Part shown: one piece after another, positions 1 through 64,000 of the stretch
Layout: each line of letters opens with the position of its first letter
How positions within the stretch are numbered: the first letter of the stretch is position 1
Assembly (NCBI GenBank): GCA_028709785.1
Contig: JAQUTK010000021.1
Coordinates: 610-64,609, forward strand
DNA length: 64,000 nt
Reading direction: 5' to 3'
DNA from: Bacteroidales bacterium
GTDB taxonomy: Bacteria; Bacteroidota; Bacteroidia; Bacteroidales; JAQUTK01
The notes under the pieces: generated by a model
What the model saw: the letters and a program-made list of their open reading frames with translations, nothing else
Databases searched by the model: none
What the model was told of the DNA's origin: nothing
Position numbers and translations under genes: made by a program

Positions 1-428
1 CTGATTTTGTTGTCAAGGTTATCGAACGTCATGTGGAGAAGTCAAAGAACAATCTGAAAGGTTCTCCTATTATTATTTCAGGAGGCTACGGCGTGGGCTC
101 AAAGGAAAACTTCCAGTTATTGTTTGACTTGGCAAAAGTGATCAATGCGGAAGTAGGAGCGAGTCGTGCGGCAGTAGATGCAGGATATGCAGATCATGAC
201 CGTCAGATAGGTCAGACAGGAGTAACAGTTCGCCCGAAACTCTACATCGCTTGCGGTATATCCGGACAGATTCAGCATATTGCCGGTATGCAGGAAAGCG
301 CCATCATTATCTCCATTAATAATGATCCGAATGCTCCCATCAACGCTATCGCTGATTATGTGATCAATGGTACGGTAGAGCAAGTGATTCCCAAAATGAT
401 CAAGTATTACAAACAAAACTCCAAGTAA
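1..428 (+). CDS. etfA: Electron transfer flavoprotein alpha subunit, C-terminal part (5-prime end lies outside the window)
   Basis: The frame is open from the window edge. It carries the ETF-alpha C-terminal FAD-binding signature SRAAVDAGYADHDRQIGQTGVTVRPKLYIACGISGQIQH. An acyl-CoA dehydrogenase gene follows 3 nt downstream. Confidence 0.85.
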   Translation, partial: DFVVKVIERHVEKSKNNLKGSPIIISGGYGVGSKENFQLLFDLAKVINAEVGASRAAVDAGYADHDRQIGQTGVTVRPKLYIACGISGQIQHIAGMQESAIIISINNDPNAPINAIADYVINGTVEQVIPKMIKYYKQNSK

Positions 429-431
429 GAA

Positions 432-2138
432 ATGGCAAACTTCTATTTAGATACACCTGAGCTCAGACATCATCTGAACCATCCTTTAATGAAAAGGATC
501 GTGGAGCTCAAAGAACGTGATTACGCTGACAAAGATACATATGACTATGCGCCACTTGATTTCGAAGATGCGATGGACAGCTACGACAAAGTGCTGGAGA
601 TCATCGGAGAGATCTGTGGCGATATTGTTGCACCCAATGCGGAAGGTGTGGATCATGATGGTCCCACGGTAGCCGATGGTCGTGTGACCTACGCTCCGGG
701 CACGAAGGAGAATCTGGATGCTTGTACCAAAGCCGGATTGATGGGTATAGCTATGCCAAGATGCTACGGGGGGCTCAACTTCCCGATGGTACCTTATATT
801 GTAGCTGCCGATTTAGTATCACGCAGTGATGCCGGATTTGGTAATCTCTGGGGATTGCAGGATTGCGCGGAAACACTTCAAGAATTTGCCAACGCCGATC
901 AGAAACAACGCTATATCACCCGTGTGTGTGCCGGCGATACCATGTCTATGGACTTGACCGAACCGGATGCCGGATCCGACCTCCAGGCTGTGATGCTCAA
1001 AGCAACTTACAGCGAGAAGGATCAGTGCTGGTACCTCAATGGTGTCAAACGTTTCATCACCAATGGTGACGCAGATGTTCATCTTGTGCTTGCCCGTTCG
1101 GAAGAGGGGACTCATGATGGCCGCGGTTTGTCTATGTTTATCTATGACAAACGCAACGGTGGTGTCAATGTGCGCCGTATTGAAAATAAGATGGGTATCA
1201 AAGGATCACCTACCTGCGAACTCGTTTACAAGAATGCAAAAGCTGAACTTTGCGGAGATCGCAAATTAGGTTTGATCAAATATGTCATGTCTCTGATGAA
1301 CGGTGCCCGTCTGGGTATTGCCGCTCAGAGTGTCGGACTTTCACAGGCTGCGTATCTCGAAGCACTTGCGTATGCCAAGGACCGTAAGCAGTTTGGAAAA
1401 GCGATTATCGAATTCCCGGCTGTCTATGAGATGCTCTCTTTGATGAAAGCGAAGCTCGATGCCTCACGTACTTTGCTGTATGAGACAGCCCGTTATGTAG
1501 ATGTGTATAAAGCCCTCGATGATATTGCAAAAGAGCGTAAACTCACGCCGGAAGAACGCGCTGAACAGAAGCTATTTGCCAAACTTGCTGATGCTTATAC
1601 GCCGCTTGCCAAAGGAATGGGTAGTGAATTTGCCAATCAGAATGCATACGACTGTATCCAGGTGCATGGTGGATCAGGCTTCATGAAAGATTACGCCTGC
1701 GAACGGATTTATCGGGATGCGCGTATCACCAGTATCTATGAAGGAACCACCCAGTTGCAGACAGTGGCTGCTATCCGCTATGTGACTAACGGATCTTACC
1801 TGGCTCGTATCAAAGAATATGAGGCAATGCCTGTCGCTCCTGAATTTGAAGGTTTAAAGAATAGACTGAAAGATATGGCTGAAAAATATGAGGCAGCTGT
1901 TAACTGGATCATGGAAGAGAAGGATCAGGAACTCCTGGACTTTGCTGCCCGCAAACTGGTTGAGATGGCTACGCTCATCATCATGGCCTATCTGATGCTT
2001 CACGATGCCAGCAAGAACAGTGCTTTATTTGGCTCTTCCGCTCAGGTCTTCCTGCGTTATGCGGAGACAGAAGTAGATAAGCATGCGCTTTTCATCGAAC
2101 GTCTGGACAAAGATGATCTGGGCTATTACCGCAAATGA
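432..2138 (+). CDS. Acyl-CoA dehydrogenase (long, about 570-aa type)
   Basis: 568-aa ORF with ACAD motifs (DLTEPDAGSD, MGIKGSPTCE, IYEGTTQLQ). It sits directly after etfA. Confidence 0.9.
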   Translation: MANFYLDTPELRHHLNHPLMKRIVELKERDYADKDTYDYAPLDFEDAMDSYDKVLEIIGEICGDIVAPNAEGVDHDGPTVADGRVTYAPGTKENLDACTKAGLMGIAMPRCYGGLNFPMVPYIVAADLVSRSDAGFGNLWGLQDCAETLQEFANADQKQRYITRVCAGDTMSMDLTEPDAGSDLQAVMLKATYSEKDQCWYLNGVKRFITNGDADVHLVLARSEEGTHDGRGLSMFIYDKRNGGVNVRRIENKMGIKGSPTCELVYKNAKAELCGDRKLGLIKYVMSLMNGARLGIAAQSVGLSQAAYLEALAYAKDRKQFGKAIIEFPAVYEMLSLMKAKLDASRTLLYETARYVDVYKALDDIAKERKLTPEERAEQKLFAKLADAYTPLAKGMGSEFANQNAYDCIQVHGGSGFMKDYACERIYRDARITSIYEGTTQLQTVAAIRYVTNGSYLARIKEYEAMPVAPEFEGLKNRLKDMAEKYEAAVNWIMEEKDQELLDFAARKLVEMATLIIMAYLMLHDASKNSALFGSSAQVFLRYAETEVDKHALFIERLDKDDLGYYRK

Positions 2139-2168
2139 CTTAATTTGATTCCATAATATAACACGTGC

Positions 2169-2206
2169 GAAGCGCCCGGATGTTCATTCATCCGGGCGCT
2201 TCTTTT
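2169..2206 (+). terminator. Rho-independent terminator after the acyl-CoA dehydrogenase gene
   Basis: 14-bp stem GAAGCGCCCGGATG / CATCCGGGCGCTTC with a 6-nt loop, followed by TTTT. Confidence 0.75.
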
Positions 2207-2221
2207 AGGTGTCTGTCGAAC

Positions 2222-2695
2222 TCACTTTACAAAATGCTTTTGATACTGTTCTTTGGATAGTTCGGACTTTACATCAAAGCACGGGCACTGTTTGACCCAT
2301 TCATCGGGCTCTACGATTCCGTTGCCGTCCAGATCCGGAGAAAGCTCCCGGTGGCCATATACCTGTGCACCCGGGTAATCCTGCAGGAGGCAGTGCACCA
2401 GCGAACGCAACGCATATTTCTGTTCGAAGGTACGGGTATCCGCAGGGATACCGTCCGGAGCCAGTCCGCCTTCGTAGCAGATACCGATAGAATTTGCATT
2501 GTGCCCCCGGCAGTGCGCACCGATCACTTCAGGCTTACGCATGCTTGAGATTATTCCACTCTTGCGGATATAATAGTGATACCCGCACTGATTAAACCCC
2601 CTCCGGATATGCGCCTCCTCCAGCTGTTTTTCCGTGAAGTCCCTGTCTGACCGGGTTGCCGAACAGTGAATAATGATTGTATTGATAGTTCTCAT
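2222..2695 (-). CDS. N-acetylmuramoyl-L-alanine amidase (amidase_2 / PGRP fold)
   Basis: Motifs IIIHCSAT, GYHYYI, IGAHCRGHNANSIGICYEGG. The start is taken at the internal Met (MRTINTIIIHC), not at the ORF-track start 2737. Confidence 0.85.
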   Translation of the reverse strand: MRTINTIIIHCSATRSDRDFTEKQLEEAHIRRGFNQCGYHYYIRKSGIISSMRKPEVIGAHCRGHNANSIGICYEGGLAPDGIPADTRTFEQKYALRSLVHCLLQDYPGAQVYGHRELSPDLDGNGIVEPDEWVKQCPCFDVKSELSKEQYQKHFVK

Positions 2696-2731
2696 ATAAC
2701 TTGATATTTCTGATAGTATACGTAATAAGGA

Positions 2732-2782
2732 AAACAAAAAAGGGAGCCTCCGATCTTCCCAAGGAGAAGAAAGGAGGCTCCC
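2732..2782 (-). terminator. Hairpin terminator downstream of the 91-aa gene
   Basis: 10-bp arms GGGAGCCTCC / GGAGGCTCCC. On the minus strand a TTTTTTGTTT run follows. Confidence 0.65.
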
Positions 2783-2792
2783 AATAAACAGC

Positions 2793-3068
2793 CTATTCGG
2801 CTTTTCTAACGGAGCAATCCGCCACTATGCATTTCTGTCCCGCGTTGCGGCTCATCTCTTCACGCAGTCCGCTGATCTCCGTATAGAGCAACTTGATGCG
2901 CTCACACAATTCGAAGTAATCTTTCTGAAACTTCTCGATCTGCTCCACCAGGTAGTCATACTGATCTGTCACCAGCTCCGTAAATTCCCTGGCCTTCGCC
3001 GGATCACGCTTAAATAGCGTCAGAATTGTCAGCAACCATTCGAAGATCATTCTGATTTTAGCACTCAT
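2793..3068 (-). CDS. Hypothetical 91-aa protein with an N-terminal hydrophobic helix and a coiled-coil
   Basis: Clean ORF between the HU-like and amidase genes on the same strand. No motif recognised. Confidence 0.5.
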   Translation of the reverse strand: MSAKIRMIFEWLLTILTLFKRDPAKAREFTELVTDQYDYLVEQIEKFQKDYFELCERIKLLYTEISGLREEMSRNAGQKCIVADCSVRKAE

Positions 3069-3084
3069 GATACCCTACGAATGA

Positions 3085-3501
3085 TTACGGTTCAGTTACT
3101 GCGGCCGGTTGGACGATGATCCCGGTTGATTTGAAGGAGATCGTCTTCATCATATCCTGCAGCAACTTGCCCGGTGTGAAGAGAATCTTCTTTCGGGTGA
3201 TCATCGATACAGCATACTCTTTCGAATCCTCCACGCCGGTGCCACCGATACTCATACGGAAATTGCCAAACTCACCCAGCTGGATGATCCTTCCCTCTGC
3301 CAATCCCTGCTTCATGGCGAAGATCAGTCCGTCGAGAGCCGCCTGGACATCTCCCTTGATGCAGGTGCCACGGTCGGAGATGGTGGTACACAATGTTTCA
3401 AACTCAGTTTTTCCGCTGTTTTTTACAGCGCCGTAATACTTTTTAGGCGCCAGTTTGTCCTTCGGGTTATGCCGAAGCACCAATTTGTAAGGAACACTCA
3501 T
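3085..3501 (-). CDS. HU-family DNA-binding protein, Bacteroides-specific long form
   Basis: MSVPYKLVxRxNP...GKTEFETLCTTISDRGTCIKGDVQAALDGL...GRIIQLGEFGNF pattern, typical of Bacteroidales HU-like proteins. The start is taken at the internal Met. Confidence 0.8.
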   Translation of the reverse strand: MSVPYKLVLRHNPKDKLAPKKYYGAVKNSGKTEFETLCTTISDRGTCIKGDVQAALDGLIFAMKQGLAEGRIIQLGEFGNFRMSIGGTGVEDSKEYAVSMITRKKILFTPGKLLQDMMKTISFKSTGIIVQPAAVTEP

Positions 3502-3718
3502 AATACAAAAAATTAAAGATAAATAATAGAAAATCGCTGTGTCGTGGATCCTTGCGACAACATTACAAAGATACAACAGCGGAATAGGAGCAAGGGAAGT
3601 ACGACGCAGTAGGTGGCAGTTCGTGGACGATAAAGTTGAACTTTCATTGAAAATGCGAAATAATCTGATTTTTGATGTTAATATCCTCTATAAAATGTAT
3701 GAGTCTTGAATTAATAGC

Positions 3719-3726
3719 TATATTTG
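3719..3726 (+). promoter_or_regulatory. Bacteroides-type -7 promoter box TATATTTG upstream of the LRR tandem array
   Basis: Matches TAnnTTTG about 47 nt upstream of the ATG at 3773. Confidence 0.5.
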
Positions 3727-3772
3727 CTCATCATAATTAGATTTTGTTTGTCGAATTATAAAACTGTTTACA

Positions 3773-4651
3773 ATGAAAAATCAACAATCACTTTCCTTTT
3801 TGCTGCTCACAGTATGTTTATTACTCAGCAGTAGCCTGATGGGTAAAGTTACTAAAACAGTCGATGTCGCAACAGCAGGTACCTTACCCACGCTGATTGC
3901 AGCGAGTGAGAAAGATCAGATAACCCATCTTACCCTGACCGGTAATCTGAATGGAACGGACATCCGTTTTATCCGTGAAATGGCAGGTCTAAATGTGAAA
4001 GATGAAATAACAGCCGGAAAGCTCTCTGTCCTGGATCTTTCGAAAGTAAATATTGTGGCAGGAGGAGACTACTATTTCAGAGATAACAGAGAAGGCCTGG
4101 TTATAACGAATAGTCGTGAACGTTATGCTTCTGACAATGTGATTGGAAAAGGCATGTTTAGTAAATTAAAAGGATTGACCCAGGTTATCCTTCCCAATAG
4201 CCTCACATCCATAGATGCTGGCGCATTTTTAGAATGTTCCGGTCTGACCTCTGTGATTATTTCCGATCATGTTAACTCAATAGGAAATGCTGCATTTGCA
4301 CTTTGTACCAGCTTGAATTCTATAATCCTTGGCAAAAATGTTACATCCATAGGTACAATAGCCTTTTATTTCTGCGACAGTTTGACCTCCATTAAAATCC
4401 CCAAGAGTGTCACTTCGATCGAAGAACATGCATTTTCCCAATCGTCTATAAAGAAGATTCATTGTGAAGCTTTGACACCTCCATCTTATCCCTCTAAAGA
4501 ATCAGCAAAACTTACTTCAGGTAACAAGCAAGCCAAGGAGGTATTCTACGCGTTTACAAAGAGTTGCAAGATTTATGTTCCCAAAGGGACAGCTGCTGCC
4601 TATAAAAATGCAGAGGGTTGGAAGAGTTTTAAGAATATCATTGAAGAATAA
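3773..4651 (+). CDS. BspA-type leucine-rich repeat (LRR_5) secreted protein, paralog 1
   Basis: Signal peptide MKNQQSLSFLLLTVCLLLSSS. Repeated ...LTSxxIPxxVTSIGxxAFxxC... units. Conserved C-terminal tail IHCEALTPPS...CKIYVPKG...AEGWKxFKNIIEE. Confidence 0.85.
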   Translation: MKNQQSLSFLLLTVCLLLSSSLMGKVTKTVDVATAGTLPTLIAASEKDQITHLTLTGNLNGTDIRFIREMAGLNVKDEITAGKLSVLDLSKVNIVAGGDYYFRDNREGLVITNSRERYASDNVIGKGMFSKLKGLTQVILPNSLTSIDAGAFLECSGLTSVIISDHVNSIGNAAFALCTSLNSIILGKNVTSIGTIAFYFCDSLTSIKIPKSVTSIEEHAFSQSSIKKIHCEALTPPSYPSKESAKLTSGNKQAKEVFYAFTKSCKIYVPKGTAAAYKNAEGWKSFKNIIEE

Positions 4652-4668
4652 ACTTAATACCAAAGACA

Positions 4669-5997
4669 ATGAAAAACCAACAATCACTTTCCTTTTTGCT
4701 GCTCACAGTATGCTTATTGCTCAGCAGTAGCCTGAAAGCACAGGTAAGTAAAACAGTGGATGTCGCAACGGCAGGCACCTTACCCACGCTGATTACAGCG
4801 AGTGAGAAGAATCAGATAACCCATCTCACCCTGAGCGGCAATCTGAATGGAACGGATATCCGTTTTATCCGTGAAATGGCAGGAAGGAACATGAATAAAA
4901 AAGAAATATCCGGAAAGCTTTCAGTTCTTGATCTCTCGCAAGCAAATATAGTATCAGGAGGAGGTTACTATTTCAAACATAACAGAGAAGGTGTTGCTTC
5001 AACTGATAGTAATGCTCGTTATACCTCTGATAATGTGATTGGTAAAGGCATGTTTAGTGGCTTTTCTGGATTGACCCAAGTCGTCCTTCCCAATAGCATC
5101 ACATCAATAGCTGATGGTGCATTTTTAGGATGTGAAGGTCTGACTTCTTTAATTATTCCGAATAAGGTTACGTCCATAAATTTCGCTGCATTTGCAGGTT
5201 GTTGCTCTCTGACTTCTTTGATCATTCCCGATAATGTCACATCAATAGGTGATGCTGCATTTGCAGTATGTACCGATCTGACTTCTTTGAAAATTAGCAA
5301 TCATCTTACATCAATAGGTGGTTCTACCTTTTTAAAATGTACCGGTTTGACTTCTTTGACCATTGGCAACAATGTCACTTCAATTGGAGTTTCTGCTTTT
5401 AAAAATTGTACAGGATTGACTTCTGTTCAAATACCCAACAGTGTCACTACAATTGATGATGAGGCGTTTCATTCGTGTTCGGGCTTAACTTCCGTGGCTA
5501 TAGGCAGTGGTGTCAAGTCAATTGGTAGCTCTGTTTTTCACAATTGTGAGAAATTAAAGAAAATAGGAGTGTCAGAAGAGAATAGTTTCTATTGCCAGGT
5601 AGATGGAGTACTATATAGTAAGGATATGATGACATTGATCAAATGTCCGAATGCAAGATCAGGAAAATACGAAATCCTCGAGGGTGTTGGTTCGATTGGA
5701 AATGATGCTTTCTCCGGCTGCAACAGATTGAAATCCATTACAATCCCCAAGAGTGTCACTTCAATCGAATCTCATGCATTTCTCCAATCGTCTATAAAGA
5801 AGATTCATTGTGAAGCTTTGACACCTCCATCATTAGGAAATTCACAACCACGTACTATCGACAGTAAGATAAGCGATCAACTCAACGCATACAACACATT
5901 TTTAAAGAAATGCAAGATATATGTTCCGAAAGGTAGTCTTTCAGCTTATACGACTGCTGAACAATGGAGAATGTTCTCAAAAATCATGGAAGAATAA
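4669..5997 (+). CDS. BspA-type LRR secreted protein, paralog 2 (expanded repeat number)
   Basis: Same signal peptide and tail as paralogs 1 and 3, with about 150 extra residues of LRR_5 units. Confidence 0.85.
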   Translation: MKNQQSLSFLLLTVCLLLSSSLKAQVSKTVDVATAGTLPTLITASEKNQITHLTLSGNLNGTDIRFIREMAGRNMNKKEISGKLSVLDLSQANIVSGGGYYFKHNREGVASTDSNARYTSDNVIGKGMFSGFSGLTQVVLPNSITSIADGAFLGCEGLTSLIIPNKVTSINFAAFAGCCSLTSLIIPDNVTSIGDAAFAVCTDLTSLKISNHLTSIGGSTFLKCTGLTSLTIGNNVTSIGVSAFKNCTGLTSVQIPNSVTTIDDEAFHSCSGLTSVAIGSGVKSIGSSVFHNCEKLKKIGVSEENSFYCQVDGVLYSKDMMTLIKCPNARSGKYEILEGVGSIGNDAFSGCNRLKSITIPKSVTSIESHAFLQSSIKKIHCEALTPPSLGNSQPRTIDSKISDQLNAYNTFLKKCKIYVPKGSLSAYTTAEQWRMFSKIMEE

Positions 5998-6015
5998 ACT
6001 TAATACAAAAAGACA

Positions 6016-6894
6016 ATGAAATATCAACGATCTCTTCCCTTTTTGCTGCTCACAGTCTGTTTATTACTCAGCAGTAGCCTGATGGCACAAGTAAGTAAAA
6101 CAGTGGATGTTGCGACGGCAGGCACCTTACCCACGCTGATTACAGCGAGTGAGAAAGATCAGATAACCCATCTCACCCTGAGCGGCAATCTGAATGGAAC
6201 GGATATCCGTTTTATCCGTGAAATGGCAGGTCTAAATGTGAAAGATGAAATAACAGCCGGAAAGCTATCTGTTCTGGATTTGTCGCAAGCAAATATAGTG
6301 GCAGGAGGAGACTACTATTTCAGAGATAACAGAGAAGGCATTGTTATAACTAATAGTCGTGAACGTTATACATCTGACAATGTGTTTAGTAAAAACATGT
6401 TTTATGGCTTCACAGGATTGACCCAAGTTGTCCTTCCCAATAGCATCATATCAATAGGCGATGGCGCATTTACAGGATGTACCGGTTTGACTTCTATGAT
6501 CATTCCCGATCAGGTTACGTCAATTGGATTCGTTGCATTTGCACTGTGTACCAGCTTAACATCTTTGACCATTGGCGATCATGTTACAACCATAGGTTCA
6601 TTAGCCTTTTCCAACTGTACCGGTTTGACCTCCATTACAATCCCCAAGAGTGTCACTTTGATCGAAACTTATGCATTTACCCAATCGTCTATAAAGAAGA
6701 TTCATTGTGAAGCTTTGACACCTCCATCTTATCCATCTTATAAACAACCAGCAAGAAATAATTCAAATAACAAGGAAATCAAGGAATTCAATGCATTTTA
6801 TAAGAAATGCAAGATTTATGTTCCCAAAGGGACAGCTGCTGCCTATAAAAACGCAGAGGGCTGGAAGAATTTTAAGAATATCATTGAAGAATAG
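6016..6894 (+). CDS. BspA-type LRR secreted protein, paralog 3
   Basis: 292 aa, about 90 percent nucleotide identity to paralog 1 over the first 400 nt by eye, with the same tail. Confidence 0.85.
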   Translation: MKYQRSLPFLLLTVCLLLSSSLMAQVSKTVDVATAGTLPTLITASEKDQITHLTLSGNLNGTDIRFIREMAGLNVKDEITAGKLSVLDLSQANIVAGGDYYFRDNREGIVITNSRERYTSDNVFSKNMFYGFTGLTQVVLPNSIISIGDGAFTGCTGLTSMIIPDQVTSIGFVAFALCTSLTSLTIGDHVTTIGSLAFSNCTGLTSITIPKSVTLIETYAFTQSSIKKIHCEALTPPSYPSYKQPARNNSNNKEIKEFNAFYKKCKIYVPKGTAAAYKNAEGWKNFKNIIEE

Positions 6895-6960
6895 ATTTGC
6901 AGTGCGAAATATGATAAATTACATCCTCATTAATTAGTACTATTCATTCGTTTGAAGTTC

Positions 6961-9296
6961 ATGAAGAGATTACTTATACTGCTTTTTCCCCTTTTCACTC
7001 TTCATTCCGTCTTTTCCCAAGTGGTGATAACAGGAACAGTAGAGCAATAGAAAACAACAAAGAGATTCCATTGGAATTTGCTTCAGTGAGAGTCTATAAT
7101 AAACTAGACACGACCAAAGTCGTTTCAGGTACTTATACCGCAAATAATGGTACGTTTACAATTAATGTGATGAAAGGAGAGTATCGGCTTCTGTTCACCT
7201 CATTAGGATATAAAGCAAAGTCTCTGGATCTGGATTTAACGTATTGGAACGAAGAAGTATATCCTGTTGACCCCCTCGTTTTAGAAGAAGATAAGCGCTT
7301 GTTAGCGGATATTTTTGTCGATGCCAGGCGAATGGAACAAAATATTGATAAGCTGGATATTACCTTTTCCGACGAACAAAAGGCATCTGCGAAAGAAGCT
7401 AGGGACCTGATGCTTTCTATTCCGCATTTGCTGATTGATAAGATCTCCAATACATTAGCCAGTTCAGACGGGAAGCCCGTTCTTATATTGATAAACGGCA
7501 TCCGTTCAAACGATAGTGAGTTGAAATTAATTCCCGCCAATAAAGTGAAAAGGGTAGAGTACTATGATATTCCACCCATCCGCTACGGTGTATCCGGAAG
7601 TGTAATCAATATCACCACAGAGAATTTGGATTCAGGGTGGGCCGGAGACTTTTATCTGACAGCAACCCAATTTTATTCAATGTTCACGCCTTATGTATCG
7701 TTCATCAACGGGAGGCACAAATTTACGCTCGGGTCAGATCTGCTGGTGAATCCCAAACGAAGCGTCAAAGATCATTACGAAGGAAAATATACCTACTCGC
7801 TTCGGGGTAAAGATCATGAGTATGGATATCAAAGGGAGGAGCAGAACTGGGGCAATAACGGGAATTTTTCTATGGCATATACCAACTACAAAGAGAATAA
7901 ATATGTTTTTCAGGCAAAAGCAGTGATAGGCTTTTTAGCCGATAATTACGATGAAACCAGAAATGTGACATATACCGTTGATACCATTCAGGATACCAAA
8001 AAGGGGGTGTTGACAAACAGGAATAAGTCGTTTTTCCCTTCCCTTGATTTATATTATTCGAGAAAATTCAGTGAAAGCCGGGAGTTGAATCTGAATCTCG
8101 TTTCGGCCATTTTTACCAACCAGCAGGATCTTTTTTCTGAAGAAAAAGGTTTATATCCCTTCAAGGATGCCATGAATAATGACAATCAGAAGAAAACGAC
8201 CATTGGAGAGATCAATTATGTGACAAACATCGGAAAAAACAATTTCTCGTTCGGCTATCGGACAAATATCTCCTCCGCTGATAATACGATAAGCAATATT
8301 TTAACCGGAGAAAAGGATTTAACGGATAAGATATACCTTCAGGAGCATTATCTCTATGGAGAAACGTCTGGCAACCTGAACAAAATCTCTTACCGTGTAA
8401 GTTTGGGAGGTAAACTAAACACAACGGAAACATCCGGCACTAGCTTCAATCAAAAGCAATTTACGCCGGTTCTCATCTTGGGCTATCCGCTCAATATGCG
8501 CAATTATATCCGTCTACACTATCAATCATCCACAGGAGTACCTCAGATTCAACAATTATCCGGCAATTCAATTATGGTGCTCAACAACATTGTACGAAAA
8601 GGTAACCCGGATTTAAAAAGTAGCCAGAGTCATGAAATCAAGTTGTATCATACCTATTCAGGGAAAATCATTAACACAAAGATTGCTTTGTATTTCGAGA
8701 AAGACAATAATTACATCTTTGACTATTACCAGCAAGAGGTGATCAACAATCAGAACTATATCACACTTTCCAACGTCAATGCCGTTAAAAACCAGCGTTA
8801 TGGCATCGAGTCAAACCTCTCCTTAAAACCAATAAAGGGACTCAGAGTGGGATGCAATTTCAAAGCATACAAACAGACGTTTCAGCCGACTGCAACTTCC
8901 GCGGAAATATCAAAATACTTTTATCCGGTTACCCTCTATGCATCCTATCAATATAAGAACCTCTCTTTTGACTATTATCAAAAGTTGAGCAGCAGCTTTC
9001 TTGATGGAATCAATGTTAGTGGGATTGAAAAGGTTTCCTACCTAAGTGCCGGATATTCCTACAAGGATTGGATTGTTCAGCTGACTTACTATTTCCCCTT
9101 TGTGAAGAACACTTTCCGAAGTTATACGATAGTTGATAGTATGGTCAGCAGCTATTACCAGGGATGGCTTAAAAGCAAAGAGAAAACCTTCGGGCTCTCT
9201 GTTTCCTGGAGATTCAGCACGTCAAGAAAGGAATATAATGCAGATAAAAATATCTCCAACGAAGTGGATGATAAAGGTACTTTTGATGTAAAATGA
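6961..9296 (+). pseudogene. Outer-membrane beta-barrel protein (CarboxypepD_reg N-terminus plus TonB-receptor-like barrel), disrupted by a frameshift near 7040-7050
   Basis: ATG 6961 encodes the signal peptide MKRLLILLFPLFTLHSVFSQVVITGTVEQ and then TAG at 7048. The 741-aa ORF continues in another frame (open from 6933) with ...IENNKEIPLEFASVRVYN, which is the expected continuation of a carboxypeptidase-regulatory-like domain. The ORF-track start is a TTG with no signal peptide. Confidence 0.6.
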
Positions 9297-9354
9297 TCGT
9301 TAGGTATGAATTAATCAAAAAAACGCGATTAATTCATACTTAACGATCATTTTC
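9295..9354 (+). terminator. Long hairpin terminator between convergent genes
   Basis: 22-nt arms GATCGTTAGGTATGAATTAATC / GATTAATTCATACTTAACGATC with 1 mismatch and an 11-nt loop, then ATTTT. It overlaps the TGA stop. Confidence 0.65.
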
Positions 9355-9383
9355 CGACGAGTAATCGACTTTTAGATTTTGCG

Positions 9384-9416
9384 AAGAAGCTCCCACCGGG
9401 AGGGTGGGAGCTTCTT
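9384..9416. terminator. Second GC-rich hairpin in the convergent intergenic region
   Basis: AAGAAGCTCCCACC / GGTGGGAGCTTCTT arms, located 12 nt beyond the esterase stop. Confidence 0.5.
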
Positions 9417-9427
9417 GTTTAGCGGTG

Positions 9428-10579
9428 TTACTTGAATAGCATGGGAGCAAATTCAGACAGATAGATACGCCAGTTTTTCCAGAGATGACCCTCTTCCGAC
9501 TCGTAATAGATATATTTATATCCCTTTTCGTCCAGCAGTTTGCGATACGCTTCGTTTCCTTTGTACAGGAAATCGGTTTTGCCGATTGCGATATAGTACA
9601 GTTTCGGGTTTTTCGCAAACTGAGTTTTCAGTTTGGCCTCAGAATCCTGATAAACCGGCGAATCATTTTCTCTTCCCGATAGGATAGCCGCAGAAAATAA
9701 CCCCACGTAATCAAATAGATCCGGATACTCTTTGGAGATGTGATAGGAGTGGAAGCCACCCATCGACAAGCCCGCGATGGCACGTCCCGATTTTGCCTTT
9801 ATGGTGCGGTAATTGCTGTCGATGAAATTGACGATATCCGGAAAACTCTTTTCCATCGAACCTTCCATCGTCTTGGGAAGTTGTGAGGTCGGCTTGTAAT
9901 AACCCAATGAAGACTCACCCGGAGCAGCTTCCTGCGCTACATTTCCGTTTGGCATGACCACAATCATCGGTTTGGCTTTGCCCTGAGCGATCAGGTTGTC
10001 CAGGATCTGAGCCGCGCGACCCAGTGTAATCCATCCTTCTTCATCATTACCCATTCCATGCAGCAGATACAGCACCGGATAACGCTTTTTGCTCGATTCA
10101 TATCCGGCAGGCGTATAGATCGTCATCCGACGGGCCATTTTCAGCGTCGGACTCTCATACCATCTACGGCTTACCGTGCCGTGAGCAACCTTATTTATTT
10201 TGTACAGATCCGCACGATCTCCGCCAATCAAAAACACGTTAAACACGTTTGCCACATCCCGAATCAAATAGACATTATTGGGATCATTCATTTTTAACCC
10301 ATCGACCAGAAAAGAGTAGTTGTACAGTTCCGGTTTCAACGGAGCCGGTGTCTTGAATTCCCAGATACCATCACTCCCTTTGGTCAAATCAGAAGGCCCC
10401 TGTGTCGTCAGAAAATCGCCGGTAATCTGAACCTTCGTGGCATTGGGCGCATTCAGCCGAAAAGTAACCGTATTGTCGGGATTGATCTCCGGCGAGATGA
10501 TCTCTTTTGCACGCCCTTGCTGAGCAAAAGAGAGAAGCGAAAGCTGTAAAAGAACAGCGAGAAGAAATAACTTTTTCAT
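9428..10579 (-). CDS. Secreted esterase (alpha/beta hydrolase of the putative-esterase family) with an N-terminal E-set/CBM48-like domain
   Basis: Signal peptide, N-terminal Ig-like segment (TVTFRLNAPNATKVQITGDF), YLLHG motif and GLSMGG nucleophile elbow. Confidence 0.8.
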   Translation of the reverse strand: MKKLFLLAVLLQLSLLSFAQQGRAKEIISPEINPDNTVTFRLNAPNATKVQITGDFLTTQGPSDLTKGSDGIWEFKTPAPLKPELYNYSFLVDGLKMNDPNNVYLIRDVANVFNVFLIGGDRADLYKINKVAHGTVSRRWYESPTLKMARRMTIYTPAGYESSKKRYPVLYLLHGMGNDEEGWITLGRAAQILDNLIAQGKAKPMIVVMPNGNVAQEAAPGESSLGYYKPTSQLPKTMEGSMEKSFPDIVNFIDSNYRTIKAKSGRAIAGLSMGGFHSYHISKEYPDLFDYVGLFSAAILSGRENDSPVYQDSEAKLKTQFAKNPKLYYIAIGKTDFLYKGNEAYRKLLDEKGYKYIYYESEEGHLWKNWRIYLSEFAPMLFK

Positions 10580-10647
10580 GATGTATGTAGATATGTTTAT
10601 TTTGCAGCCATGATACGAACGAAGAGGACGAGGAGGTCAACACTCAA

Positions 10648-10938
10648 TTATTCCCTGGCTTTCGCAGCTTTCAACTGAATGATCATAACAACTCCTGATA
10701 CAATAATACTGATCGTTGAAAGCCATATAAATGTCATTAAACCATCATTTAAATTAGTCTGTTTCCATCCGGGATAGCTTTTATACAAGTATACCCCCAG
10801 CATGATTTCTAATGAAATCATGCAGATTACGTGTACTCTCATGATCGGAATGGCTAGCTTATTCTTCAAGACCATAGATCCAAGAATCAATTGGCATAAA
10901 GCCGGTAGAAAAAATACGAAATAGAGGGGATTAAGCAT
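10648..10938 (-). CDS. Small 3-TM membrane protein (96 aa), paralog of 16623-16940
   Basis: Hydrophobic profile. Shares the LPxLxQxIxGxxxxKxK and NxDGL motifs with the 105-aa protein at 16623-16940. Confidence 0.5.
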   Translation of the reverse strand: MLNPLYFVFFLPALCQLILGSMVLKNKLAIPIMRVHVICMISLEIMLGVYLYKSYPGWKQTNLNDGLMTFIWLSTISIIVSGVVMIIQLKAAKARE

Positions 10939-11076
10939 GGCAAGTCTGTGTTTAGTTGGTTATCAATTGGGCAAAGATAATAGATTAATCAAGATAGAAG
11001 GAGTGATTATTCAATTTATTTTCAATTCATTCAATACCATACCCGCGACTCTTCTCATCCTTTGCACTCCTTCGCC

Positions 11077-11313
11077 TCACGGTTCGCCGAGATACTCCAC
11101 AATCAGTTGTACCTGTCGGGGCGAAAGTATCCGTGTGGAAGGTTTCATCCCGCTTTCAATCAGTGCCTTGTGGAGCGGTTTGCACCGCGTTATCCAGTTG
11201 TGCATCATTCTCCAGACATGCTCCTTTCTTCGGTTTGGAGTATAGAGAAGTGCCAGTTCGGTCTTGCTGTAGCATCTGATTCGAAAAGGTTCTATCGGTT
11301 CACTCTGTCTCAT
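11077..11313 (-). CDS. DUF4248 domain protein
   Basis: FRIRCYSKTELALLYTP...WI...L...G......SPRQVQLIVEYLGEP matches the Bacteroides DUF4248 pattern as I recall it. Confidence 0.7.
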   Translation of the reverse strand: MRQSEPIEPFRIRCYSKTELALLYTPNRRKEHVWRMMHNWITRCKPLHKALIESGMKPSTRILSPRQVQLIVEYLGEP

Positions 11314-11562
11314 GTTTCCGTTGTGTTTATTGCTATAAAGATACTAATAATCAACGAGATGAACAAGAAATGGGTGGCTTAATTATTCCACTTCGAAGAT
11401 CCCTTCCAACCCTTTCATCTTTTCAATCTCCAAAAAAATCAGGAGGAGTGAAACACTATTTTCAGGGTATTTTGAATTATTCCGAAGCTATATATATCTA
11501 TATAGCAAATACTTTTATTACTTTTGCCAAACGGGTTATACTTACACTCATATTCTTTCCAC

Positions 11563-14500
11563 ATGAAAAACGTATCCATCCTGATTCCTGAAACAATAGT
11601 CTGTCTCTTCATGCTGTTGATAGCTGCAGACAGCTACGCATATGATCCGACACGTATCAAACGACCTTACTCCATAGGAGTCTCCGACCGACTTCCAGAC
11701 GGATGGGGCTTTAAAGCCATCGGCAACACAAACTCTACCAACTGGTGCTACAAAGCATCCAACGGGCTCTTTTACATGAAAGTAGGAGGGGATATGATGA
11801 ACAACAATGGCGATGATTGTGCATTTATCTACTATGAAAATGATCAGGATGCGCAGATTGAAGCCCGTGTCATGGATGCGGAAATGGATAATAGTGCAAT
11901 GGCAAAAGGATTTGTGATGGTTCGCAAAGGAATGGCTATCAATGATCCGATGGGCTTTTTGGAAGCGAAAGCGCTCAACAACTCGGTCAGCTTTTGCTGG
12001 CGTGTAAAAAGTAGCACATCGGCTTCTTATGGTTCTTCAAACACAAAGAGTAGTACCAAAGGAAGTACCCACACACCTCCCGATTGCTTTCCCCGCTGGT
12101 TGAAACTGGTTCGCCAGGGCAAATACGTGGAAGCCTATCACAAGGATGATGTAGAAAATGCCGAATGGGTTAAAGTGGGTGGAATTGTGAATGTGGGTAT
12201 TGTCGGGAAGGCCTATATGGGCATTGGAGCCTCTTCTCTTTTCAAGAGTGCTGCCGAACCTAACTATACACAACCGGCAATATTCCTGTTTGATAACGTT
12301 GTCGTCAAAGATGTGGAGATCCCTTATGAGGTGCTGAATCCGCAATTGGTGGCAGAGCATTTTTATGAGTATCTCAAACCGGGCAGATCGCTCGATATCA
12401 ATGTCACCAAGCTCTTCGGTCATGCCTTGGGTGAGTATTTCACGGTGGAATGTCAGTCGATGGACCCAACCGTACTGGAAGCCTATTCATGGGAAAGGTT
12501 AAATGTACCGGATATTCAAGGCGAAAACTATACCAAGTATATCCGGGTCAAAGGACTTCGCGAGGGAGTGACCAGTTTGAAACTCTCTTGTACGATCAAG
12601 GGATTCACCATGCAGGCAGACTTCACCGTTGTTGTCTCCAACGGAAAATCCAAACCCATGACCCTTGATGCTGCCGAGCCATTCGGATGGAAACACATCA
12701 ATCTGGAGATACCGATCGATCCCAATCTGGTGTCTGGAGAGCCATTTGCCAACAAGAGACTCTTGATCAGTAAGAAGCTCCCCACTTTTCTTGGCAGCTG
12801 GGAGTATGATTGGGGAGGTAAAGATGTCGGCAACCATGCGATGACGCCCCGCAATAACCCTCCGACGGGAAATACAAGTTCCGATATGTATGTTTCCGGA
12901 GCCGTTACCTACGATTTTCGGGAGGAGTGGGTTCCGTATACCACTGCCGATAATTATGCGAAGGATACCATCCGCGCTGAGATCAACGGAGCCTACGGTT
13001 GCGATGTCGATTTGGCGTTCAAATCCTATACCTTCCCGAACAATAAATTTGATACCCGGATCTTTCTGGGATTCGTAGATACAACTGAGGCGAAGAATAT
13101 CGACTGGACAATATCCAGGGGACTCTTCTCCCGGCGTATCACCCAGGGAGGCTATGCGGAGACCGGTTTCCCGTATATCACCAACATCAAAGCAGGTGAC
13201 TGGGTGACCTACACCGTGTACGCTCCCCGTGAAGGATACTATCTGATCAGTCCCTTCACAGCCTTTCGCTCGTCCGACCGACGTTCGATCCGGATTGATG
13301 TAAATGGCATCATGCAGGTCAAAGAGCTCATCCTGACCAAAGGAAAAGGAGGGATAGACTGGGTGGAAGGAACGCGTACGCCGATCTTCCTGAAGAAAGG
13401 CGAAAACCAGCTGAAGATTATAGCCAATACACCGGACTTCAATTTCCTGGGTCTGAAGATGACCTTCCATACAGCCAAGCGAGTCACCTATTCCGGACTT
13501 TCCTACAACGCAACCACCAATTTCCGTCCGGAGATCAAGATAGACACGACCCTGATGTCGGAGGAAGAAATAGCAACGTATGATTCTATAACTGCGATTT
13601 ACGGTTCATCACCGATGATGCGCAAGTTCGTCATGGATTCCATCCTGCTCACCTATCCGAGAAAGACGATCTACGACACCCTTTCCATTTTGGACCGGTA
13701 CGCCTCGCGGCTCGACAGTATGCATGTGCCCTATGCCACCCATTCTGAAAAGCTCTCCGCGCTCGACACGATCGCCACGAAAATCGTTCATACCATCGAT
13801 TCGATCACCTTTTACACCAATCAGCGTACGGAGATGAAGCACATCGATCTGACCAGTTTTCTCTACAAGAGTGGATTTGATCCGCGCAAACCCATTGAGG
13901 TATCCATGAAGATCGATTCTGTCTCCAACTCAGGCATCGGTACCTATATGGGTATTATGGCGCGTGCGGTCAACAAAGGCGAACTGGCATCCAATTCTCC
14001 CTTCGTCTCGTTTGGTATCGGTGCGTACGAAGGAGGGCATTTTTCCTATCGATGGGCCTACGACTATGATTTGAAGAAGCTTGACAAGAAAGACATCGCA
14101 CAGGATGTCTATATCCGGCTTCGCTTCAATTTCTATGCGCAGGACTATGTCACCGCCTATTACTCCTATGATGGTCGCTTCTGGTCGGAATTTAATGAAG
14201 ACCCCCTGCAAGTTCAGTTTTTCAGTGGCGACAACATTGAGCACAATCTTGCCATCGGTATGTATCTCACAGGAGGCGATTTTACCGGCGATGTATGTAT
14301 GGCGATGGCCAAAGTCAGCAACTTCAGTGTGAAGCAGTACGACAGTATGAAAGAGTTTGAGCGGCAATACTCCTCGCAAGAGATGTACAATACCCCGTTT
14401 TCCATGAGTTCGACGACGCTACGCAGGGGGCAACCGGTTGATATCACCTACAATGTGATCAAGCCGGGAAGAGTATCCATCAAAGTATTCGATTCCTATG

Positions 14501-14664
14501 GCTCACTCAAAGAGGTACTAACCGATGAAGATAAGCCCTTCAGCAAAGAGGCCATAACAAAGAGCTATACGATCAGCGGACTATCCGAGTCCGGCATCTA
14601 TCTGCTTCAGTTTGAAGGCCCCGACAATGAGCAGTATCTGCGGTTCAGATACCTTGCCGAATAA
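11563..14664 (+). CDS. Large secreted protein with jelly-roll/LamG-like and CBM6-like domains and a T9SS C-terminal sorting domain
   Basis: The start is taken at MKNVSILIPETIVCLFMLLIAADSYA (signal peptide). CBM6-like block AGDWVTYTVYAPREGYYLI...LKKGENQLKI. C-terminal about 80 aa ending ...GIYLLQFEGPDNEQYLRFRYLAE resembles a Por/T9SS CTD. Confidence 0.75.
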   Translation: MKNVSILIPETIVCLFMLLIAADSYAYDPTRIKRPYSIGVSDRLPDGWGFKAIGNTNSTNWCYKASNGLFYMKVGGDMMNNNGDDCAFIYYENDQDAQIEARVMDAEMDNSAMAKGFVMVRKGMAINDPMGFLEAKALNNSVSFCWRVKSSTSASYGSSNTKSSTKGSTHTPPDCFPRWLKLVRQGKYVEAYHKDDVENAEWVKVGGIVNVGIVGKAYMGIGASSLFKSAAEPNYTQPAIFLFDNVVVKDVEIPYEVLNPQLVAEHFYEYLKPGRSLDINVTKLFGHALGEYFTVECQSMDPTVLEAYSWERLNVPDIQGENYTKYIRVKGLREGVTSLKLSCTIKGFTMQADFTVVVSNGKSKPMTLDAAEPFGWKHINLEIPIDPNLVSGEPFANKRLLISKKLPTFLGSWEYDWGGKDVGNHAMTPRNNPPTGNTSSDMYVSGAVTYDFREEWVPYTTADNYAKDTIRAEINGAYGCDVDLAFKSYTFPNNKFDTRIFLGFVDTTEAKNIDWTISRGLFSRRITQGGYAETGFPYITNIKAGDWVTYTVYAPREGYYLISPFTAFRSSDRRSIRIDVNGIMQVKELILTKGKGGIDWVEGTRTPIFLKKGENQLKIIANTPDFNFLGLKMTFHTAKRVTYSGLSYNATTNFRPEIKIDTTLMSEEEIATYDSITAIYGSSPMMRKFVMDSILLTYPRKTIYDTLSILDRYASRLDSMHVPYATHSEKLSALDTIATKIVHTIDSITFYTNQRTEMKHIDLTSFLYKSGFDPRKPIEVSMKIDSVSNSGIGTYMGIMARAVNKGELASNSPFVSFGIGAYEGGHFSYRWAYDYDLKKLDKKDIAQDVYIRLRFNFYAQDYVTAYYSYDGRFWSEFNEDPLQVQFFSGDNIEHNLAIGMYLTGGDFTGDVCMAMAKVSNFSVKQYDSMKEFERQYSSQEMYNTPFSMSSTTLRRGQPVDITYNVIKPGRVSIKVFDSYGSLKEVLTDEDKPFSKEAITKSYTISGLSESGIYLLQFEGPDNEQYLRFRYLAE

Positions 14665-14688
14665 GTTTACTGTCACAAAAGGAATAAC

Positions 14689-16560
14689 ATGAAACAGTTC
14701 TTTTTTCTTTTACTTTCATTCACTTTGCTTTGTGCTACTTCCAATGCATCTATCGCCTCTTTGGATAACCTTTCCATCAACGGTCGGAAAGCTGTTTTTG
14801 ACAAAGTAAGAAATGAGTATTCCTATATCCTGACCGAAGAGCAATTACATGAAGAGATAACAAAAACCATCGAATTTGCTTTTTCATCCGGGACACCCTC
14901 CGATGCCTATCTCACCATCAACGGACACGTCGTACAAAGTGGTGATGAGTTTTCATTTGGCGATGTAACAGGCGCCAAAAAGTTCAGGATTATGATCCTG
15001 AAAGGAGAAAATGAGTTGGGCGAAATGAATTTGTATTTTACAGCACACCCCATTGTTCAACTCTATGTTAATGAATCAAACGTTAAATCTCAAAATTACA
15101 CATTAGGTAAAATACGAGTCAACGGTCCTTCTTCCTCTACTCAGCTCGACACGTTGGATGCCAATATTCGATATCGCGGCGCATCAACACTGAAAAATCC
15201 GAAAAAATCCTTTGCGATCAAGCTGGTTCATCCGGTAACAAGCAACGAAACCGTGCAATATGAAAACCTGGATAAAAGTTTTCTTGGCATGCGTGAAGAT
15301 AACAGTTGGATTTTGGATGCCATGGTGATCGATCCTATCCGTCTGCGCAACAGGGTATCAACAGATCTGTGGAATGATTTTTCTGTAAAACCCTACTATT
15401 TTGCCAAAGAACCGAAAGCAATCAATGGTACCCGCGGAAAGTTTGTGGAGTTGTATATCAATGATACGTACAACGGCCTTTATTGTCTGACAGAGACTGT
15501 GAATCGGAAACAATTGAAGCTAAAGAAGTTCAAGGAAGGATCCTCCAGAGGTATCCCCGATACCATCAGAGGGCTTTTATATAAAGCAGTGAAATCTACT
15601 GCTCCTACACTGATGAGAGGTGTTAGTCTCAATTATGACAATGCCAGTGAGTCATGGGATGGATGGGAAAGCAAATATCCTGATGCCAGTGGTCTGGACA
15701 GTCTTGGCTACACGGACTGGAAACCGTTGTATGATGCCATTGTTTTCGTGGTATACTCCACGAATGCTTTCTTAGCAGAGAAAGTGGGGGAGCAGTTTGA
15801 TCTTCCTGTGTTCAGAGACTATTATCTCTTCATCGAATTGTTGAATGCAAAAGATAATTATGGAAAGAATACCTATTTATCCATCTATGACAAGACGCAA
15901 TCTAAAAAGATCTCCATTACTCCATGGGATCTTGATGGCGTGTTTGGCCGCTACTGGGATGGTTCAACATCAAGATGCAATCCCCGTCAGAATTATAATG
16001 CTTTTACAAAAGCAAATGAGAATGAACAGAATATGTTCTATAAGCGTCTGATGCAAAACAATGTCTGTGGTTTCAATGATTCCCTCAAATTGCGTTATGC
16101 TCAATTGCGCAAAGAATACTTTAAACCGGAAAATCTGATTGCCCGATTTGTACGCTACAACGACGAACTGGTTGCCGATGGTGCCGCCAACCGTGAAGTA
16201 CAGTACTGGCTTACCAGATCGGGTCGAGTGGAAGAATACCTGAGCGAGATGTCTTATCTCTCTACCTGGATCAATGCAAGGGTGGCCTATCTTGACACGC
16301 AGTATGGATATATAGATACTGATGAACCTCTTATGGTCACTGCGCTAAAGCTCCATGCGGTACCCAATCCGGTATCATCTCTTCTGATAGTCAGCAATCT
16401 CTTGCCCGGTGAAACAGTCACCCTTCATAATCAGCAAGGACAGCTTCTCCGCGAGCAACGCGCCGAATTCGAGTCAATGGCCATTGACTTCTCCGGCTAT
16501 TCCCCCGGACTTTACATCCTTAAGGCCGGCAACAGAACAGAGAAGATAATCAAACAATGA
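14689..16560 (+). CDS. CotH family protein with a T9SS C-terminal sorting domain
   Basis: CotH-like blocks (IRYRGASTLKNPKKSFAIKL, WILDAMVIDPIRLRNRVSTDLWN, VELYINDTYNGLYCLTE, NAKDNYGKNTYL, PWDLDGVFG). CTD: VPNPVSSLLIV...GLYILKAGNRTEKIIKQ. Confidence 0.8.
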   Translation: MKQFFFLLLSFTLLCATSNASIASLDNLSINGRKAVFDKVRNEYSYILTEEQLHEEITKTIEFAFSSGTPSDAYLTINGHVVQSGDEFSFGDVTGAKKFRIMILKGENELGEMNLYFTAHPIVQLYVNESNVKSQNYTLGKIRVNGPSSSTQLDTLDANIRYRGASTLKNPKKSFAIKLVHPVTSNETVQYENLDKSFLGMREDNSWILDAMVIDPIRLRNRVSTDLWNDFSVKPYYFAKEPKAINGTRGKFVELYINDTYNGLYCLTETVNRKQLKLKKFKEGSSRGIPDTIRGLLYKAVKSTAPTLMRGVSLNYDNASESWDGWESKYPDASGLDSLGYTDWKPLYDAIVFVVYSTNAFLAEKVGEQFDLPVFRDYYLFIELLNAKDNYGKNTYLSIYDKTQSKKISITPWDLDGVFGRYWDGSTSRCNPRQNYNAFTKANENEQNMFYKRLMQNNVCGFNDSLKLRYAQLRKEYFKPENLIARFVRYNDELVADGAANREVQYWLTRSGRVEEYLSEMSYLSTWINARVAYLDTQYGYIDTDEPLMVTALKLHAVPNPVSSLLIVSNLLPGETVTLHNQQGQLLREQRAEFESMAIDFSGYSPGLYILKAGNRTEKIIKQ

Positions 16561-16622
16561 TAGATTTGGCCGATGCTGGACTTTACTCTTACAGGGAGCT
16601 CTTTTTAGCCGCCAGGCAACAT

Positions 16623-16940
16623 CTATTCTTTTGCTTCAGTCGGCTTGTGAAACCTCTTTACAAGCCACTGAACCAGGAAGATGATCAGCGACAGGAGCAC
16701 CCCGAATCCCGTAAGCGCAAACAGTCCGACGACCCACAATCCATCGTGATTCTGGACCTGTTGTGCCCCGTAGTCTATGTATTTAAACACAAGAAACAAG
16801 ATGAGAAGCGTAGAAAGCAGGTTGATCAGACCCACCAGCCCTAACGACAGCTTCACCTTCTTCTTCACGGCCAAAGTTCCGACGATACATTGAAACAGTA
16901 TCGGTAGCATCAAAAACAGCAACACAAATTCTGTTTTCAT
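16623..16940 (-). CDS. Small 3-TM membrane protein (105 aa), paralog of 10648-10938
   Basis: Hydrophobic profile and shared motifs with 10648-10938. Preferred over the overlapping + strand ORF 16557-16844, which is low-complexity. Confidence 0.5.
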   Translation of the reverse strand: MKTEFVLLFLMLPILFQCIVGTLAVKKKVKLSLGLVGLINLLSTLLILFLVFKYIDYGAQQVQNHDGLWVVGLFALTGFGVLLSLIIFLVQWLVKRFHKPTEAKE

Positions 16941-17123
16941 ACTGAGATAGTTTAAGATTCGGACAAAGATAAATAATTCTTCTATTCAATAGCTGATTAC
17001 TACCGGAATCTGTTTATTTCACGCTCATCTGCTCAGACGGAAGCGTACGTTTCAATAATAATCGCTATATTTGATCTTTGTCCCGATTCGGAAAGAATGG
17101 AGGATGAATAAATAAATTATACT

Positions 17124-17996
17124 ATGCTGAGAATCGCTTTTGAATTTAGTGGTGACCCAATGCAATCTTTTCTCTTCCTGCTGCTCAGCATCGGAGTTAT
17201 GTATATGCTGTTGATAGGCATCATACGCCCTTCTGATGAAAAGAAAGAAGAGTCCGACGAGTTTGCTCAAACCAATCCGCTCGAGGATCCCTATGCAGAA
17301 GAGAACGATGATGAGGAGCCGGACGACACGGATGAGTCTGCCTACACCCCGCTCGACGAACCAATACCTGAGCGTTCCGGTCTTGCCGAGATTCTCCGTG
17401 TGCTGACACCCCGGAGAGGACACTTTGCCACGCCCATCCTCCTTGATCTCAATCTGCTCGTCTTCCTATGCATGGTTTTTGTGGGAGCAGGATTCTCTTC
17501 TTTCGAGACTGACGGACTGCTCAGCTGGGGTGCCAACTACCGTCCACTCGTTCTGGAAGGGGAGTGCGGACGATTGCTGACCTCTCTCTTTTTGCATGGC
17601 GGTTTGGAACATCTGATAGTCAATATGCTCGCTCTGCTCTTCATCGGCTTTTTCCTCGAACCGGTGATTGGTGCCTGGCGATTTGCACTCTCTTACCTTC
17701 TCACCGGACTGGCAGGCAGTCTGAGCAGCATCTGGTGGCATCCATTGTCGGTCAGTGTCGGAGCATCCGGTGCCATACTCGGCATGTATGGCGTAGCTAT
17801 CGCGCTGCTTCTTACCAACCTGCTTCCCGGGCAACTCAAACGAACCTCCTTACTCTGCTTCGTGGCTTATGTATGCTTCAGCCTTCTCAGCGGACTCACC
17901 GGCAACATTGACAATGCAGCACATATCGGCGGACTGCTTAGTGGGATCTTTGTCGGACTAGCGCTCTATCCGGGACTCAAAGCGAATGTTATATAG
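17124..17996 (+). CDS. Rhomboid family intramembrane serine protease
   Basis: LFLHGGLEHLIVNM, catalytic GASGAILG and AAHIGGLLSG motifs. Acidic N-terminal tail. Confidence 0.85.
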   Translation: MLRIAFEFSGDPMQSFLFLLLSIGVMYMLLIGIIRPSDEKKEESDEFAQTNPLEDPYAEENDDEEPDDTDESAYTPLDEPIPERSGLAEILRVLTPRRGHFATPILLDLNLLVFLCMVFVGAGFSSFETDGLLSWGANYRPLVLEGECGRLLTSLFLHGGLEHLIVNMLALLFIGFFLEPVIGAWRFALSYLLTGLAGSLSSIWWHPLSVSVGASGAILGMYGVAIALLLTNLLPGQLKRTSLLCFVAYVCFSLLSGLTGNIDNAAHIGGLLSGIFVGLALYPGLKANVI

Positions 17997-18113
17997 TTAT
18001 AAATGCAGGTTAAATAATGCAGATCTTCTTGTATTTCAGATATATCAAATTATTTTTGCAGCATAACAGTTCATAACGGTTAGAGAACAACTTAAATCAA
18101 ATAATACAGCTTT

Positions 18114-20192
18114 ATGAAATCTCCTTTATTTCTGGCAGCAATGCTACTAAACAGTCTGCTTTCCGTCCATTCAGAAAATGCTCAAAACATAGATTTACAA
18201 AAATTGACCGGCAAACAGACCCGGGTGGTTTGGGTGCGCGATTTTAGTGGCAAAAACCGCAATTCAAGTGAGAATGACAATAAATTAAAAATTGTGGGTT
18301 TCGATTCAAAAGAAGGAAAAGAACATGTCATCCTTGATCAATTAGATGGTTATACTAAGCCCTTGTTTACGCCTGATGGCGACAGAATCGTATTTACCAA
18401 TCTTCGCGACAAACAAATTTATACGATTGACTGGGATGGCAAAAATCTGCGCAAAATTGTGGAAGGCAACCTTGCGGATGTCTGGCAAGATCCGAAAAAC
18501 AAGAAGATCTGGGCCTATTATCAAACCGGATTCGACACAAAAGCACCACTTTACAGAACATCCCTTGACGGAGGCGGCAAACCGGAACTGGTATGGAATG
18601 CGACTCCATTGAATGTTGATAATTTTCAGTTTTCGAGAGATGGAAAGTATGCCAGTGGCTTGTTTCCATGGCCGAAGGGAGGAGTTGCCAATATGGAGAC
18701 CAAAGAGTGGCAACTGCTCGGCAATGGTTGCTGGACCAGTCTTGCGCCTGACAACTCCCGGATGTTCTGGATCTTTGACGGTGCGCACCGCAATGTCTTT
18801 ATCACAACTCAATCCGGCAAAAGATGGGTGGTTCCTGTCGGCGATGCCGAGGGTATCAACGGTTTTGAAGTCTATCATCCCCGTTGGAGCAATTCGCCCC
18901 GGTTTATAACCGTCACCGGCCCTTATATGGGCAAAGGCGGCGAACCGGGAGGAAACCGCATTGGCAACAGCTATACAGAGGTTGAAGTCTATGTCGGCCG
19001 CTTTAATGCCGACTATACCTCGATAGAGGCTTGGACGAAGATCACGAATAACAAAGTGGCCGACTACTTCCCCGATGTATGGGTCAAAGAGGGTGAAAAA
19101 GAGGACATTCCGGAAAAAATAGCAAAGGGTGGAGCCGTTGCGGCTGTTAAAACATTGGATAGCAAAACAATAAACCGGTTTAAGGAGTGGCCCGGAACCG
19201 ATGAAGGTCTGGTGTTTCTATGGGAAAACGCCACCAGTGCCAATCAGATACAGACGATCGATCATAAAAAATATTCCACACAACTGGAGCTCACCGGAAA
19301 AGCCGTTTACGGGTTTGACAACTGTCTGGATCTGGCACAAGGAGTCGCAAAAGTAGAAGGAGCCGATGATAATATACTTCGTGCCTGCCAAAAGAGCAAT
19401 CAGTTGACGATTGAAGCCGGCATTACCACCGATCGGATCGACCAGAAAGGTCCGGCACGTATCATCAGCTTCTCCGGAAATGCCTCTTCGCGCAATTTCA
19501 CCCTGGGGCAAACGGATAACCACCTGGTGCTGCGTCTGCGTACCCCTCTTTCAGGCGAAAACGGTTCGTCGCCGGAAATCGTACTCGGCGAGATCCAGCC
19601 GAACGTAGCCATGCACGTCATCGTCACCTATGCCTCCGGACAGCTCCACTGCTATTTCAATGGCAAGGCGGTGAACCTGACCGAAACCTATCAGGGTGAT
19701 TTTTCAAACTGGGCCTCCCAACATCTCCTCTTTGGGGATGAGTGGGGTGGTGGTAGAAACTGGGACGGCAAGCTCGAGGGAATCGCTCTTTTCAACCGTT
19801 TCTTCAGCGACAAAGAAGCAGCCAAGCACTACGCTCTCTGGCAAAAGAAAATCAAAGAGCGCAAGATGCCCGAGACCATCGTAGTAGAAGCTACACCCGA
19901 AAAAATAAGTGTGACCCCCGAACCTTCATCCATCGCACCCTATCGGCGCTGTCTGGCGGAATATGTCTATAAGGTCAACAAGGTTCAAAAAGGAACCCTG
20001 AAAGGGGAGAGGATCATTGTGACCCATTGGGTCATCCTGGACGGAAAGAAAAATCCCGTCGCAGTCAAAAAAGGGGAGAAGCAGACGCTGACGCTCCAGC
20101 GATTTGACGACCACAAAGAATTGCAGGGCGAACGGCTGGTCAGCGATTTTGACGAGTTTGACCTCGAGCGGTATGTCGATATGAAACGGTAA
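18114..20192 (+). CDS. Secreted protein with a TolB-like beta-propeller and a LamG/concanavalin-like domain
   Basis: Signal peptide. PDGDRIVFTN / FSRDGKYASG propeller-like repeats. LamG-like block NFTLGQTDNHLVLRLRT...HVIVTYASGQLHCYFNGK...WDGKLEGIALFNRFFS. Confidence 0.65.
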   Translation: MKSPLFLAAMLLNSLLSVHSENAQNIDLQKLTGKQTRVVWVRDFSGKNRNSSENDNKLKIVGFDSKEGKEHVILDQLDGYTKPLFTPDGDRIVFTNLRDKQIYTIDWDGKNLRKIVEGNLADVWQDPKNKKIWAYYQTGFDTKAPLYRTSLDGGGKPELVWNATPLNVDNFQFSRDGKYASGLFPWPKGGVANMETKEWQLLGNGCWTSLAPDNSRMFWIFDGAHRNVFITTQSGKRWVVPVGDAEGINGFEVYHPRWSNSPRFITVTGPYMGKGGEPGGNRIGNSYTEVEVYVGRFNADYTSIEAWTKITNNKVADYFPDVWVKEGEKEDIPEKIAKGGAVAAVKTLDSKTINRFKEWPGTDEGLVFLWENATSANQIQTIDHKKYSTQLELTGKAVYGFDNCLDLAQGVAKVEGADDNILRACQKSNQLTIEAGITTDRIDQKGPARIISFSGNASSRNFTLGQTDNHLVLRLRTPLSGENGSSPEIVLGEIQPNVAMHVIVTYASGQLHCYFNGKAVNLTETYQGDFSNWASQHLLFGDEWGGGRNWDGKLEGIALFNRFFSDKEAAKHYALWQKKIKERKMPETIVVEATPEKISVTPEPSSIAPYRRCLAEYVYKVNKVQKGTLKGERIIVTHWVILDGKKNPVAVKKGEKQTLTLQRFDDHKELQGERLVSDFDEFDLERYVDMKR

Positions 20193-20224
20193 TGAATTTG
20201 AATAATAGCGAGAAGCATTAAAAA

Positions 20225-20256
20225 AAGGCGCGGAGTTCTCAGGAACCCCGCGCCTT
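20225..20256. terminator. Bidirectional terminator hairpin between convergent genes
   Basis: AAGGCGCGG...CCGCGCCTT stem, preceded by an A-run and followed by a T-containing tail. Confidence 0.7.
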
Positions 20257-20267
20257 GTATATAAAGA

Positions 20268-21323
20268 TCAATCATCCCCTTTGAGTCTCTTGACCTCGTT
20301 GACCATTTTGGAAAAAGACTTATCCCTTTTGCGCTTCTCATGCTCCGAAGAAGAGAAATGAAAGGCTTCCCGCTTCAGCTTCTGAAAGCTCTCATACACC
20401 TTGATATCCAGCAGACCCTTTCTGACCGCCTCCAACACTGCGCAACCCGGCTCATTGGTATGCGTGCAATCCTTGAAGCGACACGCCTCCGCGTAGTTCG
20501 ATATCTCCAGCATCCCGGCCAGCGAATCAGGATTGTCAACCGCCAAACCAAACTCACGGACACCCGGCGTGTCGATTAAGACCCCCGAACCCTCCATCAG
20601 TACCATTTCCCGACGGGTCGACGTGTGTCGTCCTTTACCTGTCGAGTGACTGATATCCGATGTCAGCAACAGCGGTTTGTCGCACAGCGCATTCACCAGC
20701 GAACTCTTTCCCACACCCGACGAACCGATAAACACCACCGTTTCACCTTCCGCGATCGACTCCCGTAGCCGGTCAATCGTTTCAGGCAGAAGAATACTGG
20801 TATAAAACACCGGCATCGCGCGGGCAATGTGTCTGATCGCTTCCTCTGTGGCCTGTTTGTCAAACCCCAGATCCGCTTTGTTGAGTATCAGCACCGGATG
20901 GATACCCTCTTCCACGATCTGAACCATGAAACGCTCGACCCTGCGCATATTGAAGTTATCATCCAGACTTTGCACGATAAACGCCTTATCGATATACGAC
21001 GCAAAGACCTGTTTGTCGGCCACCGTTCCGCTTTTCTTGCGGTACAAGGTCCGTTCGCGGGGCAGCATATCCACGATAAGCCCCTTGCCGTCGTCGAAAG
21101 GCTGAAAGATCACCCAATCGCCCGTACACGGCAGTTCGAAGTCCTCCTTCCCATACATCATACTTCCCGTCAACTCGCAGACGAACAGCCCCTCTTCAGC
21201 AACCACTTCGTAGCAGGTGCGATGCACCACAGCCACCCGTCCGTGCGGCAACGCATGAAATTTCGATTCCTCTTTCAGCTGGCTCAACCGGTCGTTCCAG
21301 CCATACCTGTTCAACGAACTCAT
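20268..21323 (-). CDS. rsgA: Ribosome small subunit-dependent GTPase A
   Basis: Circularly permuted GTPase: NKADL (G4) precedes [14 protein letters not shown] (G1). C-terminal zinc motif [16 protein letters not shown]. Confidence 0.9.
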
Positions 21324-22099
21324 AGCTCTGCTTTTTTAGCTATGAAGAAGGTATATCCGTAGTACGCCTTATATTTGTGGTACAAAGCCTCCTCATGACG
21401 TTCCCAGGCAATAAACTCTTCAGCCGTTTTATTTCCCCTGTATTTCTTGAGAAACTTTTCCTGAACCACTTTCAAAGGCATATAGAAATGTTTTGTCCAG
21501 CACTCTTCGGGCAAGACGAAGCAAGCCACCAACGTATATCCGGCCGTCTGCAGTTGCGCTATTTTGTTGGCAATCGTATCAATTTCCGGATAAATGCCCA
21601 TCCAGAAATTATGGATCTCATCCGGACGTTCATCGGTAAACCAGCAGTTTTCAGAAACCACCAGGTAACCCCCTTTCTTCAGGTAGTTACGCCACAGATT
21701 GATTCCCAGCTGAAATCCGATATTATAAATGGCACCTTCCGACCAGATCAGATCCAGTTCCTTTTTATGAAAAGGAAGCGCATCCATCGAACCGACCACC
21801 CCATGCACCCGCTCCTGCAGATTCAGTTTCGCGGCGTTCGCGTTAAACAGGTCGATAAATCCCGGAAAAAGATCCAGACCCGTAATCCGTCCCGGCGCAT
21901 GTTGAGCCAGCACCATCGTCTGTCCACCCGTTCCGCACCCGATGTCGGCGATCAGCGATCGGTCGGTCAGGTTATCGACGAAACTCAACGCTTTCAACGT
22001 TGCCTCCGGACTACCCGGACCCTGTCGTTCCACACTGGAGAAATATGCACAGATTAAACTAAAATCGAATTCGTGAATTGATTTATTTTCGTTTTCCAT
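21320..22099 (-). CDS. Class I SAM-dependent methyltransferase
   Basis: SAM motif [17 protein letters not shown]. The start is taken at the internal Met (MENENKS). ATGA overlap with rsgA. Confidence 0.8.
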
Positions 22100-22366
22100 T
22101 GTTTGATAAGTTGTAGCATACACGCGAAAGCACATCCTGCAATCTTCGTTGTACGCAGTTTTAAAAAAATGAGATATATATAATAGAAACTATCCCCGGA
22201 CAGAACTACCCGGGAATAAAACGAAAGGACAATCTGTAAAGGAGCTACAGACTGTTTACGCCACCAAATCCGATTTTAACAGGATGTTTACCATGCCGCA
22301 AAGATAGATACTATTTTTAAGATAGAAAAGTTGTTGTAAATAAATGTACGGTGCAATTTAATGAGG

Positions 22367-22374
22367 TAACTTTG
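22367..22374 (+). promoter_or_regulatory. -7 promoter box TAACTTTG
   Basis: Matches TAnnTTTG 24 nt upstream of the ATG at 22398. Confidence 0.5.
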
Positions 22375-22397
22375 CACGAAACTAAATTGAATTGAAA

Positions 22398-23339
22398 ATG
22401 GGAAATAGAATAACATCACTTTTTGGAATAAAATATCCGATCATTTCGGGCGGTATGGTATGGTGCAGTGGCTGGGAGCTTGCATCGGCAGTTAGTAATG
22501 CAGGAGGTTTGGGACTTATTGGTGCCGGATCCATGACCCCGGAAGTGCTGCGCGAACATATTCAAAAGTGCAAAAAAGCGACCGATAAGCCCTTTGGAGT
22601 CAATATTCCGTTGATTTCTCATTATGCAGAAGACGCGATAAAAATCAGTATCGAAGAAAAAGTACCTGTTGTATTTACTTCTGCCGGTAATCCTAAAACA
22701 TGGACAAAGATCTTGCAAGAGAATGGGATTAAAGTGGCTCATGTGGTATCCAGCACGAAATTCGCCGTCAAATGTGAGGAAGCCGGAGTAGATGCTGTTG
22801 TTGCAGAAGGATTTGAAGCCGGTGGACATAACGGACGAGAGGAAACCACCACCATGGTATTGATTCCACAAGTACGAAAATCCATCTCAATCCCTCTGAT
22901 TGCCGCCGGCGGTATTGCCAGTGGAGAAGGAATGTTAGCCGCATTTGCATTGGGAGCAGAAGGAGTACAAATGGGTACCCGGTTTGCTTTGTCGCTGGAA
23001 AGTTCGGCAGATGAGTCTTTCAAACAGCTTTGTATCCGCTTAAACGAAGGCGATACCATGCTTTCGCTGAAAAAGATAGTCCCGACCCGATTGATCAAAA
23101 ATGATTTTTATAAAGAGATAGAAGAAGCAGAAACCCGGGGGGCACAAGCAGAAGAACTCAAGGAGATCTTAGGTCGTGGACGAGCAAAAAAAGGAATCTT
23201 TGAAGGCGATTTATCGAATGGGGAGCTGGAAATAGGTCAAATCAGTTCAATGATAAAAGATATCCCTACCGTCAAACAGATCATCGAGGAAATAGTAGCG
23301 TCGTACAACGAAAAAAGAGTTTCCATTCCTGTTCTGTAG
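22398..23339 (+). CDS. NAD(P)H-dependent flavin oxidoreductase (nitronate monooxygenase / FabK-like family)
   Basis: GIKYPIISGGMVWCSGWELASAVSNAGGLGLIGAG, EGFEAGGH and AAGGIASG motifs of the NMO/FabK TIM-barrel family. Confidence 0.85.
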   Translation: MGNRITSLFGIKYPIISGGMVWCSGWELASAVSNAGGLGLIGAGSMTPEVLREHIQKCKKATDKPFGVNIPLISHYAEDAIKISIEEKVPVVFTSAGNPKTWTKILQENGIKVAHVVSSTKFAVKCEEAGVDAVVAEGFEAGGHNGREETTTMVLIPQVRKSISIPLIAAGGIASGEGMLAAFALGAEGVQMGTRFALSLESSADESFKQLCIRLNEGDTMLSLKKIVPTRLIKNDFYKEIEEAETRGAQAEELKEILGRGRAKKGIFEGDLSNGELEIGQISSMIKDIPTVKQIIEEIVASYNEKRVSIPVL

Positions 23340-23448
23340 AAAGAAGAAACACTCCCTGTTTTGATATCAAATAGAAAAGTATTATCTATGCTTTCGGATA
23401 TAATAGTATCCGAATAAATCTGTTATCACATAAATCAAACACAATAGT

Positions 23449-23775
23449 ATGCCATTACTCTATAACTTTGACATTGAGACTCCCGACGAGTTGTTGACCG
23501 TTCTCGCACAAAACATGCAGAAACGCAGGCTTGAAAAAGGACTTTCCCGCGAGGCTCTCACCGAACTTAGCGGTGTTCCGACTCCGACGATTGCCAAGTT
23601 TGAGCAGAAGCATACCATTTCGCTGTCGTCATTTGTCGCATTGGCAAAAGCATTGGGCTATTCCAAAGCGATCAAAGAGCTTTTATCCGAACCACTATTC
23701 AGCACAATGGAAGAGCTGGAACTAATCAATAAGAACAAAAGCAGGAAGAAGGGACGCAATGTATTCAGTAAATAA
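23449..23775 (+). CDS. XRE-family helix-turn-helix protein (HipB-like antitoxin type)
   Basis: HTH segment GLSREALTELSGVPTPTIAKFEQKHTISLSSFVALAKALG with a basic C-terminal tail. Confidence 0.7.
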   Translation: MPLLYNFDIETPDELLTVLAQNMQKRRLEKGLSREALTELSGVPTPTIAKFEQKHTISLSSFVALAKALGYSKAIKELLSEPLFSTMEELELINKNKSRKKGRNVFSK

Positions 23776-23968
23776 ATTCTCCATCTTACCTTCTACCTTA
23801 CGCAAGATCCCAAAAAGGGCGACAGATGATCAGGAACATTGCAGAAGCATGCTCAGAGATAGCCTCGAAGGATTATATTGGGTCTTAAAAAAGAAGTCGA
23901 TATTGAATTAAGTTTTGAAAAGGGTATGATTATTCATTAATAAGGGCTACCTTTGTCCTATCAATGAA

Positions 23969-24011
23969 GTGTCCGGCATAGTTGGAGAACTGTTGCCGGG
24001 CACTTTTTTTT
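23969..24011 (+). terminator. Rho-independent terminator
   Basis: GTGTCCGGCA / TGCCGGGCAC stem (one G-U pair), 15-nt loop, T8 run. Confidence 0.7.
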
Positions 24012-24039
24012 ATTAATATCGAACAAAAAAAATGTAACC

Positions 24040-24732
24040 ATGAGAAAGATTACTGACGATGAATTTGAGTACTTATTCGGATTTATCGACAAGAAAGATT
24101 GGGAGTTACTTACTCCGGAACAACAGGTTAAGTGCAGGGAAAGTATTGAATTATACTTTGAGAAGAATACAAATATCTATGAGAAGTACTTTGAGCTTTA
24201 TGATTGTACCCTCCAGGATTTAGATACCTATTATGGATTTCGACACGATGCTTTCATTAAGTGTTTAGTCTCTTCAGCCATCAATAATAATGCGGTAGTA
24301 ATGCTGAATGATTCTAATCAGAATTATGAAGAAGTGAAAGAACGATCAAAAGAACGTTCAAGAAAACAATTGAAGAAGGATGTTCCACAAAAAGAGGAAT
24401 CAACCAGTGATCCTGTTCTTATATTCTCAGAGCAACAACGTATTGAACGTTTCTTCTTACTTACACCTCTTAAACCGAATGATTCGGATGCTGTGTATTT
24501 AAAAAGGACGGATGAAGAGTTGCGTAGTGGCGGCCTTTTTTTGAAGAATGCTGTGACGCACTTCTTCAGGAGTTTATTCAGAACAAAAGAAGCAACTGCC
24601 ATCAAAAATTTCAACATTTCAGATGAAAAGATAATGGATACCTTTAGTAAACTCCTCAAGGATGAGATAGGTACTTACATTCTTGTCTTGCAAGAGCCAG
24701 AAGGCATTCGAAAAAAAATCTATTTAATGTGA
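24040..24732 (+). CDS. Hypothetical protein (230 aa)
   Basis: Clean ORF with a terminator downstream. No motif recognised. Confidence 0.5.
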   Translation: MRKITDDEFEYLFGFIDKKDWELLTPEQQVKCRESIELYFEKNTNIYEKYFELYDCTLQDLDTYYGFRHDAFIKCLVSSAINNNAVVMLNDSNQNYEEVKERSKERSRKQLKKDVPQKEESTSDPVLIFSEQQRIERFFLLTPLKPNDSDAVYLKRTDEELRSGGLFLKNAVTHFFRSLFRTKEATAIKNFNISDEKIMDTFSKLLKDEIGTYILVLQEPEGIRKKIYLM

Positions 24733-24743
24733 TGAAGAGAAGA

Positions 24744-24780
24744 GGATAAGGCTGACAAACGCAGCCTTATTCCCTTTTTT
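24744..24780. terminator. Terminator hairpin between convergent genes
   Basis: GGATAAGGCTG / CAGCCTTATTCC stem followed by T6. Confidence 0.6.
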
Positions 24781-24791
24781 CACCAAAAGGC

Positions 24792-26627
24792 TCAAAACGG
24801 CACCTCTCTTTCCTCGTCTTCCTCAAAGGCGATCGCCTGCACTTTGGCGGTGGCATCTATCATGCCCTCTTTCTTTTTAAACCAGTTGCTGTTGTCAAAG
24901 AGCGAGGAGCGGAACTTGCCCAGATGATCCATCGTCTCCGTTTCGTAGGGCGTGTAGCGACCGTTGACCGTGTTGAAGATGAACTGCACCTTGCCTTTTT
25001 TGCCGAGGTTTTTCGTCTTTACCTTCAGGATGTGAATCGTCGTGAGGTCGTTATTCTCGTCCCTTGACACCGCCAGACCAAAGTCCGCTTTGTTGTAAAA
25101 GTGCGACGAACCGTAGATGTCGTACATCTTGAGCTGTTTCGACTTGGACTTCGAATCATCGTCCTGTTTGGTAGGGTGGGCGACCAGTATGATCAGTATC
25201 CGATGCTTCTCGGCATACTTGGTGAGCTTGTCGAGAAACTGATTGATGTAGCTCGTCTCCCTTTCAAACTTGCCCAGACGATGTTCTACGCAGTTGTACG
25301 GGTCGATGACCAGTGCCTTGATACCGTTTCGGCGGATCAGATCGGTCGCTTTGTTCAGGATCGACTCGATGGTAAAATCCTCTTTGGGGATGATGGTAAA
25401 GATATTCTCGTCCAGAAACCGGACCGACTCCTCGTACTCCTCCTCCGTGGTAATACCCTGTTCGAGCTTCTTGCCGATCATCTTCTCCGAGATCTTGCAG
25501 TACGCCTCTTCGATCGGCATGTTTTCCGGACTGAAATAGGCCGTTCTCCAGTCGTGATTCATATACATGTTCGTCACCAGCATATCCACAAACTCCGACT
25601 TACCCGCTGTCGGTTCGCCGGTCACCACGCACAGTTTGCCCAACACGAAACGGAGGTAATTATCCAGGTTCGCAAACCCGGTGGAGAGTCCCGTCGTCAC
25701 CCCTTTTTCATAGATCAGGCGGTAGTTGTCGATGACATCACAGACCGAAAAGACCCCTTCGAGCGGGAGCATCTGCGGCAACTTGAGATAGATACGCAGA
25801 CTCTCCGCGCCATATTTTACCAGATGATCATTGGCATCTTTGCAGCCCTCGCCAAACTTCACGATACGGCAGACGCTCCGTCCAAAACGGCGAACCAGTT
25901 CGTCGCACAAAATCATCCCTTTCCGGTCGTTGTCCACGGCGATGTAGATAATCTCTTTGTTTTCAAAATGCGACTCGACAAACGGATCCAGCCAGCTAAG
26001 ATTCGTGTTTGCCCCGTTGGGCACGCTGATCACCGACGGGAAACCCGCCGCGATGACACTCATTGCATCCGGTTCACCCTCAACGACATAGACATAGTTT
26101 GGCTCTTTTGCACTGTCAATGTTGTAAGGCACCTGTTCGGCACCCGCCTCCATGGCAAAATGTTTTTCCAGGTCGCGATACTTCGTGTTGACCAGTTCGC
26201 CGTCCACAAAATAGTTGAACCCGATGCACTTCACTTTTTTCTTGACGTCGGGCAGGTACCGCTCCACTTCGGTCACTTTCAGATCGATCAGCACCTTTTG
26301 CGGGATGCACCGTTTCTCCACAAAATATTTCACCAGTTCGTCGCTCAGTTTCGTCTTGTTGGTGTCAAACACCGGACGCCTGAAGTGGGAGGCAACCCCT
26401 TTCGATTCCCTCTTTTCCGACTTCTCCAGCTCTTCGCCCGGCGTGGTCAGATGCCCCCCTTCCGTGCAGTGATAGCAATACGCATACTTGCTTTTCTTGT
26501 TGACTTTCAGGGTTTTCAGATGTTGATGATCCGGTCTGCGTTGCGGTCCGCAGAGCGGACAAGCCATCAGTTCGGTATCTCTGGTCGTCTTTGTTTCCAG
26601 TACATGCCCTTTAAAATAGTAAATCAT
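24792..26627 (-). CDS. Bifunctional primase-helicase (zinc finger, Toprim and DnaB/RecA-like ATPase; T7 gp4-like architecture)
   Basis: CPLCGP...CYHC zinc ribbon. Toprim VVEGEPDAMS ... IAVDNDRKG. Walker A TGEPTAGKSEF and Walker B-like ILIILVAHPTKQ. Confidence 0.8.
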   Translation of the reverse strand: MIYYFKGHVLETKTTRDTELMACPLCGPQRRPDHQHLKTLKVNKKSKYAYCYHCTEGGHLTTPGEELEKSEKRESKGVASHFRRPVFDTNKTKLSDELVKYFVEKRCIPQKVLIDLKVTEVERYLPDVKKKVKCIGFNYFVDGELVNTKYRDLEKHFAMEAGAEQVPYNIDSAKEPNYVYVVEGEPDAMSVIAAGFPSVISVPNGANTNLSWLDPFVESHFENKEIIYIAVDNDRKGMILCDELVRRFGRSVCRIVKFGEGCKDANDHLVKYGAESLRIYLKLPQMLPLEGVFSVCDVIDNYRLIYEKGVTTGLSTGFANLDNYLRFVLGKLCVVTGEPTAGKSEFVDMLVTNMYMNHDWRTAYFSPENMPIEEAYCKISEKMIGKKLEQGITTEEEYEESVRFLDENIFTIIPKEDFTIESILNKATDLIRRNGIKALVIDPYNCVEHRLGKFERETSYINQFLDKLTKYAEKHRILIILVAHPTKQDDDSKSKSKQLKMYDIYGSSHFYNKADFGLAVSRDENNDLTTIHILKVKTKNLGKKGKVQFIFNTVNGRYTPYETETMDHLGKFRSSLFDNSNWFKKKEGMIDATAKVQAIAFEEDEEREVPF

Positions 26628-26643
26628 TTGTTCCTTTTTTAGG

Positions 26644-27672
26644 TTAGTTTTTCCACTTTTTTTGTTTCACATTCCACACCGCATTCGCATTCGGTCGGGG
26701 TGGTGCTTCATCCGGAATCGGAAAGCCGAAATAACTTCGTTTTCCTGTCGCGCTATCTACCTCTTCAAAGGGATTTTTGATTTCCATTAGCACCAACTCA
26801 TGAAGCCTGGCAGCAAACAGTTGATGCGTTTTCATGCCCGGTTGCATCATGTTAGCGAAGTAATTCTTGGCTTGCCTTTCGCTCCGTATCGTTGATTCAT
26901 TTCCCTGTGTTATGACGTGTTCTTTGAATAAACGTTTTACTATGAAGGGATTATCTCTGAATTCTTCACCCAGATGCGATCGCATGCCCACCAATTCGAA
27001 CCATTCCTGACTTTTGAACGCCTGTTCCACACATTTCTCCCAGTCCATCACCGGTTGCAGCGGCTCATAGCCCCACGGATCATTGATTTTTGAAAAATCA
27101 ACTACTACTGCTTCTCCTGCGGAGCAATCTTTTTTTTCCAGTTCAGGAGAGGAAGAAGATTTAGAAGAAGAAGTAGAAATTTCTTTATTTTCGTTTTCTA
27201 AATTCTTCTCTTCTTTCCTCTCCTCTGGTATGGTTTGCTCTGGTATGGTCTCCTCTGGTATGGTGTGTTTTTCGAAAACAGTTATTTCGTTGTTATCATG
27301 AATGTTATCATTTTCTTTTAACGTATTTGAACACGTTTTTCGAGCCTGCTTCTTCATTCTTTGAGCTCTCTTCTCTTCAATTTCCTCCACTCTTTTATTC
27401 AATCCTTTCGAATAAAACGTGTCACCTTCAATCACAAAGAGGTCAAAATCGGTCACCATCTTTAGGAGAAATGATTCAGGAATCTTAAGAGAACGGGCAA
27501 GCATTCGAAGCTGATCGAAAGTTCCCAAGTTATTTTCCAGCTCAAAAAGAAACTCAACGAGCAGCCAATACAGTCCGTACAATGTAGCCCCGTTTTTGTG
27601 GAGAAGTAACTTACTCAGTTTAGAATCTCTCATTGCATCCCCGTCATGTTTAAAATACAAATCGCTTTTCAT
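26644..27672 (-). CDS. DUF4373 (Lin1244/Lin1753-like N-terminal domain) protein, replisome-organizer-like
   Basis: N-terminus YFKHDGDAMRDSKLSKLLLHKNGATLYGLYWLLVEFL matches my recollection of DUF4373. Acidic/Ser-rich linker contains a 15-bp x3 tandem repeat. Confidence 0.65.
   Translation of the reverse strand: MKSDLYFKHDGDAMRDSKLSKLLLHKNGATLYGLYWLLVEFLFELENNLGTFDQLRMLARSLKIPESFLLKMVTDFDLFVIEGDTFYSKGLNKRVEEIEEKRAQRMKKQARKTCSNTLKENDNIHDNNEITVFEKHTIPEETIPEQTIPEERKEEKNLENENKEISTSSSKSSSSPELEKKDCSAGEAVVVDFSKINDPWGYEPLQPVMDWEKCVEQAFKSQEWFELVGMRSHLGEEFRDNPFIVKRLFKEHVITQGNESTIRSERQAKNYFANMMQPGMKTHQLFAARLHELVLMEIKNPFEEVDSATGKRSYFGFPIPDEAPPRPNANAVWNVKQKKWKN
27223..27267 (-). repeat. In-frame 15-bp tandem repeat x3 inside the DUF4373 gene
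   Basis: CTCTGGTATGGTTTG / CTCTGGTATGGTCTC / CTCTGGTATGGTGTG on the + strand encodes (H/E/Q)TIPE x3 on the - strand. Confidence 0.85.
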
Positions 27673-27697
27673 GTTTCAGTCTTATCTTTATTAGTAA

Positions 27698-28288
27698 CTA
27701 CAAAAAATAGAACACATTATTTCCAAGTCCGTGGCGGAAGATTTTCCCCTCTGAAACCCAACGGTTGAGATCTTTGATGGCAGCAGACTTATGCAATCCG
27801 GTGATTCGCTGATAATCCATCCGCGTCATAAACGGTGTCTTGTTGAGAAACGTCAGAGCCACTTGCAACCGCTGCTCATCCGTGAGCGACGGAGCTGTAC
27901 ACTCCTTACTCTTCACCAGACGCATCGTCGAAAGTTTTCTCTTCATGGATCGGCTGGCTCTGAACTTTACGCGGCTGAATTGGGTCATTAGTCCCTTCTG
28001 ATCCTTTTCCGGCTCACCCTTCTTGCGCTCCAGTCCCACGGAAAAGATGCCGAGCCCTTCCAGTTCGACCGATTCACCCTGGCTCAGATGCCGTGCCAAA
28101 CCCTCCGCGATTGTCGTCAACATACCCATCACATCCCCTTTGGTAAAAGAAGAAGCATCCGCAATCTCCTCCGCCAGTTTGTCAATAGGAATCATCCCCC
28201 CATGGACGATTCGCGCATACTCTTTCGGTACCTCTCCATTCTCCCTGTTAGCAACAGGAGATTTAAACAACTCATATTTTACACTCAT
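27698..28288 (-). CDS. HU-like DNA-binding protein with a C-terminal extension
   Basis: IDKLAEEIADASSFTKGDVMGMLTTIAEGLARHLSQGESVELEGLGIFSV resembles the HU/IHF fold signature of Bacteroidales HU-like proteins. Confidence 0.7.
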   Translation of the reverse strand: MSVKYELFKSPVANRENGEVPKEYARIVHGGMIPIDKLAEEIADASSFTKGDVMGMLTTIAEGLARHLSQGESVELEGLGIFSVGLERKKGEPEKDQKGLMTQFSRVKFRASRSMKRKLSTMRLVKSKECTAPSLTDEQRLQVALTFLNKTPFMTRMDYQRITGLHKSAAIKDLNRWVSEGKIFRHGLGNNVFYFL

Positions 28289-28551
28289 GTCTCTTTATCC
28301 GGAGTCCTTTTCTCCGTCATTACAGTTAGTATTTCTTCCTTTATTCCGCTCGTTTGCCCTTCGGTAACCTTCCGTTTGCCATTCACTGACTTCCCGTTTG
28401 CCGATGGGTCAACGCAAGCCACATCAGGGAGCGGATTCCCCTTTGTCCATTCGTTCGTCATCTCCTCCCCAAACATCATTTGAAGGATGTCACAGAGACG
28501 TTGCGGCTCTTTATAACTGTTTTTGCCGTATGTACTCTGTATATTATACAT
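28285..28551 (-). CDS. Hypothetical 88-aa protein
   Basis: ORF with a 4-nt ATGA overlap onto the HU-like gene. No motif recognised. Confidence 0.4.
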   Translation of the reverse strand: MYNIQSTYGKNSYKEPQRLCDILQMMFGEEMTNEWTKGNPLPDVACVDPSANGKSVNGKRKVTEGQTSGIKEEILTVMTEKRTPDKET

Positions 28552-28812
28552 GGATGACTATGTTACCGCTTTTCAAAAACGTCTTAAAATGAATTATTTG
28601 CGTCAGTTAGAATCCCGTTCAGCAAAGGTGATGAAAATGTATTGTTGTTCAATATCAGAGATGAAATTGATACATAAAAAAGGAAGATTAATTTTGTATC
28701 CGTCAACACAATCCTTTATAAGGGCATCAAAAGAAAGAATTTACTAACTTCTTAGTATTTAATATTATTAATAAAAATCAGCTGCATTTAATGTAGTTCA
28801 AAAAGATCTCGA

Positions 28813-29841
28813 ATGAAAGAAGAACAGAATCCTGTCGAAAGAGTCCAAACGACTAAAACAACACCAGAAAAAGAAAATGTAGCTCCACGCAAGAATACGA
28901 ACCCCGACACGAAAGCCAGTTTCAGTGAGCAATTTTGGGAAAATCATATTCACGTATTTATTTATCATTGGAATGAAATTGCCAAACTGACTGATCCGGA
29001 GTACAAAAAAAGTGAGATCAATTCGCTCTCCGGTTATTCACGGCTTGTCAATGGAAAGAATGTGACAACACAGGTCATAGTTGAAGGCATTCATGATCTG
29101 ATACTCCGTACTAATTGTTCCATGCATTTCGATGAATCCACACAGTTTGCCATGGATTGTATTGAAAATGGTCTGGAATTCGGACTTGTACAGATGAAAA
29201 ACGGAGCCGCAGTCGCGGGAGCAAAAATAATACCCTTTTTCACCCATAACAGGGGTTATAAAGCTCTCACTAGTTCAGAGAAAGAGAAGATAAAACGTTA
29301 CACTCCGCAGATAATATATAAGAAATGCCCGTTGGCGAACGAAGAAATTATTGTTGGAAAGTTTACATGTAATTGCAACCCCGGAGGTTTAACGCTTCAT
29401 CTGATCGGAACCACCCGCGAGATCAACGGTGAAATGATACTGCCTGACAGTTATCAATACGAGAATTGTCAATATCAGATTACTGCCATTGCAGGTCAAG
29501 CCTTTCAACAGACAAAGATAACCTCTGTCTTCCTATCCAAATATGTGGTTCATATCGGAACGAGGGCCTTTGCAAAATGCAGGAATCTTCAATCTGCAGT
29601 GATCACCAAGAAAGTATCGGAGATAGGGAAAGAAGCCTTTCTTCACTGCCCATTGAAGATGATTTACTCACTCAACCCAAAACCACCTAAGATGATTGGC
29701 AACACTTTTGGCAACCTGGATTATGACAATTGCATACTGGTCATACCCGAAAAATCCTTTGAAGCCTATGCAAGTGCAAAAGAGTGGGAGAAGTTTAAAA
29801 TAGTAAGGCCTCTCACAAAAAAGATCTCATTGAAGTTATGA
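28813..29841 (+). CDS. Protein with a C-terminal BspA-type LRR_5 module and no signal peptide
   Basis: C-terminal ...ITAIAGQAFQQTKITSVFLSKYVVHIGTRAFAKCRNLQSAVITKKVSEIGKEAFLHC... and tail FEAYASAKEWEKFKIV, like the other LRR genes. Confidence 0.6.
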   Translation: MKEEQNPVERVQTTKTTPEKENVAPRKNTNPDTKASFSEQFWENHIHVFIYHWNEIAKLTDPEYKKSEINSLSGYSRLVNGKNVTTQVIVEGIHDLILRTNCSMHFDESTQFAMDCIENGLEFGLVQMKNGAAVAGAKIIPFFTHNRGYKALTSSEKEKIKRYTPQIIYKKCPLANEEIIVGKFTCNCNPGGLTLHLIGTTREINGEMILPDSYQYENCQYQITAIAGQAFQQTKITSVFLSKYVVHIGTRAFAKCRNLQSAVITKKVSEIGKEAFLHCPLKMIYSLNPKPPKMIGNTFGNLDYDNCILVIPEKSFEAYASAKEWEKFKIVRPLTKKISLKL

Positions 29842-29947
29842 AATAGAAGTGTAGTTCGGCAATAAACCGGTAATTGATTCCGATACTCGGAAAAAAATAG
29901 TATCTTTGAAGAGTATAAAATTTGAAACTAGTTTTTCATGATTATGG

Positions 29948-29987
29948 AATGCGCCTGTCTGTGAGGATGGGCGCATTTTGCTTTTTT
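29948..29987 (+). terminator. Rho-independent terminator
   Basis: AATGCGCC / GGCGCATT stem, 13-nt loop, followed by TTGCTTTTTT. Confidence 0.7.
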
Positions 29988-30136
29988 ATGTGCCAATACC
30001 CATTGCTACTAAAGATTAAGAAAAAACATAGGCGTGGTTGAGAAATAAAACTAAAAAAAACAAATATCACAAATAAATAACTACTTTTACCTCGAGGAGA
30101 AGATCTGCTTTTCAATTAGAATTTACACAATAGATT

Positions 30137-32053
30137 ATGATTAAAAACGAAAAAGTAATACAAGGTTCACTTTTCGAAGAAGATTATCTTATTCGAACAT
30201 TAGGTAATATTGGAAGTTCACCAGAAACGGCCTTGACCGAAATTGTAGCAAATGCATGGGATGCAGGTGCTACCAATGTTGATATTTTTATTCCTGATGA
30301 AAAAGGGCAGAAACTAACAATCACCGATAATGGAATTGGCTTGACAAAAGAGGAGTTTTATTCAAGGTGGATGAAACTTGGATATAATAGATTAAAACAT
30401 CAAGGTAAAAAGGTTGAATTTCCCAAAGGGGTTGATTTACAAAGATTCGCATATGGTCGAAATGGGGTTGGGAGACATGGAATGCTTTGTTTTAATAATG
30501 AATATGAAGTTATTACAAATAAGGAAGGTGTGGAATCACGATTTACAATTTCAACAAAAAGTGAAAAAGAACCATTTCTAATAAAGAAGGAGACTTTTAT
30601 GAAATCTACGAAGTCTGGTACAAGATTAGAAGTAGTAGTAATAAAAAACTTACCAAGAGCAGATCTAATTCTTGAAATTATTTCCGCAAGGTTTTTACAT
30701 GACCCTAAATTTATTATTTCAATAAATAAGCGAACAATTCAATTAGAGCAACATAAAGGGCTTATCGATTCCTGCGAAATAAAAGAAGGGGATTTTATAT
30801 TGAATGTTCATCTTATTGATTCAAAAAAATCTCGGAAGTCGACCCTATATCAAGGAATTGCAATCTGGCAAGGTGGGAGATTAGTTGGTGAACCATCATG
30901 GATTATAGGTAAACATATGGTCTTAGATGGTCGCTCAAAACAAGCAAAAAGATATTCTGTCGTGGTTCAAACAGATGATTTTGCTGATTATATAACAGAA
31001 GACTGGACTGGTTTTAAAAAGAGAAGAGAACTTGATTCTGTTTTCGACAGAATCAATGAATGTGTTCAGGCAATGTTTTCAAAGGTAGCTCAAGATAATA
31101 TAGAAGAGACTACAGCTCAAATAAAAAAAGAATATAGTAAAGAATATGAGGAATTAAGTCCACTTGCAAAGTATGAGTTTAATGAAGCCATTCAAAAGAT
31201 CTCTATTTTTAATCCAACAGCTAGACAAGAATCAATATCATTAGCTATTGAAACAGTGATTCAACTCGAAAAAACACGAAGTGGAAGTCTATTACTACAA
31301 AAAATATCCGCGTTATCTCATGAAGATGTACAAGGATTAAACAAATTATTGGAGAATTGGACTGTAAAAGATGCATTGACCGTTCTTGATGAAATAGATA
31401 AACGAATTTCTGTAATTGAAGCAATTCGTAAATTATCAAATGATTCAAATGTTGATGAGTTGCATGTTTTACATCCTTTAGTTGCGAGCGCTCGTTGGAT
31501 TTTTGGACCTGAATTTGACTCACCCGAGTATTCTTCAAATAGTCAATTGCAGACAACTGTTGAAAAAGTATTTGGGAAAAAAATAATCAAAGGAGTCTTT
31601 AACAATAACAAAAAAAGACCTGATATTGTCGTAATGGGTAACTCTGTTTTTTCTGTTACTTCTACTATTGCATTTGATAGTGAGACAGGCTTATCTACGC
31701 TAAATAAGATTCTTATAATTGAATTGAAAAGAGGTGGTTTTAAACTTGGTCGTGAAGAGAGAAATCAAGCCGTTGGATATGTAGAGGATTTTATGAATTG
31801 TGGTACAATAATCGGCAATCCTTACATTAATGCTTTTATTGTTGGTGAGTCATTTAGTGAGAAAACTCAACCAATACAAATAATTGAAAATAAGAATAGA
31901 GTTGAAATGGGAAAAGTACAGATATGTTTGTTTTCACAACTAGTTGATTCTTCTGAGCGGCGATTATTTAATTTACGAAGTAGATTAAATGATCGATATG
32001 CAGATGTTCCTGGAATTGAATTATTCGAGAAAAACAGGAAATTAGCAATGTAA
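30137..32053 (+). CDS. GHKL (Bergerat-fold, MORC/HATPase_c_3-like) ATPase fused to a C-terminal PD-(D/E)xK nuclease-like domain
   Basis: N box EIVANAWDAGA, G1 box ITDNGIGL, G2 box GRNGVGRHG. C-terminus: RPDIVV ... ILIIELKRG ... NQAVGY (D, ExK and QxxxY motifs). Confidence 0.75.
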   Translation: MIKNEKVIQGSLFEEDYLIRTLGNIGSSPETALTEIVANAWDAGATNVDIFIPDEKGQKLTITDNGIGLTKEEFYSRWMKLGYNRLKHQGKKVEFPKGVDLQRFAYGRNGVGRHGMLCFNNEYEVITNKEGVESRFTISTKSEKEPFLIKKETFMKSTKSGTRLEVVVIKNLPRADLILEIISARFLHDPKFIISINKRTIQLEQHKGLIDSCEIKEGDFILNVHLIDSKKSRKSTLYQGIAIWQGGRLVGEPSWIIGKHMVLDGRSKQAKRYSVVVQTDDFADYITEDWTGFKKRRELDSVFDRINECVQAMFSKVAQDNIEETTAQIKKEYSKEYEELSPLAKYEFNEAIQKISIFNPTARQESISLAIETVIQLEKTRSGSLLLQKISALSHEDVQGLNKLLENWTVKDALTVLDEIDKRISVIEAIRKLSNDSNVDELHVLHPLVASARWIFGPEFDSPEYSSNSQLQTTVEKVFGKKIIKGVFNNNKKRPDIVVMGNSVFSVTSTIAFDSETGLSTLNKILIIELKRGGFKLGREERNQAVGYVEDFMNCGTIIGNPYINAFIVGESFSEKTQPIQIIENKNRVEMGKVQICLFSQLVDSSERRLFNLRSRLNDRYADVPGIELFEKNRKLAM

Positions 32054-32115
32054 AAGTACTAACGATTAACAATCGATATCGCAAATACAGGCTTCAGAGG
32101 TTTGCAAAGATTTTT

Positions 32116-32502
32116 ATGAGTTTCAGAATTTCTCTCAACTTGATAATGAATCACTCGCAATCCCTTTCAGACAAGACCTCCAAACTTATAAGAATTCCCT
32201 CAATAACCGAGAACTTGAACATGATGAGCATTATTAAAAAACTTTTTGGCTGTTCGGAGAAAGCAGACAATGACTCAGGAAAGAAAAGGACTGAAATTGA
32301 TCAGCTGATTAACTCTGAGAATCTAAATAACAGCATAATCGAATTAGACAACTATATCTCTGCACTTTGTGAATATGGTCATTCCATTGAACGATTAAGT
32401 GTGCCACAAAAGAATTTCTATTTCAATCAGAATTAAGAAAAAGAGTTTAAGAATGGTGGTTATATTCAGTTCTATTATAAACAAAATATTTTAAAGCTAT
32501 GA
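32116..32502 (+). pseudogene. DUF4375 (DMP19 C-terminal)-like ORF interrupted by an in-frame TAA and truncated at its 3-prime end
   Basis: ...SVPQKNFYFNQN-TAA-EKEFKNGGYIQFYYKQN resembles the DUF4375 core ...FYxxxxLExEVNNGGFxQFFxNS as I recall it. Reading through the TAA at 32434-32436, the frame ends in an ATGA overlap with the next gene (32499-32502). Confidence 0.4.
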
Positions 32503-34379
32503 TTAATCTTCCTCTTCAGATTTCAGTGCCTCAAATCTGGCAAGGTACTTTTGATAAGAACCAATGGAATTCAATAAATTTTATTGTTGGAGCCAACGGT
32601 ACTGGAAAGTCATTATTCTCGAATAGTCTTAAAGATCAATTGCAAAACAAAGGACTAACTGTTCGACTACTTACTGCTGAAAGGCTAGCTGGTTTTGAAA
32701 AATCGAGTTATAGCTCTTTTTCATCTAGCTATTTTGATAGAGGGTTAGATATTTCAAATTTTAAATCATGCAAACAACTTGGTGAGCAATTTGGTTTGTC
32801 AACTTCTGCATTTATAATTTTGCAAGAAAGATTAGATTTAAGGATAAAAATAGAATCCTTGCTCTCCGATTTATTTAAAAAAACAATCAGATTAGTTGAA
32901 GAAGGTGGATATTTGAAACCCAAAATGCAAAGCCTTACAGGAGGAGACGAATATGGGCTAAAAGAACAGGAATGTCATGGCTTGAAAGAGATTATTTCTC
33001 TACTTACCTTTTTGTATGACGAAAAAAACAACTGTATTATCTTCGATGAACCGGAATTACATTTACACCCTCAGTTTCAATCATTTTTTCTGGATGAGAT
33101 AAGAAAATTAGCTGGTAATCCATTTGATGATCCGTCGAAGAAAATGTTCTTTATAATAACTCACTCACCATATTTCTTGGATTTCAGGAGTATTGATGAT
33201 TTGAAAAATGTGATTGTTTGTCATAATAACGAAAAACCGACTTTTATTGAAGAGGGAAGTATAGATGCTCAGGATGAGTATATATTAAGAAAGTTTTTGC
33301 CAAGATTCAACACTCACCATAAGCAATTCTTTTTTTCTCCAAACCCTGTGTTTGTTGAAGGTTATACAGACCAACAAATCATTACTTTATTATTTGAAAA
33401 ATATGAAATGAAGATTTCCGCTTCCGGATCTTCTGTCATTGATGTTGGTGGAAAAGACGAACTTGCCGTATTTTATAGATTGTGCAAAAAACTAAAAATT
33501 GAAGCCCGGTTAGTAGCAGATTACGATGCTCTGTTTAGAGGGAAGTTGCGAGAGGTTTTTACTTCAGAAGAGAAAGTAGCCGATTATTTTACAACAAATG
33601 GTTATGGAGCTAATATTTCGAATACAATTGGCGAAATTGAAAGAAAACTTCTAAGTATCGCTGATAATCTGAATACTAAGAAATCTTCCGACTCAAATGT
33701 TCAGAAATTGATAGATTATTTAAAACCTTTGTATGTAAATAAACAGGACAACCTCGATAAAATTAGGGATGCTGTTTATTTAGCAGTTTATAGATTTAAG
33801 GTACAGATAAAAGATTGTGTTGATGGATGTTTGAATTCAGATGTTGAATATATTGTTAGCGGGTCTTTTGCATTAACAGAGGCTATAAAGCGAGCAAATA
33901 TCTTTATTATTCCTCAAGGCGAATTAGAACATTTTTTCATTAAGAGCACTATTGATTATCTCAATATAACTAACAAGGACAAATTGTTTCATGATGAGAA
34001 AGATTTTATATTATCGCTAGACAATAAGCAAGAAATTGAAAATAATTATTCGGACTTAATAAGGATTCTTAAAGAATCAGTTCCTCATATTGTCGTTAAT
34101 ACAAAAAAACATTTAAAGTATACACTTGTTGAGTGGATACAAAAGGTTCAAAATGCGATTTCAAGAAAAGAAGTAAAGACGTTGGATCAACTTAAAACGA
34201 ATGCAAGAATACAATACTCTATTTATAGCCAGATTCTTGAATGCGCTGATGATGGTCTTGTTGTCAATGAGAATGATACTTTTAGTTGCACAGTGAAAAT
34301 TAAATTAACACTAATCGGAGAAGAAAAGATTGTACATTTTGATCATACAACTACTCCACAGAACTTTATATTTGAATAA
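32499..34379 (+). CDS. OLD-family-like protein: ABC/AAA_21-type ATPase fused to a Toprim nuclease domain
   Basis: Walker A GANGTGKS, Walker B IIFDEPELHLHP, H-loop ITHSPYF. Toprim Glu in VFVEGYTDQ, GGKDE, and DxD in VADYDALF. Confidence 0.8.
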   Translation: MINLPLQISVPQIWQGTFDKNQWNSINFIVGANGTGKSLFSNSLKDQLQNKGLTVRLLTAERLAGFEKSSYSSFSSSYFDRGLDISNFKSCKQLGEQFGLSTSAFIILQERLDLRIKIESLLSDLFKKTIRLVEEGGYLKPKMQSLTGGDEYGLKEQECHGLKEIISLLTFLYDEKNNCIIFDEPELHLHPQFQSFFLDEIRKLAGNPFDDPSKKMFFIITHSPYFLDFRSIDDLKNVIVCHNNEKPTFIEEGSIDAQDEYILRKFLPRFNTHHKQFFFSPNPVFVEGYTDQQIITLLFEKYEMKISASGSSVIDVGGKDELAVFYRLCKKLKIEARLVADYDALFRGKLREVFTSEEKVADYFTTNGYGANISNTIGEIERKLLSIADNLNTKKSSDSNVQKLIDYLKPLYVNKQDNLDKIRDAVYLAVYRFKVQIKDCVDGCLNSDVEYIVSGSFALTEAIKRANIFIIPQGELEHFFIKSTIDYLNITNKDKLFHDEKDFILSLDNKQEIENNYSDLIRILKESVPHIVVNTKKHLKYTLVEWIQKVQNAISRKEVKTLDQLKTNARIQYSIYSQILECADDGLVVNENDTFSCTVKIKLTLIGEEKIVHFDHTTTPQNFIFE

Positions 34380-34714
34380 TGTCATTTAGCGAACTCAATT
34401 CCGTCGAATATTATATGTTTCATGGGTATGATTATTCGTTGTTCCTGACCGGTACGGATCTTCAAAGAGCGAAAGCTATCACCGGTGCCACGAACTTTAT
34501 TTCTGCGGTGAACAAAGAGGAGCAGAAGCAGAGTTTTATCAAAGAGGCATACTTGTTGCACCAGTCGCTGACGCTTTGCAGTAGTTTGCTGGACACCAAT
34601 CAGCGGTACGAAGCGGCTTTCTTTGAGGCTGTTCGCACGCTTGTGGTTCGCGTGACGGGTACCGGTGCTTTTGATAGAAATGTAAAGGTTCAATCTAAGC
34701 ATGCATCGGAGTAA
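34379..34714 (+). pseudogene. hsdR: Relic of a type I restriction enzyme R subunit C-terminus (DUF3387-like)
   Basis: ...KEAYLLHQSLTLCSSLL...RYEAAFFEAVRTLVVRV resembles the HsdR C-terminal domain. Only 111 codons remain. GC rises abruptly at its 5-prime edge. Confidence 0.5.
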
Positions 34715-34740
34715 CCTCTGAACAGTAAAACAGCAAACTG

Positions 34741-34776
34741 TTTGACCATTTTCGTGACTTCACGAAAATGGTCAAA
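34741..34776. repeat. Perfect 17-bp-arm inverted repeat
   Basis: TTTGACCATTTTCGTGA ct TCACGAAAATGGTCAAA. Confidence 0.9.
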
Positions 34777-35157
34777 TCGGATAGTAGAAGTTTTATGTAG
34801 AAACTAAATAAGAAACAACAGTTTGATCGCGAAATCGATTTCGTTATCAAATGCTGTGGATTGATGTATAAAACGAAATATAAAAAAACAAGGCTCTGAT
34901 TTATATCTAGATAAATCGAGCCTCGAGACTCCTTCTAATTATAGATGAGCGTTACAAAGGTAGAATATTTTTTTTGCTTTCAGCCTTAAAAAGAAACTAG
35001 TTCTTATGCATTAATCTATTTCTTATTTATAAGGATCAGCAAACGATGAGATTTTAAACCCCTCGAATTCGATAGGTTTAAAAAATGAAGCCGGATTGAA
35101 TCCCTTTACACTCTCGCCTCAAAAAATGGATTGATGTAACAAGATTAATAGAGAATG

Positions 35158-35184
35158 CAGTTGTTCGGAAATTCCGAACAACTG
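35158..35184. repeat. Perfect 12-bp-arm inverted repeat
   Basis: CAGTTGTTCGGA aat TCCGAACAACTG. Confidence 0.9.
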
Positions 35185-35278
35185 AAACTGACGGTAAAGA
35201 TTAAAATGCAATCTATTATAACCTCTCAGAAAATGTATATATTTGCTGTCGTAAATACGAACGTAAACAGATGACATC

Positions 35279-36298
35279 ATGAAAAATAACCCGAAGTATT
35301 ACTTGCTACTATTGCTTGTCACTTTATTTTCCTGCAAAACAGTCTATTATCCACAGCGTTCCTGGGAGGTAGATCGTCGCGGTGCGCAGGACAGTATGCT
35401 GATTGCTTTGGCCAATGATATTCAGGGAGACGGATGTATTGTCAAGCAAGGCAAGATCCTGCTTTCGTGGGGAAAGATCGATCGTCCCCGGGACTGGGCC
35501 TCTGCTTCTAAGCCTATTCTAAGCACGTTGCTCTTTTTTGCCATCGACGAAGGTGGGGTGAAAAGTGTGAATGACCGGCTGACAGAGTATGGCATTCCTC
35601 TCTCTGAAAAAGATTCCGATCTCTCTTTTCTTCATCTGGGTGCGATGACCAGTGGATATACGTTGAACGAGTTGGCCGGAGAGGCCTTTGCGTATAATGA
35701 TTATGGCATTCAGCTCTATCAGAAGGCTCTTTTTGATTATGTGTACAAAAAGGATCCTACGATGGTGACCACTTCGCATTTTGATGCTATTTCGCCGGAG
35801 GATGGCTTTTTGTACTATAAAAGAAGAGTCTCACTTTCTGTCAGAGACTATGCGCGTATCGTGTGGCTCTGGCGCAATGAGGGAAAGTGGAACGATAAAC
35901 AGGTTATTTCCCGTAAACTGTTTGCACGCTATATGCGGCCTCAGGTACCGTATGATCTGCCTCATGCTTCTCCGTGTGAGCGTATCGATGATTACTTAGG
36001 GATTGGTTCGTATGGGGGTGGCGCGGATCATTTTACGCAATACGGACCGGGTGTTTATGGTTTTAACTGGTGGTTTAATAAACCGACGCTCCTGCACAAG
36101 GGGGAACGTCTGTTTCCCTCTTTACCGGATGATCTGATCATGGCGGTGGGTGTGCGGGGACATCTGGCTCTCTTTTCTCCGAAAAGGGACTATATCCTGG
36201 TCAGCTCTTTTGGCAACTGGGGGGCTATGGGTGAAGACTGGAGTAAAGCGGAGACGTTGATCAAACGCTTTCTGGAGTGTATGAAAAACTATGAATGA
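35279..36298 (+). CDS. Secreted serine hydrolase (beta-lactamase-like family), tentative
   Basis: Signal peptide/lipobox LFSC. SxxK motif in DWASASKPILSTLLF. Confidence 0.55.
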   Translation: MKNNPKYYLLLLLVTLFSCKTVYYPQRSWEVDRRGAQDSMLIALANDIQGDGCIVKQGKILLSWGKIDRPRDWASASKPILSTLLFFAIDEGGVKSVNDRLTEYGIPLSEKDSDLSFLHLGAMTSGYTLNELAGEAFAYNDYGIQLYQKALFDYVYKKDPTMVTTSHFDAISPEDGFLYYKRRVSLSVRDYARIVWLWRNEGKWNDKQVISRKLFARYMRPQVPYDLPHASPCERIDDYLGIGSYGGGADHFTQYGPGVYGFNWWFNKPTLLHKGERLFPSLPDDLIMAVGVRGHLALFSPKRDYILVSSFGNWGAMGEDWSKAETLIKRFLECMKNYE

Positions 36299-36317
36299 CA
36301 AACTAATACTACTTACT

Positions 36318-37235
36318 ATGAAAAAGAGGATTGCTTGTGTACTTTTATGTGTGTTGTTTACAAACGTGCTTTTTGCTCAAAAACCTCTGTGGCAAGGGAA
36401 AGGTCGTATCGTGATCAGTTCGGACGGGAATGTGCATGATGAGGATGACTGGGCTGCTTCGCCTGTGATGCTGGCTCTGCTGGCTGCAAAAGGCATGCAG
36501 GATAAACTGGCTCTTTATACGTATTGTGATCATATCTGGGAGGGGCGTTCTGATCGCGCCGGATTTAATGGATATGATGAAATGCAGGAGAGTGTGCTGA
36601 AGGGGAAGGAGCTGTTTCAGTTTTCAAAGACCCGCTTCGTCTGTGCTGTGGATAACCCGGAGAAGGCTTATGATGCGATGTGTGCCGAAATAAATAAGTC
36701 TTCAAAAAAGAATCCGCTGGTTATTATTGCGGCTGGTCCGATGCAGGTAATCGGAGAGGGGATTAGTCGTGCTAAAAAAGAAAAGCGGCAATATGTCACG
36801 CTTATCACACACGGGGTATGGAATAATGTGCATAGTGGCAAAGATAGTGAGAAGTATAAAAACCCGCACGAAGGGTGGTCATACGAGGATATAATGAAAG
36901 CTTTTTCTTCTGATGAAGGGGGACGCCTGACTTGTATCCATATTTCTGATCAGAATGGAAGAGAGAGGGATGCGAATGGGAAACAGCGGTTTGAGGGTCT
37001 GTATGTGAATAAATCACGCTTTAGCTGGCTGTTAACCTCAGAGGCTCGCAATCAGCCTCCCTATACAAAGGGTAGCTGGGAGTGGCTGCATTCCCGATTG
37101 GAACGATGTGATAAGGATCAACACAGAAACTTTGATGCTTCTGATGCCGGCATGCTTCTGTATGTGCTGACGGGGAGTGATAAGACCAGTCCGGATATGA
37201 TCAGGGAAATAATGGAGCATCCTTCCAAAAAATAG
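36318..37235 (+). CDS. Secreted hypothetical protein, possibly with a nucleoside-hydrolase-like fold
   Basis: Signal peptide MKKRIACVLLCVLFTNVLFAQ. Asp-rich N-terminal motif RIVISSDGNVHDEDDWA. The assignment is tentative. Confidence 0.5.
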   Translation: MKKRIACVLLCVLFTNVLFAQKPLWQGKGRIVISSDGNVHDEDDWAASPVMLALLAAKGMQDKLALYTYCDHIWEGRSDRAGFNGYDEMQESVLKGKELFQFSKTRFVCAVDNPEKAYDAMCAEINKSSKKNPLVIIAAGPMQVIGEGISRAKKEKRQYVTLITHGVWNNVHSGKDSEKYKNPHEGWSYEDIMKAFSSDEGGRLTCIHISDQNGRERDANGKQRFEGLYVNKSRFSWLLTSEARNQPPYTKGSWEWLHSRLERCDKDQHRNFDASDAGMLLYVLTGSDKTSPDMIREIMEHPSKK

Positions 37236-37305
37236 GAAGGGTATCAAACATAATAAATACAAATAAATTGCGTTATTTCTTTATAAACTAACATGATTGA
37301 GCTCC

Positions 37306-38457
37306 ATGAAGAAGCACGCACTCCTTTTCCTTGGTTTACTACTTGCTTTCGCTGTTCAGGCGATCGACTTTAAGGTGGATCAGTTGAAGTACACCACGAA
37401 TGCCGACGGACTTACGGCATCTGTTGACAGTCAGGAATGTAATCTTTCCGGAGCGATCGTCATTCCGGCAAAAGTGATGTATAACGGCCAAAGCTATGCT
37501 GTTACATCGATTGGCGACGGTGCTTTTCGGGGATGTAACGAAATGACTTCCATAGAGATCTCTGAAGGGGTGCGATATGTTGGTATGGGGGCTTTTATTC
37601 ATTGTGCTTCGCTTGCTTCGGTGAAGATTCCGATGAGTGTGGATTCGATAGGAGCGGGGGCGTTCTGTTTCTGCTCGTCACTGGCTCATTTTGATGTGGA
37701 TAAGGATCATCCGTTCTTTACTGTGTCTGATGGTATCTTACTTTCCAAAAACAAAAGGACTATCATCGCCTATCCGGCGGCACAAGCAAAGAACCACTAC
37801 CTGATTCCTGTAGGGATTGCTACGATCGAAGAGAACGCTTTTGCGGGTTGTTCGACGCTTCACTATCTGACTATTCCACCGGGTGTCATAGCGATCAATA
37901 AGTGTGCTTTCCTGGGTTGCAGCGGTTTGGATTCCATTTCCATCTCTGCCAGTGTGGATTCGATTGGTGAGAGGGCTTTCTGGGGTTGCAAAAATCTGAC
38001 TTCACTCCTCATTCCGGAAGGTGTGCATACCATTGGACGATCTGCTTTTGAAGGGTGTGAGAATCTGGTTTCTGTTTTCATTCCGGGAAGTGTGATTTCT
38101 ATTGGAGGGAAGGCTTTTGGACGCTGTCAAAAGCTGAAGGAGATACATATCGATGCTTCGACACCGCCTGCCGGCGACGGCGATCCGTTTGATTCAATCA
38201 ACAAAACAACTTGCACCCTCTATGTGCCTGCTTTCTCAAAGGGTGACTATGCTGCGTCTGAATACTGGAAAGAGTTTCTGATTGTGGAGGAAGAGGTGCC
38301 GTTTATGACTGTGGTATGGGTGCTGGGTGTGATCGCCTTGCTCCTGGGAATGATCTTTGTGCTTTCGCGCCGGTTTAAGATCGGTGTGTTGCGCAGCAGT
38401 CCGTGCAAGTGCGGTAAGATGAAGGATGAAGAGAGTACGAATTGCATAAACCATTAA
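37306..38457 (+). CDS. BspA-type LRR_5 protein with a signal peptide and a C-terminal transmembrane anchor
   Basis: MKKHALLFLGLLLAFAVQA. Repeated IPxxVxSIGxxAFxxCxxL units. C-terminal TM VVWVLGVIALLLGMIFVL. Confidence 0.85.
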   Translation: MKKHALLFLGLLLAFAVQAIDFKVDQLKYTTNADGLTASVDSQECNLSGAIVIPAKVMYNGQSYAVTSIGDGAFRGCNEMTSIEISEGVRYVGMGAFIHCASLASVKIPMSVDSIGAGAFCFCSSLAHFDVDKDHPFFTVSDGILLSKNKRTIIAYPAAQAKNHYLIPVGIATIEENAFAGCSTLHYLTIPPGVIAINKCAFLGCSGLDSISISASVDSIGERAFWGCKNLTSLLIPEGVHTIGRSAFEGCENLVSVFIPGSVISIGGKAFGRCQKLKEIHIDASTPPAGDGDPFDSINKTTCTLYVPAFSKGDYAASEYWKEFLIVEEEVPFMTVVWVLGVIALLLGMIFVLSRRFKIGVLRSSPCKCGKMKDEESTNCINH

Positions 38458-39302
38458 AAAAGATGAGAGATACTACGAAAAGCTATCCAACCATTGCGCA
38501 AGGCTTTGGACTTGTTGGATTATTGACCCTGTTAATGATTACACAATTACCCATATTGACATTATCGGGTAAGGTGCTCAATGATCAGCTTGCCAAGCTG
38601 ATTTATTACGTGATAATAACAGCTACTAGTCTTTTTATTGCCTGTGTATATAAGAAAGTAACTGAAGGTAAGAGCCCTTCTTTTAACCTGCATATCAGCA
38701 ATTGGCAGATACTTCCTTTTGCCATCATTGGAGTACTGGCGATCACAAACGGTATTTCTATGCCTATCATGGACCAGATTCCTATGCCGGAACTTATAAA
38801 AAAGCTGGTTTCTAAAATGAGTATGAATGTGAATGTATTTACTTTCTTTACGATTGTTATTGCGGCTCCTCTTTTGGAAGAGGCTTTATTCAGAGGTGTC
38901 ATACTGGATGGGTTCTTGAAAAAATATTCTCCTCAACGATCCATCGTGATTTCGAGTGTGCTATTTGGTATCGTTCATCTGAATCCGTGGCAGTTTATAA
39001 ACGCTTTTTTGCTCGGACTTTTTATGGGATGGGTTTATTACAAAACCCGGAGTCTGTTGCCTACCATCCTGATGCATGCGGCTAATAATTTGTTTGGATT
39101 CATCGGCATGAAAATGTCAGATTCTTCTGACTATAATAAAACATTATATGACTACTATGGAGGTTGGGCAAATTATATAATTGCAACAGTAGGGGCAATT
39201 CTTATTTTGTATCTATGCATTATCTTTTTGAAGAATATCTTTGCGAAAGAAGAAATGAAAATGAAGACAGCTCTTGATGATCATTCAGACCCGGAAGTTT
39301 GA
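38442..39302 (+). CDS. CPBP family intramembrane glutamic endopeptidase (CAAX protease-like)
   Basis: EEALFRG, FGIVHLN and HAANN motifs. The start could instead be the Met at 38463. Confidence 0.85.
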   Translation: MHKPLKKMRDTTKSYPTIAQGFGLVGLLTLLMITQLPILTLSGKVLNDQLAKLIYYVIITATSLFIACVYKKVTEGKSPSFNLHISNWQILPFAIIGVLAITNGISMPIMDQIPMPELIKKLVSKMSMNVNVFTFFTIVIAAPLLEEALFRGVILDGFLKKYSPQRSIVISSVLFGIVHLNPWQFINAFLLGLFMGWVYYKTRSLLPTILMHAANNLFGFIGMKMSDSSDYNKTLYDYYGGWANYIIATVGAILILYLCIIFLKNIFAKEEMKMKTALDDHSDPEV

Positions 39303-39493
39303 TCTGCTCATCAATACCACAGCCGGCTTCAAAGTTTAACTCTTCAATTGATGCCGGTTCAACTCCCTTTGATTTTTCTCTACCCTCATCTTATCGACTG
39401 GTTCCGATTGCTCCGGATTATCCAGAGGAGTGATCATACTGCTACAGGGGGTGAAAATAGTATACTTTCTTTTTAGAAAAGGAGTGTTTATGT

Positions 39494-39524
39494 GAACATA
39501 TGTTCGAAATAATACATATCTTTG
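39494..39524 (+). promoter_or_regulatory. Operator-promoter cassette A: palindrome GAACATATGTTC, GAAATAA, and -7 box TATCTTTG
   Basis: Perfect 12-bp palindrome at 39494-39505. TAnnTTTG box at 39517-39524. Lies 31 nt upstream of the DUF89 ATG. Confidence 0.75.
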
Positions 39525-39554
39525 TGCGCTTCTATACTCATTAAACCTGTTATT

Positions 39555-40409
39555 ATGATATCTGATTATCGTTGTTTTTACTGCTTTGTAAAGGCATTTG
39601 AGAAGGTCCTTGAAAGAGAGAACTTCGGAACAAAGTTGAAGCTTGAGTTTACAAAAAATCTAGCTAATCTTTATGTAACACAGAATGATCCTTTTTCAGC
39701 ACCTGCCTTTTCGAGATCTTTGCATAACTTGTTAAAGCAATACACAAATGATCGGGATTCCTATACTTCCGTAAAAAAAGAGAGTAATGACATCGCTTTA
39801 AAATTGTATCCAGAGATGAAAGAGCGAATAGTGCAGGCAGAAAATCCTTTTGATGTAGCTATAAGATTGGCTATTGCAGGAAACATTATGGATGCTGCGA
39901 TCTATGATCGTTTTGATGTAAAAAGTACCATAGATAAAACGTTGAGTTCTGCTTTTGCTATTGACCATTCCGATTACTTAAATAAGGATCTTTTGAAAGC
40001 GAAAAAAGTGCTTTATATAGGCGATAATGCCGGTGAAATCGTATTTGACAAACTCTTTATCGAAACGATAAGGCACCCTGATATAAAGTTTTCTGTTCGT
40101 GGAAAACCGGTAATTAACGACGCGACAATGGAAGATGCGGAATATATAGGGATGAGGAATGTTGCTGATGTCATTTCTAATGGTAGTGATGCTCCGTCGA
40201 CTATTCTTGATCATTGTTCAGATGAGTTTTGTGCAGTTTTTGATGAAGCGGATCTCATTATATCCAAAGGTCAAGGAAATCTTGAAGGCCTTATAAATAA
40301 TAAGAATAAAAACATCTACTTTTTGTTGATGGTCAAGTGTGATGTGATTGCCGATGCTTTAAATGTAAAAAAAGGCGATTTTGTTGTTATGAATAATCGG
40401 ATGATTTAA
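39555..40409 (+). CDS. DUF89 (ARMT1-like damage-control phosphatase) family protein
   Basis: CFYCF N-terminus, YIGDNAGEIVFDKLFIE and SKGQGNLEGL motifs typical of DUF89. Confidence 0.75.
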   Translation: MISDYRCFYCFVKAFEKVLERENFGTKLKLEFTKNLANLYVTQNDPFSAPAFSRSLHNLLKQYTNDRDSYTSVKKESNDIALKLYPEMKERIVQAENPFDVAIRLAIAGNIMDAAIYDRFDVKSTIDKTLSSAFAIDHSDYLNKDLLKAKKVLYIGDNAGEIVFDKLFIETIRHPDIKFSVRGKPVINDATMEDAEYIGMRNVADVISNGSDAPSTILDHCSDEFCAVFDEADLIISKGQGNLEGLINNKNKNIYFLLMVKCDVIADALNVKKGDFVVMNNRMI

Positions 40410-40440
40410 ATCTGTTTCTTATTTTAATAGTTGATATGTT

Positions 40441-41376
40441 ATGATTAGTTTTGGACCCGTTCCTTCAAGAAGATTAGGGAAAAGCCTTGGTATCAATAAT
40501 ATCCCTTCCGGGAAAGTGTGTTCTTATTCATGTGTGTATTGCCAGGTAGGGCTAACAAAAGATTACAGAACAAAACAGACCGAACTTTACAAACCAAACG
40601 AAATCTTTGTTGCTGTAAAAAAACATTTGAGTTTACTCAAAGAGAAAGATATGCCAGATTATCTGACATTCGTATCAAATGGTGAACCTACATTAGATCT
40701 TTATCTTGGTGATACTATTGAGAAATTGAAAGTATTGGGCATACCTATTGCAGTAATAACCAATGCTTCTTTATTATTTAATTCAAACGTACAAGATGCA
40801 CTTTGTCTGGCTGATTGGGTTTCGGTAAAAGTAGATTCAAACGATGCTACAATTTGGGAATTAATAAACAGACCGGATAAAAGTCTCGATTTTGAACGAT
40901 ATCGTGAGTCTGTCATTGATTTCTCGGCGAAATATACAGGTAAGCTGATGACAGAAACAATGTTGGTGAGTGGGATAAATGATTCACGGAATGTTGTTCA
41001 ACAGACAGCTGAATTACTTTACCAGATACAGCCAGATACAGCTTATTTGTCCATCCCGATACGGCCGCCTGCTCTCTCTACTATTAAGATTCCTTCGGAA
41101 ACTGCCATGATAGAAGCTCATCAGATCTTATCAGAGAAGAATCTTCAGGTTGAATTTTTACTTGGTTTTGAAGGAACGAATACGGGCTATACAGGTAGTA
41201 TTCTTGATGATATTGTTGATATATGCACAGTTCACCCTCTGCGAGAAGATACGATGATGGAGCTTTTAAAAAAAGACAATGCTACACCAGAGATATTAAC
41301 TTCATTGATAGAACAAAAGTACATAAAAGCTGTAAGTTATAACTCCAATACATATTACATAAGATGCTTCTTTTGA
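40441..41376 (+). CDS. Radical SAM protein
   Basis: CxxxCxxC motif CSYSCVYCQ near the N-terminus; about 310 aa. Confidence 0.8.
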   Translation: MISFGPVPSRRLGKSLGINNIPSGKVCSYSCVYCQVGLTKDYRTKQTELYKPNEIFVAVKKHLSLLKEKDMPDYLTFVSNGEPTLDLYLGDTIEKLKVLGIPIAVITNASLLFNSNVQDALCLADWVSVKVDSNDATIWELINRPDKSLDFERYRESVIDFSAKYTGKLMTETMLVSGINDSRNVVQQTAELLYQIQPDTAYLSIPIRPPALSTIKIPSETAMIEAHQILSEKNLQVEFLLGFEGTNTGYTGSILDDIVDICTVHPLREDTMMELLKKDNATPEILTSLIEQKYIKAVSYNSNTYYIRCFF

Positions 41377-41421
41377 GAAATAAGATAATCAAAGAATTTT
41401 GTGTAATAATAAGGCGAAAAT

Positions 41422-41453
41422 GAACTTATGTTTGAAATAAAAAGATATCTTTG
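41422..41453 (+). promoter_or_regulatory. Operator-promoter cassette B: GAACTTATGTTT, GAAATAA, and TATCTTTG
   Basis: Palindrome variant at 41422-41433. -7 box at 41446-41453. Confidence 0.7.
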
Positions 41454-41604
41454 TGGATGAAGTGGTTTCTGCCAATTAATTATTTCGGATGTTTTATTTA
41501 AGATAGGAGGTTTAATTATGGGATGTGACACAGGGCTTAAGCCCAGAAAAGCTGTAGTGATAACTGAAAATGTAACTAACAATCAAAAACAGGAGGAAGT
41601 AAGT

Positions 41605-42219
41605 ATGAGTTCAACAATGGTAAGACGCGAAATGCCTAAATTTTCAATGGATGCTTTTGATGCAAAGAGTGGTCATTTTACCAAAGTGTCAAGTGATGAT
41701 TATAAAGGAAAGTGGACGGTAATCTGCTTTTATCCGGCAGACTTTACATTTGTATGCCCTACTGAAATAGCTGCTATGAATGCTAAGTATGATGAGTTTC
41801 AGAGATTAGGAGTGGAAATACTGGCTGTTTCAGTTGATTCTAAATTTTCTCACAAGCGATTTGCTGAAACAGAACCAATTCTGAAAGGTTTGAAGTTGAT
41901 GATGGGTGCCGATTCTAATCAGGAAGTGAGTCGTGCCTTTGGTGTGCTTGTTGAGGAAGAAGGCGTTGCTCTGAGAGGACGGTTTCTGTTTAACCCGGAT
42001 GGCCTTTGTGTGGCTCAGGAAGTACAGGCAGATTCAGTAGGAAGAAATGTGAATGAATTCTTGAGACAAATTGAAGCATGGCAGCATGCTACAAAAACAG
42101 GTGAAGTGTGTCCGGCTGGATGGAGACCCGGAAAGAAAACATTGCCGGTTCATACGGATGCGGAAAAAATGGCCGGTCATGTAGGCGATTATATTACGCT
42201 GGAAGAGATCCTGAGTTGA
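41605..42219 (+). CDS. Peroxiredoxin (AhpC/Prx1, typical 2-Cys)
   Basis: Peroxidatic Cys in DFTFVCPTEI and resolving Cys in GEVCPAGW. The start is taken at MSSTMV after AGGAGG. Confidence 0.85.
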   Translation: MSSTMVRREMPKFSMDAFDAKSGHFTKVSSDDYKGKWTVICFYPADFTFVCPTEIAAMNAKYDEFQRLGVEILAVSVDSKFSHKRFAETEPILKGLKLMMGADSNQEVSRAFGVLVEEEGVALRGRFLFNPDGLCVAQEVQADSVGRNVNEFLRQIEAWQHATKTGEVCPAGWRPGKKTLPVHTDAEKMAGHVGDYITLEEILS

Positions 42220-42311
42220 TGCCAAACAGCAGGATGTTGAAAACAAGGATTGTCTTTTAGTATGTTTTCTTATTAACACGGATTATTTACTGTTTAAAAA
42301 TGGAGGTTATT

Positions 42312-42545
42312 ATGCCTAGATTTAATGGACAAGGTCCTCGCGGAGAGGGCTCAATGACTGGTAGAAAGATGGGGCGTTGCAATTCTGCCGTCCGTCAAAA
42401 CTCGGATGAGAAATCAAATAACAATGATGTAGCATCTTTACCTCAAAATGGAGTTACGATTTCTAATCAGGGTAGAGGATTAGGATTAGGATTAGGAATG
42501 AGAATGGGTGGCCGTGGCCGAGGTCGTGGTGGATTGAATCATTGA
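42312..42545 (+). CDS. DUF5320-like Gly/Arg-rich small protein
   Basis: MPRFNGQGPRGEGSMTGRKMGRC N-terminus and GRGRGRGG tail. Same N-terminal pattern as 47525-47713. Confidence 0.65.
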   Translation: MPRFNGQGPRGEGSMTGRKMGRCNSAVRQNSDEKSNNNDVASLPQNGVTISNQGRGLGLGLGMRMGGRGRGRGGLNH

Positions 42546-42567
42546 AGATTCGCCCAATACATAAATG

Positions 42568-42607
42568 GATACCATGCTAATCTTAATGGCATGGTATCTG
42601 TTATTTT
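42568..42607 (+). terminator. Rho-independent terminator after the DUF5320-like gene
   Basis: GATACCATGC / GCATGGTATC stem, followed by TGTTATTTT. Confidence 0.6.
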
Positions 42608-42635
42608 CTATTACTTATATATTAATGCTTGAATA

Positions 42636-43376
42636 ATGGATAATGGGATTATACTAGTTTTAATTGCTCTTTTTGCAGGTAGTGTGGGTAGTGTTTTACT
42701 TGCCGGATTATTATTGCTCCTGAATGATAAGAGACTTCAGCAAATATCAACCTATCTGGCTTATCTTGCCGGAGGTACTTTGTTGGGTGCAACTTTTTTG
42801 GGTATGATACCTAAAGCAACTTCAATGCTCAGTTCGGATATCGTTCTTGAAATAACTCTTGCAGGCATTTTGTTCTTCTTTATTTTGGAAAAAATTATTC
42901 TTTGGCGTACTTGCCGTAATAAAGAGTGCGAACGTCATCTGCAGACTGCTATACCTATGATATTAATAGGTGATGCTTTTCACAATGCGATTGATGGAAT
43001 CGTTATCGCAGCTTCTTTTCTTACATCTACTGAGATGGGCGTTTTTGTAACTCTTTCTGTCATCTTTCATGAGATACCTCAGGAACTTGGTGATTTTGGG
43101 ATTTTACTTAAAGGTGGTATGTTACGTAGTAAAGCTTTGCTTTATAATGCTCTGTCCGGGAGCACCGCTATTATTATGGGCGTTATTGCCTATTATTATT
43201 TGAATACCGCACAATCGATAATTCCTTATGCGCTTGCTTTTTCTGCGTCCAGCTTTCTTTATATTGCTTTGGCTGACTTAATTCCTGAGATGCATAAGAA
43301 AACAAAATTTAAAGAATCAGCTATTCAGATTCTCATTGTTTCTCTCGGAATTCTTCTTGTTTATCTTATCAATTAA
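42636..43376 (+). CDS. ZIP family divalent metal transporter (ZupT-like)
   Basis: HNAIDG and HEIPQELGDFGIL motifs; multi-TM profile. Confidence 0.85.
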   Translation: MDNGIILVLIALFAGSVGSVLLAGLLLLLNDKRLQQISTYLAYLAGGTLLGATFLGMIPKATSMLSSDIVLEITLAGILFFFILEKIILWRTCRNKECERHLQTAIPMILIGDAFHNAIDGIVIAASFLTSTEMGVFVTLSVIFHEIPQELGDFGILLKGGMLRSKALLYNALSGSTAIIMGVIAYYYLNTAQSIIPYALAFSASSFLYIALADLIPEMHKKTKFKESAIQILIVSLGILLVYLIN

Positions 43377-43446
43377 ATTTGATATTTATAGAATTTAATA
43401 CACATCCACAAATAGATATAGGAAATATTCAAAAAAAACATTAGTC

Positions 43447-43477
43447 GAACATATGTTCAGAATAATCGTTATCTTTG
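43447..43477 (+). promoter_or_regulatory. Operator-promoter cassette C: GAACATATGTTC, AGAATAA, and TATCTTTG
   Basis: Perfect palindrome at 43447-43458. -7 box at 43470-43477. Confidence 0.75.
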
Positions 43478-43505
43478 TGACTTGAATTATTCATTTCAGA
43501 TTAGG

Positions 43506-44336
43506 ATGAAAATAGTTGTATTATCAGATAATAGACGTATAGATGACTCTCTGGAGATAGAGCATGGCTTGTGTATTTATCTGGAGAATGACCATGCAAA
43601 ATGCCTCCTTGATACCGGAGCATCGGATCTGTTTGTTAGAAATGCGGCAAAACTGAACGTTGATCTGGCAGCTGTCGATTATGTTTTTTTGTCGCATGGA
43701 CATGCAGATCATACAGGCGGTTTACCGGCATTCTTAAACGTCAATCAGAAAGCAAAAATTTTTCTTTCAAGAAATGTGGTTACTCAAGAGTTTTTTTCTA
43801 CCCGAAACAAGATTCATCAGATCAGTACAGACTTTGATCTGACTCCTTATTCCGAGAGAGTCATTTTTGTTGATGAACCTATGAGAATTAAGGATGATAT
43901 TCTTGTCTTCTCTGCCCTGAAAAGCGATTATCAGAAGCCAAAAGGGAATAGTACTTTGTATAAGGATGCGGGGCATGGAATGGTTCCGGATGATTTTAAT
44001 CACGAGATAGTTGTCTGTTTTGGTGTAGATAAATTACTTGTTTATACGGGCTGTGCTCACAAGGGTCTGTTAAATATCCTGGATTCGATTGTTTTAAAAC
44101 CTTCACAGCAAATAGAGACTGTGATTGGAGGTTTTCATCTGCTGGATAGTGTTCCTTTGCAGCCATTTGAAACAAAGGAAGATATTGATTTTATTGCACA
44201 GGAATTGAAGAAGAACTATTCGCACACTCGTTTTATAACAGGCCATTGTACAGGTGATAACGTGTTTCGACAATTAAAAGTAGAGCTGGGTGATCAATTG
44301 AGTAATTTCCATGCCGGTTATACATCATTATTTTAG
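43506..44336 (+). CDS. MBL-fold metallo-hydrolase
   Basis: HGHADHTGG motif. The start is taken at MKIVVLSDN. Confidence 0.8.
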   Translation: MKIVVLSDNRRIDDSLEIEHGLCIYLENDHAKCLLDTGASDLFVRNAAKLNVDLAAVDYVFLSHGHADHTGGLPAFLNVNQKAKIFLSRNVVTQEFFSTRNKIHQISTDFDLTPYSERVIFVDEPMRIKDDILVFSALKSDYQKPKGNSTLYKDAGHGMVPDDFNHEIVVCFGVDKLLVYTGCAHKGLLNILDSIVLKPSQQIETVIGGFHLLDSVPLQPFETKEDIDFIAQELKKNYSHTRFITGHCTGDNVFRQLKVELGDQLSNFHAGYTSLF

Positions 44337-44385
44337 TTGTTGATTAATGGAAAGCAAATCAATGTAATCATATTGTAGCATTCAT

Positions 44386-44829
44386 ATGGAGAAAATTAAA
44401 TTGGGTATTATTATTTGCGACAGGTATCGTACTTGTGCTGGAGGAAAATGTCTCAGAGCTTTAAAAAACAGGGAAGGAGCTTTTGCTGTTTATAAAGATC
44501 AGGAGGTAGAATTAGCCGCATATACAACGTGTGGTGGATGTCCTGGTGGGAATATAGAATATGCACCGGAAGAAATGGTTAAAAATGGTGTTACCCACGT
44601 TCATTTTGCTACCGGATTTTTAGTGGGTTATCCACCGTGTCCGTATATGGATTATTTTGAGAAGTTTATTACGGAAAAATATGGGCTGAAAGTCATCTTT
44701 GGCACTCATCCTATTCCTCAGAAATATTATCTCCAACATGTAGCTTTAAAAACATGGAACTCTAAGTTCTTGATAAAAGCGACTGAGAACACTATTTGTA
44801 ATGAAAATATACGTTTAAATTATGATTGA
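44386..44829 (+). CDS. CGGC domain protein
   Basis: TTCGGCPG motif plus additional conserved Cys (CDRYRTCAGGKC). Confidence 0.7.
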   Translation: MEKIKLGIIICDRYRTCAGGKCLRALKNREGAFAVYKDQEVELAAYTTCGGCPGGNIEYAPEEMVKNGVTHVHFATGFLVGYPPCPYMDYFEKFITEKYGLKVIFGTHPIPQKYYLQHVALKTWNSKFLIKATENTICNENIRLNYD

Positions 44830-45235
44830 ATACAATTATCAGTTCAGAGTATTATATCCCGATACCGATCGTATGGGAACGATGCATCATGCCAATTATG
44901 CAAAATATTATGAGGCAGCACGTTGGGAATTGCTGCGAAGTATTGGTGTGCCTTATAGCTCAATCGAAAAGGAGGGAGTAATGTGCCCGGTGATCCAAAT
45001 GAAGTTTAAGTTTGTCAAGACAACCGGTTATGATCAATTGCTGACTGTAAAAACGACCTTGAAAGAGATTAAAGGAGTTCGTATGTGGTTTACGTATGAT
45101 TTATATAATGAGCAACATGAATTAATCAATACCGCTGAAACTGAGTTGGCTTTTGTCGGATTAAATACATGGAAGCCTTGTAAAGCTCCGGAGGCTTTGC
45201 TAAAAGCGATTGAAAAATATGCTGTGACGAAGTAA
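44822..45235 (+). CDS. Acyl-CoA thioesterase (4HBT/YbgC hotdog family)
   Basis: YPDTDRMGTMHHANYAKYYE motif; about 137 aa. Confidence 0.8.
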   Translation: MIEYNYQFRVLYPDTDRMGTMHHANYAKYYEAARWELLRSIGVPYSSIEKEGVMCPVIQMKFKFVKTTGYDQLLTVKTTLKEIKGVRMWFTYDLYNEQHELINTAETELAFVGLNTWKPCKAPEALLKAIEKYAVTK

Positions 45236-45311
45236 GCTGTCGTGTTCTTTCTGCCTGTTTGAACAAATAGTAAGAGGGATAAGAAAAATAATTTAGAAAC
45301 ATGATTATAAT

Positions 45312-45333
45312 GAACAAATGTTCATTATATTTG
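45312..45333 (+). promoter_or_regulatory. Operator-promoter cassette D: GAACAAATGTTC directly abutting TATATTTG
   Basis: Palindrome variant at 45312-45323. -7 box at 45326-45333. A half-site, TGAACAAAT, also occurs at 45260-45268. Confidence 0.6.
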
Positions 45334-45367
45334 CATCGGATTAGATGAATCGTGTAAATTTTGAGCG

Positions 45368-46492
45368 ATGGAATTATTTAATGTGTATCCACTGTTTGAG
45401 GTAAATATTGTCAAAGGGAAAGGTTGTCGAGTGTGGGATGATAAAGGAACTGAGTATCTTGATCTGTATGGTGGTCATGCTGTCATTTCAATTGGACATT
45501 CGCATCCTCATTATGTAGAGATGCTAACCAGACAGCTTCATAAGCTTGGATTTTATTCTAATTCGGTTATCAATAAAATGCAACAAGAGTTTGCAGATAA
45601 ACTGGGAGCTATTTCAGATTACGATGATTATAATCTATTTCTGGTTAATTCGGGAGCTGAAGCCAATGAGAATGCATTAAAACTAGCCTCGTTTTATAAT
45701 AACCGCAAAAGAGTGATTGCTTTTTCAAAGTCATTTCATGGACGTACTTCTGCTGCTGCGCGCGTTACCGACAATCCGATGTATACTGCTCCGTTTAGTG
45801 AAGGCTTAGACGTTACCTTTCTTACACTAAATGATGTTGATGCTGTACATGCCGAACTTTCAAAAGGGGATGTCTGCGCGGTAATCATTGAGGGCATTCA
45901 GGGTGTAGGTGGCATTCAACTGCCAACTATAGAATTCTTTCGGCAATTACGTAATGCTTGTAACCAAAATGATACGGTTCTTATTCTCGATGAAGTGCAA
46001 TCGGGTTATGGACGAAGTGGTCGATTCTTTGCTCACCAATATTCAGGAATACGTCCTGACATCATTACGATGGCGAAAGGAATCGGTAATGGATTTCCAA
46101 TGAGTGGTCTGTTGATAAATTCGATGTTTGAAGCTGTACACGGTCAATTGGGCACCACTTTTGGTGGTAATCATTTGGCTTGCGCAGCAGCCATTGCTGT
46201 ATTGGATGTAATAAAAGAAGAAGCATTGATGGAAAATGCAGCGCAAGTAGGTGCTTATCTGAAGGCTGAAATTGCCGCAATTCCTAAAATTAAAGAAGTG
46301 CGTGGACGTGGGATGATGATCGGCATTGAACTGGATCAACCGGTAAAGGAGATCCGGACAAAGCTTTTATATAAGGAGAAGGTATTTACCGGAGTGAGTG
46401 GTACTCATGTAATCCGCTTGTTGCCACCACTTTGTTTGTCAATGGACGAAGCTGATATATTTCTGGATCGTTTCAAGAGAGTATTTAATTAA
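45368..46492 (+). CDS. Class III pyridoxal-phosphate aminotransferase (acetylornithine/ArgD-like)
   Basis: GGHAVISIGHSHP, DEVQSGYGRSGRFFA, and the PLP-lysine context MAKGIGNGFP. Confidence 0.85.
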   Translation: MELFNVYPLFEVNIVKGKGCRVWDDKGTEYLDLYGGHAVISIGHSHPHYVEMLTRQLHKLGFYSNSVINKMQQEFADKLGAISDYDDYNLFLVNSGAEANENALKLASFYNNRKRVIAFSKSFHGRTSAAARVTDNPMYTAPFSEGLDVTFLTLNDVDAVHAELSKGDVCAVIIEGIQGVGGIQLPTIEFFRQLRNACNQNDTVLILDEVQSGYGRSGRFFAHQYSGIRPDIITMAKGIGNGFPMSGLLINSMFEAVHGQLGTTFGGNHLACAAAIAVLDVIKEEALMENAAQVGAYLKAEIAAIPKIKEVRGRGMMIGIELDQPVKEIRTKLLYKEKVFTGVSGTHVIRLLPPLCLSMDEADIFLDRFKRVFN

Positions 46493-46503
46493 ATAGTTGC
46501 TAC

Positions 46504-47169
46504 ATGAAAATAACAATTCATCCTGCCGGAAGATACATTCTGATTTTAGGACTCTTCCTATATATACTTGTCTGTTCTACTATTGTTTTCGCATTTAATT
46601 ACTCAGACATTTATCTACTTGTAATGGGCGGGATTGGTTTCATCTACTTTTCTTTTTTGATCTATTTCTTCCGTAATCCGCAGAGAGAAGTGGATTTAAA
46701 CAATAATATTATTTATGCTCCGGCAGATGGTAAAATTGTGGTTCTGGAAGAGGCATACGAACCGGAATTTCTGAAAGAAAAATGCATAAAAGTTTCCATT
46801 TTTATGTCCATGCTTAACGTGCATGTGAATCGATATCCTGTAAGTGGAGTTGTGAAGTATACAAAATACCATGCAGGACGCTATTATATAGCTTATTATC
46901 CAAAAGCATCAGTGTTTAATGAGCATCAATCTACTGCTATTGAAACGTGTGAAGGTACATTGATCTTAGTCAAGCAAATTGCTGGAATAGTTGCCAGAAG
47001 AATTGTGTGTTATGCTAATCCGGGCAATGAGGCAGTACAGGGTGAAGATCTCGGATTTATAAAATTTGGGTCGAGGGTTGACCTTTATTTGCCATTGGGT
47101 ACTATTGTTATGGTGAAAAATGGCGATAAAGTGAAAGGTAATAGTACAATTATTGGTTATATCAATTGA
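46504..47169 (+). CDS. psd: Phosphatidylserine decarboxylase family protein (short membrane-anchored type)
   Basis: Two N-terminal TM helices. APADGKIV, NVHVNRYPVSG, and the FGSRVD self-cleavage-type motif. Confidence 0.75.
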   Translation: MKITIHPAGRYILILGLFLYILVCSTIVFAFNYSDIYLLVMGGIGFIYFSFLIYFFRNPQREVDLNNNIIYAPADGKIVVLEEAYEPEFLKEKCIKVSIFMSMLNVHVNRYPVSGVVKYTKYHAGRYYIAYYPKASVFNEHQSTAIETCEGTLILVKQIAGIVARRIVCYANPGNEAVQGEDLGFIKFGSRVDLYLPLGTIVMVKNGDKVKGNSTIIGYIN

Positions 47170-47202
47170 GTGATAATAAATGTTGAAAATAAATAAGTGG
47201 TT

Positions 47203-47520
47203 ATGAAAATTGCAATTACGAGTACGGGAAATAGTTTGGATAGCATGTTGGATAAACGGTTTGGACGTTGTTCATATTTTGCTATTCTTGACACAGAGAC
47301 GAAAGATGTTGAGTTTATTGCAAATCCAAACAAAGAGATTGATGAAGGAGCTGGACCTGCTTCTGTTCAATTAATCGCTTCTGCTCAGGCAGAAACAATT
47401 GTGTCCGCAGAGTTTGGTTATAAAATTAAGTCTTTGTTGAATGAACTGAAAATTCAAATGATTATCGCAAAGGATCCGGAGTTATCAGTTAGAGATATTG
47501 TTAAACAATTAAATCAGTAA
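47203..47520 (+). CDS. NifX/NifB-C-terminal-like (dinitrogenase FeMo-cofactor-binding fold) small protein 1
   Basis: MKIAITS...RFGRCSYFAILD...GAGPASVQLI pattern. Confidence 0.75.
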   Translation: MKIAITSTGNSLDSMLDKRFGRCSYFAILDTETKDVEFIANPNKEIDEGAGPASVQLIASAQAETIVSAEFGYKIKSLLNELKIQMIIAKDPELSVRDIVKQLNQ

Positions 47521-47524
47521 AGTT

Positions 47525-47713
47525 ATGCCACGTATGGATGGTACCGGACCTGATGGGAAAGGTTCTCAGTCAGGACGTAAATTAGGCTTTTGTGTACAAT
47601 TATCAAAAGAGGAACTTTTGAAAAAGTTAGGACAAGGGCAGGGAAAACGGAGAAAAGCTTGTGACAGCGAAGGTGAAGCACCGGGTAGGCGATTAAAAAG
47701 TAATATTAAATAA
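47525..47713 (+). CDS. DUF5320-like small protein
   Basis: MPRMDGTGPDGKGSQSGRKLGFC N-terminus. Confidence 0.65.
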   Translation: MPRMDGTGPDGKGSQSGRKLGFCVQLSKEELLKKLGQGQGKRRKACDSEGEAPGRRLKSNIK

Positions 47714-47731
47714 CGTGTAAAAAGAATTGAA

Positions 47732-48073
47732 ATGATCAGACGTATTGCGATTCCGGTAGAGAATGGACGCTTGTGTTCTCATTTTGGACACTGTAAGTTC
47801 TTTTATGTAGCTTTGGTGAATGAGAAATCTGTGTTAAGTGAAGAAATTGTAAAACCTCCAAAACATGAACCCGGTCTTTATCCAGCTTGGGTAGCGGAAA
47901 AGGGAGCGACAATTGTAATTGCAGGTGGTATGGGCGAAAAAGCACAGGAGCTGTTTCGAAAAGAGAATATTGAGTTATATATTGGCGCTGAATTAAAAGA
48001 TCCGAAAGATCTTGTGATTGATTTTTTGAATGATAAATTGAAGACCGGAACTAATTCTTGTAACCATTCATGA
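47732..48073 (+). CDS. NifX/NifB-C-terminal-like small protein 2
   Basis: IAIPVENGRLCSHFGHCKFFYV ... IVIAGGMGEKAQELF. Confidence 0.75.
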   Translation: MIRRIAIPVENGRLCSHFGHCKFFYVALVNEKSVLSEEIVKPPKHEPGLYPAWVAEKGATIVIAGGMGEKAQELFRKENIELYIGAELKDPKDLVIDFLNDKLKTGTNSCNHS

Positions 48074-48945
48074 AGATCGCTGTAGCAAGTGGTAAAGGAG
48101 GAACAGGAAAAACTTTTGTTTCTACTAATTTGTTTTGCACTTTTAGACATAGAGGCTTATTTACTAGTCTTACAGATTGTGACGCAGAGACTCCCAATTC
48201 ACTTATTTTCTTCCGTGCAAAAAGAGTCAATCAAACGGTAGTTTCTGAATACCGACCTGTTATTGATGCCTCAAAATGCTTGTTTTGTGGTCAATGTTAT
48301 GAGTATTGTACATATAACGCGATTTTTTATTTGCCAGCATTGCAGAAGATTAAACTGTTGAACGACTTATGCCATGGATGTGGCGCTTGTTCAGTAGCTT
48401 GTCAATATGATGCTATTACAGATTCACAAACATCAGTGGGAGAAGTCTCATCTTATGAGTTTGCTGATGAAGAGGATGGTTGTTTGATTGAAGCAAAAAT
48501 GAATGTTGGTGTATATTCGCCGGTTCCTGTTATTAAATCAGCCATTAAGATAGCACTTCAGCAGAATGCTGAGGTGATGATCTTTGATGCTCCTCCCGGC
48601 ACTTCCTGCTCTTTTATTCAAACGGTATATCCTGTGGATTATGTCATTTTGGTTACAGAACCAACACCTTTTGGATTAAGTGATTTGAAACAAGCGGTTG
48701 AGACTCTCAGAGAGTTGAATAAAGAGTTTGGTGTTGTTATTAACCGGGCTGGAATAGGAAACAAGGATGTATATCACTATTTAAATGAAGAGTCGATTAC
48801 CTTAATAGGAGAAATACCTTTTGATAAATCAATTGCTTCATGTTATTCAAAGGGAGAGATCGTAATCGACCAACTCTCTTCTGTGCGAACGATCTTTGAA
48901 AATATTGCAGATAAACTTATTCAGTATGGAAATCGCGATAATTAG
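48070..48945 (+). CDS. MinD/ParA-type P-loop ATPase with an inserted 2x[4Fe-4S] ferredoxin module
   Basis: Deviant Walker A ASGKGGTGKT. CLFCGQCYEYC and CHGCGACSVAC motifs. ATGA overlap with the upstream gene. Confidence 0.8.
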   Translation: MKIAVASGKGGTGKTFVSTNLFCTFRHRGLFTSLTDCDAETPNSLIFFRAKRVNQTVVSEYRPVIDASKCLFCGQCYEYCTYNAIFYLPALQKIKLLNDLCHGCGACSVACQYDAITDSQTSVGEVSSYEFADEEDGCLIEAKMNVGVYSPVPVIKSAIKIALQQNAEVMIFDAPPGTSCSFIQTVYPVDYVILVTEPTPFGLSDLKQAVETLRELNKEFGVVINRAGIGNKDVYHYLNEESITLIGEIPFDKSIASCYSKGEIVIDQLSSVRTIFENIADKLIQYGNRDN

Positions 48946-49789
48946 TGGCAAGGGTGGAACGGGAAAGTCAACGGTTTGTGCTGCTTTTGTTTCTGTAGCT
49001 CAATCTACGATTGCTGTTGATTGTGATGTGGATGCATCCAATCTTTATTTGATTTTCTCACCTTCATGCGACGAAGAATATGTTTTTGTGTCAGGAAATC
49101 ATGCAGTCATTGATTCTGATCTGTGTATGAATTGTGGGTTGTGCATGAGCTATTGTCGTTTTGATGCGATTTCTTCTGATAATGGTCTGATTCGTGTTTC
49201 TGAGGTTGCATGTGATGGATGTTTTTTATGTTCACGCATATGTCCGGTAAAGGCAATAAAAATGATTCCGGCAACTAAGAGCCGCATGTTTGCAGGGACC
49301 TTTCGATATGGGAAAATGGTCTATGGCCGACTGGCTCCGGGAGAAGAAAATTCCGGCAAGTTGGTTAATGTATTGCGTAATAAGGCGACTGAATATGCAA
49401 AGAACTTTGGATATAAAACAGTGATTCTGGATGGACCTCCGGGAATTGGTTGTCCGGTTATTTCAACTATTACAGGGGTTGATAAGGTTGTAATTGTTAC
49501 AGAGCCCACCATTTCCGGTTTATTGGATATGGAACGTTCTTATGAGTGTAGCAGTAAATCTTCCGGTCAGATTTATGTGATCGTAAACAAATATGATTTG
49601 AATATGGAAATAACCCATGTGATAGAGAATTGGTGCGAGGAACAAGGTGTACCGGTTGTAGCGTTATTGCCCTACGACGAACACGTAGTTGATGCAATGG
49701 TAGAAGGAATGACATTGGTAGAGTATAATGAGGAGAGTAATATCACAAAGTTGCTGCGAAATGCTTATAACTTCATCATGCAAAATTAG
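48926..49789 (+). CDS. Second MinD/ParA-type P-loop ATPase with a ferredoxin-like Cys module
   Basis: ISGKGGTGKST. CMNCGLCMSYC and CDGCFLCSRIC. The start is taken at MEIAIISG. Confidence 0.8.
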   Translation: MEIAIISGKGGTGKSTVCAAFVSVAQSTIAVDCDVDASNLYLIFSPSCDEEYVFVSGNHAVIDSDLCMNCGLCMSYCRFDAISSDNGLIRVSEVACDGCFLCSRICPVKAIKMIPATKSRMFAGTFRYGKMVYGRLAPGEENSGKLVNVLRNKATEYAKNFGYKTVILDGPPGIGCPVISTITGVDKVVIVTEPTISGLLDMERSYECSSKSSGQIYVIVNKYDLNMEITHVIENWCEEQGVPVVALLPYDEHVVDAMVEGMTLVEYNEESNITKLLRNAYNFIMQN

Positions 49790-49802
49790 TTTATAGAAAG
49801 AT

Positions 49803-50204
49803 ATGTTTGGAAGAAGAATTCGTTTAAGAGCCTTTTTTCGGAAAGGTCGTAATCATGGTTCTGAAATTATGTGTGTGTGCCCTTCATGTGGATTTACAAT
49901 GCAGCACGAAAAAGGCGTTGCATGTTTTTCTTTACTATGTCCGAAGTGTAAAACCCGCATGATAAGAAAGGATGTATTGGAAAAAGCATCTAAGAACCAG
50001 AGACAACAAATTAGCAAAGCATTAGAAAATAAGAATACTTATCCGAAAGTGAATCCGGATTTATGTATTGCTTGTGGTAAGTGTATTGTGATTTGTCCTT
50101 TTAAAGCAATAAGTATAAAGAATGGTGTAGCATATATTGACGAGCAGCTTTGTAAGAAATGTAGAAAATGCATTCATGACTGCCCTGTAGATGCTATACA
50201 ATAA
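49803..50204 (+). CDS. Zinc-ribbon protein fused to a 2x[4Fe-4S] ferredoxin
   Basis: CPSCG...CPKCK ribbon, then CIACGKCIVICP and CKKCRKCIHDCP. Confidence 0.7.
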   Translation: MFGRRIRLRAFFRKGRNHGSEIMCVCPSCGFTMQHEKGVACFSLLCPKCKTRMIRKDVLEKASKNQRQQISKALENKNTYPKVNPDLCIACGKCIVICPFKAISIKNGVAYIDEQLCKKCRKCIHDCPVDAIQ

Positions 50205-50233
50205 ATGAAAACGAGTTTAATAGAATTGTGATA

Positions 50234-51046
50234 ATGAGTAATGTGATTGAGAAAATCCCGATGATGGGTGTTAAGAATGTGATTGGGATTGCTTCCGGAA
50301 AAGGTGGTGTCGGTAAATCAACTGTCGCTGCTAACCTTGCAGTAACTCTTGCGCGGAAAGGTTATAAGACCGCATTGGTTGATGCAGATATTTATGGTCC
50401 TTCTATCCCAAAAATCTTTAATATCGAAGCTGCAAAGCCTTGTCTGGTTCCGCATGATGGAAAAGAGATGATGGAACCTATTGAAAAATATGGAGTGAAG
50501 ATCAATTCAATTGGTTTTTTTATTGATAAGGAAAAATCAATTATTTGGCGTGGTCCAATGGTTTCAAATGCTATTACCCAATTGTTTACTGAAACATACT
50601 GGGGAGAGATTGATTATATGATTATTGATTTTCCTCCGGGTACCGGAGATATTCTGATCACTTCTGTTCAGAAGTTGGATATTGATGGGGTTGTTATTGT
50701 TACAACTCCACAGGTTTTATCGATAAATGATGCCCGTAAAGGGACTGAGATGTTTGTCAATCCGAAGATTAATGTCCCTTTGATCGGTGTAGTAGAGAAT
50801 ATGTCCTGGTTTACTCCTCTACCTCATCCGGATGAAAAATATTTTATTTTTGGCAAAGGTGGGGGAGAGATTCTGGCAAAAGAATTTGACACTCGTTTAT
50901 TGTGTCAGATACCCGTTTTTAAAGAAGTAAATGAAGCTGTAGAACTTGGAGAGAATTATTTGGATTTAAAGAATGAAGAACTTCAGTTGCTATTTGAACA
51001 GTTAACAGAGGATATCATTAAAATAGAAAGGAAAAGACGGTGTTAA
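50234..51046 (+). CDS. Mrp/NBP35/ApbC family Fe-S cluster carrier ATPase
   Basis: ASGKGGVGKSTVAANLA, DADIYGPS, and the WRGPM motif. Confidence 0.85.
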   Translation: MSNVIEKIPMMGVKNVIGIASGKGGVGKSTVAANLAVTLARKGYKTALVDADIYGPSIPKIFNIEAAKPCLVPHDGKEMMEPIEKYGVKINSIGFFIDKEKSIIWRGPMVSNAITQLFTETYWGEIDYMIIDFPPGTGDILITSVQKLDIDGVVIVTTPQVLSINDARKGTEMFVNPKINVPLIGVVENMSWFTPLPHPDEKYFIFGKGGGEILAKEFDTRLLCQIPVFKEVNEAVELGENYLDLKNEELQLLFEQLTEDIIKIERKRRC

Positions 51047-51223
51047 CGTGTGCGAATACGGTCGATTAGTAGGAGAGTCGTTGAGACTCATAATGCTATA
51101 GCTTTCAGCTTAATATATTGTTATTTATCTCTCATGTTTATCAGGCTGAAAGTGTTTTTTTAATGGTAAAGAGGGCGTGCCATAAAGTATGGCGCGCCCT
51201 CAAAGTACCTGAACGATCGTTTT

Positions 51224-51715
51224 TTAACGATATAAAATTTTAATACTTAATCCTTTTTGTACTGACCATCCTTCTTTGTCTGTTAAACTGATAAAAAAAT
51301 GATAGTCACCTTCATCAAAAGCTCCTACACTATTGCCAGAAGGAATTGTGATCGGAAGATTCGTTTCATACTTTCGTAAACCATTAGGGATGCTATAATC
51401 CTGAATGAATACAAAGGGATTAACAGGACTTTTAATGGGATCAAGATTCGGCTCTGTCACCTCGGTACTGTGTGAATGGTGATCAAAATTATTATGAATA
51501 TCAATGCTATATGAACCTAACTGAACATTATCCGTGAATAATGTTTTCATATAAAATGTTTCTCCAAAGTATAGCGTATCGCAATTATCGGGAAACGCAT
51601 CTTGAATGTACAAATCAATTGCCGGTTTTTGACTATCGATATCTTCATTTTTCTCGCATGAATTCAAAGCGATTAAGAGAAAGATCGAAAGTATACTTAT
51701 TTCTGCTTTTTTCAT
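51224..51715 (-). CDS. Lipoprotein, DUF4625-like (His-rich)
   Basis: Lipobox LNSC after the internal Met start. HNNFDHHSHS cluster. Lies downstream of the TonB-dependent receptor. Confidence 0.55.
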   Translation of the reverse strand: MKKAEISILSIFLLIALNSCEKNEDIDSQKPAIDLYIQDAFPDNCDTLYFGETFYMKTLFTDNVQLGSYSIDIHNNFDHHSHSTEVTEPNLDPIKSPVNPFVFIQDYSIPNGLRKYETNLPITIPSGNSVGAFDEGDYHFFISLTDKEGWSVQKGLSIKILYR

Positions 51716-51777
51716 TTGAATAATATTTAACAGCAGGTTAATAAACAACCTGCTGTACTGTTTTTTAAATATGAGAA

Positions 51778-52584
51778 TTAGTTTATTACTATCGGATAGT
51801 GACCTGAAAAAGCCCAATTTCCTCCAAAAGAGTCTTTGCTTTTTACCACGATGTAATAATCTCCAGAAGTCCATGTTGCTGTTTTGGGTGTAATATTATT
51901 ATCCAGAGCAGTACCTACAACTATATTTGCCGAAAAGCTATATGAAGTTGGATTTGTGAAGTCATGATTATGAAGTAAAGTAATGCTATTTCCATCATTA
52001 ACCTCAGCATCCGTTAGACCTTGGTCAACACGAACCAGACCAATATAGATTCCACCCAATGCTATATCATCACTTACAGAACCGGAAATACGAATAGTTT
52101 GCCCTGAAGCAAAAGATTGATTATTCGTAGGGGTTGATGTAATCGTGATTGTTGGGGCAACAGCATCAGAAGGAGTCTGAATGGTTAGGTCTTCGATTTC
52201 AATAGACGATTGCTGACCACTTTCATCGGTAACAATAAAATGGAAACAGTATGTTTCGTCAGCAACAGTAAGCGGGATGTCGATGTGTTTGTGAAATGTG
52301 GTGTTTTTCAACCCTCTGAATTCGGTATAAATACGATCGAAAGTCCACGCATTGTCGTTATCTTCCTGGTGGATTAAAACTTCAATTTTATTTATTTTTG
52401 CTTTCGCAGTTACTTCAGCTTCAACATGCAAATCGCTGCCAATAATACCGATATGGCTATTGCTTGTTCCTAATTCAACTCCGTTAATAACTGGTTTGGA
52501 TATTACTTCCTCATCTTTATCGCAAGATGAAAAAAGAACCATACAAGATGCCGCAAGAACGACAGCTATTGTTTTTGTGTTCAT
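51778..52584 (-). CDS. Lipoprotein with two Ig-like (DUF4625-like) repeats
   Basis: Lipobox FSSC. Internal duplication visible (ITLLHNHDF / FHKHIDIP blocks). Confidence 0.55.
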   Translation of the reverse strand: MNTKTIAVVLAASCMVLFSSCDKDEEVISKPVINGVELGTSNSHIGIIGSDLHVEAEVTAKAKINKIEVLIHQEDNDNAWTFDRIYTEFRGLKNTTFHKHIDIPLTVADETYCFHFIVTDESGQQSSIEIEDLTIQTPSDAVAPTITITSTPTNNQSFASGQTIRISGSVSDDIALGGIYIGLVRVDQGLTDAEVNDGNSITLLHNHDFTNPTSYSFSANIVVGTALDNNITPKTATWTSGDYYIVVKSKDSFGGNWAFSGHYPIVIN

Positions 52585-52619
52585 ACTTTTTTAAATTGTT
52601 ATTTTGAACATTACTACTC

Positions 52620-55034
52620 TTATTTGATTTTTCCTGAAAAAGGAATTGAAATATTCATTATGAGATTTCGTCCAGGCTCAGGAACGTTAATCAGCCTATA
52701 ATAGCTGGTGTGATTAAAATACTTCGTATTTAGCAGGTTTTGAACCTGCATGGATATACTTATTTTTTGATTCAAGAGTTTTACATCGCCTCCCAAACTA
52801 ATATTGATAATCTGATAGCCATCTGTGCTCTCTTCAGGAGGTACAATATTATTTTGAGGTGCTGTTATCCTATAATCTATTGACAAATACAGGTTCTCCG
52901 CAGACTTTATCTTCCGTTTGTCGTATTTGACATTAAGAATCATAGAAGCAGGGGGTGAGAATGGAAGAGTAAATCCCTTCTTTTCACCTGAAAGTTGTTT
53001 GGAATAAACAAATTCGCCCATTACACCCACTCGCAGAGACTCTATTACTTGATAATGGGCATGCATTTCCCCACCATATCGAAAGACCTCACTTTGTGTG
53101 TAATTGTAAATCTGATTTCCGTTGCCGTAAAGTCTGTCATGCTCAGATGTAGGGTTCAAATAAATGTAATTTGAAAAATAATTCAGAAATGGAGTTACCC
53201 CCATGGCAATCGCATTTGAATTGTATTCTACTCCTGCATCCAATTGATATGAAACTTCTGGTGACAAATCCGGTTTTCCCGCTTCATAACTAAAATGATG
53301 GTAATTTACTCCGTTAGCTGCTAACTCTTTAGCAATGGGCACACGAAAACTTTTACCCACATTTGTTTTGAAAGATAGCGTTGGAAGGTTGTAATTATAA
53401 CCGACAGACCATGACGTATTAGAAAAATGACGGCTTATCGCGTCAGCTCTGGTCAGATACTGTAAAGTAATATCATTATCGAGGCTGATTACAGGCGAAG
53501 AAAACCAATCATTATAACGCAATGTCTTGATATGCGTGTAATCATATCGTACACCCATCTGAATAGAACTCTTTGCCGATAACGCATACTTTGCCAGTAA
53601 AAACCCACCCACACTTAACTGTTTAAAAGCCGGAATAATAAAACCACGTCCATCAATCCGATTATCTTGATACTCGCTGTTTAAACCTACTAATAATTGA
53701 AAGAAATCATTCTTATAGTATGTAAACTTTAGATTGCTTGAATAAACATACTTCTCAAATTGACGCTCCAAATCAGCATCAAATCCCTGAGAACCGGGAA
53801 AAACAGCGGGCATGTAGCCGTGACTGACGTATTGACTCCATTCTTGTCTGAAATTACGTTGAAAGCCTAAGTCGGATTCAAATTTTAGATTCCCCCATGT
53901 ATATTCGCTTTTGTTGATAGTCTTGAAATGGTTCACTTTCTGATACGGGAAATGAATGTCATTGCTTGATTTATCATGTAAGCCTGCATCTACATTGCGG
54001 GGCTCCAAACCATGAGCATTGGCAAAAAAACCACTTTTCGTGTTTACATCACTGACAAAAAATCTGCTTAGAAATTTACGCTGAATGATCCCGAAAGAGA
54101 GATTCAGATTCTGTTCTTTTCCTGCTGTGTTTCGCAAATGATTTTTATACAATGCTGCGCGGTATGAGTAAATGTCCACACTATCGGTTGGCACCTTATA
54201 ATCTCCATAGTCCAGTATCGTTGCACGCAAATCAGCAAAGAACCATTTCTTTCTGCCGTACATTGAAATGGATGACCCTACGAGATTATTATTTGTCTTA
54301 CCTGACAGGTCAACCGTGCCTCCGATGGAATTATCAGCCGGTAAATTTCTATTTTTCAGATCAATCACTCCCCCGATGGCATCCGATCCATACATAAGTG
54401 AGGCAGGGCCTTTTATTATTTCGAGGTTGTCAACAGCATACTGATCAATTTCAAGCCCGTGGTCTTCGCCCCATTCCTGTCCTTCGTGCTTAACACCGTT
54501 TTCGACAACAACAACACGATTAAAGCCTAATCCTCTGATTACCGGTTTTGACTGTCCGGAACCAATATCAATTGTAGTAATTCCCGGCAACCTTTCCAGT
54601 GTTTTCATTAGACTACCACCCATGTTTTGTTTCAGATATTTCTCATTTACGATCTCAACATTGAGCGCCTCTTCTTTTTTTCGTGTCTTAGCATAATCAT
54701 AGGCTACAACAACCTCGTGCAAGTTAATTGAAGCTTCAACAAGTCGGGCATTATATGTTTTACTTCCGTTTATGAGTATTGTGTCAACAACAGACTTAAA
54801 ACCTATAAATGAGACTGTCACAGTATACGTACCTTTTGTAAGGCCGGATATTGTATACTTTCCCCGAGCATCGACAATCGCACCTTTTTCAATAGGAAGT
54901 AGTGTAACAGCCGCACCTGTCAAAGGCTCGCTGTTTTTGTCAACTACTGTACCCGAAAGCGAATAATTGTTTTGCCCAAAAGAAATGGCACATAAAAAAA
55001 TCATACACACTATTAGCGCATAAAACTTGCTCAT
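52620..55034 (-). CDS. TonB-dependent receptor with an N-terminal carboxypeptidase-regulatory-like domain
   Basis: Signal peptide, then YSLSGTVVDKNSEPLTGAAVTL. Plug motifs (IEIIKGPASLMYGSDAIGGVI) and a long beta-barrel. Confidence 0.85.
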   Translation of the reverse strand: MSKFYALIVCMIFLCAISFGQNNYSLSGTVVDKNSEPLTGAAVTLLPIEKGAIVDARGKYTISGLTKGTYTVTVSFIGFKSVVDTILINGSKTYNARLVEASINLHEVVVAYDYAKTRKKEEALNVEIVNEKYLKQNMGGSLMKTLERLPGITTIDIGSGQSKPVIRGLGFNRVVVVENGVKHEGQEWGEDHGLEIDQYAVDNLEIIKGPASLMYGSDAIGGVIDLKNRNLPADNSIGGTVDLSGKTNNNLVGSSISMYGRKKWFFADLRATILDYGDYKVPTDSVDIYSYRAALYKNHLRNTAGKEQNLNLSFGIIQRKFLSRFFVSDVNTKSGFFANAHGLEPRNVDAGLHDKSSNDIHFPYQKVNHFKTINKSEYTWGNLKFESDLGFQRNFRQEWSQYVSHGYMPAVFPGSQGFDADLERQFEKYVYSSNLKFTYYKNDFFQLLVGLNSEYQDNRIDGRGFIIPAFKQLSVGGFLLAKYALSAKSSIQMGVRYDYTHIKTLRYNDWFSSPVISLDNDITLQYLTRADAISRHFSNTSWSVGYNYNLPTLSFKTNVGKSFRVPIAKELAANGVNYHHFSYEAGKPDLSPEVSYQLDAGVEYNSNAIAMGVTPFLNYFSNYIYLNPTSEHDRLYGNGNQIYNYTQSEVFRYGGEMHAHYQVIESLRVGVMGEFVYSKQLSGEKKGFTLPFSPPASMILNVKYDKRKIKSAENLYLSIDYRITAPQNNIVPPEESTDGYQIINISLGGDVKLLNQKISISMQVQNLLNTKYFNHTSYYRLINVPEPGRNLIMNISIPFSGKIK

Positions 55035-55080
55035 ACTATATTCATTGAGTGAGAGAATCCGAAAAATACAAAGTAAAAGA

Positions 55081-55446
55081 TTATAATTGTACCAGATAAG
55101 GTGGTGCACGCGCAGGATTTATGGTTATGATCTGGTTATGAGGTTGAGCAATTGTACTCAGATTTAGTCTTCGGTTGATTAATACAATGAAAATAGAGAA
55201 AATCAAAAACTCCGGTAATTTGTTTATAGCAAATTTATAATTACAAATTGGACATTGATCAACTGTTGAACCTCCTATAATGACAACATCTTTCGTCTTT
55301 CCTGAAGAAAGACGAGAGATGTTGTCATCCTGAAAGCTATAAGAATGATGCCAAACAATATGAACTGATTGGAAAATTATTGGGAAAAAAAAGATTCCCA
55401 ATAAGATTAGCGCAATATGTTTTTTAATTCTGATCAATGATTGCAA
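55081..55446 (-). CDS. Small membrane protein with a His cluster, paralog of 61815-62210
   Basis: TM helix, then HIVWHHSYSF. C-terminal RAPPYL, compared with RGPPAL in the paralog. Confidence 0.5.
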   Translation of the reverse strand: MQSLIRIKKHIALILLGIFFFPIIFQSVHIVWHHSYSFQDDNISRLSSGKTKDVVIIGGSTVDQCPICNYKFAINKLPEFLIFSIFIVLINRRLNLSTIAQPHNQIITINPARAPPYLVQL

Positions 55447-55850
55447 TATTTCTTTTTACAAGTTGGACACGTACCTTTAATCAAAATGTCTATTTCATCT
55501 TCTGCATATCCATCAGGTAACTGAATTTCTTGCATCGGTACAGAATCAAGGCATTTCACAATATGACAATGATTGCAAAAGAAATGCGCATGCCCTTTTT
55601 TATCTGTTATTGATTTATCTATTGCATATTTAATTATCTGGTTATCAATGATAATCTTGTGGATGATCTTATGTTCTTCCAATGTTTTAAATGAACGATA
55701 AAATGTGGTTCGGTCAAAATTATAGGATAACTGATTTCTGATATCATTTTCAGACAAGGCCTGATTTGTAGATAACATAATATCAATAATTCCTTCTCGA
55801 CAACTGGTTCGTTTGAGATTGTGAATATTTAAAACGTCAATAGCTTTCAT
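55434..55850 (-). CDS. Fur family transcriptional regulator
   Basis: Winged-helix N-terminus (TSCREGIIDIM...TFYRSFKTLEEHKIIH). HAHFFCNHC and CPTCKK metal sites. Confidence 0.8.
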   Translation of the reverse strand: MKAIDVLNIHNLKRTSCREGIIDIMLSTNQALSENDIRNQLSYNFDRTTFYRSFKTLEEHKIIHKIIIDNQIIKYAIDKSITDKKGHAHFFCNHCHIVKCLDSVPMQEIQLPDGYAEDEIDILIKGTCPTCKKKYCNH

Positions 55851-55883
55851 TTCTGCAAAACTGATTCAAATGCAACAATGATG

Positions 55884-55899
55884 CAAACTTAGATAAAAA
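55884..55899 (-). promoter_or_regulatory. Promoter 16-mer TTTTTATCTAAGTTTG (contains -7 box TAAGTTTG), identical to 61273-61288
   Basis: Exact 16-nt match between the two Fur-family gene promoters. Confidence 0.6.
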
Positions 55900-56001
55900 G
55901 TTATTTCAAACAAATTTCTTTGTCTGCTTTTTTTATTAAATATCTCAATGGCTTCAAATGAATAAAATCACATTATTTCTTTGTAGAATAATATGGTTTA
56001 C

Positions 56002-56080
56002 CTCCATGATGAAGCACGCACTCTTTTTTTCTGATGTTGAAAGTCAGGAATGCACTCTTTCCGGGGCGATCGTCATTCTG
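56002..56080 (+). pseudogene. Relic of the 5-prime end of a BspA-type LRR gene
   Basis: CTCCATGATGAAGCACGCACTC... and ...AGTCAGGAATGCACTCTTTCCGGGGCGATCGTCATTC match 37302-37323 and about 37428-37466 of the intact LRR gene, with an internal deletion of about 100 nt and no downstream ORF. Confidence 0.65.
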
Positions 56081-56112
56081 CTCTGTTTTTTTGTTAAACC
56101 TTTTGGCTAATC

Positions 56113-56143
56113 GAACGTATGTTTGAAATAACGCTTATATTTG
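56113..56143 (+). promoter_or_regulatory. Operator-promoter cassette E: GAACGTATGTTT, GAAATAA, and TATATTTG
   Basis: Palindrome variant at 56113-56124. -7 box at 56136-56143. Lies upstream of the DUF134 gene. Confidence 0.7.
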
Positions 56144-56180
56144 CAGCTTGTATTGTTATTAATTAATTGAAGCTATTCAG

Positions 56181-56603
56181 ATGGCAAGAACCAAACAAGA
56201 TAGAAAAATAGAAGCACCTCCGATTATGGAAGGCTTTAAGCCCTTTGGTATTCCCCGTCGGGCTTTAGATTCTGTTGTTTTAAGTCTGGATGAATACGAG
56301 TCTATAAGGCTACTGGATTACGAAGGATTGATGCAGGAGCAGGCTGCTGATCGCATGAACGTGTCGCGCCCCACATTGACGCGTATCTACGAAAATGCAC
56401 GAAAAGTGATTGCTCAGGCTTTTGTGGAGGGTAAGATGATCATAATTGATGGAGGAAATGTTGAATTTGACAGACAGTGGTTCAGATGTAAGCGATGCCA
56501 TAAGTTGATTGGGGGAATTGAAAATCATATCAAATGTAATAATTGTCCGACTTTTAATAACGATGAACTGACTCCCATCAATCATCCGGAGCAAACAGAA
56601 TGA
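56181..56603 (+). CDS. DUF134 (UPF0251) HTH protein with a C-terminal CxxC-x12-CxxC extension
   Basis: FKPFGIP, LSLDEYESIRLLDYEGLMQEQAADRMNVSRPTLTRIYENARKKV-type sigma70-region-4-like HTH. C-terminus: CKRC...CNNC. Confidence 0.8.
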   Translation: MARTKQDRKIEAPPIMEGFKPFGIPRRALDSVVLSLDEYESIRLLDYEGLMQEQAADRMNVSRPTLTRIYENARKVIAQAFVEGKMIIIDGGNVEFDRQWFRCKRCHKLIGGIENHIKCNNCPTFNNDELTPINHPEQTE

Positions 56604-57229
56604 AAGAAGAAAACAAGATAAAGGATACGTTTGTATCCAAAGCTGCCGAGTGGGATAGTCCCGATAAAGTGGCCATGACGAATAAGTTTGTCAACGAACT
56701 GTTGTCGCATATCCATCCGCTTCCCTCGTGGAAAGCACTGGAAATAGGTACGGGAACGGGTTTGGTTGGGTTACAGATTGAGCCGTTGGTGGGTATGCTG
56801 GTGATGGAAGATACATCGGAATCGATGCTCAATGTGTTGAGGCAGAAACTCAACAGCGAGAGTAAAGTGGAAATAGTGCACGGTGAAGTGTTTGACTACC
56901 AAGAGAGAGATATCGACTTTGTCTTCTCGGCGATGGCTTTTCATCATCTCCCGGACGTTAAGAAAACGATTCACCATTTGGCCACGATCACTAAAACCGA
57001 TGCGTATGTGGCTATCGGCGATCTGGTTACGGAGGATGGCTCGTTTCATCGCTTCGAACCGATTCCTCACTGTGGCTTTGATACCGTGCTCTTGTCGCAA
57101 CAGTTTGAGCAGGCCGGTTTTAAGGTGATACGGGTGAAAGTTTATAATACTCTCTCCCGATTGATGGATGGAGAGATGAGAAGTTATGATCAGTTTATGC
57201 TGATCGCTCAACGAAAAGAGAATGAATAA
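56600..57229 (+). CDS. Class I SAM-dependent methyltransferase
   Basis: ALEIGTGTGLVG motif I. ATGA overlap with the DUF134 gene. Confidence 0.8.
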   Translation: MKEENKIKDTFVSKAAEWDSPDKVAMTNKFVNELLSHIHPLPSWKALEIGTGTGLVGLQIEPLVGMLVMEDTSESMLNVLRQKLNSESKVEIVHGEVFDYQERDIDFVFSAMAFHHLPDVKKTIHHLATITKTDAYVAIGDLVTEDGSFHRFEPIPHCGFDTVLLSQQFEQAGFKVIRVKVYNTLSRLMDGEMRSYDQFMLIAQRKENE

Positions 57230-57250
57230 TATCTACAAATACAAAAGACA

Positions 57251-57625
57251 ATGAAGATTGCAGTTCCAACAAAAGAAAATAGCCAGATTGATAATCATTT
57301 TGGACATTGTGAGTTTTATACCCTTTTTACCATATCAGATAATAAGGAAGTAGTGGATGTGACAACCCTTGAGTCACCTCAGGGTTGTGGCTGTAAATCA
57401 AACATAGCTTCTACACTGGCTGCTATGGATGTGAAAGTGATGCTTGCCGGTGGAATCGGCGACGGAGCCATCAGCAAACTGGCGTCGAGTAATATTCAGG
57501 TTATACGCAACTGTCAGGGTGATGTGCGGGATTTGGTGATGAATTATCTGGCTGGATCTCTGAAAGATGGAGGAGCAAGTTGTGCGGCTCATAGTCACGA
57601 AGAGGGTCACGAATGTAACCGTTGA
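57251..57625 (+). CDS. NifX/NifB-C-terminal-like small protein 3
   Basis: MKIAVPT...HFGHCEFYTLF...VMLAGGIGDGAISKL, with a Cys/His-rich tail CAAHSHEEGHEC. Confidence 0.8.
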   Translation: MKIAVPTKENSQIDNHFGHCEFYTLFTISDNKEVVDVTTLESPQGCGCKSNIASTLAAMDVKVMLAGGIGDGAISKLASSNIQVIRNCQGDVRDLVMNYLAGSLKDGGASCAAHSHEEGHECNR

Positions 57626-58098
57626 GAAAAATGGATCAAACGGAAATAGAACAAAGGATACAAAAAGCCATAAGCTACTTTGAGAGTGGGTATAACTGTT
57701 CGCAGTCGGTCTTTATGGCCTATAGCGATCTCTATGGCATAGAACAGGAGACGGCTGCTAAAATAGCGACTTCTTTTGGGGGTGGCATGGGACGATTGCG
57801 CGAAGTGTGTGGCACGGTGAGCGGTATGTTTCTGATTTTGGGACTGCATTATCCCTTTACGGTGCCCACAGATAAGGAGGCCAAGAATACCAATTATAGG
57901 GCGGTGCAGCGTACGGCCAACTTGTTTAAAGCGGAGATGGGATCGTATATTTGTGCTGATCTGCTGAAGATCGGACGTGAACCGCAAGCTCCCGTGTCAT
58001 CGGAGCGGACAAAGGAGTATTACAGGATGCGTCCGTGTACGCGTTGTGTGGCGCTGGCTGCGGAGATCGTGGGTAAAGAGATTGCGGGCATCGGATAA
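57622..58098 (+). CDS. C_GCAxxG_C_C family redox-active protein
   Basis: YNCSQSV, GGGMGRLREVCGTVSG, CADLL, and the CTRCV motif arrangement. Confidence 0.8.
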   Translation: MRKMDQTEIEQRIQKAISYFESGYNCSQSVFMAYSDLYGIEQETAAKIATSFGGGMGRLREVCGTVSGMFLILGLHYPFTVPTDKEAKNTNYRAVQRTANLFKAEMGSYICADLLKIGREPQAPVSSERTKEYYRMRPCTRCVALAAEIVGKEIAGIG

Positions 58099-58118
58099 TT
58101 TGCCGAATAGATAAAACA

Positions 58119-58159
58119 GTTCAGCCGGGATCGCTTCGTAGGAAGTATCCCGGCTGAAC
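58119..58159. terminator. Bidirectional terminator hairpin between convergent genes
   Basis: GTTCAGCCGGGA / TCCCGGCTGAAC 12-bp stem. Confidence 0.7.
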
Positions 58160-58174
58160 GTTGTTTATTGTGGA

Positions 58175-59368
58175 TCAGCAAGCCATTTCTCCGGCGTTCT
58201 TTTTGGCGGAGAGCAGGTTGTATGCTCCTTTCGTTACGACTTGTAGCTTTTGCGCATCCACTCCTTCGGGCAGGATGACTTCGGTATATCCGGCATCGGT
58301 AAGTCCCACCTGCACCTCGATCATACGATACTCCGTAAACGGTTTGCCGTCTTCTTCTTTGTTCTTATCAAACGTAAAGATGTAGTTCTTGTCGTCAAAC
58401 TGGACAATGGCTTCGGAGGGTAGGGCCTTGGACATTGCGGCGGAAGTTTCGATAATCGCATTGACATACATGCCCGGTAATACGTTTTTGCAGGTGCCGG
58501 TCACATTGGCATAGACTTTATAGCTCTTGTTCGCATCCACCGATTTTGCGGTCTGATAGACCACTGCTTCATGTTGCTCGGACTCATTATTGATGAAAAA
58601 CGCAATCTTTTGTCCGGTCACTACTTTGTCCGCGTCTTTCTCAAACAAGGTCAGTTCGAGGAGCAACTTGTCGCTGTTGACGACTTCAAACAGCACATCT
58701 GTCGGGGAGACGAACCTACCGATATTCACATTAATCTTCGTGACTGCTCCGGCGATCGGCGACTTCAAATCGAAGGAACTTTTGATCGTATTCTCATTCA
58801 ACTGAGTCGGATCAATGCCGATGATCGTGAGCTTCTGTGCAAGAGCGGATACCTCTGCTTTCAGGTTCTTATACTCGGTAGTCACCTGCTGCATACTTTT
58901 CTGCGAATAAACATCCTCTTTGTACAACTCGGAATGGCGTTTATATTCCTCCTCCGCTAAAGCATAATTGTTTTTCGCCTTGAGGTAGCTTTGCTGCAGT
59001 TCGATAAACTCCTGATTTTCGATCACAGCCAGCGTCTGACCTTTGGCTACTGTGCTGCCTGCAATCAGAGTGGTGCTTTTAATAAAGCCACCCATGGGTG
59101 CACATACGGTTGCAAAATGCTGAGGAGCAACCGACACGATGCCGCTCACCTTCAAACGACCACTGAGCGTGCGTGCCTCTATTTTACCCAGTTGGATATT
59201 GGCCATCTTGATTTGGTCGGCACGCATTTCCACAATATCTTCCGGAATGACCTCCACTGCTTCACTCTCTTCTCCTGTCGTGGAACTGCCATTGCAGGCA
59301 GTCAAAGCTAGTACGAGAGCAAAAGAACATGCTCTTGTAATGAATTTAATATATGACATAGTACTCAT
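58175..59368 (-). CDS. Efflux RND periplasmic adaptor subunit (CusB/CzcB/HlyD-like)
   Basis: Lipobox LTAC after the internal Met, coiled-coil hairpin region, and beta-barrel motifs. Lies directly downstream of the TolC-like fragment. Confidence 0.85.
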   Translation of the reverse strand: MSTMSYIKFITRACSFALVLALTACNGSSTTGEESEAVEVIPEDIVEMRADQIKMANIQLGKIEARTLSGRLKVSGIVSVAPQHFATVCAPMGGFIKSTTLIAGSTVAKGQTLAVIENQEFIELQQSYLKAKNNYALAEEEYKRHSELYKEDVYSQKSMQQVTTEYKNLKAEVSALAQKLTIIGIDPTQLNENTIKSSFDLKSPIAGAVTKINVNIGRFVSPTDVLFEVVNSDKLLLELTLFEKDADKVVTGQKIAFFINNESEQHEAVVYQTAKSVDANKSYKVYANVTGTCKNVLPGMYVNAIIETSAAMSKALPSEAIVQFDDKNYIFTFDKNKEEDGKPFTEYRMIEVQVGLTDAGYTEVILPEGVDAQKLQVVTKGAYNLLSAKKNAGEMAC

Positions 59369-59369
59369 T

Positions 59370-59810
59370 TTAAAACGTTTTACCTGTAAGAAATTCAATA
59401 TCAATGATCGTCTGATTATAGCTGTTGAGCGCATCCAGATAATTCTGTCTGATCTCCAACGCCCTGTCCAGACTTAAAATATAGTCCAGATACTCCATGG
59501 CCCCCGCCTTGTATTCGCGGGTTGATTGGGCAATGATCAGATCAGCTTCCGGCACTGCCTGCTGTTCGTAATACGTTACACTGCCTGCCTGTTTTCCATA
59601 CTCATCCAGCAGTGTCCGGTAACTTTGCGAGAGTTCCTTTGTATAGTATTCCGCATCGGTACGAGCCTTGTTTACATTGATCTTCGCCGCTTTGTTGCGG
59701 GAGGTGTGACCGGTAAACAAAACCGGCACGGAGATACCTACCTGAATAGCGTTAAAGCGATTCATCAATATACGTCTATCTGGTGCCATTTCGTCTATCC
59801 CGAAGTACAT
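59370..59810 (-). pseudogene. C-terminal fragment (about 140 aa) of a TolC/CzcC-type outer membrane efflux protein
   Basis: The sequence ...FNAIQVGISVPVLF...KARTDAEYY...AEADLIIAQ...YKAGAMEYLDYILSLDRALEIRQNYLDALNSYNQTIIDIEFLTGK is the last repeat of a TolC family protein. The N-terminal two thirds are absent, and the IS110-like element begins just upstream. Confidence 0.65.
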
Positions 59811-59829
59811 GTCTTCCTATCTGTCTTTA

Positions 59830-61260
59830 TTTTGAGAGACAGAGTATCCCTGATAAAAATAAGAATTTTCCTCTTCAAGTTATTAACTTAGGCTCACTTC
59901 CTTGACGAATACCAGCCTTGTGCCAGTTTGCAAAATCGGGGTCTTACCACCACAAATTTAAGGGCTTGCACTAGTATTCGCATAGATACACGTCGGGGCT
60001 GTTTTCTAAACTCCCTAGGCTTTATAGGGTTCTCTTTTTGTGAGAACATTCCATATAATGACCAATAGTTTTCTTGCAATAGCTACCAATGCTTTTTGTG
60101 AAGACATCCGTTTTCTGAGTTCGTCAAACTTCATCCCCAACCGGGATAATTTATTGCGACTCGCTCCCCATGCGCATTGCACGAGTATGACACGCAGAAA
60201 CTTGTTTCCATGCATGATTTTACGAGATTTGATTCTTCCCGCACTTTCTTCATTTCGTGGTCTGAGACCTGCCCAGCCAGCTAAGGAGGAGGATGTTCTG
60301 AAAGAGGACAAGATATAGCCTAACTCGGATAAGATGGTCATTGCACTCTTCTGTTTGATACCCGGAATGGTCACGAGCAGTTCGATAGCATCCATGTAGC
60401 TTTCATCGCAGATACGAGCCATATTGTTCAGACAATCCTTTTGAAGTCTTTCATACATCTCGAGTTCTTCCAGATGGAGCTTGAGCATATCTATATCGAC
60501 CTGCCCGAAGATTCCATTCAGAGATTCACGTATGATATCCTTTCCATATTTGTTTTTGGTGCGGGTATGTGCGCATTCCACCAACTCCTCCGCAGTTGTC
60601 TTTCCCAGATAATGGATCTGAGCACCTTACGCATGCCTTGAGAGCCAATGTCTGAGATGTAGTTGCTGAATCGAATGTTGCAACGTTGCAGCTGCATGTT
60701 AATCGTTTGTTCACAGATGACGATTTTCTTGTTCAATCGGGAATAGCAACGTTCATACTGACGAAGTTCCTGAATGCCCTGCTCTGGCACATCCCTGCCA
60801 CACACCAATCCCTTCATCAGGACGGTGGCAATCCATAAGACATCCTTGACATCCGTTTTACGTACGGGAAGCTGTTTGATGAACAAGGGGTTAACCAACT
60901 TCATGTCAAAATGATTGACTAGGATCCGCCAGATGGGAATCCAATAAATACTTGTACTTTCCATGGCAACATAACGGACGTGAGAATCCAGAAGGGATTC
61001 TTTCAATAAAACCAAGTCCGATGTTAAAGTACTAAATTTGTGCTCTTTTTTAAAGCCAGATTCATCAATTATACACATAAAGACACTATCTTTGTGTACA
61101 TCAAGACCGCAGTATCGTTTCGTAGGCGTCGAATAAGATGTTTCCTATAAAGGTACAATAATAGATTGAACTTCGAGTTCGTAGGTACCCATTTTGAAGA
61201 TACGCGGTCTTGATCTTGCAGTCTTTTGATAACTAAAGCTCTTTTTTTATCAGGCACGCT
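59830..61260 (-). mobile_element. IS110-family insertion sequence (decayed); boundaries approximate
   Basis: Contains an IS110-type DEDD transposase reading frame (see 60015-61123). Flanked by a truncated TolC-like gene on one side and a promoter on the other. No terminal inverted repeats are expected for IS110. Confidence 0.6.
60015..61123 (-). pseudogene. IS110-family transposase with a mutated start codon and one frameshift
   Basis: The N-terminus reads (ACG)KRYCGLDVHKDSVFMCIIDESG with a TAG 7 codons upstream and no ATG. The frame breaks near 60585-60600 (..RSII / GKTTAEELVECAH..). The C-terminal Transposase_20-like part is GIKQKSAMTILSELG. Confidence 0.7.
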
Positions 61261-61272
61261 TATAAATCGCTA

Positions 61273-61288
61273 TTTTTATCTAAGTTTG
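61273..61288 (+). promoter_or_regulatory. Promoter 16-mer TTTTTATCTAAGTTTG, identical to 55884-55899 (minus strand)
   Basis: Exact match. Lies 47 nt upstream of the second Fur-family gene. Confidence 0.6.
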
Positions 61289-61334
61289 TTTTCAAATACA
61301 GTCTATAAACTGGCGTAACATTATACTATTATCC

Positions 61335-61745
61335 ATGAAAGATACAGACGACAAACTAACAAGTAGAAATATAAAACCAACTGCTATACGGGAGTTGGTT
61401 TTGGATATTTTAACGGAACAGAAAATGGCAATTAGCTTATCTGACTTAGAACAAAAGTTTCATAAATCAGATAGAGTCACATTATACCGCACTCTCAAAA
61501 CATTTGAGAAAAATAAGCTGATTCATAGCATAGACGATGGAACTGGTGCAGTTAAATACGCTCTATGTAAAGAATCATGTCAATGTCACCCGGAAGATTT
61601 ACATGTTCACTTTTTTTGCCTAAAATGTCAACATACATTTTGTCTGAGTGACATTCCAATTCCGTCTATCAATCTACCAGTTAATTTTAGTATGGAAAAC
61701 ATAAATATGGTTGTAAAAGGAGTTTGTTCGAACTGCAACAGTTAG
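61335..61745 (+). CDS. Fur family transcriptional regulator (second copy)
   Basis: TAIRELVLDIL...TLYRTLKTFEKNKLIH. HVHFFCLKC and CSNC. Confidence 0.8.
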   Translation: MKDTDDKLTSRNIKPTAIRELVLDILTEQKMAISLSDLEQKFHKSDRVTLYRTLKTFEKNKLIHSIDDGTGAVKYALCKESCQCHPEDLHVHFFCLKCQHTFCLSDIPIPSINLPVNFSMENINMVVKGVCSNCNS

Positions 61746-61814
61746 TTTGCAACTCAGTTGCATAAACTTTTTACTTATCTTTGCGGTTGTTCTAACAGTT
61801 GTAATCAAATTTCT

Positions 61815-62210
61815 ATGAACAGAATGGTGAAAAATAGTAAGTTTATTCTAATGTTACTGGCTGGTCTGGTAATATTACTTCATTCTACCATCCCTCATCA
61901 TCACCATTTCGATTGCTACAGTGACCATAATAATAGTAATTCTTGCCAATCAGAAAAAAGAGGTGAGTCTTCCTCTGAAGCCAATAAGCATTGTCATGCT
62001 CTAAACAGTATTGTTTTTACAAAAGCTAATGCAATAACTTTTAATGCGAATACTGCATCAACTGCTTTGTTGTTCGTTTTCGCGGCATTTGATCTGGTAA
62101 AACTCTACGACAGAGTTTTATTAACTACTTTTCCAATTAAAGATATTGTTATCTTAAAACAATATCTTTCCACACACCTATCCAATAGAGGTCCTCCTGC
62201 TTTAGTTTAA
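61815..62210 (+). CDS. Small membrane protein with a His cluster, paralog of 55081-55446
   Basis: The start is taken at MNRMVKN, downstream of the TATCTTTG box at 61776-61783. TM helix, then HSTIPHHHHF. C-terminal RGPPAL. Confidence 0.5.
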   Translation: MNRMVKNSKFILMLLAGLVILLHSTIPHHHHFDCYSDHNNSNSCQSEKRGESSSEANKHCHALNSIVFTKANAITFNANTASTALLFVFAAFDLVKLYDRVLLTTFPIKDIVILKQYLSTHLSNRGPPALV

Positions 62211-62285
62211 TTTCTTCTTACTAGTATTTTTATTTTTCTGATAGAAATATCAGGACTTTGTTATTGTACTTTAAATTCAGTTCAA

Positions 62286-62753
62286 ATGAATAAAAAGAAA
62301 CTGACAAAAAGAGAATTACGGGAAAGGCAGGTTTTCGAAGATAAAAAATTTAATCGGACCTTGCTGATTTGTTTTAGCTCACTTTTCATTTTTATAATTT
62401 TTTATTTAGTGTTTCATACCTTCTGGCATGATACAAAATACACCTACCGTCAATATGCATTATATGGCAAGCAAGTTCCGGCAGAACTTGTATGTATGAA
62501 TGGTGACAAACTTCTCAAGCATGAAAGCATAAAACTTAGTTACAAAGGGAAAAAATATTCCTTCTGCAATCAGGACTGCTATGATCATTTTGTCGACCAC
62601 TTTACGGAAGATGCATTTATCTCGGATCCGCTTTCAGGTGACACTATTTGCAAAGCAGCTGCTTTGTTGGGATTAAAAAATCGAGGGAATCCAGACATTG
62701 TTTATTTCCAAAACATAAAAACATTCAATCAGTATTATAAATCAAGAAAATAA
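62286..62753 (+). CDS. Membrane-anchored YHS/TRASH-domain metal-binding protein
   Basis: N-terminal TM helix, then YKGKKYSFCNQDCYDHF. Confidence 0.65.
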   Translation: MNKKKLTKRELRERQVFEDKKFNRTLLICFSSLFIFIIFYLVFHTFWHDTKYTYRQYALYGKQVPAELVCMNGDKLLKHESIKLSYKGKKYSFCNQDCYDHFVDHFTEDAFISDPLSGDTICKAAALLGLKNRGNPDIVYFQNIKTFNQYYKSRK

Positions 62754-62760
62754 ATGACTT

Positions 62761-62886
62761 GTGAAGAAACATAAAATTCAGCTAAAACAAGTAATAAAAT
62801 GGATTTTCATTACTATGGTCTGTTTGATTCTCATTATTGGAATCATTGCCAGAATTCAACACTTCTTCACAGTACATTTAAAATAA
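62761..62886 (+). CDS. Possible 41-aa single-TM peptide (GTG start)
   Basis: VKKHKIQLKQVIKWIFITMVCLILIIGIIARIQHFFTVHLK. It fills the gap just upstream of the RND pump gene. Not in the ORF track because of its size. Confidence 0.3.
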   Translation: MKKHKIQLKQVIKWIFITMVCLILIIGIIARIQHFFTVHLK

Positions 62887-62901
62887 ATCAACAATTAAAT
62901 T

Positions 62902-64000
62902 ATGATAGAGCGTATTATTAAATTTTCAATAAAGAATAAGTTTATTATAGGCTTATTTGTAGTTGCATTAATTGGCTGGGGGGCGTACTCGCTCACTCAG
63001 TTGCCTATTGATGCAACCCCTGACATAACCAACAACCAGGTGCAGGTTATTTCGCTTGCCCCATCGTTGGCGGTTCAGGAAGTCGAGAGTTCAATTACAG
63101 CACCTATTGAGGTAGCTGTTGCCAATATCCCAAACATTATTGAGCTTCGCTCCATCTCACGGTTGGGCTTGTCGGTAACTACAATTGTGTTTAAAGACAA
63201 TGTAGATATCTACTGGGCACGGCAACAAGTAGGAGAACGTCTAAAAGAAGCCGAGGATATTATCCCGGCGGGTCTCGCAAAAATTGAGATGGCTCCTATT
63301 TCTACGGGCTTGGGTGAAATATACCAATATCGTCTTGCTGTAGAAAAGGGATATGAAACCAAATATACTCCAATGGAGTTAAGGACATTACAGGATTGGA
63401 CGGTTCGCCGCGAGATGTTGGGAACAACAGGTGTAGCTGATATTAACAGCTATGGCGGATTTGTAAAGCAATATGAAGTAGCCATAAATCCCGAGAGACT
63501 TAGAAGCATGAACCTCACACTCACCGATATTTTCGATGCACTCGAAAGAAACAACGAGAATACAGGTAGTGCCTATATTGATAAAAAGCCAACTGCTTAT
63601 TTTATCCGTGGAATTGGGTTGGTAAAATCATTAGAAGATATTGAAAAGATTGTTGTAAAGAGCAATTCATCGGGTATCCCTGTTTTAATTAGAGACATTG
63701 CCAGCGTTCAATATGGAAATTCCACACGATATGGTGCCATGGTTATTGATACTACAGAGGCTGTTGGTGGCGTGGTGATGATGCTCAAAGGAGCAAACGC
63801 CAATGAAGTTACAAAAAATGTCGAAACCCGCATTGAAACCATTCAGAAATCATTACCTAAAGGGGTGTTGATTGAACCGTTTCTTAATCGTTCTGATTTA
63901 GTGGGACGTGCTATTAGTACGGTTGCCAGAAACCTGATTGAAGGGGCATTAATTGTTATCTTCATTTTGATATTGTTTTTAGGAAATATGCGGGCAGGGC
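62902..64000 (+). CDS. Heavy-metal efflux RND permease (CusA/CzcA family), N-terminal 366 codons; 3-prime end lies outside the window
   Basis: Open frame from ATG 62902 to the window edge. MIERIIKFSIKNKF...LPIDATPDITNNQVQVIS...GLGEIYQY...AYIRG-type porter-domain motifs characteristic of HME-RND pumps. Confidence 0.9.
   Translation, partial: MIERIIKFSIKNKFIIGLFVVALIGWGAYSLTQLPIDATPDITNNQVQVISLAPSLAVQEVESSITAPIEVAVANIPNIIELRSISRLGLSVTTIVFKDNVDIYWARQQVGERLKEAEDIIPAGLAKIEMAPISTGLGEIYQYRLAVEKGYETKYTPMELRTLQDWTVRREMLGTTGVADINSYGGFVKQYEVAINPERLRSMNLTLTDIFDALERNNENTGSAYIDKKPTAYFIRGIGLVKSLEDIEKIVVKSNSSGIPVLIRDIASVQYGNSTRYGAMVIDTTEAVGGVVMMLKGANANEVTKNVETRIETIQKSLPKGVLIEPFLNRSDLVGRAISTVARNLIEGALIVIFILILFLGNMRAG

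What the first reader, a model, noticed from the sequence alone, without database searches (positions are those of the whole stretch)
29988..34714. Sharply AT-rich island with two large ATPase-nuclease genes next to an hsdR relic: a candidate (possibly unnamed) defence locus
Seen: between the terminator at 29948-29987 and position 34379 the DNA is visibly AT-rich. Hand counts on single 60-nt lines give 32-38 percent GC, versus about 50 percent at 25.2 kb and 55 percent at 34.56 kb. The island encodes only three same-strand ORFs. These are a GHKL ATPase with a C-terminal PD-(D/E)xK-like domain (30137-32053), a decayed DUF4375-like ORF (32116-32502) and an ABC-ATPase/Toprim OLD-like protein (32499-34379). 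The island ends exactly where a GC-rich fragment resembling the HsdR C-terminus begins. Established knowledge: GHKL/MORC-like ATPases, OLD-family nucleases (Gabija GajA, the PARIS AriA/AriB logic, P2 Old) and type I R-M genes cluster in defence islands. Inference: this is a defence hotspot in which a low-GC cassette replaced most of a type I R-M system. The pairing of a GHKL-nuclease fusion with a stand-alone OLD-like protein does not match any named two-gene system that I can recall. I cannot run the profile search that would decide whether it is already catalogued.
Basis: partly seen in the sequence, partly recalled or inferred. Interest (0 to 1): 0.8.

Follow-up and report, generated by a model that had tools for sequence, protein, structure and literature searches.

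The report
Two unrelated defence nucleases, side by side
The AT-rich stretch is real, but it is not a new two-gene immune system: it holds two separate, already described single-gene defence nucleases, and the second is the intact survivor of a decayed type I restriction operon.

Summary
Window 29988-34378 is 32.2% GC against 41.2% for the window, the lowest 4.4-kb stretch present.

The interpretation does not hold. The GHKL-nuclease gene (30137-32053) belongs to a large family: GHKL ATPase, middle domain, then a PD-(D/E)xK nuclease with an E-D-ExK motif. None of 79 genome loci carrying this family has an OLD gene within 10 kb, and none shares any conserved neighbour. This matches the stand-alone paraMORC3 nucleases of Iyer et al. 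2008. It is also the architecture of type I-D Shedu, validated as VcSduA in 2025.

The OLD gene (32499-34379) is stand-alone in its more distant relatives. Its two closest informative relatives (76-80% identity) sit inside type I R-M operons, in the order hsdM-hsdS-OLD-hsdR. The window keeps the last ~22 nt of hsdS, an intact OLD gene and the first ~38 nt of hsdR, then a piece of the HsdR C-terminal domain. This fragment is joined at 32476/32477 to a truncated DMP19 gene.

So OLD is a passenger of the dead R-M operon, not part of a cassette that replaced it. The GC step at 34379 is the native OLD/hsdR boundary. Both nucleases look intact.

Verdict: new members of known kinds; modest interest.

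The parts
29945..29990 (+). Intrinsic-terminator-like hairpin and T-run upstream of the GHKL gene. The DNA block shared with sister locus L003 starts at 29856.
   Evidence: Terminator scan: 16-pair stem. blastn block 29856-32476 matches L003 9713-12339.
30137..32053 (+). Stand-alone GHKL ATPase, middle domain, helical linker and PD-(D/E)xK nuclease, 638 aa (paraMORC3-type; same architecture as type I-D Shedu). GHKL motifs: E35, N39, D42; D64-x-G66-x-G68; G107/G110/G112; G161-T162. Nuclease residues: E441, D496, E529-x-K531, Q544.
   Evidence: PF13589 E=7e-19. Invariant residues in 122 diverse homologs. AF2 model pLDDT 86 with an alpha-beta-beta-beta-alpha-beta C-terminal core. Foldseek hits to TRAP1/Hsp90/MORC2 over the N-terminal and middle domains. 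No conserved neighbour in 80 loci.
32116..32476 (+). Relic of a DMP19 (PF14300/DUF4375) gene. Only the N-terminal half is kept. It has a premature TAA at 32434-32436, and its homology ends at 32476.
   Evidence: 85% amino-acid identity to the N-terminal 106 aa of L003's intact 200-aa DMP19 gene. L003 has CTA where the window has TAA; homology ends near 32476.
32477..32498 (+). Last ~22 nt of a type I R-M hsdS gene, including its stop codon. This is the left edge of the R-M-derived fragment.
   Evidence: blastn homology to the hsdS-OLD junction of L091 and L092 starts at 32477/32478. Alignment.
32499..34379 (+). Intact OLD-family nuclease, 626 aa. ABC ATPase: Walker A G31-ANGTGK37-S, Walker B/D-loop D183-E184, H222. 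Toprim: E287, D315, D341-x-D343. It resembles Class 1 OLD (no helicase, reverse transcriptase or split partner) and was a passenger gene of a type I R-M operon.
   Evidence: PF13175 and PF20469. The only PDB sequence hit is Class 1 Ts OLD 6P74, E=1.8e-14. Invariant residues. Context hsdM-hsdS-OLD-hsdR in L091 and L092.
34379..34714 (+). hsdR relic, a 111-aa ORF. The first ~12-16 codons are the hsdR start, with the ATG overlapping the OLD stop as in L092. They are fused in frame to a piece of the HsdR C-terminal domain. The helicase-nuclease body is deleted and the 3' end is truncated.
   Evidence: MSFSELNSVEYYMFH versus L092 HsdR MPFTELNTVEHYIIH. DNA homology to L091/L092 ends at 34414-34416. 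PF11867 positions 24-111 of 329, E=9e-13.

Best explanation
The AT-rich stretch is a composite of two independent, horizontally mobile single-gene defence nucleases. A deletion or recombination event brought them together. They are not partners.

(1) Gene 30137-32053 encodes a stand-alone paraMORC3-type enzyme. By analogy with MutL, Hsp90 and MORC proteins and with the validated VcSduA, an N-terminal GHKL ATPase dimerises on ATP. Together with the middle domain it forms a clamp that gates a C-terminal PD-(D/E)xK nuclease, which then cuts invading DNA. This mechanism is inferred.

(2) Gene 32499-34379 encodes an OLD-family ABC-ATPase/Toprim nuclease of the Class 1 (single-gene) type. It probably nicks or degrades replicating phage DNA, as shown for Vc OLD, P2 Old and Ts OLD. 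This too is inferred. In this protein's closest clade the gene sits between hsdS and hsdR of a type I R-M operon.

In the window's lineage that operon has decayed. hsdM is gone and hsdS is reduced to 22 nt. hsdR is reduced to its start codons plus a fragment of the C-terminal domain. The breakpoint at 32476/32477 fuses the remnant to a truncated DMP19 gene that originally followed the GHKL gene.

Shown here: domain content, conserved catalytic residues, lack of co-occurrence, the R-M origin of the OLD fragment and the breakpoints. Inferred: anti-phage function and the molecular mechanism of each enzyme.
For: No co-occurrence.
- None of 79 GHKL loci has an OLD gene within 10 kb.
- No neighbour family occurs in more than 5 of 80 loci.
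- None of 80 metagenome OLD loci, nor of the 7 other OLD loci compared alongside them (L004, L005, L007, L008, L011, L091, L092), has a GHKL gene, except L004. L004 is 99.97% identical to the window.

Sister locus L003.
- It has the same left flank and a 98%-identical GHKL gene.
- It carries an intact DMP19 gene and no OLD gene.

R-M origin of OLD.
- L091 and L092 (80% and 76% identical OLD) show the order hsdM-hsdM-(AAA_14)-hsdS-OLD-hsdR.
- Window homology to them spans exactly 32477-34416, covering the hsdS 3' end and the hsdR 5' end.
- L003 homology ends at 32476.
- OLD is low-GC inside those operons too: 0.30-0.32 against 0.41-0.46 for hsdM and hsdR.

GHKL family.
- Motifs I-III and residues D496 and K531 are invariant in 122 homologs of 26-82% identity; E441, E529 and Q544 are at least 90% conserved.
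- The AF2 model has pLDDT 86.
- Iyer et al. describe paraMORC3 proteins with an E-D-ExK nuclease as stand-alone genes in Bacteroidetes and Proteobacteria.
- VcSduA, a GHKL-plus-nuclease single gene, defends against T1-like phages. Its E27A and K557A mutants are dead.

OLD family.
- Pfam and PADLOC hits to GajA and Old models.
- Ts OLD 6P74 is the only PDB sequence hit.
- No large same-strand gene lies downstream in 9 relatives of at least 50% identity, apart from HsdR in L092.
- Class 1 OLD defence is documented in PMC12392090.
Against: - No functional data exist for these two proteins.
- Placement of the GHKL protein's nuclease domain in the Shedu DUF4263 clade is weak. Pfam SduA_C matched 1 of 26 C-terminal domains (E=0.029). 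PADLOC SduA matched 18 of 26 at E<=1, best 2e-4. A profile search found no solved Shedu structure.
- VcSduA has a different spacing between its ATPase Glu and nuclease Lys: 530 residues, against 491-505 in this family. Direct homology to the validated protein is therefore untested.
- Only two informative close OLD relatives show the R-M embedding. More distant relatives are stand-alone.
- At 626 aa, the OLD protein is slightly longer than the 500-600 aa range used for Class 1 in PMC12392090.
- Juxtaposition in this one organism could still allow incidental cooperation between the two enzymes.
Confidence: 0.8

Rival explanations
1. The GHKL-nuclease and the OLD nuclease form a new two-gene defence system.
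For: The two genes are adjacent, on the same strand and of similar low GC in the window and in L004. No terminator-like site was found on the + strand between them.
Against: - The two families are never adjacent in 79 GHKL loci or in the OLD loci examined (80 metagenome loci plus L005-L011, L091 and L092), apart from the window's own organism.
- A pseudogene (the DMP19 relic) and a recombination breakpoint lie between them.
- The sister locus L003 has the GHKL gene without OLD.
- L004 is the same organism, not an independent case.
Confidence: 0.03
2. The OLD gene of this clade is a functional accessory of the type I R-M enzyme. It would be a second-line guard, like PrrC in the prr locus or like PARIS, triggered when a phage anti-restriction protein disables the R-M complex. 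In the window it would be an orphan, either inactive or deregulated.
For: - In L091 and L092 OLD occupies the hsdS-hsdR interval. This is the position of prrC in the prr locus (my own knowledge).
- Intergenic gaps there are tight, 1-4 nt, which implies co-transcription.
- PARIS is a Class 4 OLD system and is triggered by the anti-restriction protein Ocr (my own knowledge).
- Systems embedded in type I operons are documented, for example TgvAB.
Against: - Relatives of 65% identity or less are stand-alone, with no hsd genes nearby.
- Only two embedded cases were seen.
- The OLD gene remains intact after loss of the R-M genes, which suggests it works alone.
- Embedding may simply reflect a hotspot for insertion.
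Confidence: 0.2
3. The GHKL-nuclease is a restriction endonuclease, either BbrUII/HgiDII-like type II or a modification-dependent type IV enzyme, rather than a Shedu-like infection-gated nuclease.
For: - NCBIfam BbrUII/HgiDII family restriction enzyme, E=1e-31.
- PADLOC REase_II models, E=3e-15, matched by 63 of 65 family members.
- Iyer et al. place paraMORCs mainly in R-M contexts.
Against: - The NCBIfam score is 110 bits against a cut-off of 550. The best-scoring match covers only the GHKL region, residues 27-206.
- No methyltransferase or any other conserved neighbour occurs in 80 loci.
- Iyer et al. single out the nuclease-bearing paraMORC3 subset as stand-alone and possibly independent of R-M.
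- A type IV, modification-dependent activity cannot be excluded.
Confidence: 0.15

Closest known systems
paraMORC3 family with a C-terminal restriction-endonuclease-fold domain (Iyer, Abhiman & Aravind 2008, PMC2292703)
   Same: - GHKL ATPase, then an S5-like middle domain, then a C-terminal nuclease with an E-D-ExK motif.
- Found mainly in Bacteroidetes and Proteobacteria.
- Occurs as a stand-alone gene with no conserved neighbourhood. This was reproduced here.
   Different: No difference was found at the level of the published description. That paper gives no accession that I could match to this protein, so identity with their family rests on shared features.
Shedu type I-D / VcSduA of Vibrio cholerae (10.1101/2023.08.10.552793; PMC12137116)
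   Same: Single-gene system. An N-terminal GHKL ATPase (HATPase_c_3 in the survey of Gu et al.), a middle domain and a C-terminal PD-(D/E)xK nuclease. The ATPase Glu and the nuclease Lys that VcSduA needs for defence are both conserved here (E35, K531).
   Different: - The nuclease domain here barely matches DUF4263/SduA models.
- The Glu-to-Lys spacing is about 496 residues, against 530 in VcSduA.
- This is probably a different subfamily. No phenotype is known for it.
Class 1 OLD family nucleases (P2 Old, Ts OLD PDB 6P74, Vc OLD; PMC7049728, PMC12392090)
   Same: [quoted passage not shown] There is no GajB helicase, no retron and no split AriA/AriB. Ts OLD is the only solved structure found by sequence.
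   Different: - 626 aa, against 500-600 aa.
- The closest clade is embedded in type I R-M operons between hsdS and hsdR.
- The papers I read do not describe that context for the characterised Class 1 enzymes.
Defence genes embedded in type I R-M operons (PrrC in the prr locus; TgvAB in V. cholerae VPI-2, PMC12409362)
   Same: An unrelated defence nuclease sits inside an hsd operon. Here it lies between hsdS and hsdR, with tight gene spacing.
   Different: The passenger is an OLD-family nuclease rather than an anticodon nuclease or a GmrSD-like enzyme. In the window the host operon has decayed and only the passenger is intact.

Membership tests
paraMORC3 (GHKL plus RE-fold nuclease) | N-terminal GHKL ATPase with intact ATP-binding motifs | tested here: met
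   PF13589 E=7e-19. E35, N39, D42, D64, G66, G68, G110 and G112 are invariant in 122 homologs.
paraMORC3 (GHKL plus RE-fold nuclease) | S5-like or transducer middle domain after the GHKL domain | tested here: met
   The AF2 model (pLDDT 86) aligns over about 400 columns to the N-terminal and middle domains of TRAP1, Hsp90 and MORC2, E about 1e-15. This rests on a predicted structure.
paraMORC3 (GHKL plus RE-fold nuclease) | Conserved C-terminal globular domain with an E-D-ExK nuclease motif | tested here: met
   E441, D496, E529-x-K531 and Q544 are conserved. Predicted alpha-beta-beta-beta-alpha-beta core. Weak hits to the PD-(D/E)xK families HSDR_N_2, PDDEXK_3, VRR_NUC and Cas4.
paraMORC3 (GHKL plus RE-fold nuclease) | Nuclease-bearing members occur stand-alone in Bacteroidetes and Proteobacteria | tested here: met
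   79 loci from those phyla and others. No neighbour family occurs in more than 5 of 80 loci.
Shedu (SduA), type I-D | Nuclease domain recognised as DUF4263 / SduA_C | tested here: inconclusive
   PF14082 matched 1 of 26 C-terminal domains (E=0.029). PADLOC SduA PDLC00401 matched 18 of 26 at E<=1, best 2e-4, covering only the helix before the catalytic core. No Shedu chain was found by profile search of PDB sequences.
Shedu (SduA), type I-D | Anti-phage protection that needs the ATPase and nuclease catalytic residues (as for VcSduA E27A and K557A) | not testable with these tools
   This needs plaque assays. The equivalent residues E35 and K531 are present.
Shedu (SduA), type I-D | Direct sequence homology to VcSduA | not tested
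   The VcSduA sequence could not be obtained; Supplementary Table 7 was truncated. Glu-to-Lys spacing differs: 530 against 491-505.
BbrUII/HgiDII type II restriction enzymes (NF050001) | Score above the curated cut-off, and a cognate methyltransferase next door | tested here: not met
   110 bits against a cut-off of 550, with the best-scoring match confined to the GHKL region. No methyltransferase and no conserved neighbour.
Class 1 OLD nucleases | [quoted passage not shown] | tested here: met
   PF13175/PF13304 plus PF20469. Walker A, D183-E184, H222, E287 and D341/D343 are invariant. Aligns to Ts OLD 6P74.
Class 1 OLD nucleases | Single-gene: no downstream UvrD-like GajB, no retron reverse transcriptase, not split into AriA/AriB | tested here: met
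   No same-strand ORF of at least 150 aa lies directly downstream in 9 relatives of at least 50% identity, apart from HsdR in L092. Gene contexts show none of these partners.
Class 1 OLD nucleases | Length 500-600 aa (cut-off used in PMC12392090) | tested here: not met
   626 aa here. Homologs are 620-650 aa. This is a marginal departure.
Gabija (GajA/GajB) | GajB helicase gene immediately downstream of the OLD gene | tested here: not met
   Downstream lies the 111-aa hsdR relic. PADLOC GajA hits cover only the shared ATPase/Toprim core, residues 179-386.
Type I R-M system (functional) | Intact hsdM, hsdS and hsdR genes | tested here: not met
   There is no hsdM. hsdS is reduced to 22 nt. hsdR is reduced to its start codons plus 88 of the 329 positions of the C-terminal domain.

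The most novel reading that the evidence does not exclude
A clade of OLD-family nucleases is built into type I R-M operons between hsdS and hsdR. It would act as a PrrC-like or PARIS-like guard that fires when phage anti-restriction proteins disable the R-M enzyme. The window would then show this guard outliving its R-M host. I did not find an OLD guard of type I R-M described in the papers I searched.
Probability: 0.15. Interest if true: 0.55.

Novelty: new member of a known kind. Interest (0 to 1): 0.25.

Why it matters
As a candidate new two-gene defence system, this does not stand. It should not be pursued as one.

What remains useful:
- It is a clean, nucleotide-resolved example of how defence loci are remodelled. 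An R-M operon decays while its embedded OLD passenger survives, and the remnant is fused next to an unrelated solo nuclease.
- It gives a well-supported Bacteroidota branch of the GHKL-nuclease (paraMORC3 / Shedu I-D-like) family that is large, very conserved and untested.
- It provides a lead that some OLD nucleases are operon-embedded in type I R-M systems. That makes a guard hypothesis testable.

Tried and rejected
- The first AF2 run used a shallow alignment of 19 sequences at 73-87% identity. It gave pLDDT 50 and was unusable. A 122-sequence alignment from the representative search fixed this.
- Foldseek with the full-length model returned only GHKL and middle-domain matches: Hsp90, TRAP1 and MORC2 in the PDB, RIIA and Hsp90 in BFVD. 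The nuclease domain therefore could not be placed structurally.
- A profile of the C-terminal domain found nothing meaningful among PDB sequences.
- Pfam on the C-terminal half alone gave no significant family.
- I tried to link the family to VcSduA through the paper's Supplementary Table 7, but the held copy is truncated. The Shedu papers have no held supplements.
- The DMP19 gene was considered as a conserved partner or antitoxin of the GHKL nuclease. It was rejected because it is present only in L003 and the window, not in the other 79 loci.
- The sigma-70 promoter scan was uninformative: 22 sites found against 22.7 expected, and Bacteroidota use other promoter types.
- No tRNA or integrase was found in the window to delimit a mobile element.

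Full report
**Observation**

The composition claim is correct. Window 29988-34378 has 32.2% GC, against 41.2% for the whole 64-kb window. It is the lowest-GC stretch of that size in the window; 0.17% of sliding windows reach this value.
- GHKL gene: 32.7% GC.
- OLD gene: 31.9%.
- The 336-nt hsdR-like ORF that follows: 45.8%.
- The terminator-like hairpin at 29945-29980 is real.
- ORFs and domains are as described. The 638-aa protein has HATPase_c_3, E=7e-19. The 626-aa protein has AAA_15 plus OLD-like TOPRIM. The 111-aa ORF matches positions 24-111 of the 329-position HsdR C-terminal domain model, E=9e-13.
- The middle ORF stops at 32436, not 32502, and has no Pfam hit of its own.

**Do the two big genes belong together? 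No.**

I collected 79 loci from different species that encode a relative of the GHKL protein (39-82% identity). They come from Bacteroidota, Proteobacteria, Planctomycetota, Verrucomicrobiota and Lentisphaerota, each with up to 10 kb of flank on each side.
- A tblastn search with the OLD protein finds no OLD gene in any of them.
- All-against-all clustering of neighbouring ORFs finds no family present in more than 5 of 80 loci. The GHKL gene is a solo gene.

The reverse test gives the same answer.
- I examined 80 metagenome loci with OLD relatives, plus loci from exact-protein look-ups.
- None contains a GHKL relative except L004.
- L004 is 99.97% identical to the window over 11.7 kb, so it is the same organism.

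**The sister locus**

L003 comes from a related Bacteroidales organism. It shares the window's left flank: housekeeping genes, then a primase-helicase, DUF7833 and HU-HIG module, at 71-91% nucleotide identity. It has a 98%-identical GHKL gene.
- There the GHKL gene is followed by an intact 200-aa DMP19 (PF14300, formerly DUF4375) gene and then toxin-antitoxin-like genes. There is no OLD gene.
- The window's small ORF is the N-terminal half of that DMP19 gene, at 85% amino-acid identity.
- It carries a nonsense change (TAA where L003 has CTA), and its homology ends at 32476.

**Where the OLD gene came from**

More distant OLD relatives (65% identity or less) are stand-alone. They often lie next to an integrase or other defence-type genes, and no large gene follows them.

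The two closest relatives on informative contigs are different. P0123 (80% identical) and P0124 (76%) lie inside type I R-M operons in the order hsdM-hsdM-(AAA_14)-hsdS-OLD-hsdR, with 1-4 nt between hsdS, OLD and hsdR.
- DNA homology between the window and both operons runs from 32477/32478 to 34414/34416.
- That span is the last ~22 nt of hsdS with its stop codon, the whole OLD gene and the first ~38 nt of hsdR.
- The 111-aa ORF starts MSFSELNSVEYYMFH. HsdR of L092 starts MPFTELNTVEHYIIH.
- After that the ORF continues in frame into a fragment of the HsdR C-terminal domain.

The window therefore holds the remnant of an hsdS-OLD-hsdR operon:
- hsdM is lost.
- hsdS is reduced to 22 nt.
- hsdR is gutted by an internal deletion and truncated.
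- OLD is intact.

The left breakpoint lies exactly where L003 homology ends (32476) and R-M homology begins (32477). In L091 and L092 the OLD gene is likewise much lower in GC than the hsd genes around it: 0.30-0.32 against 0.41-0.46. The sharp GC step at 34379 is thus the native OLD/hsdR boundary, not the end of an inserted island.

**What the GHKL protein is**

The family is large. A search of 1.84 billion cluster representatives gave 2992 with E<=1e-3 and 351 with E<=1e-30.

Conservation in 122 homologs of 26-82% identity:
- Invariant or nearly so in the ATPase: E35, N39, D42, D64, G66, G68, G110, G112 (GHKL motifs I-III).
- Invariant or nearly so in the nuclease: E441, D496, E529, K531, Q544, Y548 (an E-D-ExK-Q nuclease signature).

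An AlphaFold2 model built on that alignment has pLDDT 86. It shows four parts:
- a GHKL domain;
- a middle domain;
- a long helical region;
- a C-terminal alpha-beta-beta-beta-alpha-beta core.

The N-terminal two-thirds aligns to TRAP1, Hsp90 and MORC2.

This matches the published description of the nuclease-bearing subset of paraMORC3: a GHKL-S5 module plus an E-D-ExK restriction-fold domain, prevalent in Proteobacteria and Bacteroidetes, occurring as stand-alone genes without conserved neighbourhoods (PMC2292703).

The same architecture was later classed as type I-D Shedu (10.1101/2023.08.10.552793). It was validated experimentally as VcSduA, a single gene that protects against T1-like phages and needs both its ATPase Glu and its nuclease Lys (PMC12137116).

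My tests of Shedu membership proper are weak:
- Pfam SduA_C matches 1 of 26 C-terminal domains.
- PADLOC SduA matches 18 of 26 at E<=1 (best 2e-4), and only over the helix before the catalytic core.
- The Glu-to-Lys spacing differs from VcSduA.

I therefore file the protein as paraMORC3-type with Shedu I-D-like architecture, not as a proven Shedu.

The NCBIfam hit to BbrUII/HgiDII restriction enzymes scores 110 bits against a cut-off of 550, with its best-scoring match on the GHKL region only. No methyltransferase accompanies the family.

**What the OLD protein is**

It has:
- Walker A (GANGTGKS);
- Walker B/D-loop (DEPELHLH);
- the H-loop;
- the Toprim Glu (VEGYTD);
- DxD.

All are conserved across the family. 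Its only sequence match among solved structures is the Class 1 enzyme Ts OLD (6P74, E=1.8e-14). There is no GajB, reverse transcriptase or split AriA/AriB partner. Class 1 OLD enzymes are single-gene defence systems. Vc OLD nicks DNA and blocks phage replication (PMC12392090). At 626 aa this protein is slightly above the usual Class 1 length range.

**Mechanism (inferred)**

The two enzymes would act independently. The GHKL enzyme would use ATP-driven dimerisation and clamping to license its PD-(D/E)xK nuclease on foreign DNA. The OLD enzyme would use its ABC ATPase to control Toprim-mediated nicking or degradation of replicating phage DNA. Nothing in the sequence suggests coupling: a pseudogene and a recombination scar separate the two genes.

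**What stays open**

The hsdS-OLD-hsdR arrangement resembles the position of prrC in the prr locus. It also recalls that PARIS, a Class 4 OLD system, is triggered by an anti-restriction protein; this point rests on my own knowledge. Defence genes embedded in type I operons are documented (TgvAB).

This OLD clade may therefore guard the R-M enzyme. I rate that at about 0.15-0.2. Only two embedded cases were seen, and more distant relatives are solo.

**Verdict**

The locus is a juxtaposition of two known kinds of single-gene defence nuclease plus two gene relics, DMP19 and hsdS/hsdR. Novelty: new members of known kinds. Interest: 0.25.

Noticed in passing
window 30137-32053 vs L003 10001-11917: The GHKL gene is 98.6% identical in DNA between the two lineages, with 15 synonymous and 12 nonsynonymous codon differences in 638 codons. 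Its own upstream spacer is 85.5% identical, the DMP19 relic 88.1%, and flanking genes 71-91%. The NMO gene has 57 synonymous differences in 316 codons. This points to a recent gene-sized transfer or conversion of this gene alone.
   Followed up: partly
GHKL family (P0001-P0120; L012-L090): The family is unusually conserved for a defence-type gene: 73-82% amino-acid identity across several Bacteroidota classes and a Janthinobacterium MAG. In 46 of 54 loci the gene has lower GC than its flanks (median -4 points), which is consistent with wide recent horizontal spread.
   Followed up: partly
L003 12009-12611; window 32116-32476: A DMP19-family gene sits directly after the GHKL nuclease gene in L003 and is a relic in the window. 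DMP19 is known as a DNA-mimic protein (my own knowledge). It is not a conserved partner in the other 79 loci, so the adjacency is probably incidental.
   Followed up: partly
L091 2954-9907; L092 1163-11977: The type I R-M operons that host the closest OLD relatives have two tandem hsdM genes. L092 also has an AAA_14/DUF4143 gene between hsdM and hsdS. L091 keeps the hsdR start codons after OLD, but the next called gene is a deaminase-like ORF. This may be a second, independent hsdR decay next to this OLD clade.
   Followed up: no
L005 8001-16549 (also L006): A 65%-identical OLD homolog lies next to an AAA_14/DUF4143 gene and a 1305-aa SEC-C/Upx-like protein. This looks like a defence-island context.
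   Followed up: no
window 24792-28288: A minus-strand module of primase-helicase (Toprim_2 plus DnaB_C), DUF7833 and HU-HIG, with GC 0.41-0.51, is syntenic with L003. It lies just left of the variable cargo region. The 64 kb contains no integrase and no tRNA, so the element's nature and limits are unresolved.
   Followed up: partly
window 34741-34776 and 35158-35184: Two strong hairpins lie in the 33%-GC non-coding spacer between the hsdR relic and the next gene (35279). One is ccattttcgtgacttcacgaaaatgg; the other is a 12-pair stem. Their function is unknown.
   Followed up: no
window 28813-29841 and 37297-38457: Two BspA-type LRR_5 genes flank the region. The first is absent from the sister locus L003, so it is also variable cargo. 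A short similarity to 55965-56078 suggests further paralogous sequence.
   Followed up: no

Follow-up and report, generated by a model that had tools for sequence, protein, structure and literature searches.

The window, by which we mean the whole stretch of 64 000 nt that was analysed, contains an intact ORF of 638 aa that we annotate as a fusion of a GHKL ATPase with a predicted nuclease. The gene is carried on a mobile cassette and is followed by a gene of the OLD family. The features of the locus are as follows.

29945..29990, + strand: terminator-like hairpin with T-run at the end of an upstream BspA-like gene, at the left edge of the cassette (terminator scan, sequence read)
29949..32476, no strand assigned: mobile cassette carrying the gene (blastn of the related element L087 against the window)
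30137..32053, + strand: GHKL ATPase-nuclease fusion gene, complete, 638 aa (ORF list; more than 3000 same-length homologues; dN/dS ∼0.06)
32499..34379, same strand as the fusion gene: downstream OLD-family ATPase-TOPRIM gene

Gene family and genomic context

The length of the window protein fits the 637–638 aa that is usual in its family, and the dN/dS value of ∼0.06, obtained by comparison with relatives of 82–87 % protein identity, shows that the gene is under purifying selection. Relatives are present in at least 519 species representatives, and they are patchily distributed and move horizontally, with whole cassettes being exchanged. They form a separate, large subfamily that is labelled only 'ATP-binding protein' in public databases.

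Mobility is also visible at the locus itself, where the cassette is 96.8 % identical to L087 whilst the backbone of the element is just 75–87 % identical. The surrounding region of the window is a mobile element with primase-helicase, DUF7833 and HU-HIG genes. In L087, a 98 %-identical relative, the gene is kept and the downstream cargo differs, consisting of DMP19-like, HigB-like and other genes. These observations bear on whether the fusion gene might form a two-gene system with the OLD gene, in the manner of a Gabija- or PARIS-like pair. The two genes lie on the same strand, have a similarly low G+C content (0.327 and 0.319, respectively, versus ∼0.44 in the flanks), and the terminator scan picked up no terminator-like site in the gap that separates them. 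Against such a pair, nucleotide homology to L087 runs out at 32476, a little short of the OLD gene, and the ORF that intervenes is a truncated DMP19-like gene, so that the OLD gene is a later insertion; furthermore, OLD/AAA_21-type neighbours account for just four of 125 flanking ORFs in related loci. A two-gene system is thus extremely improbable. The context in L087, the end of homology at 32476 and the rarity of the pairing in 80 loci rule out the OLD gene as a partner, and we regard it as unrelated cargo.

Nor did any other companion recur: no neighbour family was found in more than six of the 80 related loci, and no Pfam family in more than five of the 125 flanking ORFs. Methyltransferase families were each limited to four or fewer of these ORFs and were of mixed kinds, and no cognate methyltransferase adjoins the gene in the window. 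Approximately a tenth of the related loci directly adjoin type I, IIG or III methylases, one sits between housekeeping genes, and the neighbours across loci include toxin-antitoxin, R-M, PIN, Fic and AbiEii-type genes, a mix that is typical of defence islands and not of core repair. The window also has a fragment of HsdR, 2.3 kb further downstream. As such, the gene is a single-gene cassette that is mobile within defence and R-M islands.

The ATPase half and the middle region

The N-terminal half of the protein was divided into the following parts, for which conservation was scored in a set of 55 homologues 26–54 % identical to the window protein. Several of the boundaries draw on an hhalign alignment to VcSduA, a protein of Vibrio cholerae that is considered below.

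30137..30706, + strand: GHKL (Bergerat-fold) ATPase domain, aa ∼1–190, with a conserved N-terminal strap (Pfam, PDB sequence matches, fold matches)
30239..30271, + strand: GHKL motif I (N box), EIVANAWDAGA, aa 35–45 (E35, N39 and D42 invariant)
30320..30343, + strand: GHKL motif II (G1 box), ITDNGIGL, aa 62–69 (D64, G66 and G68 invariant)
30455..30481, + strand: GHKL motif III (G2 box, end of the ATP lid), GRNGVGRHG, aa 107–115 (G107, G110 and G112 invariant)
30614..30634, + strand: GHKL motif IV, SGTRLEV, aa 160–166 (G161 invariant; T162 in at least 90 %)
30707..31024, + strand: beta-rich middle (transducer/S5-like) domain, aa ∼191–296 (model strands E193–E279; fold matches; inside the block aligned to VcSduA)
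31025..31333, + strand: helical linker, aa ∼297–399 (model helices H297–H390; inside the block aligned to VcSduA)

Pfam HATPase_c_3 matched aa 28–142 with 68.6 bits, where 25 would have sufficed (E-value 7e-19), and was likewise matched by all 55 family members, and the ATPase half found PMS2, MutL and Hsp90 among PDB sequences. The motifs follow one another in the order I (ExxxNxxD), II (DxGxG), III (GxxGxG) and IV (GT), at aa 35–42, 64–68, 107–112 and 161–162, and the residues listed above as invariant were retained in 55 of 55 homologues. The window protein is therefore a member of the GHKL ATPase superfamily, with E35 presumably serving as catalytic base and N39 binding Mg2+.

For structural comparison we used only the N-terminal half of a full-length AlphaFold2 model, which was built from a shallow alignment (36 sequences of at least 73 % identity) and had a mean pLDDT of 56.7, with the C-terminus below 50 and a domain-to-domain arrangement of low confidence. 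Within the N-terminal half pLDDT was mostly 70–85; the ATP lid (aa 79–119) fell below 50, and its sequence region is conserved among the 55 homologues at F74, W78, Y83, R85 and R103. A fold search, which the earlier sequence-only reading of this DNA had proposed as a check, matched this half to TRAP1, MORC2/3 and MutL LN40 at E-values of 1e-13 to 1e-10 over 300–470 columns, bearing out a Bergerat fold with a middle/transducer domain behind it. That reading had also envisaged a helical middle region of about 250 residues; the model instead has a beta-rich domain of ∼105 residues (aa ∼191–296), after which helices run from aa ∼297 into the nuclease domain. The helical linker is less conserved than the other parts.

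The same matches limit how far the ATPase can be named after any one relative. The term 'MORC-like', applied to it previously, is loose, as Hsp90, MutL and MORC match about equally. Since the fits to Hsp90 and MutL in the fold search are just as good, true MORC membership is not claimed, and this candidate assignment was dropped. Moreover, Hsp90-family proteins (endoplasmin, HtpG and TRAP1) lead both the PDB profile matches and the fold matches, which raises the question of whether the GHKL module might sense a protein signal, such as misfolded or phage proteins, in the manner of an Hsp90 chaperone and then activate the nuclease allosterically. Gu et al. have raised this idea for the N-terminal domains of GHKL-type Shedu proteins. 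However, the matches to MutL and MORC are almost as good, and the GHKL-nuclease pairings that have been described (MutL, topoisomerases and the paraMORCs of R-M operons) all act on DNA (PMC2292703), so we consider protein sensing very unlikely.

The nuclease half

The C-terminal part of the protein contains a second set of conserved motifs, as listed here.

31334..32050, + strand: predicted C-terminal PD-(D/E)xK nuclease domain with leading helices, aa ∼400–638 (model, fold ranking, hhalign to VcSduA, match to NF050001)
31457..31459, + strand: putative nuclease motif I, E441 in DELH (invariant; on model helix aa 441–451; opposite a conserved E..H of VcSduA)
31616..31624, + strand: putative nuclease motif II, RPD, aa 494–496 (R494 and D496 invariant; aligned to KEPD, D505, of VcSduA)
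31721..31729, + strand: putative nuclease motif III, E529-L-K531 (K531 invariant, E529 in at least 90 %; K531 aligned to VcSduA K535)
31766..31780, + strand: putative nuclease motif IV, QAVGY, aa 544–548, of RecB type QxxxY (Y548 invariant, Q544 in at least 90 %; aligned to QALGY of VcSduA)

In this half E441, D496, K531 and Y548 are invariant in 55 of 55 homologues, and E529 and Q544, like T162 of the ATPase, are kept in at least 90 % of them. Together with the HATPase_c_3 score and the dN/dS value, this conservation puts the motif sets of both halves far beyond chance expectation. The order D, ExK, QxxxY proposed previously is thus recovered as D496, E529/K531 and Q544/Y548, and is preceded by E441. 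All of the motif strings quoted in that proposal are present, with EIVANAWDAGA, ITDNGIGL and GRNGVGRHG at aa 35–45, 62–69 and 107–115, RPDIVV at aa 494–499 and ILIIELKRGGFKLGREERNQAVGYVEDF at aa 525–552; the spacer between RPDIVV and ILIIELK, given as 35 residues, is in fact 25.

Fold evidence for this domain is mixed. We re-modelled aa 395–638 with AlphaFold2 from a diverse alignment (pLDDT 81.4, pTM 0.77) and searched the result with Foldseek, where the top PDB matches were EndoMS/NucS (5gkj_B, E 0.027, probability 0.75; 2vld_B, probability 0.80). Escherichia coli SduA (8ps4_A) gave an E-value of 0.42 and a query-normalized TM-score of 0.35, the highest by that measure, and a viral Mrr-domain protein reached a probability of 0.90 at an E-value above 1e-3. 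As no match in the PDB or viral libraries had an E-value of 1e-3 or less, this ranking of nuclease folds is suggestive only. At the sequence level, the profile of the domain matched no PDB sequence at E ≤ 10. Among 30 C-terminal domains the sub-threshold Pfam matches were to HSDR_N_2 (7/30) and SduA_C (2/30, at E 0.015), with single sub-threshold matches to PDDEXK_3, VRR_NUC and some unrelated families. The PADLOC SduA model PDLC00401 matched aa 414–460 weakly (E 0.0047), and the PADLOC SduA models together matched 11 of 55 members at E ≤ 0.01 (best 2e-4). Taken together, the domain may be said to match PD-(D/E)xK nucleases weakly.

Pfam SduA_C (PF14082) found no match in the window protein or in any of the 55 full-length members, and this qualifies the label 'Shedu-type' of the sequence-only reading, which the E-D-ExK-Q motifs and the homology to VcSduA otherwise favour. 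Its central proposal, that a GHKL ATPase and a RecB/Shedu-type PD-(D/E)xK nuclease are combined in one polypeptide, is supported by the Pfam and fold matches, the invariant residues and the alignment to VcSduA.

Relationship to VcSduA

VcSduA is a GHKL-type Shedu (type I-D) whose activity as a single-gene anti-phage protein was demonstrated in 2025; according to that report (PMC12137116), mutants of either activity lose defence, K557A abolishes it, and an ATP-driven clamp gating the nuclease was proposed as a model. K557 in the numbering of that paper corresponds to VcSduA K535, the residue that aligns with window K531. BLASTP detected no similarity between the window protein and VcSduA, and the motifs of the window family were absent from all 543 published VcSduA hits, of which the preprint table holds the first ∼400 residues each. 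We recovered full-length VcSduA by searching a database with its own ∼400-residue fragment. When the two families were then aligned with hhalign, the score was 92.6 % (E 4.4e-7) over 495 collinear columns, beginning at GHKL motif II. Each half was also significant on its own (89.4 and 91.7 %), with the C-terminal domain alone giving 91.7 % at E 7.6e-7. This profile-profile alignment shows remote, collinear homology along the full length of the proteins.

As a calibration of the domain models, VcSduA itself did not match Pfam SduA_C, none of 30 members of its family matched the PADLOC SduA models, and its family profile matched no PDB sequence.

The kinship with VcSduA also bears on a role in DNA repair or in the service of the mobile element, either as MutL-like nicking or as a nuclease that keeps out rival plasmids or elements. 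The sequence matches to the N-termini of MutL and PMS2, the position of the gene amid primase-helicase, DUF7833 and HU-HIG genes of a mobile element, and the suggestion by Iyer in 2008 that stand-alone paraMORC3 genes may have 'distinct functions independent of RM systems' (PMC2292703) would all suit such a role. On the other hand, the patchy, horizontally mobile distribution with cassette exchange and the neighbours of defence-island type (toxin-antitoxin, R-M, PIN, Fic and AbiEii-type genes) speak against it, as does the demonstration (PMC12137116) that the homologue VcSduA is an anti-phage protein. We therefore hold this role to be improbable.

Relationship to the BbrUII/HgiDII restriction enzymes

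The best named model for the window protein is that of a type II restriction enzyme family, NCBIfam NF050001 (BbrUII/HgiDII), and hence restriction-type specificity is possible. The match scored 110.2 bits and consists of two collinear halves, with aa 26–206 aligned to model positions 18–208 (83.6 bits, E 1e-23) and aa ∼303–609 to positions 339–637 (32.6 bits, E 3e-8; searched from aa 300, nt 31034–32050). In addition, PADLOC REase_II models match 52 of the 55 family members. GTCGAC, which we take to be the recognition site of HgiDII/BbrUII, was found four times in the window against 7.8 ± 3 expected, i.e. it is not avoided, and one copy lies inside the gene itself.

A classical type II R-M system was rejected because the related loci hold no conserved methylase and this presumed site is not avoided in the window. 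The protein could still be a restriction endonuclease proper, kin of R.HgiDII and R.BbrUII, that is either site-specific, with protection by a methyltransferase encoded elsewhere, or modification-dependent (type IV), in which case none would be needed. The NF050001 and REase_II matches accord with this, as do the tenth or so of loci that adjoin type I, IIG or III methylases and the HsdR fragment 2.3 kb downstream. Weighing against it, the NF050001 score is far below the family cut-off of 550, no methyltransferase family exceeds four of 125 flanking ORFs and their kinds differ, a related locus stands among housekeeping genes, and the presumed site is neither avoided nor absent from the gene. 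Furthermore, VcSduA expressed in E. coli is active against T1-like phages, and the available passages of PMC12137116 mention no requirement for a cognate methyltransferase or DNA modification. On this evidence a restriction enzyme proper is unlikely, although it is the strongest of the alternatives to a stand-alone defence nuclease.

Proposed function and significance

We consider that the gene probably encodes a stand-alone, single-protein defence nuclease of paraMORC3/Shedu type 1D architecture that needs neither a methyltransferase nor a partner, and we infer an anti-phage activity for the subfamily. In such a scheme the protein would form a homo-oligomer, at least a dimer, in which ATP binding closes the N-terminal GHKL domains as in MutL, MORC, Hsp90 and topoisomerase VI-B. 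The GHKL domain, the middle domain and the helical arms could then form a clamp around invading DNA, the presumptive ligand, and an ATP-dependent conformational change would allow the C-terminal nuclease domains (E441, D496, E529, K531 and Q544/Y548) to cut the captured DNA. Without a trigger, the nuclease would be inactive. The gating of the nuclease by an ATP-driven clamp, the order of these events and the nature of the non-self signal are put forward by analogy.

A broader and more doubtful suggestion is that the subfamily is an evolutionary and mechanistic bridge from sequence-specific, methylase-protected type II enzymes (R.HgiDII/R.BbrUII) to methylase-free immune nucleases of Shedu type. 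If so, the same chassis of GHKL clamp and PD-(D/E)xK nuclease would tell self from non-self through ATP-dependent reading of the state of DNA (ends, topology or replication intermediates) and not through methylation. R.HgiDII would gain as well, since its C-terminal domain, still 'unassigned' in 2008, would receive a fold.

In practical terms, standard defence-system and domain models miss the nuclease half of this subfamily, and a PDB sequence search detected no solved structure of a GHKL-nuclease fusion. Recognition of the kinship with VcSduA and paraMORC3 would thus improve the annotation of defence islands, particularly in Bacteroidota of gut and environmental microbiomes, and provides a second family, easier to recognize, for work on the possible control of an immune nuclease by an ATP-driven clamp.

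Comparison with known systems

The novelty implied for the fusion by the sequence-only reading was overstated, as fused forms were described in 2008 (paraMORC3), catalogued in 2023 and tested in 2025; the architecture, the prediction and the first experimental validation are already published, and no new category is opened here. In the definition of Iyer, Abhiman and Aravind (2008; PMC2292703), who only predicted its function, a paraMORC3 protein starts with a GHKL domain whose motifs are intact, continues with a middle (S5) domain and ends in a RecB-like domain carrying E-D-ExK. The nuclease-bearing subset was found as stand-alone, laterally mobile genes, mainly in proteobacteria and bacteroidetes, without conserved neighbours. 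With E441, D496 and E529-x-K531 conserved after the GHKL and middle domains, the window protein has this architecture, and it fits paraMORC3 in definition, prevalence and stand-alone state, the comparison being with the published description. Gu (2023), working with ∼8000 Shedu homologues, catalogued such GHKL-nuclease fusions as Shedu type 1D.

The BbrUII/HgiDII enzymes (for R.HgiDII, see Orlowski and Bujnicki 2008) are of similar length (659 model positions), share an N-terminal GHKL domain and are collinear in both halves; they differ in being sequence-specific members of R-M pairs, whereas the window gene is without a cognate methyltransferase. What the protein has in common with MutL, MORC and Hsp90 is the set of ATPase motifs and a two-domain fold at the N-terminus. 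The window protein lacks the C-terminal endonuclease/dimerization domain of MutL, the coiled-coil or CW of MORC and the C-terminal domain of Hsp90, and has in their place the fused, putative PD-(D/E)xK nuclease.

With canonical Shedu (SduA, DUF4263/SduA_C) the protein shares PD-(D/E)xK motifs I–IV (E, D, ExK, Q), a variable N-terminal regulatory domain and the organization as a single-gene system, that of canonical Shedu being a defence nuclease. EndoMS, the closest structural homologue of Shedu (Gu et al.), also ranks first among solved folds for the window C-terminal model, at the suggestive level given above. Window E441, D496, E529/K531 and Q544 correspond to E204, D249, E264/K266 and Q295 of Bacillus cereus Shedu, although the spacing differs from D to E (33 versus 15) and from K to Q (13 versus 29). 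As the regulatory module is an ATPase, control is probably nucleotide-driven, as opposed to the end-sensing or octamer assembly of canonical Shedu.

Of the two families, VcSduA is the experimentally tested case. Pfam HATPase_c_3 recognizes the window family, as do SduA models at a weak level, whereas no sequence model from Pfam, PADLOC, NCBIfam or the PDB picks up VcSduA. Their motif spacings differ somewhat (E-55-D-33-ExK-13-QxxxY in the window protein, E-58-D-28-ExK-18-QxxxY in VcSduA), with D, ExK and QxxxY aligned. Common to both are the single-gene organization and the succession of GHKL domain, middle domain, helical region and PD-(D/E)xK nuclease, as predicted for the window protein, in one polypeptide of ∼640–670 aa.

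The gene and its conservation

An intact 638-aa ORF is located at 30137..32053 on the + strand, within a patch of low G+C (0.327 for the gene, ∼0.44 on either flank). A sequence-only reading of this DNA had proposed that its product fuses a MORC-like GHKL ATPase to a RecB/Shedu-type nuclease, and all of the motifs quoted in support were found in the translated protein.

aa 35–45, GHKL motif EIVANAWDAGA
aa 62–69, GHKL motif ITDNGIGL
aa 107–115, GHKL motif GRNGVGRHG
aa 494–499, nuclease motif RPDIVV
aa 525–552, nuclease block ILIIELKRGGFKLGREERNQAVGYVEDF

The spacer from RPDIVV to ILIIELK, put at 35 residues in that reading, is actually 25 residues long. The Pfam domain HATPase_c_3 was matched at aa 28–142 (E 7e-19). 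Word-indexed searching across 5.8 billion sequences matched >3000 proteins, the best 120 of which show 73–98 % identity and lengths of 636–688 aa (nearly all 637–638). When 1.84 billion cluster representatives were searched exhaustively, 289 clusters had E < 1e-30, and the most distant full-length relatives shared ∼28 % identity. At least 519 GTDB species representatives carry relatives, distributed over Bacteroidota, Pseudomonadota, Bacillota, Acidobacteriota, Desulfobacterota, Planctomycetota and others. To assess conservation we aligned 55 relatives from the cluster-representative search (26–54 % identical to the window protein). Invariant residues were E35, N39, D42, D64, G66, G68, G107, G110, G112 and G161 in the ATPase half, and E441, D496, K531 and Y548 in the nuclease half; T162, E529 and Q544 were kept in at least 90 %. 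Judged from the sequences, the motif set is not a product of chance, and the catalytic residues for both predicted activities are conserved. The gene is under purifying selection (dN/dS ∼0.06 against relatives with 82–87 % protein identity).

Structure prediction for the two halves

In PDB sequence searches the N-terminal half matched PMS2/MutL N-termini and Hsp90-family ATPase domains. Our initial AlphaFold2 model of the whole protein had low overall confidence (pLDDT 56.7), with values mostly of 70–85 in the GHKL and middle domains, and Foldseek aligned it over 300–470 columns with the GHKL and middle modules of TRAP1/Hsp90, MORC2, MORC3, MORC4 and MutL LN40 (E 1e-13 to 1e-10). As Hsp90, MutL and MORC fit about equally, the term 'MORC-like' suits the protein in a loose, paraMORC sense only. 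The ATP lid (aa 79–119) was not confidently modelled, and describing it as intact is therefore based on sequence conservation alone. Instead of the single helical block previously placed between ATPase and nuclease, the model predicts a beta-rich middle domain (aa ∼191–296) followed by helices from aa ∼297.

The C-terminal region (aa 395–638) was modelled alone with a diverse alignment as input (pLDDT 81.4, pTM 0.77), giving leading helices, a beta-sheet core with D496 and E529/K531, and a helix with Q544/Y548. No Foldseek match to this model reached E ≤ 1e-3. The best PDB fold matches were to the RecB-like nuclease EndoMS/NucS (5gkj_B, E 0.027, probability 0.75; 2vld_B, probability 0.80), EndoMS being the nearest structural homologue of the Shedu nuclease (Gu et al.). 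Other PD-(D/E)xK nucleases (HamA, Can2, McrC, Mus81 and DdmD) came further down the ranking; E. coli SduA (8ps4_A) had the highest query-normalised TM-score (0.35), at an E-value of 0.42, and a viral fold library returned an Mrr-domain protein at probability 0.90. Among 30 C-terminal domains, sub-threshold Pfam matches were to HSDR_N_2 (7/30), SduA_C (2/30), PDDEXK_3 (1/30) and VRR_NUC (1/30), besides single sub-threshold matches to unrelated families. The PADLOC SduA model PDLC00401 matched 11 of the 55 family members at E ≤ 0.01, and a profile of the C-terminal domain found no match among PDB sequences. The sequence profiles agree at the level of the PD-(D/E)xK superfamily only. Shedu motifs I–IV as defined by Gu et al. 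(E204, D249, E264/K266 and Q295) have their counterparts in the same series in the window protein, although the spacing differs.

Genomic context

The surroundings of the gene contain the following features, those at 24792..28288 forming a replication or mobile-element module.

24792..26627 (−), Toprim_2 and DnaB_C primase-helicase
26644..27672 (−), DUF7833 protein
27698..28288 (−), HU-HIG DNA-binding protein
28813..29841 (+), BspA-type leucine-rich-repeat protein
29945..29980, terminator-like hairpin preceding the cassette
32116..32436 (+), 106-aa ORF corresponding to the first part (N-terminal half) of a DMP19-like gene (DNA-mimic family, PF14300); shares 84 % identity over 96 aa with the gene at the closest relative's locus
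32499..34379 (+), OLD-family ABC-ATPase and TOPRIM nuclease gene (Pfam AAA_15, OLD-like_TOPRIM; PADLOC GajA/Old)
34379..34714 (+), 111-aa ORF, type I R subunit C-terminal region only (T1RH-like_C, E 9e-13)

The closest relative (98 % protein identity), at locus L087, shares the left-hand backbone of methyltransferase, NMO, primase-helicase, DUF7833 and HU-HIG genes. Nucleotide identity is 75–87 % along this backbone and 96.8 % in the gene-bearing segment (29949..32476 versus L087 7813..10339), which indicates that the cassette alone was exchanged recently between the two elements. Homology stops at 32476, 23 bp short of the OLD-family gene; downstream, L087 has DMP19-like, HigB-like and HTH-peptidase genes in place of an OLD gene. 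The window gene is thus a self-contained cassette, beginning after the terminator-like hairpin. The DMP19-like gene is intact in L087 (200 aa) and is cut in the window where homology ends; both the OLD-family gene and, behind it, an HsdR fragment are therefore later insertions, the former appearing to have entered the DMP19-like gene downstream in the cassette. The OLD-family gene, as low in G+C as the GHKL gene, has no GajB/UvrD-type helicase beside it, and its stop codon overlaps by 1 base the 34379..34714 ORF, which looks like what is left of a type I R-M locus. As a partner of the window gene it is ruled out by its absence from L087 and its later insertion.

No neighbour was common to five examined contexts of close homologues, one of which has a GH97 glycosidase gene on one side and an inositol-phosphatase gene on the other. 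On clustering every ORF within 4 kb at 80 loci of species-representative genomes, we found each neighbour family in at most six loci, and in a Pfam census of 125 directly flanking ORFs each family occurred at most five times. Recurring neighbours were type I, IIG and III R-M genes, RhuM, PIN, Fic and AbiEii-type ATPases, the cargo typical of islands; methyltransferases of mixed kinds directly adjoin the gene at about one-tenth of loci. It is a single-gene cassette within defence and R-M islands. In a Prolixibacteraceae MAG (L006/L007) the homologue belongs to a series of short ORFs on one strand, among them a protein of the VCH_CASS14 integron-cassette family, with an integrase upstream, an arrangement that looks like an integron-like cassette array.

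Relationship to restriction enzymes

The NCBIfam model NF050001 (BbrUII/HgiDII family restriction enzyme; 659 positions, cut-off 550 bits) matched both halves of the window protein separately and collinearly: positions 18–208 the N-terminal half (E 1e-23) and positions 339–637 the C-terminal half (aa ∼303–609; E 3e-8). This collinearity would suit a classical type II restriction enzyme. The total score of 110 bits is, however, far under the cut-off, making the protein a distant relative of the family rather than a member, and the lack of a conserved methyltransferase among the 80 loci and 125 flanking ORFs renders a type II role unlikely. Nor is GTCGAC, which we take to be the recognition site of that family, avoided in the window (four found versus 7.8 ± 3 expected, one inside the gene itself). 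A modification-dependent (type IV-like) specificity is possible. Orlowski and Bujnicki (2008) described an N-terminal GHKL domain for several families of type II restriction enzymes, R.HgiDII among them, but could assign no fold to the C-terminal domain of R.HgiDII; our profile match suggests that this domain is a PD-(D/E)xK nuclease of the window-protein type.

Relationship to VcSduA and other known systems

For comparison with VcSduA, the GHKL-type Shedu of Vibrio cholerae, its N-terminal ∼400 residues were taken from the preprint's hit table, and a database search supplied the complete protein and its family. BLASTP detected no similarity between the two proteins, and the window family's motifs were absent from all 543 published VcSduA hits; the two are therefore separate families. 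Profile–profile comparison of the family alignments nevertheless gave a probability of 92.6 % (E 4.4e-7) over 495 collinear columns, from GHKL motif II through the C-terminus, and the halves alone gave 89.4 % (E 2e-6) and 91.7 % (E 7.6e-7). Paired residues were RPD496/EPD505, ELK531/EIK535 (K557 in published numbering) and QAVGY548/QALGY557. The window protein is thus a remote homologue of an experimentally validated defence protein. At the thresholds applied, no sequence model from Pfam, PADLOC 2.0, NCBIfam or the PDB recognised the VcSduA family, and standard annotation pipelines would therefore miss it. That the window protein does not attain the SduA_C threshold is consequently weak evidence against Shedu kinship; its family is, if anything, easier to recognise than that of VcSduA. 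Pfam, the conserved catalytic residues, fold matches and this homology together uphold the proposed ATPase–nuclease fusion.

By analogy with GHKL enzymology and VcSduA, ATP-dependent dimerisation of the N-terminal domains would close a clamp, composed of these domains, the middle domain and the helical arms, round invading DNA. Closure would license the paired PD-(D/E)xK sites for cutting, and ATP hydrolysis would reset the enzyme.

Systems of this kind are already known: the prediction dates from 2008, a catalogue entry from 2023 and the experimental validation from 2025. The paraMORC3 family of Iyer, Abhiman and Aravind (2008; PMC2292703), prevalent in proteobacteria and bacteroidetes, combines GHKL, S5 and RecB-like domains, the last of these C-terminal and bearing E-D-ExK motifs; its nuclease-bearing members stand alone without conserved neighbours, a description that the window gene fits. 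Gu et al. (2023 preprint) listed HATPase_c_3 with a linked middle domain (N24) among the enzymatic N-terminal domains of Shedu homologues, a class labelled type 1D in their Discussion. Adams, Blokesch and co-workers (2025; PMC12137116) showed VcSduA to guard against T1-like coliphages and vibriophage X29; the protection is non-abortive and is lost in both E27A (ATPase) and K557A (nuclease) mutants, and the authors proposed control of the nuclease by the GHKL domain in an entwined, clamp-like dimer. The original interpretation was essentially right, and the window protein is best placed, from its sequence relationships, as a new member of such systems, in a sister subfamily that is large and carries only the label 'ATP-binding protein' in databases.

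Follow-up and report, generated by a model that had tools for sequence, protein, structure and literature searches.

The window, by which we mean the whole 64-kb stretch of Bacteroidales DNA that was analysed, carries five + strand transcription units, each headed by a GAACnnnnGTTC-type dyad upstream of a TAnnTTTG -7 box (Table 1). The coordinates and sequences of the five sites, and their distances to the box, are exactly those given in an earlier note on this DNA. Between 39.3 and 58.2 kb, no intergenic gap has a + strand TAnnTTTG box other than the five attached to dyads; the dyads are at the only five + strand promoters within this 19-kb stretch. The note's gene lists needed corrections: the ZIP transporter gene was overlooked in unit B, and unit D, correctly described as running from the aminotransferase through Mrp, contains nine genes in full. 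Metal-regulator genes are present in the window as two Fur-family paralogues, which the note had overlooked.

Table 1. Operators, promoters and genes of the five units, with the two Fur-family genes of the window.
Feature	Position	Strand	Remarks
Operator A	39494-39505	+	perfect dyad GAACATATGTTC; matrix score 20.2 bits
-7 box of operator A	39517-39524	+	TATCTTTG; gap 11 nt
Unit A	39522-41376	+	DUF89 and radical SAM
DUF89/ARMT1-like damage-control phosphatase	ORF 39522-40409	+	unit A; probable start at ATG 39555
Radical SAM protein	40441-41376	+	unit A
Operator B	41422-41433	+	GAACTTATGTTT; matrix score 14.7 bits
-7 box of operator B	41446-41453	+	TATCTTTG; gap 12 nt
Unit B	41518-43376	+	peroxiredoxin, DUF5320, hairpin, ZIP
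Peroxiredoxin	41518-42219	+	unit B
DUF5320	42300-42545	+	unit B
Strong terminator-like hairpin	42564-42602		unit B, ahead of ZIP
ZIP metal transporter	42636-43376	+	unit B, behind hairpin
Operator C	43447-43458	+	perfect dyad GAACATATGTTC; matrix score 12.1 bits
-7 box of operator C	43470-43477	+	TATCTTTG; gap 11 nt
Unit C	43482-45235	+	MBL, CGGC, thioesterase
Metallo-beta-lactamase-fold (MBL) protein	ends 44336	+	unit C; probable start at ATG 43506
CGGC-domain protein	44386-44829	+	unit C
4HBT thioesterase	44822-45235	+	unit C
Operator D	45312-45323	+	GAACAAATGTTC; 28.9 bits, best in window
-7 box of operator D	45326-45333	+	TATATTTG; gap 2 nt (second conserved geometry)
Unit D	45368-51046	+	aminotransferase through Mrp
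argD-like class III aminotransferase	45368-46492	+	unit D
PS-decarboxylase family	46504-47169	+	unit D
NifX-like, first	47197-47520	+	unit D
DUF5320	47525-47713	+	unit D
NifX-like, second	47732-48073	+	unit D; matches Di-Nase half of MrpORP
Two MinD/ParA+2x[4Fe-4S] ATPases	48070-48945, 48896-49789	+	unit D
Cys-rich ferredoxin (Fer4)	49803-50204	+	unit D
Mrp/ApbC	50228-51046	+	unit D; matches P-loop half of MrpORP
Fur-family gene	55434-55850	-	divergent from DUF134
Operator E	56113-56124	+	GAACGTATGTTT; DUF134's own promoter; 6.6 bits
-7 box of operator E	56136-56143	+	TATATTTG; gap 11 nt
DUF134/UPF0251 protein, 140 aa	56181-56603	+	unit E; proposed regulator
Unit E beyond DUF134	56600-58098	+	three genes
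SAM methyltransferase	56600-57229	+	unit E
NifX-like with Cys/His-rich tail	57251-57625	+	unit E; proposed sensory partner
C_GCAxxG_C_C protein	57622-58098	+	unit E
Fur-family paralogue	61335-61745	+	

The bare 12-mer has by itself no significance: allowing up to two mismatches, 3.9 matches would be expected and 8 are present, a count attained in 5 of 100 shuffles. The composite of dyad and box is significant. Defined as a dyad with at most one mismatch followed 2-12 nt on by TAnnTTTG, it occurs five times on the + strand and never on the - strand of the window, whereas 300 simulations with a first-order Markov model gave a mean of 0.16 and a maximum of 2. When the weight matrix was derived solely from sites upstream of DUF134 genes in other species, it ranked D, A, B and C first to fourth in the 64-kb window and E eighth, while the top match after shuffling averaged 9.1 bits. 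The dyad is followed by GAAATAA in A, B and E and by AGAATAA in C. Sigma54 promoter matches were not enriched (31 versus 27.9 expected), and none lies at the five promoters.

The DUF134 protein of unit E scores 83.7 bits against the Pfam DUF134 model (cut-off 27) and has a sigma-70 region-4-like HTH (residues ~31-90) and a C-terminal CxxC-x12-CxxC motif (C103, C106, C119 and C122), of which all four cysteines are invariant. In the AlphaFold model the HTH core has a pLDDT of 81-91 and is structurally closest to region 4 of ECF sigma factors and to the operator-bound DNA-binding domain of Bacillus subtilis DeoR (rmsd of 0.6-0.9 A across 39-50 residues). DeoR is also matched by phmmer (E = 0.011), and Pfam Sigma70_r4 is above its cut-off in one DUF134 homologue (P0154, 31.5 bits). 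The protein is neither a sigma factor nor a member of the SorC family, as region 2 and the sugar-binding domain, respectively, are absent. The most constant neighbour of DUF134, in loci mapped gene by gene, is a NifX-like gene, and fusions of DUF134 to a Nitro_FeMo-Co domain are found in three loci (L043, L048 and L051) and in 9 of 10 long family representatives. This frequent fusion to a NifX-like domain suggests that DUF134 senses metal-sulfur clusters. The Cys4 motif could also serve as a zinc ribbon with a structural role only; confidence in this part of the AlphaFold model is low.

The dyad was followed through 136 related loci (1.4 Mb) from Bacteroidota, Verrucomicrobia, a spirochaete and Clostridia, where its consensus is ATTATGAACATATGTTCATAAT. 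It lies almost exclusively ahead of DUF134 or adjacent cluster genes, and is conserved ahead of DUF134 genes in four phyla under different promoter types. Among the 127 loci with enough upstream DNA, 89 have a site scoring 12 bits or more in the 250 nt ahead of DUF134, and in 11 further loci the site heads a same-strand operon containing DUF134. Of the 74 loci outside the construction of the matrix, 48 have a site, and their 551 kb hold 70 sites (2 after shuffling), 55 of them directly upstream of DUF134. At a threshold of at least 15 bits there are 127 sites in 1.40 Mb, none intragenic. DUF134 is preceded by 86 of these, and genes of the Prx, MBL, NifX, Mrp, DUF5320, Fer4, DUF89 and MTase families by about 21; the remainder mostly precede mis-called DUF134 starts or more cluster genes, and a few precede uncharacterised genes. 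In short, the dyad is kept ahead of DUF134 and cluster genes and is essentially absent elsewhere in the 1.4 Mb.

According to the information profile of the matrix, the palindrome alone is conserved between species and the spacer varies; in relatives the palindrome continues into the flank, A(T/A)AAC/ATAAT. GAAATAA, although present as claimed, does not belong to the conserved operator and is a lineage-specific spacer. The gap from dyad to -7 box is 10-12 nt in 59 sites and 2 nt in 23, so each spacing seen in the window belongs to a conserved class, including the 2-nt gap of site D that had been treated as an exception. Of 21 promoters in the 2-nt class, 8 show TTG at -33, at a distance of 19-21 nt from the -7 box, with the dyad filling the spacer; in the 11-nt class TTG is at -33 in only 1 of 76 promoters, the dyad replacing the -33 element. 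In Verrucomicrobia the arrangement is TTGACA-N16-GAACAATGGTTC, and in Clostridia TATAAT is directly followed by CGACATATGACG. Divergent DUF134 subfamilies have variant dyads of their own: the helix SRQTFGR pairs with GAGCATATGCTT (L049/L050) and SRTTVTE with CGACATATGACG, each variant dyad being restricted to the promoter of its own variant regulator. This covariation involves few lineages and is unclean in Verrucomicrobia (GTGC in one half-site alone). In most relatives the same families form a single operon behind DUF134, and in Prolixibacteraceae they are divided among several units with one dyad per unit, as in the window; regulon membership does not depend on gene order.

The sites with their promoter geometry, the link across phyla to DUF134 and to cluster genes, and the domain fusions are direct observations, from which we infer the binder, its role and its signal. 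We consider it likely that the DUF134 protein has the dyad as its operator and acts as a dimeric repressor of itself and of a regulon resembling the ORP (orange protein) system. A DUF134 dimer would bind, through its HTH, palindromes of the ATTATGAAC-N4-GTTCATAAT type within the core promoter, covering the -33 position at A, B, C and E and the -33/-7 spacer at D. RNA polymerase would thereby be blocked, and about 21 genes, in the protein's own operon and four further units, would be repressed. DUF134 probably senses a metal-sulfur cluster or metal, either its state or its availability; this may be read by the invariant Cys4 motif, by the NifX-like protein of the same operon, or by both; the loaded (reduced) protein would bind DNA, and oxidation or cluster loss would cause derepression. 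As peroxiredoxin and oxygen-labile Fe-S proteins share one regulon, its content does not indicate the direction of the signal. The earlier proposal of one dimeric regulator for about 20 genes, with DUF134 as candidate autoregulator, is supported by the linkage of dyad and DUF134 in four phyla.

It is important to note the points against a DUF134 repressor. The canonical upstream dyad is absent in 24 of the 127 loci, about 10 of which have weak or variant dyads. Site E, although it is the regulator's own, has the lowest score of the five; the same site, GAACATATGTTT, is also present in the sister lineages L001, L002 and L057. The ZIP gene lies behind a strong hairpin, and since it has no -7 box of its own, its co-transcription with unit B is uncertain. 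The aminotransferase and PS decarboxylase are regulon members in this lineage alone.

DUF134 might also bind the dyad as an activator, a sigma-region-4-like dimer at -33 recruiting or stabilising RNA polymerase where a -7 box is the sole promoter element. Sigma region 4 reads -35 elements such as GGAAC, and the DUF134 HTH is closest in structure to this region; moreover, 75 of the 76 promoters of the 11-nt class lack a -33 TTG, the left half-site standing in its place. The Desulfovibrio ORP genes are under positive control (PMC8359166). We nevertheless judge activation unlikely, for activators normally need one fixed position and the dyad lies at gaps of 2, 8-12 and 15-19 nt. It also overlaps the -10 in Verrucomicrobia, is located at the transcription start in Clostridia behind a near-consensus TTGAC(A/G)-N17-TATAAT, and brackets the -7 box as a pair in certain promoters; all five -7 boxes of the window are perfect TAnnTTTG. 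It is very improbable that the 31-nt cassette is just a promoter module duplicated and spread within this genome during cluster break-up, with an incidental palindrome and no dedicated regulator. A, B, C and E do share GAAATAA or AGAATAA and TATCTTTG/TATATTTG beyond what the cross-species operator needs, but conservation between species is confined to the palindrome, which occurs in two registers and in non-Bacteroidota promoters, and the sequence flanking the cassette is unrelated between sites.

A further possibility, which we hold to be quite improbable, is that DUF134 is a mere member and that the binder is the adjacent Fur protein, a PerR-like or LexA-like protein, or an unlinked global redox regulator. 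The Fur gene at 55434-55850 needed exclusion because it is divergent from DUF134, with which it has a 330-bp intergenic region in common, and a Fur-family/peroxiredoxin operon of Prolixibacteraceae has a dyad in front of it. However, this neighbourhood is window-specific: of the genome loci with a gene-by-gene map, only L001 has an orthologue of this Fur gene near DUF134, with other genes in between. The Fur gene has its own 7-1-7 box, TGCATCATTGTTGCA, at its promoter (55871-55885), which is kept in L001, and no dyad lies at that promoter. The Prolixibacteraceae Fur is unrelated to that of the window (E = 0.1-2), a PerR-like box is separate from and downstream of the dyad in L039 at least, and Fur-family boxes are odd-spaced (7-1-7) whereas the dyad is even-spaced. 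For LexA speaks CGAACATATGTTCG, its published box in Bacillus and Staphylococcus; against it, neither S24/LexA nor an SOS gene is among the window ORFs scanned against Pfam. A global regulator would need sites at unrelated genes, and none was identified in the 1.4 Mb.

The predicted DUF134 operator can be compared with several known systems. IscR/NsrR/RsrR (Rrf2 family), SufR and PerR/Fur are small dimeric autoregulated repressors that sense via a Cys-bound cluster or metal, and their palindromic operators overlap the core promoters of genes for Fe-S assembly, metal uptake and defence against peroxide. The predicted regulator differs in having a sigma region-4-like HTH with a zinc-ribbon-like Cys4; Pfam detects no Rrf2, ArsR or Fur domain in it, and the closest structural likeness of its confident core is the sigma-70 region 4 or SorC-DeoR type of HTH. 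The ArsR/SmtB analogy of the earlier note is unsupported, the exact sequence being otherwise known solely as the Firmicutes LexA SOS (Cheo) box, CGAACRNRYGTTYC, with the same GAAC-N4-GTTC core. Both are operators within promoters, CGAACATATGTTCG being a textbook site of the LexA repressor, but the window dyad precedes non-SOS genes and travels with DUF134 across phyla; the likeness is sequence convergence. None of the literature searched assigns DUF134/UPF0251 a function, in line with the claim that it has no assigned operator, so the family gains its first predicted binding site and a predicted regulon.

The regulon had been called undescribed; in function it is the Bacteroidales counterpart of the anaerobe-specific ORP metal-sulfur system of Desulfovibrio (PMC6345978, PMC8359166), with homologues in its MinD-ferredoxin ATPases, NifX-like/Di-Nase proteins and Mrp Fe-S carrier. 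The Desulfovibrio complex comprises Orp3/Orp4, Orp8 and Orp9, the last being MrpORP (PMC6345978); similarly, the window has two MinD/ParA ATPases with two [4Fe-4S] motifs, three NifX-like (Di-Nase) proteins and one Mrp. Unlike MrpORP, the window version is split over two genes, Mrp matching the P-loop half of NCBIfam MrpORP at 244 bits and one NifX-like protein the Di-Nase half at 115 bits, both below the 450-bit equivalog cut-off. Extra to ORP are Prx, ZIP, DUF89, radical SAM, MBL, CGGC, DUF5320, C_GCAxxG_C_C, methyltransferase, aminotransferase and PS decarboxylase. In Desulfovibrio vulgaris Hildenborough the orp operons are controlled by OrpR/sigma54 (PMC8359166, citing Fievet et al. 2011). 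OrpR, an enhancer-binding activator of PAS-AAA+-HTH architecture that is reported to be confined to delta-proteobacteria, partners sigma54 and IHF, binds GGGCGYRTTTTGCGCCC and senses redox potential through a Cys-ligated [4Fe-4S] cluster (PMC8359166), to which the invariant Cys4 motif of DUF134 would be the counterpart. In both systems a dedicated regulator gene lies beside the ORP genes, a palindrome is found at each ORP unit and the regulon is essentially the ORP cluster alone. In contrast to OrpR, the window has no enhancer-binding protein and uses Bacteroidetes primary-sigma promoters, and its candidate regulator is a 140-aa sigma-region-4-like protein whose operator geometry points to repression.

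The five palindromic dyads lie at exactly the positions assigned to them in the earlier note, and each is followed downstream by a perfect TAnnTTTG box, the -7 element of the Bacteroidetes primary sigma factor. The spacing of the dyad is even (4-4-4, or 9-4-9 in its extended form). When up to two mismatches are allowed, the bare 12-mer is matched 8 times in the window against 3.9 expected, which is not significant alone, so the composite of dyad and -7 box and a cross-species matrix were needed. The + strand of the window has five such composites and the - strand none; simulations averaged 0.16 and never exceeded 2, which makes the observed five significant. In the intergenic gaps between 39.3 and 58.2 kb, the only + strand -7 boxes are the five beside the dyads, so that five promoters correspond to five dyads. 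A -33 element (TTTG or TTG about 19 nt 5' of the -7 box) is absent from all five promoters.

The genes behind the dyads (units A-E) are summarized in the table below. The gene list previously proposed for unit B was right about the peroxiredoxin and DUF5320 and had omitted the ZIP transporter. Between DUF5320 and the transporter stands a hairpin with a 16-bp stem and a T-rich tail, which could be a terminator or attenuator deciding whether ZIP is co-expressed. Rfam has no match anywhere in the window, including the leaders and this hairpin, and a riboswitch or other known RNA at these places was rejected on that ground. An argD-like aminotransferase and a phosphatidylserine (PS)-decarboxylase-family gene head the operon behind site D, which resembles the orange-protein (ORP) system of Desulfovibrio. 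Neither family was found behind a dyad at any of 136 related loci, and the two apparently housekeeping enzymes seem to be a lineage-specific recruitment.

Positions of the dyads, the genes behind them and neighbouring features, in the window unless a related locus (L number) is named
Feature	Position	Strand	Description	Gap to -7 box
Site A	39494	+	perfect dyad GAACATATGTTC	11 nt
Site B	41422	+	GAACTTATGTTT	12 nt
Site C	43447	+	perfect dyad GAACATATGTTC	11 nt
Site D	45312	+	GAACAAATGTTC	2 nt
Site E	56113	+	GAACGTATGTTT	11 nt
Unit A		+	DUF89/ARMT1-like phosphatase, radical SAM	
Unit B		+	peroxiredoxin, DUF5320, strong hairpin (42564-42602), ZIP transporter	
Unit C		+	MBL-fold protein, CGGC, 4HBT thioesterase	
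Unit D, first part		+	argD-like aminotransferase, PS-decarboxylase family, NifX-like, DUF5320, NifX-like	
Unit D, remainder		+	two MinD/ParA ATPases each with two [4Fe-4S] motifs, Cys-rich ferredoxin, Mrp	
Unit E		+	DUF134, methyltransferase, NifX-like with Cys/His tail, C_GCAxxG_C_C	
Aminotransferase and PS-decarboxylase family	45368-47169			
NifX-like proteins (PF02579)	47197-47520, 47732-48073, 57251-57625			
MinD-like ATPases	48070-48945, 48896-49789		CbiA/ParA and Fer4 domain matches	
Ferredoxin	49803-50204			
DUF134	56181-56603	+	140 aa	
Fur operon	51224-55885	-	Fur-family (55434-55850), 121-aa membrane protein, TonB-dependent receptor (52620-55109), two DUF4625	
7-1-7 repeats	55871-55885, 55854-55868		TGCATCATTGTTGCA; weaker second copy	
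Second Fur-like paralogue	61335-61745		followed by DUF6769 and YHS-domain protein	
HlyD and outer-membrane efflux genes	58175-59810		within 58175-62753	
IS110-family transposase	60015-61078			
LRR protein and CAAX protease	37297-39302		upstream of unit A	
LRR protein and CAAX protease	L001:7192-9850		between Fur operon and DUF134	
Island, first part	24040-34714		DnaB-like/Toprim primase-helicase (24792-26627), DUF7833, HU-HIG protein	
Island, second part	24040-34714		HATPase_c_3 (30137-32053), OLD-family AAA_15+TOPRIM nuclease (32499-34379)	
Type I restriction subunit fragment	34379-34714		within 24040-34714	
BspA-type leucine-rich-repeat paralogues	3773-6894, 28813-29841, 37297-38457		292 aa each at 3773-4651 and 6016-6894, either side of a 442-aa paralogue	
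Double-dyad DUF134 promoters	L044:2676-2710, L045:9941-9975, L116, L118, L123, L127			
Dyad before Fur-family gene (Prolixibacteraceae)	L028:543, L036:6321, L038:4972, L039:5410			
DUF134-MBL fusion	L006:10001-11254			

The dyad was followed across related loci that carry DUF134, 56 of them from a one-genome-per-species scan with the DUF134 protein and 80 more from a metagenome scan. With the window, the comparison set amounts to 1.40 Mb and includes Paludibacter and other Bacteroidales, Marinilabiliaceae, Prolixibacteraceae, Verrucomicrobia, a spirochaete and Clostridia. Almost every locus from Bacteroidota and Verrucomicrobia has this dyad, with the extended consensus ATTATGAACATATGTTCATAAT, in the 110-130 nt upstream of its DUF134 gene, so the lack of conservation at orthologous clusters that had been named as an argument against a regulon was not seen. 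Nor was a similar density in unrelated intergenic DNA: none of the 127 sites of at least 15 bits in the 1.40 Mb falls inside a gene, 86 precede DUF134, and about 21 precede other families of the same cluster. The remaining sites mostly represent mis-called DUF134 starts or DUF5320, 4HBT, MBL and Fur-peroxiredoxin genes, and a few stand before uncharacterised genes. A site lies no more than 250 nt upstream of DUF134 in 48 of the 74 loci outside matrix training, and the held-out loci (551 kb) contain 70 sites versus 2 after shuffling. In the 64-kb window, a matrix derived from other species only returned D, A, B and C as its top four matches and E as the eighth.

In the other genomes, DUF134 is followed by the same families as the window's five dyads, usually in one operon with one dyad; in Prolixibacteraceae the families are spread over several units that have a dyad each. 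The link between dyad and DUF134 extends to other promoter types: the pattern in Verrucomicrobia is TTGACA-N16-GAACAATGGTTC, and in Clostridia a variant dyad, CGACATATGACG, directly follows TATAAT on its 3' side. Two divergent DUF134 subfamilies with variant recognition helices have variant dyads at their own promoters only, GAGCATATGCTT for SRQTFGR and CGACATATGACG for SRTTVTE. At some DUF134 promoters, two dyads 23 nt apart bracket the -7 box (e.g., GAACATATGTTCatTATATTTGtGAACCCATGTTC), which suggests cooperative binding by two dimers.

No DNA-binding protein other than DUF134 accompanies the motif across loci, and we consider DUF134 the probable binder of the dyad and the probable regulator of its own gene. 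The DUF134/UPF0251 model (Pfam PF02001, COG1342) matches residues 2-95 of the window protein with 83.7 bits (cut-off 27, E = 1.4e-23). Its core, residues 31-90, is modelled by AlphaFold2 as three helices with a pLDDT of 81-91, and this helix-turn-helix (HTH) core is matched best in Foldseek by sigma-70 region 4 and by DeoR DNA-binding domains, with a probability of about 1.0 but, owing to the small size of the domain, E-values no better than 0.05-0.5. A sequence search of solved structures yielded no more than a weak HTH match to DeoR. The protein also carries an invariant CxxC-x12-CxxC motif; beyond the HTH, this Cys4 region included, the model has low confidence and is uninformative on metal binding and dimerisation. 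The family comprises 3,809 cluster representatives at 50% identity (E <= 1e-3), and archaea also carry it (Pfam family description). It has thousands of members in anaerobes and counts as a domain of unknown function; the searched literature contained no paper on its function, operator or regulon, in agreement with the earlier claim that no operator or regulon had been assigned.

The most constant operon partner of DUF134 is a NifX-like gene, and fusions of DUF134 to the Nitro_FeMo-Co domain (NifX-like, Di-Nase) occur in three lineages among the loci and in 9 of 10 long family representatives. One locus has a DUF134-MBL fusion, which is either real or a frameshift. Forms of about 190 aa (e.g., the DUF134 genes of loci L036, L040 and L044) carry an extra CxCxxC...C..CxxC module that is also the N-terminus of the window ferredoxin.

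The dyad always lies within the core promoter, in differing registers. The gap to the -7 box is 10-12 nt in 59 sites and 2 nt in 23 sites, the same two geometries as in the window. Of the promoters in the 2-nt class, 8 of 21 carry a TTG at -33, at a distance of 19-21 nt from the -7 box, which leaves the dyad filling the spacer; window site D has no such TTG. The left half-site takes up the -33 position in the 11-nt class, where TTG is found in 1 of 76 promoters. The near-consensus promoters of Verrucomicrobia and Clostridia have the dyad across the -10 element or the transcription start. Such shifting positions, all of them within the footprint of the polymerase, point to repression by occlusion and negative autoregulation, in which DUF134 bound to the dyad would block polymerase at the core promoter, that of its own operon included. 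The missing -33 element of the 11-nt class is what would be expected if DUF134 were instead an activator, a role that we regard as quite improbable given the variable placement.

Other regulators have to be weighed as binders of the dyad. The searched literature reports its sequence solely as the LexA box of Firmicutes, and the GAACATATGTTC contained in sites A and C agrees with the LexA/SOS (Cheo box) operator consensus CGAACRNRYGTTYC. This reading was rejected because the Pfam map of the window has no S24/LexA domain and none of the 21 genes behind the dyads is a repair gene. Use of the Firmicutes SOS box sequence by an unrelated regulator would matter for automated regulon annotation. The ArsR/SmtB analogy drawn in the earlier note found no support, and no gene of this kind is present, as that note also said. 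Two Fur-family genes had been overlooked. One of them diverges from DUF134 and heads an operon. Fur-family operators are odd-spaced (7-1-7) and should be linked to the Fur gene across genomes; the dyad is even-spaced and is not so linked. This Fur gene was rejected as the binder because it has its own 7-1-7 box beside its -7 box, conserved in the sister genome L001; because it neighbours DUF134 in the window only, other genes lying between them in L001; and because it is unrelated to the Fur that lies downstream of a dyad in Prolixibacteraceae.

In four Prolixibacteraceae loci, the dyad stands about 100 nt 5' of a Fur-family gene and a peroxiredoxin; L028 and L039 were confirmed to contain the Fur gene, which is not called in L036. 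At least in L039, a second promoter further downstream has a separate PerR-like box, TATAATAATTATT; L028 is ambiguous in this respect. With such an arrangement, DUF134 and a PerR-like protein may act in a cascade or exert dual control.

Several neighbouring loci deserve description. The promoter of the Fur operon, TAAGTTTG, is directly followed by the 7-1-7 repeat, which has a weaker second copy; both copies are conserved in L001 and probably serve the Fur-like protein as its own operator in the control of metal-uptake genes in this operon. The second Fur paralogue is 35% identical to the first, and both promoters have TTTTTATCTAAGTTTG in common. It adjoins HlyD and outer-membrane efflux genes that an IS110-family transposase apparently disrupts, and the region resembles a metal-efflux locus interrupted by an insertion sequence. 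A rearrangement of the LRR protein and CAAX protease accounts for the back-to-back position of Fur and DUF134 in the window. Further upstream, the gene content of 24040-34714 resembles that of a mobile or defence island, and BspA-type paralogues occur in three places.

The content of the units allows comparison with the ORP complex, an anaerobe-specific metal-sulfur protein assembly of unclear function (PMC6345978). The two MinD-like ATPases, each with two [4Fe-4S] motifs, resemble Orp3/Orp4, and the single-domain NifX-like proteins correspond by family match to the orange protein Orp8. A two-domain MrpORP (P-loop plus Di-Nase) was not found in the window, where its halves are separate genes: against the NCBIfam MrpORP model (cut-off 450), Mrp scores 244 bits over positions 3-253 and the second NifX-like protein of unit D scores 115 bits over positions 265-365. 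Regulation of ORP-type clusters is known in Desulfovibrio only, and these clusters, with NifX-like and MinD-ferredoxin genes, are among the conserved gene sets marking anaerobic life.

Di-Nase domains bind Mo-Cu-S, [3Fe-4S] or thioferrate clusters (PMC6345978). Together with the NifX-like fusions and partnership of DUF134, this leads us to infer that DNA binding would depend on a metal or a metal-sulfur cluster, for which the Cys4 motif, the NifX-like partner, or both would serve as sensor. Peroxiredoxin is expected to be induced by oxidants, and oxygen-labile Fe-S proteins are switched off in Desulfovibrio as redox potential rises; because the regulon mixes the two, its content gives no direction for the response. 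The regulon links a ZIP importer and Fe-S carriers with peroxiredoxin and orphan families (DUF89, CGGC, DUF5320, C_GCAxxG_C_C), which suggests one metal-sulfur and redox homeostasis module. With a predicted operator, a five-promoter regulon and a candidate sensory partner, the DUF134 and ORP problems become experimentally approachable.

A broader reading, which we hold only tentatively and think rather doubtful, is that DUF134/UPF0251 proteins (about 3,800 clusters in Bacteroidota, Verrucomicrobia, Spirochaetes, Clostridia and, by the Pfam description, archaea) are widespread, unrecognised one-component regulators and the ancestral master switch of ORP genes. They would sense Fe-S or Mo/W-Cu-S clusters via a fused or co-encoded NifX-like Di-Nase domain and/or the Cys4 ribbon, and the OrpR/sigma54 control of delta-proteobacteria would be a later replacement. 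If so, the NifX-like fold would gain a signalling role beside cofactor carriage.

Activation of the orp operons in Desulfovibrio depends on sigma54, IHF and OrpR (PMC8359166). OrpR, a sigma54 activator that senses redox potential via a [4Fe-4S] cluster, is reportedly restricted to delta-proteobacteria (PMC8359166). Control of this type was rejected for the window, whose Pfam map has no AAA+ enhancer-binding protein and whose matches to the sigma54 -24/-12 consensus are not enriched (31 versus 27.9 expected, none at the five promoters). Thus, whereas Desulfovibrio ORP genes have sigma54 promoters and OrpR, neither was found here, and DUF134 appears, as far as sequence comparison can tell, to regulate ORP-type genes outside the delta-proteobacteria, with a wider regulon. 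In type, the system would be a standard autoregulated repressor with palindromic operators; what would be new is its uncharacterised regulator family and the enigmatic, anaerobe-specific genes under its control.
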